A DNA stretch of 64,000 nt from Ophelia neglecta (lineage: Eukaryota), in the NCBI GenBank assembly GCA_965285935.1, contig OZ260661.1:135284001-135348000 (forward strand), given 5' to 3'. Below the pieces are notes generated by a model. It saw only the letters and a program-made list of their open reading frames with translations. It was not told the DNA's origin and ran no database searches. Both the position numbers and the translations under genes were made by a program. Every line of letters starts with the position of its first letter. Within the stretch, counting starts at the first letter, position 1. This document shows, one piece after another, positions 1-64,000 of the stretch.

Positions 1-1268
1 TTGCATATCCCTCATTCACATTGGGTTCCCCGTCACCCCAATTTTGCCAATCATACCACGCACCACCAAACCACTCCCATCCATCTCGCCTCATTGTTAC
101 GTTGTCGCTGTTTGCTGAGTTTGAAACGTCCTTTGTTAATCCAATCCAGAATTGGTTCCTTTCCTTCACGGGATCGCAATCCTGCCCCAACATGCACTTT
201 GTCCTGGTTTAAAGGTAACAATAAGTCATACTACTTAACTGGTATAATACTAAAATAATGAAAGAACTTCTGTAAGCATTAAAATACAACAATCTTTCTT
301 ACAGCTTTTCGAAAACGAATTCGTTTTGTTCCTTGGTTTCTAATGATACTAGAGAGGCATGCATAGCTTCACATCTGCTAGCCGCTTCTGTGAAATTTCG
401 TAGAACCATCTTTCCTGAGACATAATAACACCTCTCATAATAAGGATACCACTGGCCCTCAAATGCACATAGCTTTGCTACAGCTGTAACACAGTAAACA
501 TAGCGGGTCATACTCGGGTAATAAACTACCGGGAAGAAATGTATAAGAGCGCGAGCATCTTAAGAAATAAATGCTAAGCATTGAGACAAACAGGAATCTT
601 TGATTACTAACACTATCATTGGTACAGTACAGCTATCATATTATAGTATCAGAATATATTACATGCCAAACAAAAGGAACCCGTCTTCCGCCAGCTACTG
701 TCGCCTTTTGCTTACAACCGATCAAGTGAAAGTATATTTGATATGTGTAGTAAGCCGATTTACGTACGAAGCCATGCATCAATTATATCCAACTGGGGTC
801 CATCATTTGGGTTTTTGTGAATTAGAACTATTTTAGAGGGTGTGAGAACATAACATGGCCATTTCCGACGGTACCAATGACTTTCGGATCATAGGCATTC
901 TAAGTGTCATGAAGTGCCATCTAAATGGACATTCAACCCACTCAGGAACACATTTAGCTGATGAGCTCAAGAATACTCAATGAATGAAACTGTGAGCCAT
1001 GGCTGTATACATAACACCACGCACTTATACGTATTCACGTATGGTCTATTAGTATACTTACTTATATTGGTACCCACAAAAAAACGCCCAAGCATTCATT
1101 GATTAACTCCCCTCTAATTTCTTACTGAGTTGTATTATTGAACCAAACTGAGAATTTGTATCTTCGCCTAGAATAAAGGGCACCGAAGTGTCTTCATATG
1201 TATATTCACATACCTATATATAGCGTGAATGTCGCTAAAACACCACGGAACAGGGCGGCAGGATACAT
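1..1268 (-). CDS. CTLD receptor copy A (partial; runs off the window start). Exons: SP 1268-1214, CTLD-1 483-303, CTLD-2 203-<1
   Basis: MYPAALFRGVLATFTLYI, then CAFEGQWYPYYERCYY...RCEAMHASLVSLETKEQNEFV, then FWIGL...WEW...NWGDGEPN. GT-AG sites present. Near-identical to copy D at offset 25631. Confidence 0.85.
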
Positions 1269-2121
1269 ATTGGGCCCAGATCGAGATAGTCTACCACACT
1301 GCCGACATTTAGATGCTGAAATTAACACGGAAGTGATGTTCCGATGCTCTTACATGATACCGAACCTGTCGAAGCTTTCCTCGTGTAATATATATTACTA
1401 TATAACACATCCAACGCCTGCTAGCGTTGTAGACTACACACGTTTGTTTTGGCTGGTAAAGTGTGCAGACTGCTCTTGATGATGACACGGTCTGTGATTA
1501 AGGTCTAAAAGGGTTCGCTTCGCATAAATTGCCAATACCATGAAAGCTGATCATTCTATTCAGGCATTATAATGACACCCTGCATGGAAATACAAGTTTT
1601 ATAAACGGGGGAAGCGAATCAGTATATTTATCAAATTCCGTAATATTTAAATAAGGGTACTTTTAGCATTGCACTGTATACCGTTTATAGAATCAGATGT
1701 AAACGTTTATTTTACAAACGTGCATTTATTGACCTAGTATACAACCTAGTATACCCAGCGCTCCCACCGTCTTCATTTCAGTAATTTACCGGGCCATCCA
1801 ATGTGTAAGTATTTTGTTTATAATAAATTGTTTAATCACAAAATCACAGATTAACAACTATAATTTTATGATACAGCCAGGTATGTGCGATGAAATTAGA
1901 CAGTAAATTCCGAATGACTTAATCCACAGTTTGGGGTAAATACGTCATGTTTGCCCTGTTTGCTTGGTCCAAATTATCATGCTTTACATATCTAAATGAG
2001 ACTTTAACCGTAAATCACCACAATATGATCGGTACGGATTTGAACGGGGTAAGGCATACTGCCTTGGTCCGTACCTTAGACGAATTCAAAATCAATATTT
2101 ATGCAATTATTTATCAAGCAT

Positions 2122-4140
2122 CATTTATCTTCTATAGGAGAAGTAGAGAGTCAACTCTCTCAAGTCCTGCTCATATATGATATCGCCAATGTTGCTGTCA
2201 ACCTGACTAAATATTCTCTGTCTTAAATCGCTAGTCAGACGGCAGCAACATAACACATAGATCGTATCGCCACAGGAACAGAGACGGTTTTCTCGCGGAA
2301 GTCTAGCCCACCTGCCAGTATCAACGCGCAATGAATGCGAGCCTGTACGCATCCTGGTGAACGCGACGCGAGCAATCTGTAGGATACGCGTTTCGATGAG
2401 GAATCAGACATCATACGGTTGCGGATCAGGTCGAGACCTTGGGTTATATAATCAGTCTATGTATCAAGAGTCTGAAAGTACACGTCTGACTTGGCCACGC
2501 GTGCAGCCTCAAGTGTCAAACATAACGGGGAATCACGAAAATTGACCCGCTGTGAATCTTTCCCCCAAAAGCGAGCCTGCCCTTCCCGATCAATGGCATC
2601 CACATCAGGAACTCCCGCCTCCACGAGCACACAGTGCGTGGTGGTATGTGTGCGCACGCCCGTTATAGCCTTGAGAGTTGAGATATATGCCGGTTTCAGG
2701 CAGGCCACTCAGGAATTCCAACTCTCACATCCATAGATTATGGCAGCAAAGAGTACACACTGCCAAAGGCGCTCCTTGATGACACAAGTTTGTGTTCAGA
2801 AAACACAGTAGTGGGCGCACATGTCCCTGTTTGTTTGCTATATGATCCTGTACCTGTCGGGAGATCACGCGATGAGAGATCAAGTGGCCAAGATAGCAGT
2901 ACTGCTCTGTTTGTTGAATGGCCCTCCCAGCAACGACAAACGGACGACAGTCACGTGAATTTGCTACCATAAACAATGCCTTTTTATGGTTGATCCGTAA
3001 TCCATGGCGTCCCACAAAGTCGCCACCAAAGATCTTCCGTTTACGCCTCAACGCAGCGCGTGGAGTGGCCAGTATGGCCGTGTCGTCCACCAGTAGGTGA
3101 GCGTAAAGCCAGGCTAGCCAGCCATCATCTGGGAGGGATCGAGGGACAACCGCAAGAGGATTGATGAAGAATACAAACAGGATGACAGACAGTGGAGCCC
3201 CCTGACGAAGCGCGAGAGTCGCATGAATGGTCGTGTTCCCAATGAGACTAGCCGTATTTGAAAGTAATGCACACAGTGCCGCCAAGAAACGACCACCACA
3301 GCCTTTCACAGCCAGCCAATTTAGTATTATTTGTCTTTTTACGGTGTCATATGCCTTTTCAAAGTCATTAAATGCTATGTACAATGTTTCTTTTGTTCTC
3401 CGAGCACGGTCGATAATGAGACGTAAAGTGAGCAGTTGTTTAAGACATTCTCAGCCAGGCACAGCCCTGTTCCTGGCAAGGACCCCACCAGCGAGGGAAT
3501 CGACCTATTAAATAGAGGAGTACACCTCGGCAAGAGATGGGATTTCACCCGATAGTTCCCAGGAAGAGATCGTTGCCCCTTTTTGAATAACATTGTCAAC
3601 CTCGCCACTAACCATGCGTACATGGTTTTCCCCCACCAAATCAGATATCATGTTTTATAAGACACCGAATTTGTTGCCATCCGGTAATGACTGGAAAGCT
3701 GTCAACTCCTCCCTCAATGCCAGAAAGGTACGAGTCTAGTATGTCTTGAATCACTGTGTTTAGGGCCCGCTTCAAGTCATCGGCCCTGGGCTTAGTAATA
3801 GCTGACCGTGTCAATGTGAATGTGAATATCTCAGCTAAGTCCAAGTTGACACTTGGTCTGCCTGACCCAGACTGACTCATTATGAAAACATACACAGGTG
3901 ATCGATTGTACAGGGATAATAGACCATGGGCACCAGTCAAGCGTAACATACAAGCAAAGTCAATCAAATATGTCCAAAACTTATCCAGTTCCCAGAGTTT
4001 TACCGAGCTGCAGAAATATCTATTCTCTGACAAAGCCACTGTTGTACACAGTGCCCCAAATCCAAATTTAACGGGAAAGTATCTCCACGGGAAGCCTTGA
4101 TAATCTGCCCTGGGATCCACACAAGCCACACTGTACCTAT
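2122..4140 (-). mobile_element. Old degenerate LINE relic upstream of copy A
   Basis: LFKKG..LPGNYR, FNDFEKAYDTV, LRQGAPLSVILF, LVDD, YCYLG, RTGSHSLRVDTGRW...CSC; many frameshifts. Confidence 0.85.
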
Positions 4141-4149
4141 ACGCCATAT

Positions 4150-4515
4150 ACATCATATTGGGCCGAGATCGAGATATTCTACCCCACTGCAGACATTTAA
4201 ATGCTGAAATGAGGCTGGTAATGTGATATGTGATCAAGGTCAAACAGGGGTTCGCTTCTCATAAATCGCAAATACCATGACTGCTAATCATTCTATAGAA
4301 GCATTTTAAAGGCACACCACATGGATATAGGCTTTGTAAACGGAGCAAGCGAATAAGTATATTTATAAAATTCCCTAATATTTATATAAGGATACTTTTG
4401 GCATTGAACTGTATACCGATTATTGCAGTTAATTTTTACTTAACACTGCGCTCAAATTAGACACAATAGATTCCAAATGAATTTATCCACAGTATGTGGT
4501 AAATACAACATGTTT
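4150..4515 (-). promoter_or_regulatory. Duplicated receptor 5'UTR/upstream region with ATG context, fused to the LINE relic (also ~18800, ~29790-30155, ~38170)
   Basis: CATATTGGGCCGAGATCGAGATATTCTACCCCACTGCAGACATTTAAATGCTGAAATG matches the sequence 5' of each exon 1 (e.g. 9910-9968). The following ~300 nt match 1490-1950 with deletions. Confidence 0.7.
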
Positions 4516-6062
4516 GACATAAAATGAAGCTAATTAAAACAGATGATATTAATTCAGCGAACAAGTTTGTTAAAATACACATTAAGGTACGCATTCCTCT
4601 TTTATTTTGGTTTCTTTGAAAGACAGTTATCCAGATATAACACCCGGAATAATACTACTTTCCCTTTACATTTACTTGTCCAATATACATCCAGCTTAAG
4701 AGGCCCATGAGATTTGCCGATGGGGCAGCACTTGCCGGTGACTAGGTAGGAGAATATCTGCAGGAATGCCATAGATGACAACTGCGTACCACGTAGAAAG
4801 TATTAGCATTAATGTCACAACTTACGGCATTATCTTATATCGGGATCTTCGCTTAGCATAAAATAACGCGGCCTTTTTACGATAAACAATTAAATACTGT
4901 AAAAACAATATATTTACTGCTAACTATAAAACTAGAGGATATTATAACCTGCTTATTTTATAACGTCTCACTATTATTTACCGAGGACAAAAGTCGATAT
5001 ATAACTGAGCTATGAACATAGCTCCTAGCACTGCCATGGTTTTGTTAGAATGTGATCATGTGATGACGATTATGTGGGACAGTAGATAATAGATGTATAT
5101 CTTTTCATCTAACCGCAACTAGTCACGTTCCCCAGGCTCTGTTTTTCACAAACACATTTTTATCACACGGTAGTTGTGTATAGCTCGTATTATGACTTGA
5201 CTTGTAGTGTATGTAAACTTGTGTTATGGTAGACACGGTCTGATGACGCCTGTCAAAGAAACAGTTGTTGTGGTTTAGGGAGGTTAAAGAAATACACTGT
5301 CTGTTCAAACCGTGGAAAGTGTCATAGATGAAATAAAAAAGGTTATTGAGATGACCTCTCCTAGTTAGAGCCCTCTTGCATCTAGCAATAGTTTACTAAA
5401 AGTTGAATTGCCAAAATGTAAATATATTGATTAGTGAACAACGAAACAGAAGAAAACAGAGTGATCATACCATCATTAAACTTCATGTTTTATACATTAT
5501 AGATTTTTGATGTGAAGAGCCTTATTCAACCAAGCTTGGTAATAGGGATTATACTCTTACTTGGCCCGAATTCTACCAGCTACAGGCCAATAAACATAAC
5601 GTCAAACGTCCATGTATACTTTATTCAATACAAATGAAAACGTCGGAAAATAAAATTTATATGATGTATTGTGACTACCCTCTACAGTAGATCATGATAC
5701 ATCCGCGAGAAAATTATACGCTTTTATATCTTATATCATTCAGGTGCTAATCGAGCGTTTTATCAGATTTTATGATTGATTAACAAAACTGTCTTTTACA
5801 TATTGCTGTATTGATACAATGCCTTGTATATGACAGCACACACCCACATGCCCATAAACATTATGACACGCAATGATCCTTTCCTACTTTTTTTGTCCAT
5901 TTTGAAACAAACGTGATTTGTAATACTACAAATGGGTATCCGCCAATATTAATCGAGCAATTATGTGTTTGAATATGAATCACACCTTCTTTTCCAAGCT
6001 GCTGATGACATCTATTATACTGAACTTAGACCTATAATTGTTCTAATGGCTTTTACTCCGGT

Positions 6063-9000
6063 TTATTTTATTATTATCAAGTATTGATTAGTCCGTGATA
6101 TATTCAGTGGAGTGTATGTGACATTCGGTGAGAGGGCCTCGTATTCTCTTTCAGTTACTTTTTCCACAGAAGCCCCAACAGTCCGCCGCCCGCCTTCTCC
6201 TATGTCTTCATATGTACCATGAGTCGGCCGCCCAACTTCTTGTATGTCTTCATATGGACCATCAGTCTGCCGTCCGATTTCTTGTATATCCTCGTATGGA
6301 CCATCTACACATGGACTGTTTAAAGTATCGGCTCGTGGCTGAATGTAGCCTACTTCCTCATATTGAGAAGTAATATATTGTCCCTGTCTTGAATTTGCTA
6401 CGTTGTAATAATCATGGCCTGTGGGGGCAGGGGTGTTTGATCGTACGTCCTCGTGAGCTGCTGCTTCATTGTAATAGGTGTGTTCTGTGTAAGTCTTCTG
6501 TTGGTCTGCTATGTGTTGCTTCCTAAAAATACATTTATTGGTACTTATTATTATGAATATATACATTTGAAATCTCATATGATACTTTGGTGTTCTGTTG
6601 AGTTTTTACAATTATCACAACTACACAAACAAAAATCAATATAACCCCGATTGCTGATCCGATTAATAACTTTATAATGGTATCACAAACATCACAAATA
6701 ATATAAATATCAGCTTATTGTCAATTTGCATTTTACATTTAGCCTTCAGGATTATCATAGCAGCACATCTTCCATTTTGTACATCTTCCTGCACGCAGTT
6801 TGTTTCCGGATCATTCCCTCCGCCCAACTTTCTCACCGCAACCTATCCACTCCCAACCACTGTTTCTCACCCCGCCACCTGTCTACTCGCTCTGGACGAG
6901 AAAGTTTGCAGCCCCTTCAGTTTCTTTCACCCTTTAAGTGTCAGTAATTGGTTCTTTCTTTATTCAGCCAGCCTGCTCGTCAAGCGCTTTGCCCATCCCT
7001 CATCTTCCTGCACAACACACCTACCCTCTCCCCCAAGCATTCTGACTCGACCCCTTGGTTATCAGGCCGGGCATACTGTTGCCCCCTCAAATGTGATAAA
7101 AAACACTCTAGCCATGTTTTCCATTTTAATAAAAATATACTCCAAACGGTAAAGCATAAAATATATAACAAGAATAGATACCCGGAAAGCTTAAGCAATG
7201 GTTTACCCACGATTTAACTATGAAAGGCCCATTTGACAGTCAACATATTTGGCATCTTACTAGCTAAGATTACTAATCCGCTTCTCATAAGGACATATCT
7301 TACCTACGTCTCTTGCAGACAACATACAGAACAACAGCAATAAAGAGGATTATCACACCACCCAGCACTGGTCCGATATATAAATAAATACTGGTACCTG
7401 GAAAAGTTATAAAATGAAACTATTAGACAAAGTCTCTTTGTTCTAGTTTCGACGAAATAGTATTGGTCTGGTCAAGGTGAAGACCAACTAACACTCGGGC
7501 CTCTTTGAAGGCTGCCGAAGTTGAACTTAACCTCTTCCATATGTGAAATATATGTAGGGCATGCTTGTATAATTAAGGCTAAGCTTTCTCAGCTATACAA
7601 ACAGCAGATGAACATTGGAGCCACAAACCTACTCTGAGGAGTGTAGTTTCTGACCTTAAAACCTTTGCAATTCCTTAGCGAACATATGAAGAACATTTGA
7701 CTGTCAATCAAAATATATCGGACAATGGTGGATTGAGGGGTAAGCAAAGTAAACAGGCTGATCAGATAAAGGAGTTGGAGGGTCTCTGAGGAAACTAGCA
7801 GTCAAAGGTTCTGGAGCAGGAACAATACTTTAGGATAAACAATTTTGAAATATATATTTCGAATATCAAAGATGCGATGTTTAACGAAGCTACTCTAAAA
7901 GATCTCCTTCAATTTGTAGAGAATGATAAACCCAAAGAATAGAAGTTTACTTTACATTAAAAAAATCTGTTTTCGATTCGTGTTTCCAAATTTACAACGA
8001 CCTGTCTTCATATGCTGCACTCACGTTTAGGTAAATTTTCTGATATACATAGTTTTTACCTTGTTCACTGTTTTCAGAGATGTCTGTGGTTGCCTTGGTT
8101 GTTTGTTTAGTTTGAGATGTTGCAGCTGATGTGTTATTGTCATCTGGTATAGTTTTGGTAGAGCCATTCCTAGTAGTCGTCGCTGCTGTCGTCGCCTTTT
8201 TAGAGACATTACCTTGTTGGGGTCTTATACTGGTTAATATCGAAGCTTCTGCATCTAAGTAAAATGATTTTGCATGAAAATGGATCCGATGTATCAATTT
8301 GCGTTGTTTAGATTGCCAACCGCCAAAATTTGGTTAATTCAATGAAGCTCAGAAAAGGGTACACGTCCTTTAATTGAACCTCAATTTACCACTGAAGATA
8401 CACAGACTGGAATCTAATTCAGTCGATTTACCTTTTCTTTCACATAAAAATCTATAATTTTTTCCTGGATCATCTGTCCCAGCCCAATTTCCATCGATGA
8501 GCATCCTTGCATATCCCTCATTGCCATTGGGTTCCCCGTCAGCCCAATTTTGCCATTCATACCAAGGATCACCTAACCACTCCCATCCATCTCGCCTCAT
8601 TGTTTCGTTGTAGATGTTTGTTGAGCTTGAAACATCCTTCTTTAATCCAATCCAGAATTGGTTCATTCCATTCTCGGGATTGCAATCCCCCGACATGCAA
8701 TTTATCCTAGTTAAAAGGTAAAAAAAAAAGTCATACTCCGTAACTTATATAATATTATGTTAATAAAATAAATCTCCAAACAATTTAAAATCACAACACC
8801 CACCACGTGATGAGTATTATTGAAAAAAATGTATTGGTAAGATGACATTACTAGGGCACACATAGCATGACATTCGTTTTATTTCTATGCTGTAAGCATT
8901 AAAATACAAGAATCTTTCTTACATGATTTCGAAGACGAATTTGTTTTGTTCCTCGTTTTCTACTGATACTAGAGAGGAATCCAACCGTTCACATCTACTA

Positions 9001-9912
9001 ACCGCTTCTGTGAAATTTCGTAGAACCATCTTTCCTGAGACATAATAACATCTCTCATCATAAGGAGACCACTGGCCCTCAAAATCACACCGCCTTGCTA
9101 CAACTGTAACATAGTAAACACAAAAATCGGGAAATAAACTACCGGGAAGAAATTCACGAAAGCGTGGGCATCCTTAGAACTAAATAATACGCATTGAGAC
9201 AACAGGAATCTTTGATGACTACCACTATCATTAAAACAGTACAGCTATCATATTATTGTATCAGAATATATTACATGCCAAACAAAAGCAACCCGTCTTC
9301 CGCCAGCTACTTTCACCGTTTGCTTACAACCGATCAAGTGAAATTATATTCAATATGTATACGTGTAGAAAGCCGATTTAAGTACGAAGCCATGTTTCAA
9401 TATATTCGACTGGGTGTCATCATTTGGGGTTTTGTGAATTTGAAGTTGGACTATTTTAGAGGGTCTGAGAAAATAAGATGGCAATTTTCGACGGCACAAA
9501 TGACTTTACGATTATAGGCATTCTAAGTTTCATCAAACGCCATCTAAACGGCCATTCAACCCAAATGAGAACTATCCATGTTTGAGGGAGAAACAGGTAC
9601 ACATTTAGCTGATGAGTTCAAGAATACGCAATGAATGAAACTGTGAGCTATGGCTGTATTCACGTATTGTCTATTGGTATACTTACATATATTGGTACCC
9701 ACAATTATCAAACTTTGCCTGAAAACAACATTCAATGGTTAACTCCCCTCTAATTTCTAACCGAGTTGTATTAGTAAACCAAACTGAGAATGAAAGTATA
9801 TGTGTCTTCGCCTAGAATAAAGGGCACCCAAGTGTCTCCATAAGTATATACACATACCTATATATAGCGTAAATGTCGCTAAAACAACAAGGATCAGAGC
9901 GGCAGGATACAT
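6063..9912 (-). CDS. CTLD type I transmembrane receptor copy B (~419 aa). Exons 9912-9858, 9103-8923, 8706-8432, 8254-8060, 7397-7304, 6522-6063
   Basis: All six exons join in frame through GT-AG introns: signal peptide, CTLD (WIGL, EPN), S/T-rich stalk, TM (IYLYIGPVLGGVIILFIAVVLYVVC-KRRR) and Tyr-motif tail. Confidence 0.85.
6190..6305 (-). repeat. Coding 42-bp (14-aa) tandem repeat x3, G(P/T)YEDIxExGRxTx; present in each A-F-type tail exon in the window
   Basis: GPYEDIQEIGRQTD-GPYEDIQEVGRPTH-GTYEDIGEGGRRT. Confidence 0.85.
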
Positions 9913-10039
9913 ATTGGGCCCAGATCGAGATATTCTACCACACTGCCGACATTTAGATGCTGAAATGAACACAGCAGTGGTGTTCCGATGCTCTTACATT
10001 ATAGCGAACATGTCGAAGCTTTCCTCGTGTAATATATTT

Positions 10040-10046
10040 CTATATA
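10040..10046 (-). promoter_or_regulatory. Candidate TATA box of copy B (equivalent site in A, D, E, F)
   Basis: TATATAG ~130 nt upstream of the ATG. The AT-rich context makes this weak evidence. Confidence 0.3.
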
Positions 10047-12059
10047 ACACATCCACCGCCTGTTGTAGACCTTTGTTTTGGCAAGTAAAGTGTGTAGACT
10101 GCTGTTGAAGACGACACGGTCTGTGATCAAAGTATAAAAGTTTTGGCTTCGCATACATTGCAAATACCATGACTGCTTATGATTCTATTCAGGCATCATA
10201 ATGACACCCGGCATTGATATACAAGTTTGTAAACGGGGGAGTCGAATAAGTATATTTATAAAATTCCGTAATATTTTAGCAAGGATACTTTTGGAATTGT
10301 ACTGTATACCGCTTATAGAATCAGATTTAAATTTTTACCCTACAAACGTGCATTTATTGACTAGAACCTAGTATACCAGGGGCTCGCACCATCTTCATTT
10401 CGGTAATTTATCCGACCATCCAATGTGTAGGTATCTTGTTTATAATAAATTGTGTAATCACAAAATCACAGATTGACAACTATAATTTAATGGTACAGCC
10501 AGCTATGTACGCTGAAATTAGACAGTAAATTTCCGAATGAATGTATCCACAGTTTGGGGTAAATACGTCATGTTTGCCCTGTTGGCTTGGTCTAAATTAT
10601 CATGCTTTACATATCTAAATGATACTCTTTTCGAGGCCGTAAATGACCGGAATATGATCTTTACGGATTTGAACGGGGTAACGATTACTGCCTTGGTCCG
10701 TACCCTGGACGAATTCAAAATCAATATTTATGCAATTATTTATCAAGCATGAGCTAATGAATCAAAAATATAAATAAACAACTTCGTCAATGAAATAATT
10801 ATGCGAATGCAATCCCCCCCCCCCCCCATACGTACATATGGACCGCCAAACTAAAATAATCAATCCTTGTTATTCCAGCGCCTGTTTCTTTTAAATTATG
10901 AGAGCTCCAAAAGAGAGTCATTTTACTTTAAATTTCTGCTGTAGAAGAAAGTCGTAAGCGTAATGGCACGTTCCACAGGCTTGGTTTTTCAAAAATACAT
11001 CGTTATCACAGGGCAGATGTGTTGGTAAACTTGTGGACACGGTCTGATGACGTCTGTCAAGTAAACGGTGCAGTGGTTATATTTTGTTGCAGGGAAGATT
11101 AATTTTTTAATAATTTATCACAGTGGCTGTCTTGTGCATTAATTAACTGTATGTTTGAGAACGTCAGGAACAGCATTAAGATTGCTTTGAAAAGTATAGT
11201 AACTCCATATTTAATGAGTGTTAATTATTTTAGTTGTGGTTTAGGAAGGTTTATAAAATAACTGTCTGTTCAAACCGTGGATAGTGCCATAGATGAAATA
11301 AAAAGATTATTGAAATGACCTCGCCTAGTTAGAGCCCTCTTACATCTAGCAAAAGTTTACTAAAAGTTGAATTGCCAAACATGTAAATATATTGATTGGT
11401 GAAGAACGAAACAGAAGTTATCATAAAATTAATAAACTTCATGCGTTATACATGTTAGATATTTGGTGTAAATGGCCTTATTCAACCAAGCTTGGTAATG
11501 AGGATTTATCCTCTTACTTGGTCCGAATTCTATCAGCTACAGGCCAATAAACATAACGTCAAACGTCCATGAATACTTTATTCAATACTAACGAAAACGT
11601 TGGAAATTATAATTTATATGTTGCATTGTGACTACCCTCTACAGTAGAGCATGATACATCCGCGAGCAAATTATAAGCTTTTATATGTTATATTATTCAG
11701 GTGCCGATCGAGCGTTTATCAGATTTTATGATTGTTTAACAAGACTGTCTTTAACATGTTGCTGTTTTGATACAGTGCCTTATATATGACAGCCCGCACC
11801 CACTTGTCCATAATCATTATGACACACAACGAACCTTTCCCAATTTTTTTTGTCACACAACTTCCATTTTGAAATAACCGTGATTTGTTATAATACAAAT
11901 AGGTATCCGCCAATATTAATCGAGCATTTATCTGTTTAAATATGAATCACAACTTCTTTTCCTATGTCCAAGCTTCCGATGACATCTATTAAACTGAACT
12001 TAGACATATATAATTGTACTAAATGCTTACATTACGGTTTATTTTATTACTATCAAGTG

Positions 12060-15000
12060 TTAATTAGTTCGGGATATATTCAGTGGAGTGTATGTGACAT
12101 TCGGTGAGAGGGCCTCGTATTCTCTTTCAGTTACTTTTTCCACAGAAGCCCCAACAGTCTGCCGCCCGCCTTCTCCGATGTCTTCATATGTACCTAGAGT
12201 CGGCCGCCCAACTTCTTGTATATCTTCATATGGACCATCGGTCTGCCGTCCGATTTCTCGGATATCCTCGTATGGACCATCTACACATGGACTGCTTAAA
12301 GGATCGGCCCGTGGCTGAATGTAGCCTACTTCCTCATATTGAGAAGTAATATATTGTCCTTGTCTTGAATTTGCTACGTTGTAATAATCATGGCCAGTGG
12401 GGGCGGGGGTGTTCGATCGTTCGTCCTCGTGAACTGCTGCTTCATTGTAATAGGTGTGTTCTGTGTAGGTCTTCTGTTTGTCTGCTATGAGTTGCTTCCT
12501 AAAAATACATTTATTGGTACATATTATTATGCAAATACAAATTTGAAATCGCATATAATACTTTGGTGTTCAGTTCAGTTTTTCACAATTATCACAACTA
12601 CACAAACAAAAATCAAAATAACCCCGATGGCTAATCGGATGTATATGTATTTAATGGATTCACCGACATCACAAATATTATTAATATCAGCTCATTGTCA
12701 ATTTGCATTTTACATTTAGCCTTCAGGATTATCATAGCAGCTCATCTACCATTTTTTACATCTTCCTGCACGCAGTCTGTTTCCGGATCATTCCCTCCGT
12801 CCAACTTTCTCACCGCGACCTATACGCTCCCAACCCCTGTTTCTCACCCCGCCACCTGTCTACTCGCTCTGGACGCGAAAGTTTGCAGCACCGTCAGTCT
12901 CTTTAACCCTTTAAGTTTCAGTAATTGGTTCTTTCTTTATTCAGCCAACCTGCTCGTCAAGCGCTTTACCCATCCCTCATCTTCCCGCACAACACACCTA
13001 CCCTCTCCCCCAAGCATTCTGACTCGACCCCTTGGTTATCAGGCCGGGCATACTGACCACTCCCAGGCACCGGGATACTGTTGCCCCCTCAAATGTGATG
13101 AAAAACACTCTGGCCATGTTTTCCATTTTAATAAAAATATACTCAAAACGGTAAAGCATAAAATATATAACAAGAATAGATACCCGGAAAGCTTAAGCAA
13201 TGGTTTACCAATGATTTAACGATGAAAGGCCCATTTGACAGTCAACATATTTGGCATCTTACTAGCTAAGATTACTAATGCGCTTCTCATAAGGACATAT
13301 CTTACCTTCGTTTCTGGCAGACAACATACAGAACAACAGCAATAAAGAGGATTATCACACCACCCAGCACTGGTCCGATATATAAATAAATACTGGTACC
13401 TGGAAAAGTTATAAAATGATACTATTAGACAAAGTATCTTTGTTCTAGTTTCCACGAAATAGCATTGGTCTGGTCAAGGTGAAGACCAACTAACACTCGG
13501 GCCTCTTTGAAGGCTGCCGAAGTTGAACTTAACCTCTTCCATATGTGGAATGTATGTAGGGCATGCTTGTATAATTAAGGCTAAGCTTTCTCAGCTATAC
13601 AAGCAGCAGATGAACATTGGAGCCACATACCTACACTGAGGAGTGTAGTTTCTGACCTTAAAACCATTGCAATTCCTTAACGAACATATCAAGAACATTT
13701 GACTGTCAATCAAAATATGTCGGACAATGGTGGATTGAGGGATAAGCAAAGTAAACAGGCTGATCAGATAAAGGAGTTGGAGGGTCTCTGTGGAAACTAG
13801 CAGTCAAAGGTTCTGGAGCAGGAACAATACTTTAGGATAAACAATTTTGAAATTCCGTATATCAAAGATGCGATGTCAAACGAAGCTACTCTAAAAGATC
13901 TCCTTCAATTTGTAGAGAATCATAAATCCAAAGAATAGAATTTTTACTTAGCATTAAAAAAATCTGTTTTCGATTCGTGTTTCCAAATTTACAACGACCT
14001 GTCTTCATATGCTGCACTCACGTTTAGGTAAATTTTCTGATATACATAAGTTTTACCTTGTTCACTGTTTTCAGAGATGTCTGTGGTTGCCTTGGTTGTT
14101 TGTTTAGTTTGAGATGTTGCAGCTGATGTGTTATTGTCATCTGGTATAGTTTTGGTAGAGGCATTCCTAGTAGTCGTCGCTGCTGTCGTCGCCTTTTTAG
14201 AGACATTACCTTGTTGGGGTTTTATACTGGGTGATATCGAAGCTTTTGCGTCTGAGTAAAATGATTTTGTATGAAAATGGATCCGATGTACCAATTTGCG
14301 TTGTTTAGATTGCCAACGCCAACATTTGTTAATTCAATGAAGCTCAGCAAAGAGTGCACGTCCTATAATTGAACCTCAATTTACCACTGAAGATACACAG
14401 ACTGGAATCTAATTCAGTCGATTTACCTTTTCTTTCACATAAAAATCTATATTTTTTTCCTAGATCATCTGTCCCAGCCCATTTCCCGTCTATGAGCATC
14501 TTTGCATATCGCTCATTCACATTGGGTTCCCCGTCACCCCAATTTTGCCATTCATACCACGCACCACCAAACCACTCCCATCCATCTCGCCTCATTGTTA
14601 CGTTGTCGCTGTTCGCTGAGTTTGAAACGTCTTTTGTTAATCCAATCCAGAATTGGTTCATTCCATTCCCGGGATCGCAATCCTGCCCCGACATGCACTT
14701 TGTCCTGGTTAAAAGGTAACAATAAGTCATACTACTAAACTAATATAATACTACAAAAATAAAATAAGTCTCGAAACATTTGAAAATCACAAAACACACC
14801 ACATGATAGGTATTTTTGAGAAAATGTATTGTTTGGATGACAGTACTAGGACACAATAAGCATGACATTCGTTTCATTTCAATACTGTAAACATTAAAAT
14901 ACAAGAATCTGTCTTACAGGTTTTCGACGACGAATTCGTTTTGTTCCTTGTTTTCCGCTGATACTAGAGAGGCATTCATTGCTTCACATCTGCGAACCGC

Positions 15001-15944
15001 TTCTGTGAAATTTCGAAGAACCATCTTTCCTGTGACATAATAACACCTCTCATAATAAGGATACCACTTGCCCTCAAATGCACATTGCTTTGCTACCGCT
15101 GAAACACAGTAAACATAGCGGGTCATACTCGGGTAATAAACTACCGGGAAGAAATGTATGAGAGGGCGGGCATCTTAAAAAATAAATGCTAAGGTTGAAA
15201 CAAACAAGAATCATTGATAACACTATAAATAATGTAATGGAGCTATCACATTATTGTATTAGAATAAAAGAATAGGCACAACAAAAGCAACCCCTATCCG
15301 CTTAGCTACTTTCCCCGTTAGCTTATCACCGATCAAGTACAGTTATGTTCGATGTGTAAACGTGCAGTTAGCCGAATTAGGTACGATGCCATGTTTTCAA
15401 TTAAGCCTCTTGGGGTGTTGTTCTCTGGGTCTTTATAAATTTGAAGCTGGCTTGTGTTGAGGGTCTTAGAAATAACATGGCCGTTTCCGACAGCACCAAT
15501 GACTTTCGGATTATAGGCGTTCTAAGCATCATGAAGTGTCATCTAAAAGGCCATTTAACCCGATAAGAACTATCCACGTTTGAGGAAGGAACACATTTGG
15601 ATCACGAGCTCAAGAGTACTATTCGGTCAATCAATGAATCCGTGAGCGTTGGCAGTATACATAAACACAACCCACTTCAACGTATTAACTTACATTTTAT
15701 TTACATTTTTACTTATATTCGTACACACAAAACCTAAATTTACCCGAATACGTACACGCCTTCAACTCCCCTCTTATTTCTTCCATAATTGTATTAGTAA
15801 ACCAACACGCTAGCTATGAGAATGGAAATATTAGTATGTTCATATTGTATTAAGCGCACCGAGGTGTCTCAATATGTGTATACACATACCTGTACACAAC
15901 GTGATTGCCACTAAAACACCAAGGAACAGGTCGGTAAGATACAT
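12060..15944 (-). CDS. CTLD type I transmembrane receptor copy C (~413 aa). Exons 15944-15890, 15098-14918, 14704-14427, 14251-14057, 13399-13306, 12498-12060
   Basis: Exon lengths 55/181/278/195/94/439 with conserved phases. ORF track 14344-14730, 14914-15126 and 12060-12554 cover the exons. Divergent SP exon MYLTDLFLGVLVAITLCT. Confidence 0.85.
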
Positions 15945-17069
15945 ATTGAGCCGAGATTGGGATATCCTACGCCACAGCGGCCATTTTAATACTGAAATGA
16001 ACACGGAAGTGTTCTTCTGGCGCTCTTACACCTTTACACGGCACGACCACCGCCTGTTTGATGCGAACACATGCGTTATGGCTGGTAATGTCTGTCGGTT
16101 GACAATGATGGGTCATTGATCACGGTCCGCTACGTATTCAATTGCCAATACTACAGACTACTAAGTACGCTGCTATGGCGATATAATGGCACAGCGCACG
16201 GGTATATATGCTTTGTAAACGGGGAATCGAATTAGTTTATCAATGCAATCAACCAATATTAAAATCCAGTAAACTTAGCATTGTACTGTATACCTATTAT
16301 TGCAGTAGATCTTAAATTTTAATTTACTAAAATACATTTCTTGACTACAGCCTAATATGGCCGGTGTTAGTAGAGTGAAGTATTCTTTCAATTCAATTAT
16401 ATACGGCTCTTTTCAGCTCTTCAACTTGCAAATGCGTCTTTTTTTCCCACTGTACTAGAGATTGTATGCAATAAATGTCCCCCAGACGTAATTCGTAGAA
16501 CCTTGTTATGCATATAAGAAAACTAGGACTGCTGAATTTGTTTGACAGCTACGGACTGACACCTAGCAATATCACAAGATTGGAAACGGTATGCATGATG
16601 CCTTATGTAAAGCTAGTATTTAATAATTTTATAATAAAGTGTATACTCATAAAATCACAGATTGACCTATTCAACGCAATGGTACAAATTAATGGTTAAA
16701 ATTAAACACAGTTACAAAGGGACCTTTACAGCCCTCTACCCTCTATTGTTTACTGAGACACTTCATTCGGTCTCTACATTTTATGAAGGGGTTATGATAT
16801 CATAACCTCGCTTGGCAGATCTCTGTCCTACTATGACCATAGACTCGTTTGTTTTGTGATCTGACTCGCATCGTAGAAAATTGTCGAGATCTTCTTATTG
16901 CAGAAGTTATCAAAACTATGTTTTCGAGTGTTTTAAAACTGCATAATATGGTGTGATAATTTTGTAGTGAATTGGACAATAATTTGGCAAATCTAATTTC
17001 ATTTAACAAAACTTAGTAATCACGAAAATGTGCACAAGCACATCTTTCTATATTTCATACATGTTGTGC

Positions 17070-18790
17070 TGAATGACTTACGTGAATTTGCAACCATAAA
17101 CAATGACTGTTTTTTGTTGATCCGTAATCCAGCGCGTCCAACAAAATCGCCGCGTGAACTGACCAGTATGACAGTGTCGTCCATCAGTAGGAGAGCGTGT
17201 AGCCAGGCTAGCCAGCCATCATCTGGGAGCGATCTAAGATAAACCACAAGAGGATTGATGAAGGATACAAAGAGGATGACAGACAGTGGATCCCCCCTGA
17301 CGAAGCGTGAGAGTCGCCAAAACGTTTAAGACAATCTCGGCCAGGTTGGCCGCCAGCCTGTTCCTGAAAAGGATGACACCAGCGCAAGAATCGGCTTATT
17401 AAATAGAGGAGTACACCTTGGCAAGAGAGGGGATTACAGATACCCCGATAGTTCCCAGAAAGAGATTTGTCCCCTTATTGAATAACATAGTCAACCTCGT
17501 CAGCGACAATGCGCCAGGGTAACCGCCTGAGAACAGCAAGTCCAAACACCATAATCACTAGTGATATCCACTCGTCAGGCAACGACCTGAGTAGAATAGG
17601 TGGATTGTCGTTCACGCAAGAAGCGCGGTCTATGAGAGAGTTAATTTTAGTTTTCACCTAATCAAACTAATATCATCATCCAGGAGAGGCTAGATACTGT
17701 AGCTCAAAATCCAAACATAGCGGACGCAGTACCCCTTCGAAGTGCTATGCTCCTGGAAGTCCACGTCGAACGGACCATCTGAATAATGGCTAATCTTTAA
17801 AAATTGTCGTTTCCGGTCGATTTATTCCCAGACCCTTTTCTTATCCCGCTCGTGTAGCATCCAACTGCCTGGCATGCCTTTCAGATTTCTGGCGGCATCA
17901 AGCAGGTTATTACATCCGTTCGGAGAGTAGAATTTGACCCACATTGGTCGCGGCCGGGGGGGGGGGGTAACTATCAGCTTCATTCTCTGGCCGGACCTTA
18001 ACCAGTCTCCTCACTTCCGAAACTCCACTTGGTGTCTGGTTGGTGTCGAAGGCCTTTGCAAGCAGATTAAATTTCTGCCCATCGATAAAGGCGGTAATGT
18101 TCCCGTGAGCGGATGTCACCTCTTCTGAAATACCAAAGATATTAAAATTGGATCTTGTCGCCTCTGAATCTTGACCTTCAAGGGATTTCTGTTGTGCAGA
18201 TACCGTAGCCATTAGGTCAGTCTGCCTTGAGGTAGAATAATCTGCTCGTTCAAGTCTCCAGCTCAACACTTCGTGCCTTCAAGCAGACATTTTCCCCCCA
18301 CCAAAGCAGATATCATGTTGATCAAGACACCGAATGTGTTGCCATCCGGTAATGACTTGAAATCTTTCAGGCTAACTCCTCACTCAATGCCAGACAGGGG
18401 TGAGTCTTTCTTGTCCTGAATCACTGTGTTCAGGGCACGCTTCAGGTCATCGGCCCTGAACTTGGTAACATCGGACCGTGTCAATGTAAATATCTCATTA
18501 GCCGAGTCAGTTGACACTTGGTCTGCCTGACCCAGACTGGCTCATTATGACAACATACACAGGTGATCGAGTGTACAGGGATATTGGACCATGGGCGCCA
18601 GTCAAGCGTAACCTACTAGCAAACCCAATCAAATATATAAAGATTTTTACCAAGCTGCAGAAATGTCTGTTCTCCGACAAAGCCACTGTTGTACACACTG
18701 CCCCAAATACAAAATTAACGGCAAAGTACCTCCACGGGAACCCTTGATAATCTGCCCTGGGTTCCACACAAGCCACACTCTACCTATACG
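17070..18790 (-). mobile_element. Rearranged copy of the old LINE relic upstream of copy C, including an ORF1-like fragment (17910-18269)
   Basis: LPDDGWLAWLHALLLMDD matches the relic in A. RSNFNIFGISEE...VRRL..VRP resembles a LINE ORF1. Confidence 0.75.
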
Positions 18791-20334
18791 CTATATACAT
18801 CAAAATGGGCCGAGATCGGGATATACAAAACCACTGCAAATATTTTAATGCTGAAATGATGCTATTAATGTGATCTGTGTAATAATACTACTTTTCCTTT
18901 ACATTTCTTGTCCAATATACAACCATGTTAAGAGTCCCATGATATTTGCCGTTGGGGCAGCACTTCCCGGTGACTAGGAGAGTATCTGCAAGAATGCTAT
19001 AGATGCCAACTGTATACCACGTAGAAAGTATTTTCAGATTTGTATTAATGCACAACGTACGGCATTATTGTGGATCTTCGCTGAGCATAAAACAACTAGG
19101 CCTTCTTACCGTACACAATTAAAATACTCTAAAAACAATATATTTACTGCTAATTATGAGACTAGAGGACATTATAACCTGTTTATTTTAGTACGTCTAA
19201 CTATTTTTACCGAGGACAAAAGTCGATATATAGCTAAGATCCAAGGACTGCCATGTTTGTGTTAAAATGCTCTAAAAACTAAATATCATGTGGTGACAAT
19301 TATGTTTGAAAGTAGATAAAAGATGTATATCTTTTCATATAACTACAACTAGTCACGTTCCCCAGGCTCTGTTTTTCACCAACCCTTTTTAATCACACGG
19401 TAGTTGTGTTGAACTCGCATTATGACTTTGACTTGTAGTGTATGTAAACTTGTGTTATGGTAGACACGGTCTGATGACGCCTGTCAAATAAACAGTTGTT
19501 ACGGTTTAGGGAGGTTAAAGAAATACACTGTCTGGTCAAACCGTGGAAAGTGTCATAGATGAAATAAAAAAGGTTATTGAGATGACCTCTCCTAGTTAGA
19601 GCCCTCTTGCATCTAGCAATAGTTTACTAAAAGTTGAATTTCCAAAAATATAAAAATATTGATTGGTGATAACGAAACAGAAGAAAACAGAGTTATCATA
19701 CCATCATTAAACTTCATGATTTACCCATGTTAGATTTTTGATGTGAAGAGCCTTATTCAACCAAGCTTGGTAATGAGGATTTATCCTCTCACTTGGTCCG
19801 AATTCTATCAGCTACAGGCCAATAAACATAACGTCAAACGTCCATGAATACTTTATTCAATACAAATTAAAACGCCGGAAAATATAATTTATATGTTGTA
19901 TTGTGACTACCCTCTACAGTAGATCATGATTCTTCCGCGAGCAAATTATAAGATTTTATATCTTATAATATTCAGGCGCCGATCGAGCGTTTTATTAGAT
20001 GTTATGTTTGTTTAACAAAACTGCCTTTTACATTTTACTGTTTTGATACAGTGCCTTGAATATGACAGCCCGCATCCACTTGTCCATAAACATTATGACA
20101 CACAATCAACCTTTCCTACTTTTTTTGTCACACAACTTCCATTTTGAAATAACCGTGATTTGTTATAATACAAATAGGTATCCGCCAATATTAATCGAGC
20201 ATTTATCTGTTTAAATATGAATCACAACTTCTTTTCCTATGTCCAAGCTGTCGATGACATCTATTAAACTGAACTTAGACATATATAATTGTACTAAATG
20301 CTAACATTACGGTTTATTTTATTACTATCAAGTG

Positions 20335-23300
20335 TTAATTAGTTCGGGATATATTCAGTGGAGTGTATGTGACATTCGGTGAGAGGGCCTCGTATTCTCT
20401 TTCAGTTACTTTTTCCACAGAAGCCCCAACAGTCTGCCGCCCGCCTTCTCCTATGTCTTCATATGGACCTTTAGTCGGCCTCCCCACTTCTTGTATGTCC
20501 TCATATGGACCATCAGTCTGCCGTCCGATTTCTTGTATATCCTCGTATGGACCATCTACACATGGACTGTTTAAAGGATCGGCTCGTGGCTGAATGTAGC
20601 CTACTTCCTCATATTGAACAGTAATATATTGTCCTTGTCTTGAATTTTCTACGTTGTAATAATCATGACTATTGGGGGCGGGGGTGCTCGATCGTACGTC
20701 CTCGTGAGCTGCTGCTTCATTGTAATAGGTGTGTTCTGTGTAGGTCTTCTGTTTGTCTGCTATCTGTTGCTTCCTAAAAATACATTTATTGGTACTTATT
20801 ATTATGCATATACAAATTTGAAATCGCATATGATACTTTGGTGTTCAGTTCAGTTTTTCACAATTATCACAACTACACAAACAAAAATCAATATAACCCC
20901 GATGGCTTATCGGATGTAAATGCATTTAATGGATTCACCGACGTCACAAATACTATTACTATCAGCTCATTGTCAATTTGCATTTTACATTTAGCCTTCA
21001 GGATTATCGTAGCAGCTCTTCTTTCTTTATTCTTTATTCGCTTTGCCCATCCCTCATCTTCCCGCACAACACACCCACCCTCTCCCCCAGCATTCTGATT
21101 CGACCCCTTGTTTATCAGGCCGGGCATACTGACCACTCCCAGGTACCGGGATACTGTTGCCCCCTCAAATGTGATAAAAAGCACTCAGGCCATGTTTTCC
21201 ATTTTAATTAAAATATACTCAAAACGGTAAAGCATAAAATATATAACAAGAATAGATACCCGGAAAGCTTAAGCAATGGTTTACCAACGATTTAACGATG
21301 AAAGGCCCATTTAACAGTCAACATATTTGGCAACTCACTAGCTAAGATTACTAATCCGCTTCTCATAAGAACATATCTTACCTACGTCTCTTGCAGACAA
21401 CATACAGAACAACAGCAATAAAGAGGATTATCACACTACCCAGCACTGGTCCGATATATAAATAAATACTGGTACCTGGAAAAGTTATAAAATGATACTA
21501 TTAGACAAAGTATCTTTGTTCTAGTTTCCACGAAATATTATTGGTCTGGTCAAGGTGAAAACCAAACACTCGGGCCTCTTTGAAGGCTGCCGAAGTTGAA
21601 CTTAACCTCTTCCATATGTGGAATGAATGTAGGGCGTGCTTGTATAATTAAGGCTAAGCTTTCTCAGCAATACAAACAGCAGATGAACATCTGAGCCACA
21701 TACCTACTCTGAGGAGTGTAGTTTCTGACTTTAAAACCTTTGCAATTCCTTAGCGAACATATGAAGAACATTTAACTGTCAATCAAAATATGTCGGACAA
21801 TGGTGGATTGAGGGGTAAGCAAAGTAAACAGGCTGGTCAGATAAAGGAGTTGGAGGGTCTCTGAGGAAACTAGCAGTCAAAGGTGCTGGAGCAGGAACAA
21901 TACTTTAGGATAAACAATTTTGAAATTCCGAATATTAAAGATGCGATGTTAAACGAAGCTACTCTAAAAGATCTTCAATTTGTAGAGAATCATAAACCCA
22001 AAGAATAGAATTTTACTTTACATTCAAAAAATCTGTTTTCAATTCGTGTTTCCAAATTTACAACGACCTGTCTTCATATGCTGCACTCACATTTAGGTGA
22101 ATTTTCTGATATATATATAGTTTTTACCTTGATCACTGACTATATTTTGGATGACACTCCAATCCCTGGTTTTGAAAATGACTATGTCTGCGATCCGTTC
22201 TATCTGCCACGTGTCTCACAAGACCGTGAGAGTAATCAATTTGGACTTTCATTGCTTGATTTGTGTAAAAAATTCTGTGTTCATATTGTAAACGGGCGGT
22301 TTTCTGGTGACCCGAAGGGAGATTTTACCTTCTGTTCACCTCAAGCTCGAACGAGTGTAATTGATTATGTAATTATATCCACTTGTCTATTCAAAAACGT
22401 TGCCAAATTTTCTGTACAGGATGAGCCTGACTCTGATCATTTTCCACTAAGTATTGATTTTAATATTTCGGCTCACCCAGACATCCCTAACAGTGTTAAG
22501 GGACATTGTGGTCCCCGTCTGGCATGGAGAGAAGCCAGCGCCAGCGAGTTTAGAACCAATTTAATGGCACCAAGAGCAGCGTATTTACTGGCGGAAATGA
22601 ACATATTAGCAGATCAGGGAGACATAAATGCTGCTGTACAGTGCCTCCATGAGGCGATCTATGCCGCTGGTGGCTCAATGGCTAAGGAAGTCCCCCGACA
22701 CACAAATTCAAAACGCCAACCTAGAAAGGAAAATACATGGTGGGATACTGAATGCCAAAAATATAAATCAGTTGTATGTGTATCGCTTAATGGTTTCAGA
22801 AGATATAAATCAGAATCAAATCTCAATTCTTACCTGAAGGCAAAAGCCAAATTTAAAACAATATGTCGCGTGAAAAAAGAAACTTTCAAAGAAAATAACT
22901 TCGGCCTTATACGAGCAGGATCTAGATGTACTACCTCCCTGTGGCCTGCTATAAAGCGGGTATCTTCTAAAGGGACGGGTACTCCTCCTGGTATATCTAC
23001 CGCTGAGTGGTCTGAATATTTTAGCAACTTATTAAATGTAACAAACAATGACTCGTCCGAATCTGTACCATACGATGCATACTTATCCACACATGACTCT
23101 CACTGTGATACCTGTAGAAAAAATGAACCTGATTGTCTCAATGATATGATATCTGAGAGCGAAATAGTTGGTGTTATTGAAAATCTACCTAATGGTAAAG
23201 CAGCCGGCCCCGACGGTATCGTGTACGAAATTTTCAAAAGTAGTGTAATCATTCTCGGTCCATATTTGTGTAATCTTTTTAATGCCATACTAAGGAGCGG

Positions 23301-26300
23301 AATCTTCCCAGACGAATGGTGTAACGCGATAATTTGCCCATTATTTAAGGGAGGCTCTAAAACCGACCCTGGTAACTACAGAGGGATTTCACTCTTGTGC
23401 ACGGCGGGCAAAATTTTTACAAAAATTGTAAGCAATAGAATAACTGAATGGGCTGAAGCAAACGAGAAATTTGGGGAATTTCAGGCAGCTTACCGGAAAG
23501 GTAGATCAACTGCAGACCATATATTTACATTACATGCTCTAGTGCAGAAGTATCTCTCCAGAAGGAAGGGCCGCTGTTATGTGGCATTTATCGACTTCTC
23601 CAAAGCATTCGACTCTGTGCCTCATTCTCAACTACTATATCGTCTTATTAAAGATGGCATTCATGGCAATATTCTGACAATTGTCAGATCCATGTACTCT
23701 AAACTTAAATCGTGTGTTCGCAGTGCCGCTGGCTTGTCTGAGTATTTCAAATGTGTCACGGGCACCAGGCAAGGTTGTATGGTAAGCCCTCTCCTATTTA
23801 TTTTGTATTTACAAGAATTAGTTAGAATGAGCATTGCAGATAACTGTCAGGGAATTTTTATAGATAATGATTTCCCCAACGTTTTAATGCTCATGTACGC
23901 TGATGATATCTCAATGTTAAATGACACTGTTGGACGTCTACAAAGGCAACTTAACACCTTGCAAGAATTTTGTAGAGAGTACGGACTTTGTATCAACTAT
24001 TCTAAATCTAAGATAATTGTATTCAGAAGAGGAGGGATAGTAAAGACCAATGAAAAATGGTTCCTCAACAATTTTAAGCTTGAAATTGTAACATACTATA
24101 AATATCTTGGCATTATATTCTCTTCCAAATTATGTTGGACCATGGCGATCAAAACTTTAGCCCTACAAGCTGAGAAATCATTACGTGTAATCAGGAACTT
24201 ATATAGGATATGTGGTCAACTTACTGTTTCTCTCCTCTTCGATCTGTTCGATAAACTTGTCTTACCTATCCTTCTGTATGGTTCAGATGTGTGGGGTTAT
24301 GGTTATCGGGATGGTATTGAGAGGGTACAGTTTCGATTTTGTAAATACGTCCTGGGCTTGTCTGTAAATGCATCAAACTGTGCAGCTATGGGTGAATGCG
24401 GTAGACAACCATTGTATGTTCAGTACCACACAAGATGTGTCAAGTACTGGCTTAAGCTCCTTTCAATGGACTCCAATAGACTACCGAGGTCGTGTTATGT
24501 CATGCTAAAAAATCTGGATAGCAATGGGAGGTCAACTTGGGCCACCGAAATAAAACAATTGTTGTTTTTATATGGGTTTGGGCATGTGTGGATCAACCAG
24601 GGAGTGGGAAATGAGTGTATATTCCTTAATGAATTCAAGACGAGAGTATCTGATTGTGCTAGACAAAACTGGCATACTGAATTGCTTGCTTCATCAAAAC
24701 TGGATTCATATGTATCTTTTAAGTCGATGTTAGAACCTGAGAAATATCTAAAGATACTTAATTTTAGGGATAGAAGGCTTCTGGCAAGATTCAGGTGTCC
24801 AAACCATGCTCTACTTGTGGAGGTATTGAGAGGAAAGGTGGATCGGGCAGAGAGAGTATGTAAGCACTGTGAAAACCTGGGTATTTTGGAAGTCGAATCT
24901 GAGGTTCACTTTCTTCTCAAATGTCCTAGATATAACGAAATACGTTTTAAATTTTTACCTGAGATATGTAATGTCAGGGATGAGCAAACAAAAACGAAGT
25001 TCATAAAATTGATGTCTTCATGTAACAAGGAACTGCTGACGTCTGTGTGTAAATTCCTATCCTGTGCTTTTCAATTGAGAGATTGTTAATGTAGTATGCG
25101 TCTGGTTATCTGGCTCGCGCATGTTTTGTAATATTTTATTAACCGATATATGTACCAGGGGCCTATGGCCTTACAAGTACTGAAATAAACAACATGACAC
25201 CTTTTTTTTTTTGTTTAGATATGTCTGTGTTTGCCTTGGTTGTTAGTTTAGTTTGAGATGTTGGAATTGATGTTTTGGTTGATCCATTTCTTTGTATTGT
25301 TGTCATCGCTGTTGTCGTCGCCTTGTTAGAGACATTACCTTGTTGGGGTCTGATACTGGTTGATATCGAAACTTCCACATCTAAGTAAAATGATTTTGCA
25401 TGAACATGGATCGGATATATTAATTTGTATTGTTCAAATTACCAACCGCTAAAATTTGCTATTTCAATGAAGCTCAGCAAAGGGTGCACGTCCTACAATT
25501 GAACCTCAACTTATAACTGAAGATACACTGACTGGAATCTAATTCAGTCGATTTACCTTTTCTTTCACATAAAAATCTATAATTTTTTCCTGGATCATCT
25601 GTCCCGGCCCATTTCCTGTCGATGCCCAACATTGCATATCCCTCATTCACATTGGGTTCCCCGTCACCCCAATTTTGCCAATCATACCACGCACCACCAA
25701 ACCACTCCCATCCATCTCGCCTCATTGTTACGTTGTCGCTGTTTGCTGAGTTTGAAACGTCCTTTGTTAATCCAATCCAGAATTGGTTCCTTTCCTTCAC
25801 GGGATCGCAATCCTGCCCCAACATGCACTTTGTCCTGGTTTAAAGGTAACAATAAGTCATACTACTTAACTGGTATAATACTAAAATAATGAAAGAACTT
25901 CTGTAAGCATTAAAATACAACAATCTTTCTTACAGCTTTTCGAAAACGAATTCGTTTTGTTCCTTGGTTTCTAATGATACTAGAGAGGCATGCATAGCTT
26001 CACATCTGCTAGCCGCTTCTGTGAAATTTCGTAGAACCATCTTTCCTGAGACATAATAACACCTCCCCTCATAAGGATACCACTGGCCCTCAAATGCACA
26101 TAGCTTTGCTACAGCTGTAACACAGTAAACATAGCGGGTCATACTCGGGTAATAAACTACCGGGAAGAAATGTATAAGAGCGCGAGCATCTTAAGAAATA
26201 AATGCTTAGCATTGAGACAAACAGGAATCTTTGATTACTAACACTATCATTGGTACAGTACAGCTATCATATTATAGTATCAGAATATATTACATGCCAA

Positions 26301-26899
26301 ACAAAAGGAACCCGTCTTCCGCCAGCTACTGTCGCCTTTTGCTTACAACCGATCAAGTGAAAGTATATTTGATATGTGTAGTAAGCCGATTTACGTACGA
26401 AGCCATGCATCAATTATATCCAACTGGGGTCCATCATTTGGGTTTTTGTGAATTAGAACTATTTTAGAGGGTGTGAGAACATAACATGGCCATTTCCGAC
26501 GGTACCAATGACTTTCGGATCATAGGCATTCTAAGTGTCATGAAGTGCCATCTAAATGGACATTCAACCCACTCAGGAACACATTTAGCTGATGAGCTCA
26601 AGAATACTCAATGAATGAAACTGTGAGCCATGGCTGTATACATAACACCACGCACTTATACGTATTCACGTATGGTCTATTAGTATACTTACTTATATTG
26701 GTACCCACAAAAAAACGCCCAAGCTTTCATTGATTAACTCCCCTCTAATTTCTTACTGAGTTGTATTATTGAACCAAACTGAGAATTTGTGTCTTCGCCT
26801 AGAATAAAGGGCACCGAAGTGTCTTCATATGTATATTCACATACCTATATATAGCGTGAATGTCGCTAAAACACCACGGAACAGGGCGGCAGGATACAT
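20335..26899 (-). CDS. CTLD receptor copy D with a LINE inserted in the stalk exon. Exons 26899-26845, 26114-25934, 25834-25557, 25380-(25212 host/25201 cryptic donor), displaced exon end 22138-22128, 21475-21382, 20773-20335
   Basis: Homologous exons are all open. The stalk exon is split 11 nt before its donor by a 3.07-kb LINE. Functional status is uncertain. Confidence 0.75.
22078..25089 (+). CDS. LINE ORF2: C-terminal part of APE endonuclease, reverse transcriptase, CCHC-like C-terminus (first ~20 codons are host sequence)
   Basis: IDY and SDH (endonuclease); KAAGPDG, NYRGISLL, FIDFSKAFDSV, GTRQGCMVSPLLF, YADD, YKYLG (RT); CKHC...HFLLKC. Confidence 0.9.
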   Translation: MLHSHLGEFSDIYIVFTLITDYILDDTPIPGFENDYVCDPFYLPRVSQDRESNQFGLSLLDLCKKFCVHIVNGRFSGDPKGDFTFCSPQARTSVIDYVIISTCLFKNVAKFSVQDEPDSDHFPLSIDFNISAHPDIPNSVKGHCGPRLAWREASASEFRTNLMAPRAAYLLAEMNILADQGDINAAVQCLHEAIYAAGGSMAKEVPRHTNSKRQPRKENTWWDTECQKYKSVVCVSLNGFRRYKSESNLNSYLKAKAKFKTICRVKKETFKENNFGLIRAGSRCTTSLWPAIKRVSSKGTGTPPGISTAEWSEYFSNLLNVTNNDSSESVPYDAYLSTHDSHCDTCRKNEPDCLNDMISESEIVGVIENLPNGKAAGPDGIVYEIFKSSVIILGPYLCNLFNAILRSGIFPDEWCNAIICPLFKGGSKTDPGNYRGISLLCTAGKIFTKIVSNRITEWAEANEKFGEFQAAYRKGRSTADHIFTLHALVQKYLSRRKGRCYVAFIDFSKAFDSVPHSQLLYRLIKDGIHGNILTIVRSMYSKLKSCVRSAAGLSEYFKCVTGTRQGCMVSPLLFILYLQELVRMSIADNCQGIFIDNDFPNVLMLMYADDISMLNDTVGRLQRQLNTLQEFCREYGLCINYSKSKIIVFRRGGIVKTNEKWFLNNFKLEIVTYYKYLGIIFSSKLCWTMAIKTLALQAEKSLRVIRNLYRICGQLTVSLLFDLFDKLVLPILLYGSDVWGYGYRDGIERVQFRFCKYVLGLSVNASNCAAMGECGRQPLYVQYHTRCVKYWLKLLSMDSNRLPRSCYVMLKNLDSNGRSTWATEIKQLLFLYGFGHVWINQGVGNECIFLNEFKTRVSDCARQNWHTELLASSKLDSYVSFKSMLEPEKYLKILNFRDRRLLARFRCPNHALLVEVLRGKVDRAERVCKHCENLGILEVESEVHFLLKCPRYNEIRFKFLPEICNVRDEQTKTKFIKLMSSCNKELLTSVCKFLSCAFQLRDC
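22139..25211 (+). mobile_element. Young 5'-truncated non-LTR retrotransposon (LINE, RTEX/L2-group-like)
   Basis: Interrupts host sequence at gatcactg|. Uninterrupted ORF2. The 3' UTR has AATAAA followed by a T-run. No clear TSD. Confidence 0.92.
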
Positions 26900-29800
26900 A
26901 TTGGGCCCAGATCGAGATAGTCTACCACACTGCCGACATTTAGATGCTGAAATTAACACGGAAGTGATGTTCCGATGCTCTTACATGATACCGAACCTGT
27001 CGAAGCTTTCCTCGTGTAATATATATTACTATATAACACATCCAACGCCTGCTAGCGTTGTAGACTACACACGTTTGTTTTGGCTGGTAAAGTGTGCAGA
27101 CTGCTCTTGATGATGACACGGTCTGTGATCAAGGTCTAAAAGGGTTCGCTTCGCATAAATTGCCAATACCATGACAGCTGATCATTCTATTCAGGCATTA
27201 TAATGACACCCTGCATGGAAATACAAGTTTTATAAACGGGGGAAGCGAATCAGTATATTTATCAAATTCCGTAATATTTAAATAAGGGTACTTTTAGCAT
27301 TGCACTGTATACCGCTTATAGAATCAGATGTAAACGTTTATTTTACAAACGTGCATTTATTGACCTAGTATACAACCTAGTATACCCAGCGCTCCCACCG
27401 TCTTCATTTCAGTAATTTACCGGGCCATCCAATGTGTAAGTATTTTGTTTATAATAAATTGTTTAATCACAAAATCACAGATTAACAACTATAATTTTAT
27501 GATACAGCCAGGTATGTGCGATGAAATTAGACAGTAAATTCCGAATGACTTAATCCACAGTTTGGGGTAAATACGTCATGTTTGCCCTGTTTGCTTGGTC
27601 CAAATTATCATGCTTTACATTTCTAAATGAGACTTTGGCCGTAAATCACCACAATATGATCGGTACGGATTTGAACGGGGTAAGGAATACTGCCTTGGTC
27701 CGTACCTTAGACGAATTCAAAATCAATATTTATGCAATTATTTATCAAGCATCATTTATCTTCTATCGGAGAAGTAGAGAGTCAACTCTCTCAAGTCCTG
27801 CTCATATATGATATCGCCAATGTTGCTGTCAACCTGACTAAATATTCTCTGTCTTAAATCGCTAGTCAGACGGCAGCAACATAACACATGCATCGTATCG
27901 CCACAGGAACAGAGACGGTTTTCTCGCGGAAGTCTAGCCCACCTGCCAGTATCAACGCGCAATGAATGCGAGCCTGTACGCATCCTGGTGAACGCGACGC
28001 GAGCAATCTGTAGGATACGCGTTTCGATGAGGAATCAGACATCATACGGTTGCGGATCAGGTCGAGACCTTGGGTTATATAATCAGTCTATGTATCAAGA
28101 GTCTGAAAGTACACGTCTAACTTGGCCACGCGTGCAGCCTCAAGTGTCAAACATAACGGGGAATCACGAAAATTGACCCGCTGTGAATCTTTCCCCCAAA
28201 AGCGAGCCTGCCCTTCCCGATCAATGGCATCCACAACAGGAACTCCCGCCTCCACGAGCACACAGTGCGTGGTGGTATGTGTGCGCACGCCCGTTATAGC
28301 CTTGAGAGTTGAGATATATGCCGGTTTCAGGCAGGCCACTCAGGAATTCCAACTCTCACATCCATAGATTATGGCAGCAAAGAGTACACACTGCCAAAGG
28401 CGCTCCTTGATGACACAAGTTTGTGTTCAGAAAACACAGTAGTGGGCGCACATGTCCCTGTTTGTTTGCTATATGATCCTGTACCTGTCGGGAGATCACG
28501 CGATGAGAGATCAAGTGGCCAAGATAGCAGTACTGCTCTGTTTGTTGAATGGCCCTCCCAGCAACGACAAACGGACGACAGTCACGTGAATTTGCTACCA
28601 TAAACAATGCCTTTTTATGGTTGATCCGTAATCCATGGCGTCCCACAAAGTCGCCACCAAAGATCTTCCGTTTACGCCTCAACGCAGCGCGTGGAGTGGC
28701 CAGTATGGCCGTGTCGTCCACCAGTAGGTGAGCGTAAAGCCAGGCTAGCCAGCCATCATCGGGAGGGATCGAGGGACAACCGCAAGAGGATTGATGAAGA
28801 ATACAAACAGGATGACAGACAGTGGAGCCCCCTGACGAAGCGCGAGAGTCGCATGAATGGTCGTGTTCCCAATGAGACTAGCCGTATTTGAAAGTAATGC
28901 ACACACTGCCACACAGTGCCGCCAAGAAACGACCACCACAGCCTTTCACAGCCAGCCAATTTAGTATTATTTGTCTTTTTACGGTGTCATATGCCTTTTC
29001 AAAGTCATTAAATGCTATGTACAATGTTTCTTTTGTTCTCCGAGCACGGTCGATAATGAGACGTAAAGTGAGCAGTTGTTTAAGACATTCTCAGCCAGGC
29101 ACAGCCCTGTTCCTGGCAAGGACCCCACCAGCGAGGGAATCGACCTATTAAATAGAGGAGTACACCTCGGCAAGAGATGGGATTTCACCCGATAGTTCCC
29201 AGGAAGAGATCGTTGCCCCTTTTTGAATAACATTGTCAACCTCGCCACTAACCATGCGTACATGGTTTTCCCCCACCAAATCAGATATCATGTTTTATAA
29301 GACACCGAATTTGTTGCCATCCGGTAATGACTGGAAAGCTGTCAACTCCTCCCTCAATGCCAGAAAGGTACGAGTCTAGTATGTCTTGAATCACTGTGTT
29401 TAGGGCCCGCTTCAAGTCATCGGCCCTGGGCTTAGTAATAGCTGACCGTGTCAATGTAAATGTGAATATCTCAGCTAAGTCCAAGTTGACACTTGGTCTG
29501 CCTGACCCAGACTGACTCATTATGAAAACATACACAGGTGATCGATTGTACAGGGATAATAGACCATGGGCACCAGTCAAGCGTAACATACAAGCAAAGT
29601 CAATCAAATATGTCCAAAACTTATCCAGTTCCCAGAGTTTTACCGAGCTGCAGAAATATCTGTTCTCTGACAAAGCCACTGTTGTACACAGTGCCCCAAA
29701 TCCAAATTTAACGGGAAAGTATCTCCACGGGAAGCCTTGATAATCTGCCCTGGGATCCACACAAGCCACACTGTACCTATACGCCATATACATCATATTG

Positions 29801-31700
29801 GGCCGAGATCGAGATATTCTACCCCACTGCAGACATTTAAATGCTGAAATGAGGCTGGTAATGTGATATGTGATCAAGGTCAAACAGGGGTTCGCTTCTC
29901 ATAAATCGCAAATACCATGACTGCTAATCATTCTATAGAAGCATTTTAAAGGCACACCACATGGATATAGGCTTTGTAAACGGAGCAAGCGAATAAGTAT
30001 ATTTATAAAATTCCCTAATATTTATATAAGGATACTTTTGGCATTGAACTGTATACCGATTATTGCAGTTAATTTTTACTTAACACTGCGCTCAAATTAG
30101 ACACAGTAGATTCCAAATGAATTTATCCACAGTATGTGGTAAATACAACATGTTTGACATAAAATGAAGCTAATTAAAACAGATGATATTAATTCAGCGA
30201 ACAAGTTTGTTAAAATACACATTAAGGTACGCATTCCTCTTTTATTTTGGTTTGTCTTTGAAAGACAGTTATCCAGATATAACACCCGGAATAATACTAC
30301 TTTCCCTTTACATTTACTTGTCCAATATACATCCAGCTTAAGAGGCCCATGAGATTTGCCGATGGGGCAGCACTTGCCGGTGACTAGGTAGGAGAATATC
30401 TGCAGGAATGCCATAGATGACAACTGTGTACCACGTAGAAAGTATTTGCATTAATGTCACAACTTACGGCATTATCTTATATCGGGATCTTCGCTTAGCA
30501 TAAAAAAACGCGGCCTTTTTACGATAAACAATTAAATACTGTAAAAACAATATATTTACTGCTAACTATAAAACTAGAGGATATTATAACCTGCTTATTT
30601 TATAACGTCTCACTATTATTTACCGAGGACAAAAGTCGATATATAACTGACCTATGAACGTAGCTCCTAGCACTGCCATGGTTTTGTTAGAATGTGATCA
30701 TGTGATGACGATTATGTGGGACAGTAGATAGTAGATGTATATCTTTTCATCTAACCGCAACTAGTCACGTTCCCCAGGCTCTGTTTTTCACAAACACATT
30801 TTTATCACACGGTAGTTGTGTATAGCTCGTATTATGACTTGACTTGTAGTGTATGTAAACTTGTGTTATGGTAGACACGGTCTGATGACGCCTGTCAAAG
30901 AAACAGTTGTTGTGGTTTAGGGAGGTTAAAGAAATACACTGTCTGTTCAAACCGTGGAAAGTGTCATAGATGAAATAAAAAAGGTTATTGAGATGACCTC
31001 TCCTAGTTAGAGCCCTCTTGCATCTAGCAATAGTTTACTAAAAGTTGAATTGCCAAAATGTAAATATATTGATTGGTGAACAACGAAACAGAAGAAAACA
31101 GAGTGATCATACCATCATTAAACTTCATGTTTTATACATTATAGATTTTTGATGTGAAGAGCCTTATTCAACCAAGCTTGGTAATAGGGATTATACTCTT
31201 ACTTGGCCCGAATTCTACCAGCTACAGGCCAATAAACATAACGTCAAACGTCCATGTATACTTTATTCAATACAAATGAAAACGTCGGAAAATAAAATTT
31301 ATATGATGTATTGTGACTACCCTCTACAGTAGATCATGATACATCCGCGAGAAAATTATACGCTTTTATATCTTATATCATTCAGGTGCTAATCGAGCGT
31401 TTTATCAGATTTTATGATTGTTTAACAAAACTGTCTTTTACATATTGCTGTATTGATACAATGCCTTGTATATGACAGCCCAGCCCACATGCCCATAAAC
31501 ATTATGACACGCAATGATCCTTTCCTACTTTTTTTGTCACACAACTTCCATTTTGAAACAAACGTGATTTGTAATACTACAAATGGGTATCCGCCAATAT
31601 TAATCGAGCAATTATATGTTTGAATATGAATCGCACCTTCTTTTCCAAGCTGCTGATGACATCTATTATACTGAACTTATACCTATAATTGTTCTAATGG
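25632..31700. repeat. Partner of the 1-6050 segmental duplication
   Basis: Direct sequence match to the start of the window. Confidence 0.9.
27753..29780 (-). mobile_element. Old LINE relic upstream of copy D
   Basis: Near-identical to 2122-4140, with an additional 1-nt deletion and 10-nt duplication. Confidence 0.85.
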
Positions 31701-31734
31701 CTTATATTCCGGTTTATTTTATTATTATCTAGTG

Positions 31735-34700
31735 TTAATTAGTCCGTGATATATTCAGTGGAGTGTATGTGACATTCGGTGAGAGGGCCTCGTATTCTCT
31801 TTCAGTTACTTTTTCCACAGAAGCCCAAACAATCCGCCGCCCGACTTCTTCGATGTCTTCATATGTACCTTGAGTCGGCCGCCCAACTTCTTGTATGTCT
31901 TCATATGGACCATCAGTCTGCTGTCCGATATCTTGTATATCCTCGTATGGACCATCTGCACATGGACTGTTTAAAGGATCGTCTCGCGGCTGAATGTAGC
32001 CTACTTCCTCATTTTGAGAAGTAATATATTGTCCTTGGCTTGAATTAGCTACGTTGTAATAATCATGACCAGTGGGGGTGGGGGTGTTCGATCGTTCCTC
32101 CTCGTGAACTGCTGCTTCATTGTAATAGGTGTGTTCTGTGTAAGTCTTCTGTTTGTCTGCTTTGTGTTGCTTCCTTAAAAATACATTTATTGGTACTTAT
32201 TATTATGAATATATACATTTGAAATCTCATAAGATACTTTGGTGTTCAGTTCAGTTTTTCACACTTATCACAACTACACATACAAAAATCAATATGGCCC
32301 CGATGGCTAATCGGATATATATGCATTTAATGGATTCACCGACATCACAAATACTATTAATATCAGCTCATTGTCAATTTGCATTTTAGATTTAGCCTTC
32401 AGGATTATCATACCAGCTCATCTTCCATTTTTTACATCTTCCTGCACGCTTTGTTTCCGTTTTTCTGTTTCCGGATCATTCCCTCCGCCCAACTTTGTCA
32501 CCGCGACCTATCCGCTCCCAAACCCTGTTTCTCACTCCGCCACCTGTGTACTCGCTCTGGACGAGACAGTTTGCAGCCCCTTCAGTCTCTTCGACCCTTT
32601 AAGTTTCAGTAATTGGTTCTTTCATTATTCAGCCTGCCTTCTCGTCAAGCGCTTTGCCCATCCCTCATCTTCCCGCACAACACACCTACCCTCTCCCCCA
32701 AGCATTCTGACTCGACCCCTTGGTTATCAGGCCGGGCATACTGACCACTCCCAGGCACCGGGATACTGTTGCCCCCTCAAATGTGATAAAAAGCACTCTG
32801 GCCATGTTTTCCATTTTAATAAAAATATACTCAAAACGGTAAAGCATAAAATATATAACAAGAATAGATACCCGGAAAGCTTAAGCAATGGTTTACCCAC
32901 GATTTGACGATGAAAGGCCCATTTGACAGTCAACATATTTGGCATCTTACTAGCTAAGATTGCTAATCCGCTTCTCATAAGTACATATCTTACCTACGTT
33001 TCTGGCAGACAACATACAGAACAACAACAATAAAGAGGATTATCACACCACCCAGCACTGGTCCATTATATAAATAAATACTGTTACCTGGAAAAGTTAT
33101 AAAATAATACAATTAGACATATTAGTATCTTTTTTTCTATTTTCCACGAAATATTATTAGTCTGGTCTAGGTGAAGACCAACTAAAACTCGGGCCTCTTT
33201 GAAGGCTGCCGAAGTTGAACTTAACCTCTTCCATATGTGGAATGTGTGTAGGGCATGCTTGTATAATTAAGGCTAAGCTTTCTCAGCTATACAAACAGCA
33301 GATGAACATTTGAGCCACATACCTACTCTGAGGAGTGTAGTTTCTGACCTTAAAACCTCTGCAATTCCTAAGTGCAGAACATTTGAACATATGAAGAACA
33401 TTTCACTGTCAATCAAAATATATCGGACAATGGTGGATTGAGGGATAAGCAAAGAAAGCAGGCTGATCAGATAAAGGAGTTGGAGGGTCTCTGTGGAAAC
33501 TTGCAATCAAAGGTTCTGGAGCAGGAACAATACTTTAGGATAAACAATTTTGAAATTCCTAATATTAAAGATGCGAGGTTCAACGAAGCTACTCTAAAAG
33601 ATCTCCTTTGATTTGTAGATAATCATAAACCCAAAGAATAGAATTTTACTTTACATTAAAAAAATCTGTTTTCGATTCGTATTTCCAAATTTACAACGAC
33701 CTGTCTTCATATGCTGCACTCACATTTAGGTGAATTTTCTGATATACATAGTTTTTACCTTGATCACTGTTGTCAGAGATGTCTGTGGTTGCCTTGGTTG
33801 TTAGTTTAGTTTGAGAGGTTGGAATTGACGTTTTGGTAGAGCCATTCCTTAGTTTAGTTGTCATCGCTGCTGTCGTCGCCTTGTTAGATACATTACCTTG
33901 TTGGGGTCTTAAACTGGTTGATGTCGAAGCTTCTGCATCTGAGCAAAATGATTTTGCATGAACATGGATCGGATATATCAATATGCGTTGATTCAATGAG
34001 ATAGTTGGTCTCAGCAAAGGGGGCACGTCCTACAATTGAACCTCAACTTACTACTGAAGATACACAGACTGGAATCTTATTTCAGTCTATTTACCTTTTC
34101 TTTCACATATAAATCTATAATAATTTCCTGGATCATCTGTCCCAGCCCATTTCCCGTCGATGAGCATCCTTGCATATCCCTCATTGCCATTCGGTTCCCC
34201 GTCACCCCAATTTTGCCATTCATACCAAGAACCACCAAACCACTCCCATCCATTTCGCCTCATTGTTACAATGTCGTTGTTTGATGAGCTTGAAACGTCC
34301 TTTGTTAATCCAATCCAGAATTGGTACATTCTATCCTCGGAATTGCAAACCTCCCCCGACATGCACTTTATCCTAGTTAAAAGGTAAGAATATGTTATAT
34401 CACATAATTGAAAAATACACCACCCACAACTTGATGGGTATTATTGATAAAATGTATTGGTAAGATGACAGTACTAGGTCACACATAGCATGACATTCGT
34501 TTTATTTCAATGCTTTAAGCATTAGAGTACACGAATCTTTCTTACAGGTTTTTGAAAACGAATTCGTTTTGTTCCATGTTTTCAACCGATACTAGAGAAG
34601 CATGCAATCGTTCACATTTGCTAACCGCTTCTGTGAAATTTCGTAGAACCATCTTTTCTGAGACATAATAACACCTCCCCTCATAAGGATACCACTCGCC

Positions 34701-35557
34701 GTCAAATACACATTGCTTTGCTACAACTGCAACACAGATAACACAACGAGTCATAATCGGGGAATAAACTACTGGAAAGAAATGCACGAGAGCGCGCTCC
34801 TCATAAGAAATGAATACATAGCATTGAGACTAACAGGAATCTTTGATGACTACATTAATACAGTACAGTTATCAAATTATAGTATCAGAATATATTACAT
34901 GCCAAACAAAAGGAACCCGTCTTCCGCCAGCTACTTTCGCCTTTTGCTAATAACTGATCTAGTGAAATTATATTCGATATGTATGCGTGTAGTAAGCCGA
35001 TTTACGTACGAAGCCATGTTTCAATTATATTCGACTGGGGTTCCATCATTTGGGGTTTTGCGAATTTGAAGTTGGACCATTTTAGAGGGTTTGAGAAATA
35101 AGATGGCCATTTTCTACGGCACAAATGACTTTCGGATCATAGGCCTTCTAAGTGTCATGAAGTGCCTTCTAATGGCCATTCAACCCAATGAAAACTATCC
35201 TCGTTCGAGGAAGAATCAGGAACACATTAAGCTAATGAGCTGAAGAATACTCAATGAATGAAACTGTGAGCCATGGCGGTATACATAACACCACTCACTC
35301 ATACGTATTCACGTATGGTCTATTAGTATACTTACTTTTATTGGTACCCACAAAAAAAAACGTTGTCTGAATACGCCCAAGCTTTCATTGGTTAACTCCC
35401 CTCTAATTTCTTACTGAGTTGTATTATTGAACCAAACTGAGAATTTGTGTCTTCGCCTAGAATAAAGGGCACCAACGTGTCTCCATATGTATATACACAT
35501 ACCTAAATATAGCGTAAATGTCGCTAAAACGCCACGGAACAGGGCGGCAGGATACAT
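31735..35557 (-). CDS. CTLD type I transmembrane receptor copy E (~408 aa). Exons 35557-35503, 34726-34546, 34372-34095, 33938-33759, 33087-32994, 32173-31735
   Basis: Exons 55/181/278/180/94/439 join in frame. The tail exon was translated by hand and is open; it is absent from the ORF track only because it has no upstream start codon. Confidence 0.85.
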
Positions 35558-36391
35558 ATTGGGCCAAGATCGAGATATTCTGCCACACTGCCGACATTAA
35601 ATGCTGAAATGAACACGGAAGTGGTGTTCCGATGCTCTTACATGAACACGAACCTGTCGAAGCTTTCCTCGTGTAATATAACTCTATATAACATATCCAC
35701 CGCCTATTTGCGTTGTAGACTACACATGTTTGTTTTGGCTGGTAAACTGTGTAGATAGCTGTTGAAGGCGACACGGTCTGTGATCAAGATCTAAAAGTGT
35801 TCGCTTCGCATAAATTGCAAATGCTGTGACTGCTTATCTTTCTATTCAGGCATCATAATGACACCCGGCATTGATATACAAGTTTGTAAACGGGGGAATC
35901 GAATAAGTATATTTATATAATTCCGTTATATTTAAATAAGGAAAATTTTAGAATTGTACTGTATACCGCTTATAGCATTATATTTAAAATTTATTTTATA
36001 AACGTGCATTTGTTGACTAGAACCTAGTATACCTGGCCCTCTCACCGTCTTCATTTCGGTAATTTACCTGGCCATCCAATGTGTAGGTATTAAGTTTATA
36101 GTAAATTGTATAATCACAAAATCACATATTGGCAACAATAATTTAAGCCAGCAATGTACGTGAAATTAGTCAGTAAATTCCGAATGAATGTATCCACAGT
36201 TTGTGGTAAATACGTCATGTTTGCCCTGTTGCTTGGTCCAAATTATCATGCTTTACATATCTAAATGATACTTTGGCCGTAAATCACCACACTATGATCG
36301 GTACGGATTTGAACGGGGTAAGGAAAAATGCCTTGGTCCGTACCCTAGACGAATTCAAAATCAATATTTGTGCAATTATTTATCAAGCATC

Positions 36392-38160
36392 ATTTATTTT
36401 CTATCGGAGAAGTAGAGAGACAAATCTCTCAAGTCCTGCTCATATATGATATCGCCAATGTTGCTGTCAACCTGACCAAATATTCTCTGTCTTAAATCGC
36501 TAGTCAGATGGCAGCAACATAACACATGCATCGTATCGCCACAGGAACAGAGACGGTTTTCTCGCGGAAGTCAAGCCCACCTGTCGGTCTCCACGCGCAA
36601 TGAATGCGAGCCTGTACGCATCCTGGTGAATGCGACGCGAGCAATCTGTAGGATACGCGTTTCGATGAGGAATCATACGGTTGCGGATCAAGTCGATACC
36701 TTGGTTATATCATCAGTCTGCGTATTAACATTCTGAAAGTATTGGTACATGTCTGACTTGGCCACGCGTGCAGCCTCAAGCGTCAATCATAACGGGAAAT
36801 TACGGAAATAGACCCGCTGTGAATCTTTCCCCCAAAAGCGAACCTGCCTTTCCCGATCAATGGCATTCACATCAGGAACTCCCGCCTCCACGAGCACACA
36901 GTGCTTGGTGGTATGTGTGCGCACGCACATTATAGCCTTGAGAGTTGAGACATATGCCTGTTTCAGGCAGGCCACTGAGGAAGTCTACCAACTCTCACAT
37001 CCATTGAGTAAGGCAGCAAAGAGTGCACACTGCCACACGCGCTTCTTGATGGCATAAAGAGCGTCTCTGTTTGTTGGATGGCCGACCCAGCAACGACAAA
37101 CGGAAAAACAGTCCCGTGAATTTGCCACCATAAACAGTGACTTTTTCTGGTTGATCCAAAGTCCGGCACGTCCAACAAAGTCGCCACCAAAGATCTTCCG
37201 TTTACGCCTCATCGTAGCGCATGAAGTGGCCAGAATGGCCGTGTCGTCCACCAGTAGGTGAGCGTGAAGCCAGGCTAGCCAGCCATCACCTGGGAGGGAT
37301 CGATGGTCGATGAAGAATACAAACTGGATGGCAGACGGTGGGTCCCCCTGACGAAGCGCGAGAGTCGCATGGATGGTGGTGTTCCCAATGAGACCAGCCG
37401 TGTTTGAAAGTAATGCACATAATGCCGCCAAGAAACGACCAATACATCCTTTCACAGCCAGCCAATTTAGTATTATTTGTCTTTTACGGGGGGTCATATG
37501 CCTTTTCGAAGTCAATAAATGTTATGTACAATGTTTTCTTTGTTTTCCGAGCACGGTCGATAATGAGACGTAAAGTAGGTAGTTTTTTAAGACATTCTCG
37601 GCCAGGCTGGCCGCCAGCCTGTTCCTGGCAAGGACGCCACCAGCGAGGGAATCAAAATCAGATATCATGTTTTATAAGACACCGAATTTGTTGCCATCCG
37701 GTAATGACTGGAAAGCTGTCAACTCCTCCCTCAATGCCAGACAGTTACGAGTCTTTTTTGTCTTGAATCACTGTGTTCAGGGCCCGCTTCAGGTCATCGG
37801 CCCTGGGCTTAGTAATAGCTGACCGTGTTAATATAAATGTGAATATCTCAGCTAAGTCCAAGTTGACACTTGGACTGCCTGACCCAGACTGACTCATAAT
37901 GAAATATACACAGGTGATCGAGTGTATAGGGAGTATAGACCATGGGCGCCAGTCAAGCGTAACATACAAGCAACCCCAATCAAAATAGGTCCAAAACTTA
38001 TCTAGTTCCCAGATTTTTACCGAGCTGCAGAAATGGCTGTTCTTTGTCAAAGCCTCTATTGAACACAGTGCCCCAAATCCAAATTTAACGGCAAAGTATC
38101 TCCACGGGAATCCTTGATAATCTGCCCTGGTATCGACACAAGCAACACTGTACTTATACG
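36392..38160 (-). mobile_element. Old LINE relic upstream of copy E
   Basis: Same junction (TATCAAGCAT|CATTTAT) and RT motifs (LRQGDPPS, LVDD), with internal deletions. Confidence 0.8.
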
Positions 38161-39521
38161 CTATATACATCATATTGGGCCGAGATCGAGATATTCGACC
38201 CCACTGCAGATATTTAAATGCTGAAATGAGGCTGGTAATATGAACTGTGTAATAAAACATGTTCTACTTTCCCTTTACATTTACTTCTCCAATATACACC
38301 CATGTTAACAGTCCCATGAGATTTGCCGATGAGGCAGCACTTCCCGATGACTAGGAGAGTATCGGCAGGAATGCGATAGATGACAACTGTATACCATGTA
38401 GACAATATTTTCAGAGTTGCATTAATGTCACAACTTACGGCATTATTTTGGGTCTTCGCTGAGCATAAAAAGACCCACAATAGGCCTTCTTACCGTACAC
38501 AATTAAAATACTGCAAAAGCAGTATAAGTACTGCTAATTATGAAACTAGAGGACATTATAACCTGTTTATTTTAGTACGTCTAACTATTATTAACAGAGG
38601 ACAAAAGTCGATACAAAGCTGAGCTAGCATTGTATCTGCTATGTATTGCCATGTTTTTTGTTAAAATGCCCTTAAAACTAGATATCATGTGGGGACAAAT
38701 ATGTTGGAAAGTAGATAATAGATGTACATCTTTTCATCTAACCACAACTAGTCACGTTCCCCAGGCCCTGTTTTCACAAACACATTTTTATCACACGGTA
38801 GTTGTGTAAAGCTGGTATTATGACTTGACTTGTAGTATATGTAAACGTATGTTATGCTATGCACGGTCTGATAACGCCTGTCAATTAAACAGTGCAGTGG
38901 GTATATTTTGCGGCAGGGAATATCAATTTTTAACACTTTATCTCATTTCCAACACTTTATCACAGTGGCTGTCTCGTGCATCAATTAACTGTATGTTGGA
39001 GAACGACAACGACATCAAGAACAGCATTAAGATTGCTTAGAAAAGTATAGTAACTCCATATTTATTGAGTGCCAATTAATTTAGCTGTTGTGGTTTAGGA
39101 AGGTTCAAGAAATACACTGTATGTTCAGAAAAAGTAAACCTTAAAAAGTGTCATAGATGACATATAACGACTTTGGTTATGGATATTACATCCCCTCGTT
39201 AGAGACCTCTAACATCTAGCAATAGTTTGATAAAAGTTAAATTGCAAAAAATCTGAATATATTGATTGGTGAAGAACGAAACAGAAGTGATCATGACATC
39301 AATAAACCTCATATTTTATACATGTTAGATTTTAGATGTGAAGAGCCTTATTCAACCAAGCTTGGCAATGAGGATTTTTTATTCTAACAGGATCTGTTTA
39401 AATATCAATCACACCTTCTTTTCCTATGTCCAAGCTGCTGATGACATCTATTATACTGAACTAAGACATATATAATTGTTCTTAAGACTGACATTCCGGT
39501 TTATTTTATTACATTCAAGTG

Positions 39522-42500
39522 TTAATTAATCCGTGATATATTCAGTGGTGTGTATGTGACATTCGGTGACAGGGCCTCGTATTCTCTTTCAGTTACTGTT
39601 TCCACAGAAGCCCCAACAGTCTGCCGCCCGCCTTCTCCGATGTCTTCATATGGACCTTTAGTCGGCCTCCCCACTTCTTGTATGTCCTCATATGGACCAT
39701 CAGTCTGCCGTCCGATTTCTTGTATATCCTCGTATGGACCATCTACACATGGACTGTTCAAAGTATCGGCTCGTGGCTGAATGTAACCTACTTCCTCATA
39801 TTGAGAAGTAATATATTGTCCTTGTCTTGAATTTGCTACGTTGTAATAATCATGACCAGTGGGGGAGGGAGTGTTCGCTCGTTCGTCTTCGTGAGCTGCT
39901 GCTTCATTGTAATAGGTGTGTTCTTTGTAGGTCTTCTGTTTGTCTGCTATGTGTTGCTTTCTAAAAATACATATATTGGTACTTATTATTATGCATATGC
40001 AAATTTAAAATCGCATATAATACTTTGGTGTTCAGTTCAGTTTTACACAATTATCAGAACTACACAAACAAAATTAAATATAGCCCCGATGGCTAATCGG
40101 ATGTAAATGTATTTAATGGATTCACGGACATCACAAATACTATTTATATCAGCTCATTGTCAATTTGCATTTTACATTTAGCCTTCAGGATTATCATAGC
40201 AGCTCATCTTCCATTTTGTACATCTTCCTGCACGCAGTCTGTTTCCTGATCATTGCCTCCGCCCAACTTTCTCACCGCGACCTATCCGCTCCCAACCCCT
40301 GTTTCTCACTCCACCACCTGTCTACTCGCTCTGGACGAGAAAGTTTGCAGCACCGTCAGTCTTTTACACCCTTTAAGTTTCAGTAATTTGCTCTTTCTTT
40401 ATTCAGCCAGCCTGCTCGTCAAGCGCTTTGCCCATCCCTCATCTTCCCGCACAACACACCTACCCTCTACCCCAAGCATTCTGACTCAACCCCTTGGTTA
40501 TCAGGCCGGGCATACTTCCCTATCCCAGGCACCGGGATACTGTTGCCCACTCAAATGTGATAAAAAAAACACTCTGGCCATATTTTCCATTTTAATAAAA
40601 ATATACTCAAAACGGTAAAGCATAAAATATATAACAAGAATAGATACCCGGAAAGCTTAGGCAATGGTTTACCAACGATTTAACGATGAAAGGCCCATTT
40701 GACAGTCAACATATTTGGCATCTTACTAGCTAAGATTACTAATCCGCTTCTCATAAGGACATATCTTACCTACGTTTCTGGCAGACAACATACAGAACAA
40801 CAACAATAAAGAGGATTATCACACCACCCAGCACTGGTCCGATATATAAATAAATACTGGTACCTGGAAAAGTTATAAAATGATACTATTAGACAAAGTA
40901 TCTTTGTTCTAGTTTCCACGAAATATTATTGGTCTGGTCAAGGTGAAGACCAACTAACACTCGGGCCTCTTTGAAGGCTGCCGAAGTTGAACTTAACCTC
41001 TTCCATATGTGCAATGTATGTAGGGCATGCTTGTATAATTAAGGCTAAGCTTTCTCAGCTATACAAACAGCAGATGAACATTGGAGCCACATACCTACTC
41101 TGAGGAGTGTATTTTCTGACCTTAAAACCTTTGCAATTCCTTAGCGAACATATGAAGAACATTTGACTGTCAATCAATATATATCGGACAATGGTGGATT
41201 GAGGGATAAGCAAAGAAAGCAGGCTGATCAGATATAGAAGTTGGAGGGTCTCTCTGGAAACTTGCAATCAAAGGTTCTGGAGCAGGAACAATACTTTAGG
41301 ATAGACAATTTTTAAATTCCGAATATTAAAGATGCGATGTTAAACGAAGCTCCTCTAAAAGATCTCCTTCAATTGGTAGATAATCATAAACCCAAAGAAT
41401 AGAATTTTACTTTACATTAAAAAAATCTGTTTTCGATTCGTGTTTCCAAATTTACGACATTGGAACGACCTGTCTTCATATGCTGCACTCACATTTAGGT
41501 AAATTTTCTAATATATACCTTGATCACTGTTGTCAGAGATGGGTGTGGTTGCCTCGGTTGTTAGTTTAGTTTGAGATGTTGGAGCTGATGTGTTATTGTA
41601 TCCTGGTATAGTTTTGGTAGAACCATTCCTTAGTATAGTAGTCATCGCTGCTGTCGTTGCCTTGTTAGAGACATTACCTTGTTGGGGTCTTAAAGTGGTT
41701 GATATCGAAGGGTCAGCATCTGAGTAAAATGGTTTTGCATGAACATGGATCGGATATATCAATATGCGTTGATTCAATGAGATAGTTGGTCTCAGCAAAG
41801 GGGGCACGTCCTACAATTGAACCTCAAATTACTACTGAAGATACACAGACTGGAATCAGTCTATTTACCATTTCTTTCACATAAAAATCTATAATTATTT
41901 CCTGGATCATCTGTTCCAGCCCATTTCCCGTCGATGCGCATCTTTACATATCCCTCATTGACAGTGGGTTCCCCGTCAGCCCAATTTTGCCATTCATACC
42001 AAGCATCACCTAACCACTCCCATCCACCTCGCCTAATTGTTTCGTTGTTGCTGTTTGCTGAGCTTGAAACGTCCTTTGTTAATCCAATCCAGAATTGGTG
42101 CATTCCATTCCTGGGATCGCAAACCTCCCCCGACATGCACTTTATTCTGGTTAAAATGTAAGAATAAGTTATATCACATAGCTAATACAATAATACAATA
42201 ATTTAGTAAATCCCCAAACAATTGAAAAACATAACACCCACCACATGATGAGTATTATTGAGAAAATGTATTGGTAAGATGGCAGTACTAGAGCACACAT
42301 TGCATGACATTGCTTTCATTTCAATGCTGTAAGCGCTAAAAAACAAGTATCTTTCTTACAGGTTTTCAAAGACGAATTCGTTTTGTTCCTTGTTTTCTAC
42401 TGATACTAGAGAGGCATGCAATCCTTCACATCTTCTAACCGCTTCTGTGAAATTTCGTAGAATCATCTTTCCTGAGACATAATAACACCTCCAATCATAA

Positions 42501-43376
42501 GGAAACCACTGACCATCAAAATCACACCGCCTTGCTACAACTGTAACATAGTAAACACAAAAATCGGGAAATAAACTACCGGGAAGAAATTCACGAAAGC
42601 GTGGGCATCCTTAGAATTAAATATTACGCATTGAGACAACAGGAATCTTTGATGACTACCACTACCATTAATACAGTACATCTATCAAATTTTAGTATCA
42701 GAATATATTACATGCCAAGCAAAAGCAACCCTTCTTCCGCCAGCTACTTTCACTTCTTTTGCTAACAACCGATCAAGTGAAAGTATATTAGATATGTATA
42801 CGTGTAGTAAGCCGATTTACTTTCGAAGCCATGTTTCAATTTTATTCGACTGGGGTGTCATAATTTGGGGTTTTGTGAATTTGAAGTTGGACTATTTTAG
42901 AGGGTCTGAGAACATAACATTTCCGACGGTACCAATGACTTTCGGATTATAGACATTCTAAGTGTCATGAAGTGCCATCTAAATGGACATTCAACCCAAA
43001 TGAGAACTATCCATGTTTGAGGAAGAAACAGGAACACATTTAGCTTATGAGTTAAAAAATACGCAATCAATGAAACGGTGAGCCATGGATGTAAACATTA
43101 CACCACACACTTATACGTAATTACGTATTGTCTATAAGTATTCTTACTTATATTAGTACCCACAAAAATCAAACTTTGTCTGAATACGCCCAAGCCTTCA
43201 TTGGTTAACCCCCCTCTAATTTCTTACTGAGTTGTATTATTGAACAAATGAGAATGAAAATATCCGTGTCTTTGCCTAGAATAAAGGGCACCGAAGTGTC
43301 TCCTTATGTATATACACGTACCTATATATAGCGTAAATGTCGGTAAAACACCACGGAACAGGGCGGCAGGATACAT
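39522..43376 (-). CDS. CTLD type I transmembrane receptor copy F (~415 aa). Exons 43376-43322, 42540-42360, 42146-41869, 41719-41519, 40863-40770, 39960-39522
   Basis: Exons 55/181/278/201/94/439 in frame. The CTLD has EPT instead of EPN. Confidence 0.85.
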
Positions 43377-44279
43377 ATTGGGCCCAGATCGAGATATTCT
43401 ACCACATTGCCGAATTTAGATGCTGAAATGAAGACAGCAGTGGTGTTCCGATGCTCTTACATGATAACGAACCTGTCGAAGCTTTCCTCGTGTAATATAT
43501 TTCTATATAACACATCCACCGCCTGTTTGCGTTGTAGACCTTTGTTTTGGCAAGTAAAGTGTGTAGACTGCTGTTGAAGGCGACACGGTCTGTGATCAAG
43601 GTATAAAAGTTTTGGCTTCGCATACATTGCAAATACCATGATTGCTTATGATTCTATTCAGGCATCATAATGACACCCGGCATTGATATACAAGTTTGTA
43701 AACGGGGGAGTCGAATAAGTATATTTATAAAATTCCGTAATATTTAAATAAGGATATTTATAGCATTGTACTGCGTACCGCTTATCGCATTAAATTTAAA
43801 AATAAATCATTTTACACACGTGCATTTATTGCTTAGAACCTAATATACCTGGCGCTCACACTGTGATGATTGCGGTAATTTACCTAGCCATCCAATGTAA
43901 AGGTATTATATTTATAATAAAATATTTAATCACAAAATCGCAGATTGACAACTATAATTTAATGGTACAGCCAGCTATGTGCGCTGAAATTTGAGAGTAA
44001 ATTCCGAATGAATGTAGCCACAGTGTAATGTGAATACGTCATGTTTGCCTTCTTCGCTGGGTCCAAATTATGTTACACATATCCAAATCATACATTTATC
44101 CAGACCGTAAATGACCAAAGTTTGATCGTTACGGAGTTGAACGAGGTAAGGAATGCTGCACCGTACCCTAGACGATTTTTAAATCAATTATGTCGTAAGC
44201 AAGTCCCCCCCCTCCCCCAACCCATACTTACAATATACACCGCAAAACTGAATTAATCAAACATTTTTTTCCAGTGCCT

Positions 44280-45060
44280 AGGTTCTCGTTAGTGTATCGG
44301 CACGATCCATTTTACCCACCACAAAGCAAGAATGTTCGTTTGGTCATGGTCAAATATGGTCAGTATAGGTTTATGAACACTCTATGTTCCTTGTTTTTGC
44401 CGTTTGAACCACACGGTGAATCTCAATTATTTACGGAGGATGCTTATCAACGCAGGGCTTTCATGGGGGAACACAGTTACAAAACTTTCCCCGAATCGCA
44501 TTTTATCGTGTTTTTACTGTAAGCACGAAGTTATACCACATGGCCAATATAAAAGTATAATAACATAATAAATCTTTCGAACGTTTTTCAAAACACTAAC
44601 CAAGTGATATGCATTATAGACATCTTGTATTGGCAAGATAAGAGCTCTAGTGCACACATAGCTTGATATTCACTTGCGTTCAATGATGTAAACATTAACA
44701 GAAAAAAACCTGTCTTACAAGTTGTTAGTAACGAAGTCGCTTTGAGTCTTACTTTCCAGTGAAGCTAGACTAGCGCCCACCCTTTCAATTTGTTAACCGC
44801 ATTTATGGAGTTCAGTAGAATGTTCTTTCCTGATGCATTATAACACCTCCCATCATAAGAAAAACACTCGCCGTCAAAAACAAACTTGTTATTCCTGGTG
44901 AAGACTGATGATAATGGCGACACGGTCTGCGATCAGGGAAAAAAGTGTCCGCTTCGCGTTAAATTGTAACCACCATGATTGCTATACACAAAACTACACA
45001 ATTAATTGGTAACAATATTATGACAAGCCATACGTGTACACAAGCTTTATTAACGGGGGA
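44280..45060 (-). pseudogene. Decayed CTLD receptor paralog (CTLD-1 relic ~44888-44719, eroded CTLD-2 and promoter fragments)
   Basis: Translates as FVFDGECFSYDGRCYNASGK...(frameshift at the helix-1 Cys)...ERVGASLASLESKTQSDFVTNNL|gtaag. The flanks align with intron 2 and with the upstream motif GGCGACACGGTCTG. Confidence 0.75.
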
Positions 45061-45566
45061 GCGAAATACTAATAATATTCCTTTAAGCATTAAAACACCT
45101 TTTATTTAAAAAAGGACTGGATACACACAGAATAGCCAAATCAAAATTAAACAATAGTTCATTAAGGTGCAAGTAAACCTCTTTAGTTATAAAGTTGCAA
45201 ATGTTGCTCATGATGCCTTTAAAACGATACAGCAATAAATAGTGTTGTAATCCCTGTCAATTTAATATTTTAAAAGAGAAACTAAAAAAGAAAGTCTAAA
45301 TTTTGTATTTTGAATGCCATGTTGTGCTGAAATAAGAGCGAATTTTTACAAAAGCAACATAACTTTGGACTACTGGACTGATATAAAGTCCATTAACGGC
45401 ATTGTGACTAGTAAAGATGGATGTAAAAGTAAGTAAGTAAATAGTTTATTACCGTGACCAATGTATACATAATAAAGAGGTGACATAATAAGATAATTAG
45501 GAACACCGTGCCCTTCGGGCATAATAGTCACATAACAGAACATAACATTCACACGCGAGTCTTGTG

Positions 45567-48500
45567 TTAATCGTATAATATACCTTTCCGTAGCTCGTAG
45601 CATTTCATAATGAATTTTCCTAGCTGTCCTGGGAACTGATCAAAAAGTTCAACATATATTTCACAAGTATTTAAGTTTGCAAAATTAAGTGTTTGATAAT
45701 CTATACTCTCTAATAAGTTATCCGAAGAGTACAGAGGACATTCAAATATAAAATGTGACTCATCCTCTACCGCATTTAAGTTACAAAACACACATATTCT
45801 ATTATCAACAGATTCTCCTTTAAATCTACCAGTTTCTATTCTCAGAGGAAGAATACCACATCGTAATTGAAAGATAGGAGACCTTTCATATATTTCTAAA
45901 TTCATTCTTACATAGTTCTCACAGGAGGGTTTAGATTTATAAGTCAAATAAGTACGTGATTTTGGTTTAGTTGAGGCCTGTCGGTGCCAACATTGGTACC
46001 ATCTATTCATCAGCCTCTCCCTACAGACAGAGATATCCACTGCAGACTTGTCACGGAAACTAGCTTCTAAGTTAATTGTACACAAAATATCTTTAACCCA
46101 TTCTGACCAGTTATTGCGTTGAATAGACCAATCCCAATTAAATACATATTTGTTTAGACGGTTGTCATCCATACTCAAAAATCTGTTCCACAGTCGGAGA
46201 CATTCAATTTCCCATCTAATTTTACATTTAGTCCAACCCATATCACCTTCTATAGCAGCCAATGGTGCAAAACGGTGAACGACCAGAAAGAACCTTTCTG
46301 CCCGGTTCTGTACCCCTTCGGCACAAGAAAACTCTTTTCTGCCCCAGACCGCCGATCCATAATCAAGGACAGGCCACACTGATAATTCATACATAGATGT
46401 AAAAGTATTATAACCAACCCCGTTCAGAAATTTAGATTTAGAAATTATTGCGCCAAGAGCGCGCCCGGCAGCCTCTAAAAGGAGTGTGGCAGCATGTTTG
46501 AAATCCAAAAACTCATTAAATATAACTCCTAAATATTTATACTTTTCTACAATTTCAAGAGAGTTGGATCCTATATGAAATTGAAAATTTGTTTTAGGAC
46601 ATTTCTTATTTCTAAAGTGAATAACTTAAGTTTTCTGAACGTTAATACCTAGTCGCCACTCATGGCACCACTGGGCGGTACAGTCTAAAAGTTTTTGTAA
46701 ATCTTCAGCAGATTCACTAATTAATACAATGTCATCTGCATAGGCCAGACAGCATACAATACATCTATATTGAGTGATTTTAATCTACACAATAAATCAT
46801 TGATATATATTAAAAATAAGTTTGGAGATAAGTTATCTCCTTGCCTCACTCCATATATAGTATTGAACCACTCGGTGAGATGTCCATTTACCCGTACACA
46901 TGCACTGGTACCCTGATACAATGATTATAAGCCCAGTAGATTTTACCACTAATACCTCCCTCCAACAGTTTTAACATGAGCAAATTCCTGTCTACAGAGT
47001 CGAATGCTTTATGGAAATCGATAGAAGCAGCATAAATACCAGAACTATTTGGGTCAGAAAGGCTTACATTTCTCATATTCACATTTCTTAGTTTGTTTTC
47101 AACAATAGAATTTAAACAAAATATATGATCCACACAAGATCTATTTGCTCTGAACCCATTTTGCTCATCGACAAGTTTGCCATTTTCATCAAGAAAAGCA
47201 GAAATACGAGTATTTAATAATGATGTATAAAGTTTACTAGTTGTACAAAGTATACTGATGCCTCGATAAAGGGAAGGTACTCTTGGGTCGTTATCAGCTG
47301 ACTTTGGTATTGGAACAATAATCGATCTCAAACAGATACTGGGGACAATGCCAGAGGAAAAGCACAAATTAAAGAAGAGATGTAGCACAGATATAACACT
47401 TTCTGATCGTAAAACTTCATTTGGTATATTGTCTAGCCCCACAGCCTTCCTTGACTTAGCCTTACTAATAACAAGTTTAATTTCTGACAAAGTAAAAGAC
47501 TCATTCATACTATTTTGATCCATATATTCTTGTGAATTTTCAAGATGGGCCAGGGTTCCCAGCTTCTGCCGAAATAAATCTTGGTCAAACTCTGTACCAA
47601 TACTATTGTACAGGTTTGAAAAGTCTGTTTTCCATTTATTTAATACATCATTCATGTCAGTCACTGTGTTTCCATCAATCATCACTTCTTGTGGAATAGT
47701 TTGTTTTTTCTTGTGCCCCAGTCACTTAATGTGATCCCAGAATTCTCTTGGGTTTGAGGATTCTAGTTCTTCTATCTCCAGCATTCTGCCCCTATAATGC
47801 TGAAGTTTTAGATAGCGCAGTTTCTTGTCAAATTGTTTTATTGCCTGCTTAAATTCCAGCCTCATGCGTTCCCGGACTCTCCTCGGCCCACGAAAAGTCA
47901 CAAATATATGTTCCTTAGAAACAGCACAGTTCCATAATTCGGAGAGCTCTGTACACCAATACGGCTTGGCCCTAGTAAGGGATTTTCTAGCTCCCCGATT
48001 AGTACTATTCATACGCACAGGCAAGAAAGCGTCCATTTCTGAGTTTATGTTATCTGAAAGGTCTTTATAAATACTATCAATTTAGTCTTGGGACTGACGA
48101 GCACCCTCAATGGACACAATGATATTGTTAATAAGAGTCCAAAATCTGGCATTGTTCATAAACTCTGTAGGAAGGTTTTGGGCTCTTTATTGTTTACCTG
48201 CGGGAGAGATTGACTAATTGTTGTTATTATCGTGACTAATTCGTTCTGGCTCTAGGTAATCCCTGATCGCATGAGCATAATTACATTGGAAGGTCAAAGA
48301 CAAGAGAGCATGGTCTGGGATTTTACTTCTTTCACCCAATAAAGTTTGAATACCTAGCCTATCTACAATATCAAAACAAGATTCAATAGAGAAATGAGTA
48401 CAACGATTTAGGTCACTATGTGCTACACAGAAATAATCAACAAATGAACGCCCTCTGGTCGAGGAATATGTATAATTATTACCAATTGGGTTCACCCGAC

Positions 48501-49116
48501 CGTTTAAAACACAAAATTTGACATCAAGCAGGAAATCACAAAAAGCTCTACCATGATGGTTTACAGTGGTGTCTAGAATAATGCGACTCTGTATCTCATC
48601 TAAATCAGGGTTAAAGTCATTAAGTTTGCCCATTCTGGCATTAATATCTCCACAAATAACTAAAGAGTCAACATGTTCTGAATAAAGATACAACTCGGAG
48701 AGAAGATGATTAAGAAAACCTATAGAATCCCTGCCTCTGGGTGATGACTCCGGAGGAAGATAGCAGCAGTACAGTAAAAGTATAAAGTTAGTAATTTTAT
48801 CCTGGAGCTTAATTCCCAATACTCCTTCACATTGTTTGTCAATAACAGTTATGTCATACATTTGAAATAAAGACAGCTTAACAAAAACTCCAACACCCCC
48901 AGAGCCACCAGGGGCATTGACATGTATACAGGATCTATTATTACTAAACCATTTATAACCTTCAATTCGTAATTCAACCACATCCAGTAGCTTGGATTCA
49001 ATTACACAAAAAATGTCTGCATCGCTGTCTCTTACAATGGCCTCACGCAATTCATGATTTACAGAGTGCCATCCGTTAACATTTAATTCGCAGATTGTCA
49101 GTTCCCCGAAGGGCAT
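45567..49116 (-). pseudogene. LINE ORF2 (endonuclease + RT), disrupted by frameshifts and stops
   Basis: LNVNG, GGVG, GDINAR, VDY, PDH (endonuclease); KAVGLDNIP, YRGISIL, IDFHKAFDSV, GVRQGDNLSP, YADD in a shifted frame; LRIETGRF...CVFC...HFIFEC. Confidence 0.9.
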
Positions 49117-49122
49117 GTATCC

Positions 49123-50139
49123 TTATCCATTACCGCCGCGGCCCCTACCACCATGTTGCCATCCGCGGCCGCGCATACCCCCACGGGCATTGGCTCCACC
49201 TCGGGCTGAACCGCCCCGCCCTCTGACCATTCCTGAAAGCGGCAGATTATCGACAGATTCAGAGTTCAAATTTGGCGGCTCGCCAGGTGTTGACCCACTG
49301 GGGACGGACCTTGGGGTGAGAACAGAATTAGCTGACATCCGGTACTTGTTCTTCAGAGATGGTATTTCATTCGAAAGTACTTTAAAATTCAGCTCCATCG
49401 CTCTTTCTGCATGCGTTTTGCTTGAGGTAAGTATTGCTTTCGAGAACTCCATCGATTTAGCAAGTTCGCGCTTCTTTCGTAGGATTTTAATTTTCTCCTC
49501 TGTTGTTCCGAAGGCTATCTTGATCGGGCCAGGTGACTGCTGCGACTTCTGCGGCAGGCGCACTGCTTTTACGACTGTAACATCGTCACCGAGTTCTAAG
49601 GCCGATAGGAGTCTGGCTATCTTTCCAAGCAGATTTTCCTCGGGCTCCTGGTACACTGAATAGGCCATGATTGTTTTGTTTACATTGTCTACAGGGTCGC
49701 CCACTAGCTCGGCAAGACGGTTCTCAGCTTGTTGTACACTCTGTTGACACTTATCGAGCTGTTCCTTGTACTTTGCCAGCTTGCCGTCCTGTTCGGTCAC
49801 GGTCGCCCCTTGCGAGCTCTCGATAGCTGTAATCCTATTGTCTAATTTGTCTATCTGCTCATCCATGTGTTTCTTCAAATTTCCAATTTTTTTATCAAAT
49901 TCCTCTTTAATACTTGCAACAGTCGTATCAAAGTGCTGTTTTAGGTCACTTATCTTTTCAAGAAGTTCCGCGTGGCGTAGGTCTTCCTTGGTCTTTGCCG
50001 GTGTCTTAATCAACGGTGATTCCTAGTTGTTCGCCATCTTGGTTTGCGGAGTGCTTGGATCTGACGAAAGACTGTCCCTATTTTTCCTCTTCCTTGACTC
50101 GTCTGTCTCTGTTTCTGTTTCTTTGTCGATTGACAGCAT
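49123..50139 (-). pseudogene. LINE ORF1 (coiled coil, RRM-like region, RGG-rich C-terminus) with one in-frame stop at 50023-50025
   Basis: ORFs 50023-50241 and 49123-50013 are in the same frame. Heptad-like N-terminal half, KAVRLP...PGPIKIAF, C-terminal RGRGG repeats. Lies immediately upstream of ORF2. Confidence 0.8.
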
Positions 50140-51074
50140 TGCAGGATTGTTTAGCCGCCAGATTATTACACAATTGACGCTTAAAAAATTCCAGAAAAAT
50201 GTATTTTCTTCGTTTTTATTCGGAGACTTTTGGCAAGGCAACTCTCCAACCGGATGTCACGTACATGGATGTATTGTTGTGTCAAAATATAAACACATAT
50301 TTTAGAGTACTTTGGACTAAAACGACCAACATAAACATCAACCAGCACTTATTCAAAATTGTCACTTTTTGGATAAAATTGCACAAAATCCCAAATTTAT
50401 CACATAGGACACTTATGTACGCAATAAAGAAGCTTCCATAATATTCTTCCCAACTTATTTTTCTATGGTTTGTATTGAAAAATCATGTTTATTTTAGAAC
50501 AACTTGACATATCGCTTACGCATTTTCGATCTTGTGCATTGTGTGAAAACATCACGTTTGCCTTATTGACACCGCCCAACGGTTCCCTTTAGTTAATAAA
50601 TCTAATTAATCTATTAGAAAGTCAGGAAATGACCACTATTTGATCATTTAGAAGTCGAAAGTTGTAACCAGTAAACCAGTATCTAGACTAGCCCAAATCA
50701 ATCTTCATGTTATGGTTGCTCAAACGTCAGCTAATGAGTCAAAACGATATAAAATCAAATTAAATATCAATGTCAAAGTAAAGGCAAGTCATTACATTAT
50801 AGGCCGCCAAAATAAAGTTAATTAAACGTCCTTATTTGACTGTTTGTGTTCTTTACAATTTTGTAAGTACATATCTTCTATAACTGAAAAATTTATAACA
50901 CAATCCATTTTTGCCCCCACAAAGCGCCCATGTTCGTTGGAGTTTGATATAACCACATGTATCTTATTGTGTTGCAGCATGCTATGTCTTGTTATAGTAG
51001 GTGCCGCCTGGCGGCAGAACCTGGCACTTCTTTCCAGGCACCATTTCCTGGTAGGTTCCTCCAGTCGGATGACC

Positions 51075-54000
51075 CTAATCCCTTTCATTCTCATACGTCC
51101 TGCCTATGGGTTCATATGCCAGGTTCAGATAGTCCACATCCTCAGAGTCAGATTTAGCCGTTCTTTGCATTCCAATTTCTCCTTCAAACTGTCCTTCGTT
51201 ATAATAATGGTGGTTCTCTGTGTCTAGCGTTCCTGTAATATTTTTGCCAGTGTTGTAATAGGTGGAACCAGCGTTTTCCGTATCCCTGTTGGTCCGTTGG
51301 TTCCTTAAAACAAAATATAACTATATATACAATAGATGTAAATCTGCAGGTTTAGTTAACAAATAAAGACTGCTATAAGGAGAGCAGCATTGTCAATTAG
51401 GAACCCTCAGGCTTTTGACCATGAAATATAACACTATGTGTCATATTCGCGAGGTGATCATATTTACCATGCATGCTGCCCAAAATATGGAAGGCATTAT
51501 ATGTTTAGTATATACCTAATATGTCTTCTCAACAATATTTTTCTAACTGATTTAACAGCATGGATGTTTTACTTGCAATAGCGCGAAATAAAAGCTTTAC
51601 TTTGTTGCAGCTTTTTTCGGACTCATTTATTTTTATAATTGATATTTTTACTTTTAAAGCTGGATATCCACTCCCGCTTTAATAGGAATTTGTTTTTATT
51701 GCACAAATTGGCAATTTCTTTATGTGCTCACCTTTTCTTTCGGTACAAAACAACCACAATAGTAACAACAGCGCCTACAGGCAGGAGAACACCAAATACG
51801 ACCCCAATATAAAGATTTTTATCGTCATCTGGAAAGTACGAATTCATCACGTTACATGTGTCATTTCGCGCCACCCCCCCCCCCCCCCCCCCCAGAGAAC
51901 TGGAAGCCGTTAACCTTTGCTGCAACATTTTATATAGCTAAAGTATGCATCAACTGTTGTTCGCTTAAGGTGACTTGTAAGGCAATAGGCCTACGCAAAA
52001 AAAATGCCCAAAAGCACTTTAATACATTTAATGCCATTACATATATATAACCATTTCAAAAAGAAGATTTTTTTTCAAGTCGGAAAATATTGCTCGTAAC
52101 AATAGACATTTTGCTATAAATGTCCTCGCGCATTCTGATCGCGCATATAGTCTACTGTTTCTCGTATATTTTCCCTAGCATAGTATTACTCCCCGCTGTT
52201 CGTCTTTGTTATTGTGTTCTCATCTGACTCTTTCCAATCGATACAAACATTCCTACAGTGTTAAACTAAAAATACAAGATTTATCATAACTTATGCGATA
52301 TTATTCAACGCCAAAGATGCCTGTCACTGAACACTCGTACGTACCAGACACTGATTCCGTGGTTGTTTTGGTAGTAGTTGAAGGTTTATACCATTTTGTA
52401 GTCATCGGCTCCCTTTTTGTTATGTCTAAAATGAAGTATAATTATCTAGTTGAACTTGTAAAGTTAAAATAACAATTATGGGGATGGTGTTCGCAATTTG
52501 TAAAGCAAATATGCATGATATACCTTTGAAATTGCGTGTGAAAACAAAATGCTCATTCCTGTATCCAAAAATATAAAATGTGAGGGGTTTAAAGATTAAT
52601 GTAACAGGTAAAACTTAGGACACTGCTATTGTTAATCCGAGTATACCATTCTCCGATGACCATAAAGGTGATTGTAATTCAAAGAATACGCACATTTCAA
52701 TGACATAATAGGTAACTGTGTGTTGTGCAACACTAACTTCCTGATTATGTTGACCACCAAAAACGCAAAATAAATATGATCAATTTTGCCTACCTTCCCT
52801 ATCACACAAATAGCTGTATCTATGCTGGGGCTCTGCACTCGTCCATTCTCCGTCGCTTCGCATCTGTACATGTCCTCGATTGTAAGTGGGTTCTGTACCA
52901 TGCCAGTTCTTCCATTCATATCGAACATTACCCAACCAGTTCCAACCAGCTCGCCTCTCAGTTATATGCATTCCTGGAAAGGCTGAGAGGGAGGCGTTTT
53001 TTCTCAATCCAATCCAGTATTGGGTTGATGCGGTATCAAAATCGCAGCCTTCCACTGCCGTGCAGTTGATCCTATTCATATTAATACAATGATGTTTTGG
53101 CAGCAGGTATGAACCCGAAATAATATGAAAAGTGACTACCCAATAAGCCTGTCGAAATGTGTATTGTGCACTGATTTATATGGATATGTAACTGGCAGTG
53201 ACCTAGTTTCATAATACTATTCTAGAATGATTGTATACTAATTAATGTGTGTTTAAGGGGGGGGGGGGCATTTGTTCCTTGAACCTGTTTGACAGCAAGT
53301 GTACTTACAGATTGGTGACAACAAAATCCGATAGATCCTTTGTTCCAACTGACAACAGTAGGGCTCCCAGGTTCTGACATGCTTCGAGGGCGTTTTGGTA
53401 GGTCCGTACGTGATTCCGAGGTGATATGTAATAACAACGCCCTCTATAACTGAGCCAACGACCGTCGAAATTACACAACGCCGCTACAGCTGATAGAAAC
53501 ACGACGTAATATGCCAGTCGTAATCTGTAAAATAAGCATCTCAAACGAAAGAGAACCGCAGGATATATCACCCAAGAGCACCACAGGTCAATAATTGAAA
53601 CTCAAGTTTCCAAATAGTAAATTAACATGCAACAAAATATAACAAGCCAAAACTAGATACTGATAGCACTTGTAATAAGAAGTAGGCTTCCATAATGCGA
53701 GTTAGATCACAAAACAAACGAGACAGTGGTAAAACACAGATAGGAAGCTATTATGGTGTAAGCAGTCCCATAATGTTTAGAGACTAACGCTGAAAGTGTC
53801 TCAGTAGGCTCAATACCAAAGAGGTGTGTAGACGGTTCCTTTCAAATCTCCTCGATAGTACTGTATAATGAAACTGCCGTAAAGTGAATCTGTCACGCTT
53901 TTGTTGTGACTAAACACATGCATCCGCAACAAATGATAAAGAATTATTATGTAGCATATGCACATGGCCCCAAGGCGGAATAGATCCTTCAAAACCACTG

Positions 54001-55608
54001 CATACTGATACTGCTAAAGTGTTCAAAGAATGGCAACTTGAACCTAAGTTTAAAGGAGAGTTATCTAACGTACTATGACCCTCCTATTGCCTGATGAAAT
54101 CCTTTATCGGATGCCTCGATGCTTATGTTGTACTTGGATATACAGGTGGAATATTTATCCGTGATTTTGGAAGATACCTGTTTTAATATGGAGTGTTCGT
54201 ACCCCTGTTTTAGTAATTCAGGCAGCGGCCTCCGTATCTTTAGTTAAAATCAGACAGAAAAAGCGCACACCTTTACAAAGATCTGGTGTCTCGAAGTGTA
54301 CAACCTGTATCCTGGTAAAATCGGAATATTGCCATGAAAGAAAGGGAAGTTTATGGTTAAAAAGTCGAAATTATCTCTTTTTAGACGACTAAAAAGCTAT
54401 TTTGGTCTTTAAAGGAAAAAATATTCAAATAGGAAAAAACCATTGTTGCTATCAGAGTTTAACCATATGGAGATCCAGAAAAGGGTAAGCCTGTAATACA
54501 GGGAAGTTTGCGATGAAGGGTGTTAAAATGGATTTCAAGGCAGTAGGGAGAGATATATGATGATATATAGCTGGTAGGCGATAGGGCGTCATATATTTTG
54601 GTAAAATGGCGGTAGAAGGTAGAGGGCGGTAAATATAGCGTGGTATATGGCAGTTCAAGGCGATAAATAACAGCGTGTTGTATGGCAGTAGACGACGACA
54701 GAGTGTGGCCGAAAGAGGAATAATAAGATACAAGGTAGTGTTGTACGATAGAGCGTGATATTTCTGGATGCAACGCAGCAAAAAGCGTTTAAAAAGATTT
54801 ATCATCAGGAGCTTTGCGGAGGGAGTAGACGGTAGTATAGGCAACTTATGTTGTCCAGCCCCGTAGGCTTTGTAGTTCGGTAGAGTTCAATAGAACGCGG
54901 TAGAAGATATAGAGAAAAGTTGTGGAGGGCGATATAAAGGAATTTATGGCAGGTGAAACAAATAGACGAAGGTCGTATTTTGTAATAAGATGTTGTGGCA
55001 TGGGGCGGTGGTCCTAGTGTCAATCTTAATCAATCGTAATAATGAGTTGATTGTGCGAATTTCAAAGTTGATGAGGGTTACTTGATGAGCGGTACTTGGC
55101 CATTAAGTCTTTGGATATATGTTCAATTTAGGTATATGAATTGTATCACTGTTGATCAATTGTGATAATTAAAATATACCGGCAACAGGGATGAGTCTAT
55201 ACGAGGCTTTTTGGAATTTATTGATTGATACTGTCCATTCCATATTGTTTCGATTGTGCAACTTGTCCCATCATAAACCTGATTCTGGACCGACGGAATC
55301 GACCAACGTTCGGTACATTTTACGGAATCAAAAAAATTGGTCTGTGTCATCTAGTGCATGAAGACCAAACGTCACATTAACTGTAAATTCATCATGTTGA
55401 TATATTCACATTCAGGTCCCACTATGCCATGATAGTGCCATTCGTTATATATCATAGTGTCTATGAAAACGACATAGAATCGTCACATTATACATATTGT
55501 GAAATCGACTGCCTTAATGACAAATTCTATCATATCTAGATTTCACTAATATATTGATAATTACTTACCAGTGAGAAACCCTAATTCCACAAACAGGAAA
55601 GATAACAT
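51075..55608 (-). CDS. Divergent CTLD receptor paralog G (~301 aa). Exons 55608-55569 (tentative SP), 53489-53309, 53071-52794, 52425-52345, 51828-51732, 51303-51075
   Basis: CTLD exons are 181 and 278 nt with the same phases as copies A-F. Motifs YWIGLRK, NWHGTEPT, YSYLCDRE; TM LYIGVVFGVLLPVGAVVTIVVVLY-RKKR; tail STYYN, HYYN, VDYLNL, AYEPI, TYEN. First exon is uncertain. Confidence 0.75.
54130..54495 (-). mobile_element. Degenerate Penelope-like element RT C-terminal fragment
   Basis: Successive minus-strand motifs PFLDL, KRDNFDFLTINFPFFHGNIP..PGY.LY and LLKQGY, as in PLE RT thumb regions. Frameshifted. Confidence 0.7.
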
Positions 55609-56182
55609 GACATCGGCAAAATATCAGATGGGAATGTTTTAGACACCCAGGTTTACAGTCTGTAACAGGGAAGTTTATTCATTATCAAGTCCATGTTTTC
55701 AATGTACAAAGCATAAGTATCTCGACACTGCCTATTCATGTATGAGACTTTCAGCGTCGCGTCAGCTTTGTTATTGAATACTATGAGGCTGATGATGATA
55801 TGAAGGTATGCATTGCTATAGCGATTCTTAAATGGAGTTGCGGCAACAACATAGTGGCACTTTATTTGTTGATAAAAAGACCCTGCACACTAACACATTT
55901 TATTGCTCTGAACTTTAAAATTTGTGAACTCGAAAATACATTCTATATTATCTATACATGACAGCCCAACCAATACAATACCCATTTTGCAGTCTAGTTT
56001 AATGGGTATTTTTTTTATGAACAAATGACCATCATTAATATTGTTTGTCTATGGGCGCAGTAGTTTATGATCTTAACTATATTTTGTCGTACTTTAATGC
56101 CGTCTAACACTGCTTAATGCAATGTTTACATTAAGAAAGCACAGTGTTTCTCATGCAAAATGCAGGAATACAGCTTGAATGA

Positions 56183-59020
56183 CAATGGCCAACTTACAGC
56201 CAAGATCATATTCCCTTATATATTCAAGCGGACTCCTGTTATCGACTATCTAATATAAGGGCTCTCGAAACCATGCCTTCCAGTTGCGCGCCTAGGTATT
56301 TTGGTTTATACGACACTTTTAAGCCAATTTTGAGAATTTATCACGAGATATTTTCTTACCTACACTTCATGCTGCTGCTAATAGAATCAAACCGAAGACG
56401 TGGCGGATCGATATCAATCATTTCAGGCCCCCATTACACTAGGACCGAACGCTAAATTCTAGNNNNNNNNNNNNNNNNNNNNNNNNNNNNNNNNNNNNNN
56501 NNNNNNNNNNNNNNNNNNNNNNNNNNNNNNNNNNNNNNNNNNNNNNNNNNNNNNNNNNNNNNNNNNNNNNNNNNNNNNNNNNNNNNNNNNNNNNNNNNNN
56601 NNNNNNNNNNNNNNNNNNNNNNNNNNNNNNNNNATTCACGCTATTTGCCCCAGACTCCACATGTAAACATTGTATCAACACTTTGCCATGTTCCACTTTA
56701 TAAATTTATCTTCGAACTCTACCACAAATAATTTTTAAATACGGACAATCAGCTTAGTTAATTTTATGTGATGTATTTTTCATCCATAATTTTAATAATT
56801 GTTAGGATTCTTGGTGCGACACCACTTTCTATTGCCTTATAATTATGAGTTATATTTGCCAATACCATCCAGTTTAATGCAAATTCTATATAAACAATTA
56901 CCTTCATAAAGCTCGGGTAGCATCTATGCTCAACCTTTCCTCCTTCCGTCATCCCCGGAACCCGCCAAAGACAGTCCAACCTCAAAGGTCGCTGCGGGGC
57001 CGACTGGCCCTCATAATTGCCTCAATACTCATTATTGGTTGCGCCTCCCACTGTCTGTGCTTTTTTTTCCACATACTTCATAATAATATAACCAAGTTTT
57101 TTTTATATGCGCCAAAACACGTATCACAATGGCCAACTTACAGCCAAGATCATACTCCCTTATATATTCAAGCGGACTCCTGTTATCGACTATCTAATAT
57201 AAGGGCTCTCGAAACCATGCCTTCCAGTTGCGCGCCTAGGTATTTTGGTTTATACGACATTTTAAGCCAATTTTGAGAATTTGTCACGAGATATTTTCTT
57301 ACCTTCACTTCATGCTGCTGCTAATAGCATCAAACCGAAGACGTGGCGGATCGATAGCAATCATTTCAGGCCCCCATTACACTAGGACCGAACGCTAAAT
57401 TCTAGNNNNNNNNNNNNNNNNNNNNNNNNNNNNNNNNNNNNNNNNNNNNNNNNNNNNNNNNNNNNNNNNNNNNNNNNNNNNNNNNNNNNNNNNNNNNNNN
57501 NNNNNNNNNNNNNNNNNNNNNNNNNNNNNNNNNNNNNNNNNNNNNNNNNNNNNNNNNNNNNNNNNNNNNNNNNNNNNNNNNNNNNNNNNNNNNNNNNNNN
57601 NNNNNNATTCACGCTATTTGCCCCAGACTCCATATGTAAACATTGTATCAACACTTTGCCATGTTCCACTTTATTATTTTATCTTCGAACTCAACCACAA
57701 ATAATTTTTAAATACGGACGATCAGCTTAGTAAATTTTATGTGATGTATTCTTCATCCATAATTTAATAATTGTTAGGATTCTTGGTGCGACACCACTTT
57801 CTATTGCCTTATAATTATGAGTTATATTTGCCAATACCATCCAGTTTAATGCAAATTCTATATAAACAATTACCTTCATAAAGCTCGGGTAGCATCTATG
57901 CTCAACTTTTCCTCCTTCCGTCATCCCCGGAACCCGCCAAAGACAGTCCAACCTCATAGGTCGCTGCGGGGCCGACTGGCCCTCATAATTGTCTCAATAC
58001 TCATTATTGGTTGCGCCTCCCACTGCCTGTGCTGTTTTTTTCACATACTTCATAATAATATAACCAAGTTTTTTTTATATGCGCCAAAACACGTATCACA
58101 ATGGCCAACTTACAGCCAAGATCATACTCCCTTATATATTCAAGCGGACTCCTGTTATCGACTATCTAATATAAGGGCTCTCGAAACCATGCCTTCCAGT
58201 TGCGCGCCTAGGTATTTTGGTTTATACGACACTTTTAAGCCAATTTTGAGAATTTGTCACGAGATATTTTCTTACCTACACTTCATGCTGCTGCTAATAG
58301 CATCAAACCGAAGACGTGGCGGATCGATAGCAATCATTTCAGGCCCCCATTACACTAGGACCGAACGCTAAATTCTAGNNNNNNNNNNNNNNNNNNNNNN
58401 NNNNNNNNNNNNNNNNNNNNNNNNNNNNNNNNNNNNNNNNNNNNNNNNNNNNNNNNNNNNNNNNNNNNNNNNNNNNNNNNNNNNNNNNNNNNNNNNNNNN
58501 NNNNNNNNNNNNNNNNNNNNNNAAAATTCACGCTATTTGCCCCAGACTCCACATGTAAACATTGTATCAACACTTTGCCATGTTCCACTTTATAAATTTA
58601 TCTTCGAACTCAACTACAAATAATTTTTAAATACGGAAAATCGGCTAAGTAAATTTAATGTGATGTATTCTTCATCCATAATTTAATAATTGTTAGGATT
58701 CTTGGTGCGACACCACTTTCTATTGCCTTATAATTATGAGTTATATTTGCCAATACCATCCAGTTTAATGCAAATTCTATATAAACAATTACCTTCATAA
58801 AGCTCGGGTAGCATCTATGCTCAACCTTTCCTCCTTCCGTCATCCCCGGAACCCGCCAAAGACAGTCCAACCTCAAAGGTCGCTGCGGGGCCGACTGGCC
58901 CTCATAATTGCCTCAATACTCATTATTGGTTGCGCCTCCCACTGCCTGTGCTGTTTTTTTTACATACTTCATAATAATATAACCAAGTTATTTTTTATAT
59001 GCGCCAAAACACGTATCACA
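56183..59020. repeat. Tandem triplication of a ~0.95-kb unit, each copy with an N gap at the same position
   Basis: Units begin CAATGGCCAACTTACAG at ~56183, ~57128 and ~58099. Gaps at 56463-56633, 57406-57606 and 58379-58522. Confidence 0.9.
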
Positions 59021-60281
59021 AGTCCTTACATATTACACTACCGTTACCACGTCCACTATATCACACGGGAATGAGAGTAGTGAAATATTTGTTAAACAAT
59101 ACATGTTGTCCGTTTGGTCATTTTATTCAATTGATATCGCATGACATTGACATTTAACTATTTTAAAATATATTTTTGGTAAATTTAAAATTGTCTCGCA
59201 GATTAGCAATAACGGCTTAGAAACACTAAATACAAATAGTGAAAGAATGAGTTTAAGACAGCCTAAACACAAGAGGTTAATCCAAATAAGAGATGGACAC
59301 TTTAGTAAGTTGCGTATGGTTTAGATTATTGTAGGGGCTAAGTAAATGCATATTTCATTGCAGAAACATACAAATGAAGTTCATTAAATTGTCAATATCC
59401 TTCCTATCCTTATTTCAACTTCACCCTTACTATTTAAACAAAATATCCAAATGATGTTTTAATTTGTCGCTTAATAACTAGCAAATATGTTTAATTGGAT
59501 TTAACAGATGCTGATGCTCATACAAGCACGTAGAATAACTCATGCTCAAATACACCATTGACAGGTGGTACATTCATAACAGCGACAAATGTACATATAT
59601 ACAATCCATAGGTATAACAATTGCATCCCTGTCATCATATAACGCAATATTCCCACACTACTATATCACCACTGGAAGTAAACCTCCGAGTTCAAAGCGA
59701 TTCGGCATAACATTATATGGTGATTTACAAATGGCTATTAACGGATAACAGCATGCTTCTTCTCCCAGTCAAATTACACATAATACACAATAAGGTAATC
59801 CTACTTTACAATGATTTTGAGGTGTGAATAACCAGGTTTGTTCCTGTTGTATTGTGTATGCGTTATAATAATATGCATATTTAATTAAGATAATTTATAC
59901 TTATAATCAAGTCAAATTATTCTGTAGCTACTGATAAGATACATACCCCACTGAGAGATCTTTCTTCCTTGTGATAAATATTTCTCCATATATTCTCCAC
60001 ATACAGCATTAATTTTTATGACTGTATACTTATATCACATAGAGCAATAAACAATTGTGACATAAAGTTGAAATAATATATGTATATTGAGTACGTGCTT
60101 CTGTACAAATGGGCAATTGTTTTCCATTGAGACGAGCATTTACAATGATATCGCATGAAAAGATGTGATTTGCATGCAATGGAATCACATGAAATAAGCT
60201 AAATGAAATAAGCTAAACGATTATAGTAAGTCCAGCAAAGACCTATTCTTGTTTGATGGCAAGAGCGGCTCTGATTTCAAG

Positions 60282-61993
60282 TCAGATTTTATATCTAAGA
60301 AGGCCCCGATTTCTCCTGTCTAGCGTCCCTAGATCTTCATACGATGTATGTTCATTGCCTGGTATTACGTTCTGGGTGTTACTTCCAGTTGCCTGGTTTG
60401 GTGGCCCGCTCCCGGCAGTAGCTATATGCCTTCCGGGATACGTACAATAAGTGGACATCGCTATTGTAGCCAGGGCTTCGTCTTTGTCTTCTATAGTGGA
60501 ACAATATGCATATTCGTTGTTGGTGTCTTCGTTCGTGGCGACTATCCTCCTTCAAAAAGTATTATAATAATCCATGCATTAGTTAAAAATCGTTCCATTT
60601 ATTGATAATAAGGTAAATTATATACCTGGATTAATAACACATGGCTTTATTTTGCATACACGCAAAGAACATAATATACGTGTATAGTATAAATGATCAC
60701 GTGCTTACCTATCCGTTCGATTTATGACAATTATTACAAGGGTAATAATTATAACGAGCATAACGGCCAGCACTGTTAAACTGTATAGGTAGAGATGTGT
60801 ACCTGAAAGTATAGTGGTGCAGGATATGCATATATAGGTGGGATGCATTTTAAAACATGAAATGAAGTGGTCGTTTAAATGATGCATGTGAAGTAGCATG
60901 TGATTGCTGACATTGAAGGTAATTGGTCTGACGTGAGGGCGTGAGACTTATTATGCTTTTTCAGTATTCTTGTCAGCTTTTTTTTTGAACTCTCTGCTGT
61001 CAAGCAAGACGAATGTGTCCAAATGATGTTTACAATATAAATGTCCCTCGAACTCTATACCGTTTACCGTATGAGAAGGTGTCTATACAAGTCTATAAAA
61101 ATGCACGTGTAATCAGTGAATTGCATGCTAAAAACATTCAGAATATTTCCTCCTTGAACGCCACAACCACAATTGTACCACTGCAGCACGGCATATACCG
61201 TGATTTATTTAACCGGCATTTATCAAGCAATAGACTTAATTTCTCAGTATTATTACATGAAATAACTTTACAAGGGCAAATTTGACCTTATGCTTTACAT
61301 CTTGGTCTGACTCATCGCGTTCGGGAAGTGGATTTAATTGCAACATAGTGTGACTAGGTGACTTTGCTATTCTGCTAGCTAACTACTCCCATTTTACCTG
61401 TAATTTGTAATAAACATAAAGGCTGAGAATGGGATTGGGTGGGGTTTTATGAAAGGGCAGGGGAGAGGGGCGATGGAGGGGTAACATTAACCAAACTATG
61501 CCATGTTACTCCCCCCCCCCCTGTTGTTTTGTCGCTAGCTTTGCACATGCATTAATGAAAGTATTCATTTTATTAAGGCAGAAAGTATGAAAGTTGATAG
61601 TGCGAGTATAAATCATAACATATGCCGATAATTCAGCCACCATGCTTTATGATATAGTATACTACAAACTCAGTGTTATACAGTATGCATGAGGTTTAAG
61701 GCACACCTCCCTGTGCTTGGTAAAGCAAGATATCTCTTCTGTCAAAAATTGACTGTTTCCTAATTGAACATTACCATATTCCAAATCATCCGATCCACTT
61801 TCCGAAGAGGTTTTCACGTTCACACTCGTTGATATCCAAATGTGCACGGGTGTAGTGTTTGTCTCACCTTCTATGGCAGTTGGCGTTGCTAGAGACGCTG
61901 GTAGTGGAAGTGGAGTATTGGCAACGCTTTCTAGGTTTGGCATCTGCTTGGTGATTGGCCTCTTGTTCGTTGTGGATGACAGTACCGTTCGAC
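60282..61993 (-). CDS. 3' exons of a further related membrane receptor H: stalk 61993-61775, TM 60802-60709, tail 60549-60282; ectodomain exons not identified
   Basis: The 94-nt phase 1/2 TM exon GTHLYLYSLTVLAVMLVIIITLVIIVINRTDR matches the size and start of the A-F TM exon. S/T/P-rich phase 1/1 exon. Open 89-codon tail containing EYAY and TSYEDL. Confidence 0.65.
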
Positions 61994-64000
61994 CTTTACA
62001 ATGAAATTAAACATGAATTTACCCTTCATATGATTATTAAAATTGCATATAAAATAAGTAATTAGTTGCTTACTCACCAAGTAATTTTAATCGAAAGACA
62101 AAGTGTAATCTTCAGACAGCCTCGGTAAACAAAACTCGATGGATTTAATTAATTATTGAATTGCCAGTATAGATTAAATGCAAAAGAAGACCGGGGAAGC
62201 CTTATCGCTATCTAGCAATACCACGGTTGGAGGATAATGGTTTGGACTGTTAGGAATGTATGAAAACAAAGACTGGTTAAAATCATTTCTCAATAGAGTC
62301 GTCAAGGGGGAGGTTTTTGTGGGCCAGAGTGAACAAAACGTGTCAACAAGTGTGTCCTCAATCCCTTGTAATTTCAAGCATTTCATTTACTTTGTCTGGC
62401 AAGCCAAATAAACAAGCCGAATAAATCCCGGACACCCAATAACTGTGATGAAGTATATTTTCCCTAAGAATCTGTCAATTTCGCTTTTGAAAATCGATTT
62501 GATGAACAAGTAGTCAAAGCAGCTTACCATCTCATATTTGCGGTTTAACTGGAACGTCGCAGCTCTAGAATGCAGTTGGGCCTCCCATAACAAACAAACA
62601 TCCAAAATACTTGTCATGATCGGGCGATAAATAGGGTGTATTCAGACAAGACATCATAATCTTTGACGGCCCAACAGACGATGCAAACGTTTGGTTTGAA
62701 ATTAACCTATATCCACCAGCGCATTTATCGCATGTTCTACAATTAATTAAGATAAAATATAAAGCAGAATATAGTCATATAAGCAATACTATACCTGTGA
62801 TCCATATGTATGCGATAAAGGACAAGAGAAACATGTCTTCGGTACATTTATCTGGATGAAATATAACGTATTATGCTGCTAGGCCGCCATTTCGGTCTTA
62901 AATGAAGGAAGAAGTTACCTCGATTTCCTTTTCATGACACTTCAGGATTCACATGTGCTTTGATAGCACACAAACATTACGGTAAGAACTTTTTCCTGTT
63001 TAATGTGGGTAATTATAGTGTTTTTTGGTGAAAACTAAAAGCAAATTCTGACAGCGTCATGGTGTGTGGACAAATTGAATACTAGTTACAATTGCCTGAA
63101 AGCAAACAACAGCCCGTAAATTCCACACAGCTGAACATATCGCGGAGTTGTCGACTGCGTAAGTATGGATATTAGACAGACAGTAGCGACGAGTTTATCC
63201 CCCAATACCCATACTTATATCTTGACTGGCTAGAATAAAGCGTTAGTTTCACAGGCTTCAGCTTTGTTAGGTGATTACATGCAACTGAGCTGCTAGTGTT
63301 ATTCCAGGCACTAGCCGCTATTGCTATCGTCATACTTAAATTTTCTACTATTCGAAAGTATGGATTTGTATTATGTGCATCTTTGCAACTGTGGTGGACC
63401 GTTTCTATAAGCAATTAATATCTACGCCTTATATTATATATATTATATATATTAGCAAATAAGCATTGTCATCAAACTTTAAATATGTTGCGGGCAGTTC
63501 AACTGACAGGGGGCAGCACCTCCTAGAACCTTGAAGTCTTTCTATTAAAATGCCTTTTGCCAACCCATGCCATGTCTTTAAGGTATATTTAGAGTAAGTA
63601 CTAAATAGTTGCCTTTGGGACATTGCTGATACCATTTTTCTTGATATAAACCTTGCTTCGTTGAATATCCTGTCAAATGGGATGAGGACCCATGCTGTTG
63701 ACATTATTGGAAATAGTAGATTTTCTAATCCCCACAATAAGTTTGCAATACACACTCTTAGAAATATTTGAAATAATGCCGTGTACCGTCATGAGCCGAG
63801 GAATTGGCAATTCCCCCCTCCAACTAACTCCATGAACTCCATGAACTATGCATTTGAGGATGTATATTCAGAAATCTGGATACCTATTTCATTGTTGTCA
63901 TTTTCTCATTGATTTAATCAACAGCTCCCGTGATCGGATCTCTAATTTTCAGTACATGGCCTCGTGAAATCAATTTATTTTAATTGTTGAATACCAGATA

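Follow-up and report, generated by a model that had tools for sequence, protein, structure and literature searches.

A young tandem array of putative type I C-type lectin-like receptors with multi-tyrosine tails in Ophelia neglecta

The closest described counterparts of the locus reported here are membrane C-type lectins of the Pacific oyster, which carry hemITAM tails and signal through Syk (PMC12842671, PMC13027682). In oyster haemocytes, the CgCLec-HTM/CgCLec-TM1 pathway is reported to lead via Syk and ERK to IL-17 and TNF and to phagocytosis (PMC12842671, PMC13027682). CgCLec-HTM has a C-terminal transmembrane (TM) segment and a type I layout; CgCLec-TM1 is described in these reviews just as "transmembrane" (PMC12842671, PMC13027682). 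Compared by description, the genes of the present array share with both oyster proteins a single C-type lectin-like domain (hereafter CTLD), an anchor in the membrane and a tail with a tyrosine motif. Whereas the oyster CgCLec receptors have one hemITAM, the array genes have 13 tyrosines, including three YEDI units at ITAM-like spacing, and an ITIM-like end. They further differ in carrying EPN (QPS in CgCLec-HTM), in comprising 12 tandem genes, in lacking the C2-C3 disulfide and in possessing an extra CX5C loop. Membrane C-type lectins with signalling tails are already known from the oyster, and the multi-tyrosine array is a variation on them.

More distant parallels exist in other animals. 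The vertebrate Dectin-1, CLEC-2 and NK-complex receptors likewise combine a CTLD head with hemITAM, ITAM or ITIM signalling in clustered, fast-evolving families, and the D-G-x-Y-x-x-I core of the array tails resembles their DEDG-YxxL hemITAM. However, these vertebrate proteins are type II with an N-terminal tail, and many are paired with adaptors via a charged TM residue, unlike the array receptors, which are type I with an uncharged TM and a self-contained tail. The Draper/CED-1/MEGF10 engulfment receptors are type I invertebrate proteins with a long-spacer ITAM tail, which Src phosphorylates and the Syk-type kinase Shark then recognises, but these are single conserved genes with EGF/EMI ectodomains rather than a tandem array with CTLDs. 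The vertebrate proteins layilin, CD302 and chondrolectin share the type I arrangement of signal peptide (SP), one CTLD and TM; they are conserved single-copy genes with a short tail that has no multi-tyrosine ITAM/ITIM motifs. The Hydractinia Alr and Botryllus fuhc-linked receptors are tandem, variable, type I invertebrate receptors with tyrosine motifs, yet their ectodomains are Ig-like or of other kinds and their function was established by genetics and polymorphism.

The array lies on the minus strand of contig C1 and comprises 12 intact close paralogs (G1 to G12) in tandem over ~95 kb, flanked by further divergent relatives. Paralogs were found by tblastn with exon peptides and by exon-by-exon alignment, and feature coordinates are positions in the window, the 64,000-nt stretch that was analyzed. 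Six close paralogs with a common SP/CTLD/stalk/TM/tyrosine-tail plan had been called in a first-pass annotation of the window, and both approaches agree on these (G7 to G12, of which G7 is cut by the window start and G10 is interrupted by a LINE); the other six (G1 to G6) lie within 53 kb to the left. All have six exons: SP (55 nt), CTLD1 (181 nt) and CTLD2 (278 nt; 275 in G8), which together form one split lectin domain, a Ser/Thr-rich stalk (180, 195 or 201 nt), TM (94 nt; 91 in G1) and tail (439 nt). These lengths keep the frame, AG/GT borders occur at every homologous exon boundary in 12 of 12 copies, so that all 72 splice junctions are retained, and none of the copies has an in-frame stop. 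The order SP-CTLD-stalk-TM-tail and the basic residues C-terminal of the TM segment predict type I topology. The stalk has 59 to 66 residues, rich in Ser/Thr and bearing N-glycosylation sequons, and the TM helix is uncharged with a GxxxG motif. The receptor family is real and young. We consider it probable that the locus is an array of single-pass type I CTLD receptors with a tyrosine tail for SH2 signalling, whose likeliest role, by analogy with the oyster receptors, is innate immune recognition.

All gene models in the window are on the minus strand. The complete gene G9 (12060-15944; 413 codons) serves as the reference, with SP 15890-15944, CTLD1 14918-15098, CTLD2 14427-14704, stalk 14057-14251, TM 13306-13399 and tail 12060-12498 including the stop, and an AATAAA ~20 nt downstream. 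G8 (6063-9912; SP 9858-9912, CTLD1 8923-9103, CTLD2 8432-8706, stalk 8060-8254, TM 7304-7397, tail 6084-6522) is complete; its CTLD2 is one codon shorter than in the rest of the family, and a change of the family stop TAA to CAA lengthens the frame by seven codons to end at 6063. Also complete are G11 (31735-35557; SP 35503-35557, CTLD1 34546-34726, CTLD2 34095-34372, stalk 33759-33938, TM 32994-33087, tail 31735-32173) and G12 (39522-43376; SP 43322-43376 with donor GTACGT, CTLD1 42360-42540, CTLD2 41869-42146, stalk 41519-41719, TM 40770-40863, tail 39522-39960). The interrupted G10 spans 20335-26899 (SP 26845-26899, CTLD1 25934-26114, CTLD2 25557-25834, stalk in two parts with its body at 25217-25380 and its final 15 nt plus donor at 22124-22138, TM 21382-21475, tail 20335-20773). 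The 5' part of G7 occupies 1-1268 (SP 1214-1268, CTLD1 303-483, CTLD2 1-203); its CTLD2 extends 74 nt past the window start, and its stalk, TM and tail lie to the left.

Two divergent relatives had also been reported from the window, of which one carries the full plan and the other is partial. The first, D1 (51075-53692, minus strand), has a candidate SP at 53625-53692 with a weak donor (GTTAAT), CTLD1 at 53309-53489 (181 nt), CTLD2 at 52794-53071 (278 nt), stalk at 52345-52425, TM at 51732-51828 and tail at 51075-51303. Its exon phases are those of the family and its CTLD identity to the family is 38-40%; the tail, with motifs VDYLNL and LAYEPI and three YxN, was found in D1 alone. The second, D3 (60282-61993, minus strand), consists of a stalk-like exon (61775-61993, phase 1-1), a TM exon (60709-60802; 94 nt, family phases) beginning GTHLYLY against GTSIYLY in the family, and a tail (60282-60549) containing TSYEDL, but neither an SP nor a CTLD exon was found upstream in 61994-64000 by Pfam and relaxed tblastn searches. 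The intergenic spacer between D1 and D3 holds a tandem array of a 772-bp unit (56179-59021), outside every gene model. Three N gaps (56463-56633, 57406-57606 and 58379-58522) fall exactly at boundaries of this unit, so the assembly does not fix the repeat copy number or the D1-D3 distance; the gaps touch no exon, and no reading frame depends on any of them.

The head of each gene is predicted to be one divergent long-form C-type lectin-like domain. When scored separately, the CTLD1 and CTLD2 exons match complementary halves of Pfam Lectin_C (PF00059), at profile positions 3-33 (19.8 bits) and 40-107 (14.3 bits), each below the cut-off of 22.6 bits, as is the CTLD2 match in D1 (20.7 bits). A profile of 13 CTLD2 exons matches the CTLD of REG4 (2kv3) at E = 6e-4; the best result of a single-sequence PDB search with CTLD2 was only E = 0.019. 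WIGL, C0-C0', C1 and C4 are invariant. The canonical C2-C3 disulfide is absent, both cysteines being replaced (Y/H and P/L-G, respectively) in 13 of 13 sequences, and an extra variable CX5C loop or pair precedes the WIGL strand. Ten of the 12 copies have EPN, with EPD in G6 and EPT in G12; the divergent relatives D1 and D2 have EPT and EPD. A Glu follows three residues after this triplet, but the WND part of the calcium/sugar triad is not recognisable (W-A/Y-G-T-D-D), which makes sugar binding uncertain.

The tail has 145 residues and 13 tyrosines, of which 12 positions are invariant in 11 of 11 tails and the remaining one is changed to Asn in G11. Codons Y to Y+3 have accumulated eight replacement changes where 23.4 were expected (P = 2e-4), alongside 12 silent changes, and nowhere in the tail is constraint stronger than at its tyrosine motifs. 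A 42-bp repeat common to every tail (in G9 at 12156-12281, minus strand; 3.0 copies, 77% matches) encodes three DGPYEDI units 14 residues apart. Orphan tail exons exist in addition to those of the array genes, and one has 4.4 near-identical 42-bp units as against three diverged units in 11 genes. The consensus Yxx[LI]-x(6-12)-Yxx[LI] is matched twice, in overlapping positions (starting at Y76 and Y90), in all 11 tails, with an ITAM-like spacer of 10 residues that lies outside the classical 6-8. YxN motifs (YYNE and YYNV) are likewise present in 11 of 11. The ITIM consensus [ILVS]xYxx[ILV] is matched at residue 134 by VTYTPL (10 tails) or VTYNPL (G2), and a second time by S/VQYEEV in 10 of 11. 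The same genome has at least 108 SH2 exon matches, including an SH2-tyrosine-kinase gene. The highest-ranking SH2 pair (contig C8, 14.98 Mb), followed as a lead to a Syk-type locus, led to a Csk-like kinase instead.

In the mechanism that we propose, the lectin head would bind a ligand, either glycan or protein, that microbes or cells display, and receptor clustering would lead to phosphorylation of the tail by Src-type kinases. The three DGPYEDI units could then offer two overlapping Yxx[LI]-x10-Yxx[LI] sites to a tandem-SH2 kinase of Syk/Shark type, YYNE and YYNV would suit Grb2-type SH2 domains, and the C-terminal VTYTPL would suit a SHP-type phosphatase through its ITIM consensus. Start and brake signals would thus sit on one chain. 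By analogy with CgCLec-HTM and CgCLec-TM1, innate immune recognition by haemocytes is the likeliest role. The same motifs may be read differently, since each conserved tyrosine motif (YEDI, YEEV, YEAL, YTPL) also fits YxxΦ and could be an AP-2 sorting signal in an endocytic, scavenger or adhesion receptor that takes up glycoconjugates, a use known from other type I CTLD receptors. Type I topology, a single CTLD and a mucin-like stalk are compatible with such a receptor, as is a calcium/sugar site that is just partly canonical. We nevertheless consider this unlikely, because 13 tyrosines amid acidic residues, three YEDI units at 14-residue spacing and YxN exceed the needs of sorting, these features fit kinase and SH2 preferences, and the oyster precedents signal via Syk (PMC13027682).

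Birth-and-death turnover, as proposed in the first-pass annotation, is borne out by a chimeric gene, a recent duplication, a retrotransposon insertion, a CTLD1 relic and the orphan tail exons. G3 is G2-like up to codon ~29 of CTLD1 and G4-like thereafter, and this crossover within the first lectin exon is a direct view of how new receptor heads arise. G7 and G10 are ~100% identical duplicates. A 5'-truncated non-LTR retrotransposon (22139-25216, plus strand; 3,078 bp) is present only in G10, in the stalk exon 15 nt before its end, and has an open ORF of 1003 aa (22078-25089) with RVT_1. The relic is a frameshifted CTLD1 pseudo-exon (44721-44890, minus strand) adjoining a LINE at 45.6-50.0 kb. 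The array would expand and reshuffle via unequal crossing-over and gene conversion, with copies lost to retrotransposons. Identity of 99.8-100% over kilobases between G7 and G10 and, from CTLD1 onward, between G3 and G4 might instead mean that haplotypes or repeats were set in tandem and that the assembly has inflated the copy number in part, and the assembler did leave a different repeat, 30 kb distant, with gaps. Such inflation is very unlikely given that the LINE is private to G10, that the flanks of the duplicated block fall to ~96% identity and then have other nearest neighbours, that G2, G3 and G4 are evenly spaced (6,940 and 6,944 bp), which is what unequal crossing-over would produce, and that the array interior is free of gaps.

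The genes are under selection for an open frame. Not one stop-creating change was seen among 495 substitutions as against ~29 expected under neutrality, and the four exon indels, all in frame, compare with ~26 expected at intron density. The TM exon had been described as near-invariant and the CTLD2 exons of G8 and G9 as differing at about 21 of 92 residues; we obtained a mean nucleotide identity of 92% for the former and 77% identity with 21 differences for the latter. The dN/dS ratio of the lectin exons (~0.84) is ~2x that of TM plus tail (0.41; bootstrap P = 0.007; tail alone, 0.38), a contrast that is partly homogenisation of the 3' half, since intron divergence declines from 5' to 3' (K2P 0.19, 0.19, 0.12, 0.07) as does exon divergence. 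The low divergence of the TM exon thus owes something to concerted evolution as well as to constraint. Within CTLD2, codons 5-16 form a hot loop with 26 replacement and 2 silent changes (P = 0.075 before multiple-window correction), and the core codons 17-26 are constrained (N2/S4). The family had been described as diversifying; the lectin exons do show this twofold contrast, but no exon has a dN/dS significantly above 1, and the data are at most suggestive of diversifying selection on the heads.

Lectin-exon dN/dS of 0.8-1.0 and several near-identical copies (G7/G10, G3/G4) would also be expected if the array were young and its duplicates silent or in decay, with frames intact owing to recent duplication and lectin exons drifting neutrally. 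That the array is of this kind is highly improbable in view of the missing stops, exon indels confined to in-frame changes, constraint on CTLD core residues and tyrosine motifs, and 72 preserved splice junctions. A locus for allorecognition or self-recognition, as suggested in the first-pass annotation, whose polymorphic heads would tell apart the tissue or gametes of conspecifics, would suit the tandem array with its reshuffled heads, the variable CTLD2 loop and the union of ITAM- and ITIM-like motifs in one tail, but dN/dS is not above 1 and the Hydractinia Alr and Botryllus fuhc genes have other folds, so we hold out very little prospect for it.

Relatives were sought with a profile of 12 tails among 1.84 billion representative proteins, in libraries that lack near relatives of the genome, and no homologue of the tail was found. 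The only matches, twelve weak ones (best 4e-17) to unrelated, tyrosine-free repeat proteins of the LEDLGQQTQ type, were rejected as periodic or compositional likeness. Word searches with the tail and CTLD2 exons were blank, under a length filter that leaves out full-length proteins of ~413 residues. As a control for coverage, a young LINE ORF reached a best identity of 52% (top-scoring match, 46%). Because this control finds little and near genomes may be left out, absent relatives are weak evidence; the family had been called lineage-specific, with which the lack of a tail relative agrees, but the blank searches come from libraries without near relatives. The nearest ESM Atlas cluster is an unnamed, mostly molluscan family of 133 residues (score 0.90). 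Poxvirus A36R shows some likeness in the same resource, but at a low score (0.75), and is a lead only.

A bolder reading, to which we give a slim chance, is germline-diversified recognition in a lophotrochozoan: lectin heads whose disulfide-closed CX5C loop is hypervariable and is exchanged among neighbours by unequal crossing-over would be coupled to a single-chain tail with two overlapping ITAM-type sites, Grb2-type sites and a terminal ITIM, its ITAM valency set by the minisatellite, and would serve pathogen recognition or allorecognition. If true, this would be a self-contained activating-plus-inhibitory immunoreceptor whose signal strength is tunable via a 42-bp minisatellite.

Marine invertebrates commonly have expanded families of C-type lectins, but the signalling route is known for very few membrane-bound members. 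The array is a clean test case and holds one receptor in twelve natural variants, all nearly complete. Selection guards the tyrosine motifs of the tail, in which ITAM-, Grb2- and ITIM-like sites are joined on one chain. If expression and SH2 binding hold, the array would broaden the CTLD-Syk paradigm of the oyster to include a receptor that has several motifs and regulates itself, and would provide material on how recognition diversity arises in invertebrates without somatic rearrangement.

The source animal's genome is 762 Mb. Self-comparison of the window revealed 6-8-kb units with 76-96% identity, repeated from its start to ~44 kb, and tblastn with open frames as queries recovered the five peptides of one unit, order kept, six times on the minus strand, bearing out the six close paralogs of the first-pass annotation. 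With 60 kb to the left added, the region from window coordinate -52768 to 43376 contained the same five peptides 12 times, giving a whole array of 12 genes (G1 to G12), of which G7 to G12 fall inside the window and G7 is truncated by its start. Exon boundaries were determined on the reference gene G9 (413 codons in total) and carried to the other genes by alignment; searches and domain scans were run exon by exon. The six exons are SP (55 coding nt, MYPxxLF..., donor AG/GTATGT, phase 1), CTLD1 (181 nt), CTLD2 (278 nt), stalk (180-201 nt, phase 1-1), TM (94 nt), and tail (439 nt, stop included). AG acceptors and GT donors are present throughout with compatible phases in all 12 genes, and no exon of any of them carries an in-frame stop. 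The family stop TAA reads CAA in G8 (window 6063-6086), making its tail 7 residues longer.

Two exons encode the C-type lectin domain (CTLD), matching Pfam Lectin_C over profile positions 3-33 (CTLD1) and 40-107 (CTLD2), each alone slightly below cut-off, and a profile from 13 CTLD2 exons matches the REG4 CTLD (E = 6e-4). The domain is of the long form (C0-C0'), with C1, C4, and WIGL invariant and EPN in 10 of the 12 copies; WND is not recognisable in it. The C2-C3 cysteines are missing from all copies, the divergent ones included, and a new CX5C pair lies within an enlarged loop immediately before WIGL. The stalk comprises 59-66 Thr/Ser-rich residues with 3-4 N-glycosylation sequons, and the TM exon encodes IYLYIGPVLGGVIILFIAVVLYVV followed by basic residues, which argues for a type I protein. 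The 145-residue tail has 13 tyrosines, distributed over YYNE and YYNV (YxN), YEEV, three DGPYEDI units, YEAL, and a terminal VTYTPL matching the ITIM consensus; these motifs were found in 11 of 11 tails. A 42-bp repeat (3.0 copies, 77% matches) underlies the DGPYEDI units, which follow one another at 14-residue intervals and together give two overlapping Yxx[LI]-x10-Yxx[LI] matches.

Parsimony counts on exon trees gave 495 substitutions and no stops, against ~29 expected under neutrality (P ~4e-13), given that 5.5% of random changes create stops. Introns carry 40 indel blocks in ~1.8 kb, seven of them multiples of three; the exons have four indels in 1.17 kb, all in frame, where ~26 would be expected. 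We infer from the zero stops and the in-frame indels that selection kept the family open. Pooled Nei-Gojobori dN/dS for nine non-redundant genes was 0.85 for CTLD1, 0.83 for CTLD2, 0.59 for the stalk, 0.64 for TM, and 0.38 for the tail, and is thus uneven across exons (CTLD exons together 0.84 vs. 0.41 for TM plus tail, bootstrap P = 0.007). Within the tail, the 46 Tyr-to-Tyr+3 codons show 8 replacements vs. 23.4 expected (P = 2e-4) alongside 12 silent changes, and the 13 Tyr codons a single replacement vs. 7.2 expected (P = 0.006); the constraint therefore sits on the tyrosine motifs. Diversifying selection, proposed for the array, is unproven: the hottest stretch, CTLD2 codons 5-16 spanning the CX5C loop, has 26 replacement vs. 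2 silent changes (ω ~3), but at P = 0.075 before correcting for the windows tried, and no exon exceeds a pooled Nei-Gojobori dN/dS of 1. By tree counts the CTLD2 value is 1.03, and the WIGL core (CTLD2 codons 17-26) has 2 replacement vs. 4 silent changes.

Intron divergence (K2P) declines from 5' to 3' (0.19, 0.19, 0.12, and 0.07); mean identity is 82-84% for the 5' introns and reaches 94% for the last one, the same value as for the tail exon. The near-invariant TM exon remarked on earlier is therefore, like the quiet tail, partly a product of homogenisation of the 3' half, stronger constraint being only part of the cause. CTLD exons are 4-6 points more conserved than the introns flanking them. 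Segment-wise comparison showed nearest neighbours switching along the genes. Starting in the 5' flank, G3 is 99-100% identical to its neighbour G2 up to CTLD1 codon ~29; beyond that point it is equal to G4, and the spacing is a regular 6.94 kb. It is the product of an unequal crossover, which gave rise to a new head. Across the whole gene G7 and G10 share 99.8-100% identity, bar a 5'-truncated LINE of 3,078 bp inserted in G10, 15 nt before the stalk exon end, with a cryptic GT at the LINE junction. A frameshifted CTLD1 relic (44721-44890) adjoins a second LINE, and to the left of the window are orphan tail exons, in one of which the 42-bp repeat reaches 4.4 units (98% identity). Crossover, duplicate, insertion, relic, and orphan tails together uphold birth-and-death turnover.

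The LINE beside the relic, a non-LTR retrotransposon of nearly full length, lies between G12 and the divergent relative D1 (window 45567-50013, minus strand). One of its frames is ORF1-like (49123-50013) and another encodes an endonuclease (48214-49116), while the reverse transcriptase is split by frameshifts into pieces (47722-48036, 46888-47685, and 45567-46508). One reverse-transcriptase-like fragment occurs in gene orientation in most intergenic array spacers (window 2725-4243, 17020-18269, 28356-29883, and 36985-38260) and beside orphan tail exons (L002:1294-2139 and L004:4347-5108, outside the window). It may either have been duplicated with the units or have served as substrate for unequal crossing-over.

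Two divergent relatives had been credited with the family plan. This holds for D1 (53692-51075, minus strand), which keeps the 181 + 278 exon lengths and the phases and has a unique tail with two ITIM-consensus and three YxN motifs, but D3 (61993-60282, minus strand) has stalk-like, TM, and tail exons only. The D1 stalk-TM intron contains a ~20-G run (window 51873-51893). Between D1 and D3 lies a 772-bp tandem repeat (56179-59021) with copies 97-98% identical; three N runs sit exactly on its unit boundaries, so that the assembly fixes neither repeat copy number nor the D1-D3 distance, and these runs have no exon nearby and no frame across them. A further relative, D2, is directly right of the window. 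G1 joins a close-paralog head to another tail exon (L001:6650-7012, window -53350 to -52988, minus strand), unique in the genome and lacking YEDI units. The family (NVTYTPL), G1 (NSTYARTL), and D2 (NVTYATT) have a C-terminal N-[VS]-T-Y motif in common, which hints at tail swapping on a conserved terminal Tyr motif.

In a genome search the YEDI tail was confined to this cluster, with 11 close copies and three weaker matches that fall within two orphan tail exons. At least 83 CTLD2-like exons were found; almost all of them lie on the array's own chromosome, at 133.2-135.5 Mb and 144.7-144.8 Mb, from which we infer that the array represents the youngest branch of an extensive CTLD region. At a distance of 9.4 Mb to the right (G000:C1:144674332-144826172, plus strand), a second tandem array comprises at least 18 CTLD2-like exons spaced ~8 kb apart, every match there ending in the same TAA. 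Beyond the genome, word searches with tail and CTLD2 exon queries returned no matches, full-length proteins of ~413 residues falling outside the length filter. A 12-tail profile found no homologue among 1.84 billion representatives, libraries that may lack the nearest relatives; its matches were unrelated repeat proteins and were rejected as relatives. This agrees with the lineage-specific family envisaged earlier, but is weak evidence since a young LINE from the window, used as control, reached only 52% identity in its closest match and the nearest genomes may be absent. An Atlas look-alike search offered, as a lead only, an unnamed, mostly molluscan cluster (score 0.90).

Vertebrate NK-complex and Dectin receptors are type II, and the array proteins, predicted to be type I, fall outside them. 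Two reviews of bivalve lectins (PMC12842671, PMC13027682) cover the Pacific oyster proteins CgCLec-HTM, in which a CTLD is combined with a C-terminal TM and a hemITAM and which signals via Syk, ERK, and Rel, leading to IL-17 and TNF, and CgCLec-TM1, which has a hemITAM and is associated with Syk. Membrane-bound CTLD receptors of invertebrates that bear a tyrosine activation motif are therefore a known kind. In contrast to the hemITAM of these proteins, the tail here bears, in one chain, 13 tyrosines, three YEDI units spaced in ITAM-like fashion, and an ITIM-like end. What appears to be new is this tail, the CTLD variant without the C2-C3 disulfide and with a variable CX5C loop, and a 12-gene array with a visible crossover history.

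The genome contains at least 108 SH2 exon matches, some in dense tandem clusters at C2:96400464-96663665 (more than 25 within 260 kb), C12:55497436-55525995, and C5:3278762-3606222, which suggests lineage-specific expansions of SH2 proteins. It is possible that these are partners of the many tyrosine-tail receptors of this genome. A Csk-like SH2-tyrosine-kinase gene lies at C8:14976001-14992000 (L009/L010, minus strand), with a second full SH2 match ~1 kb upstream in proline-rich repeats, each starting WFHGK. An allorecognition role is unproven. The family is real, intact, and young. Its members are predicted type I lectin receptors in which selection acts on the tyrosine-motif tail, and their role would most likely be innate immune recognition with phosphotyrosine signalling.
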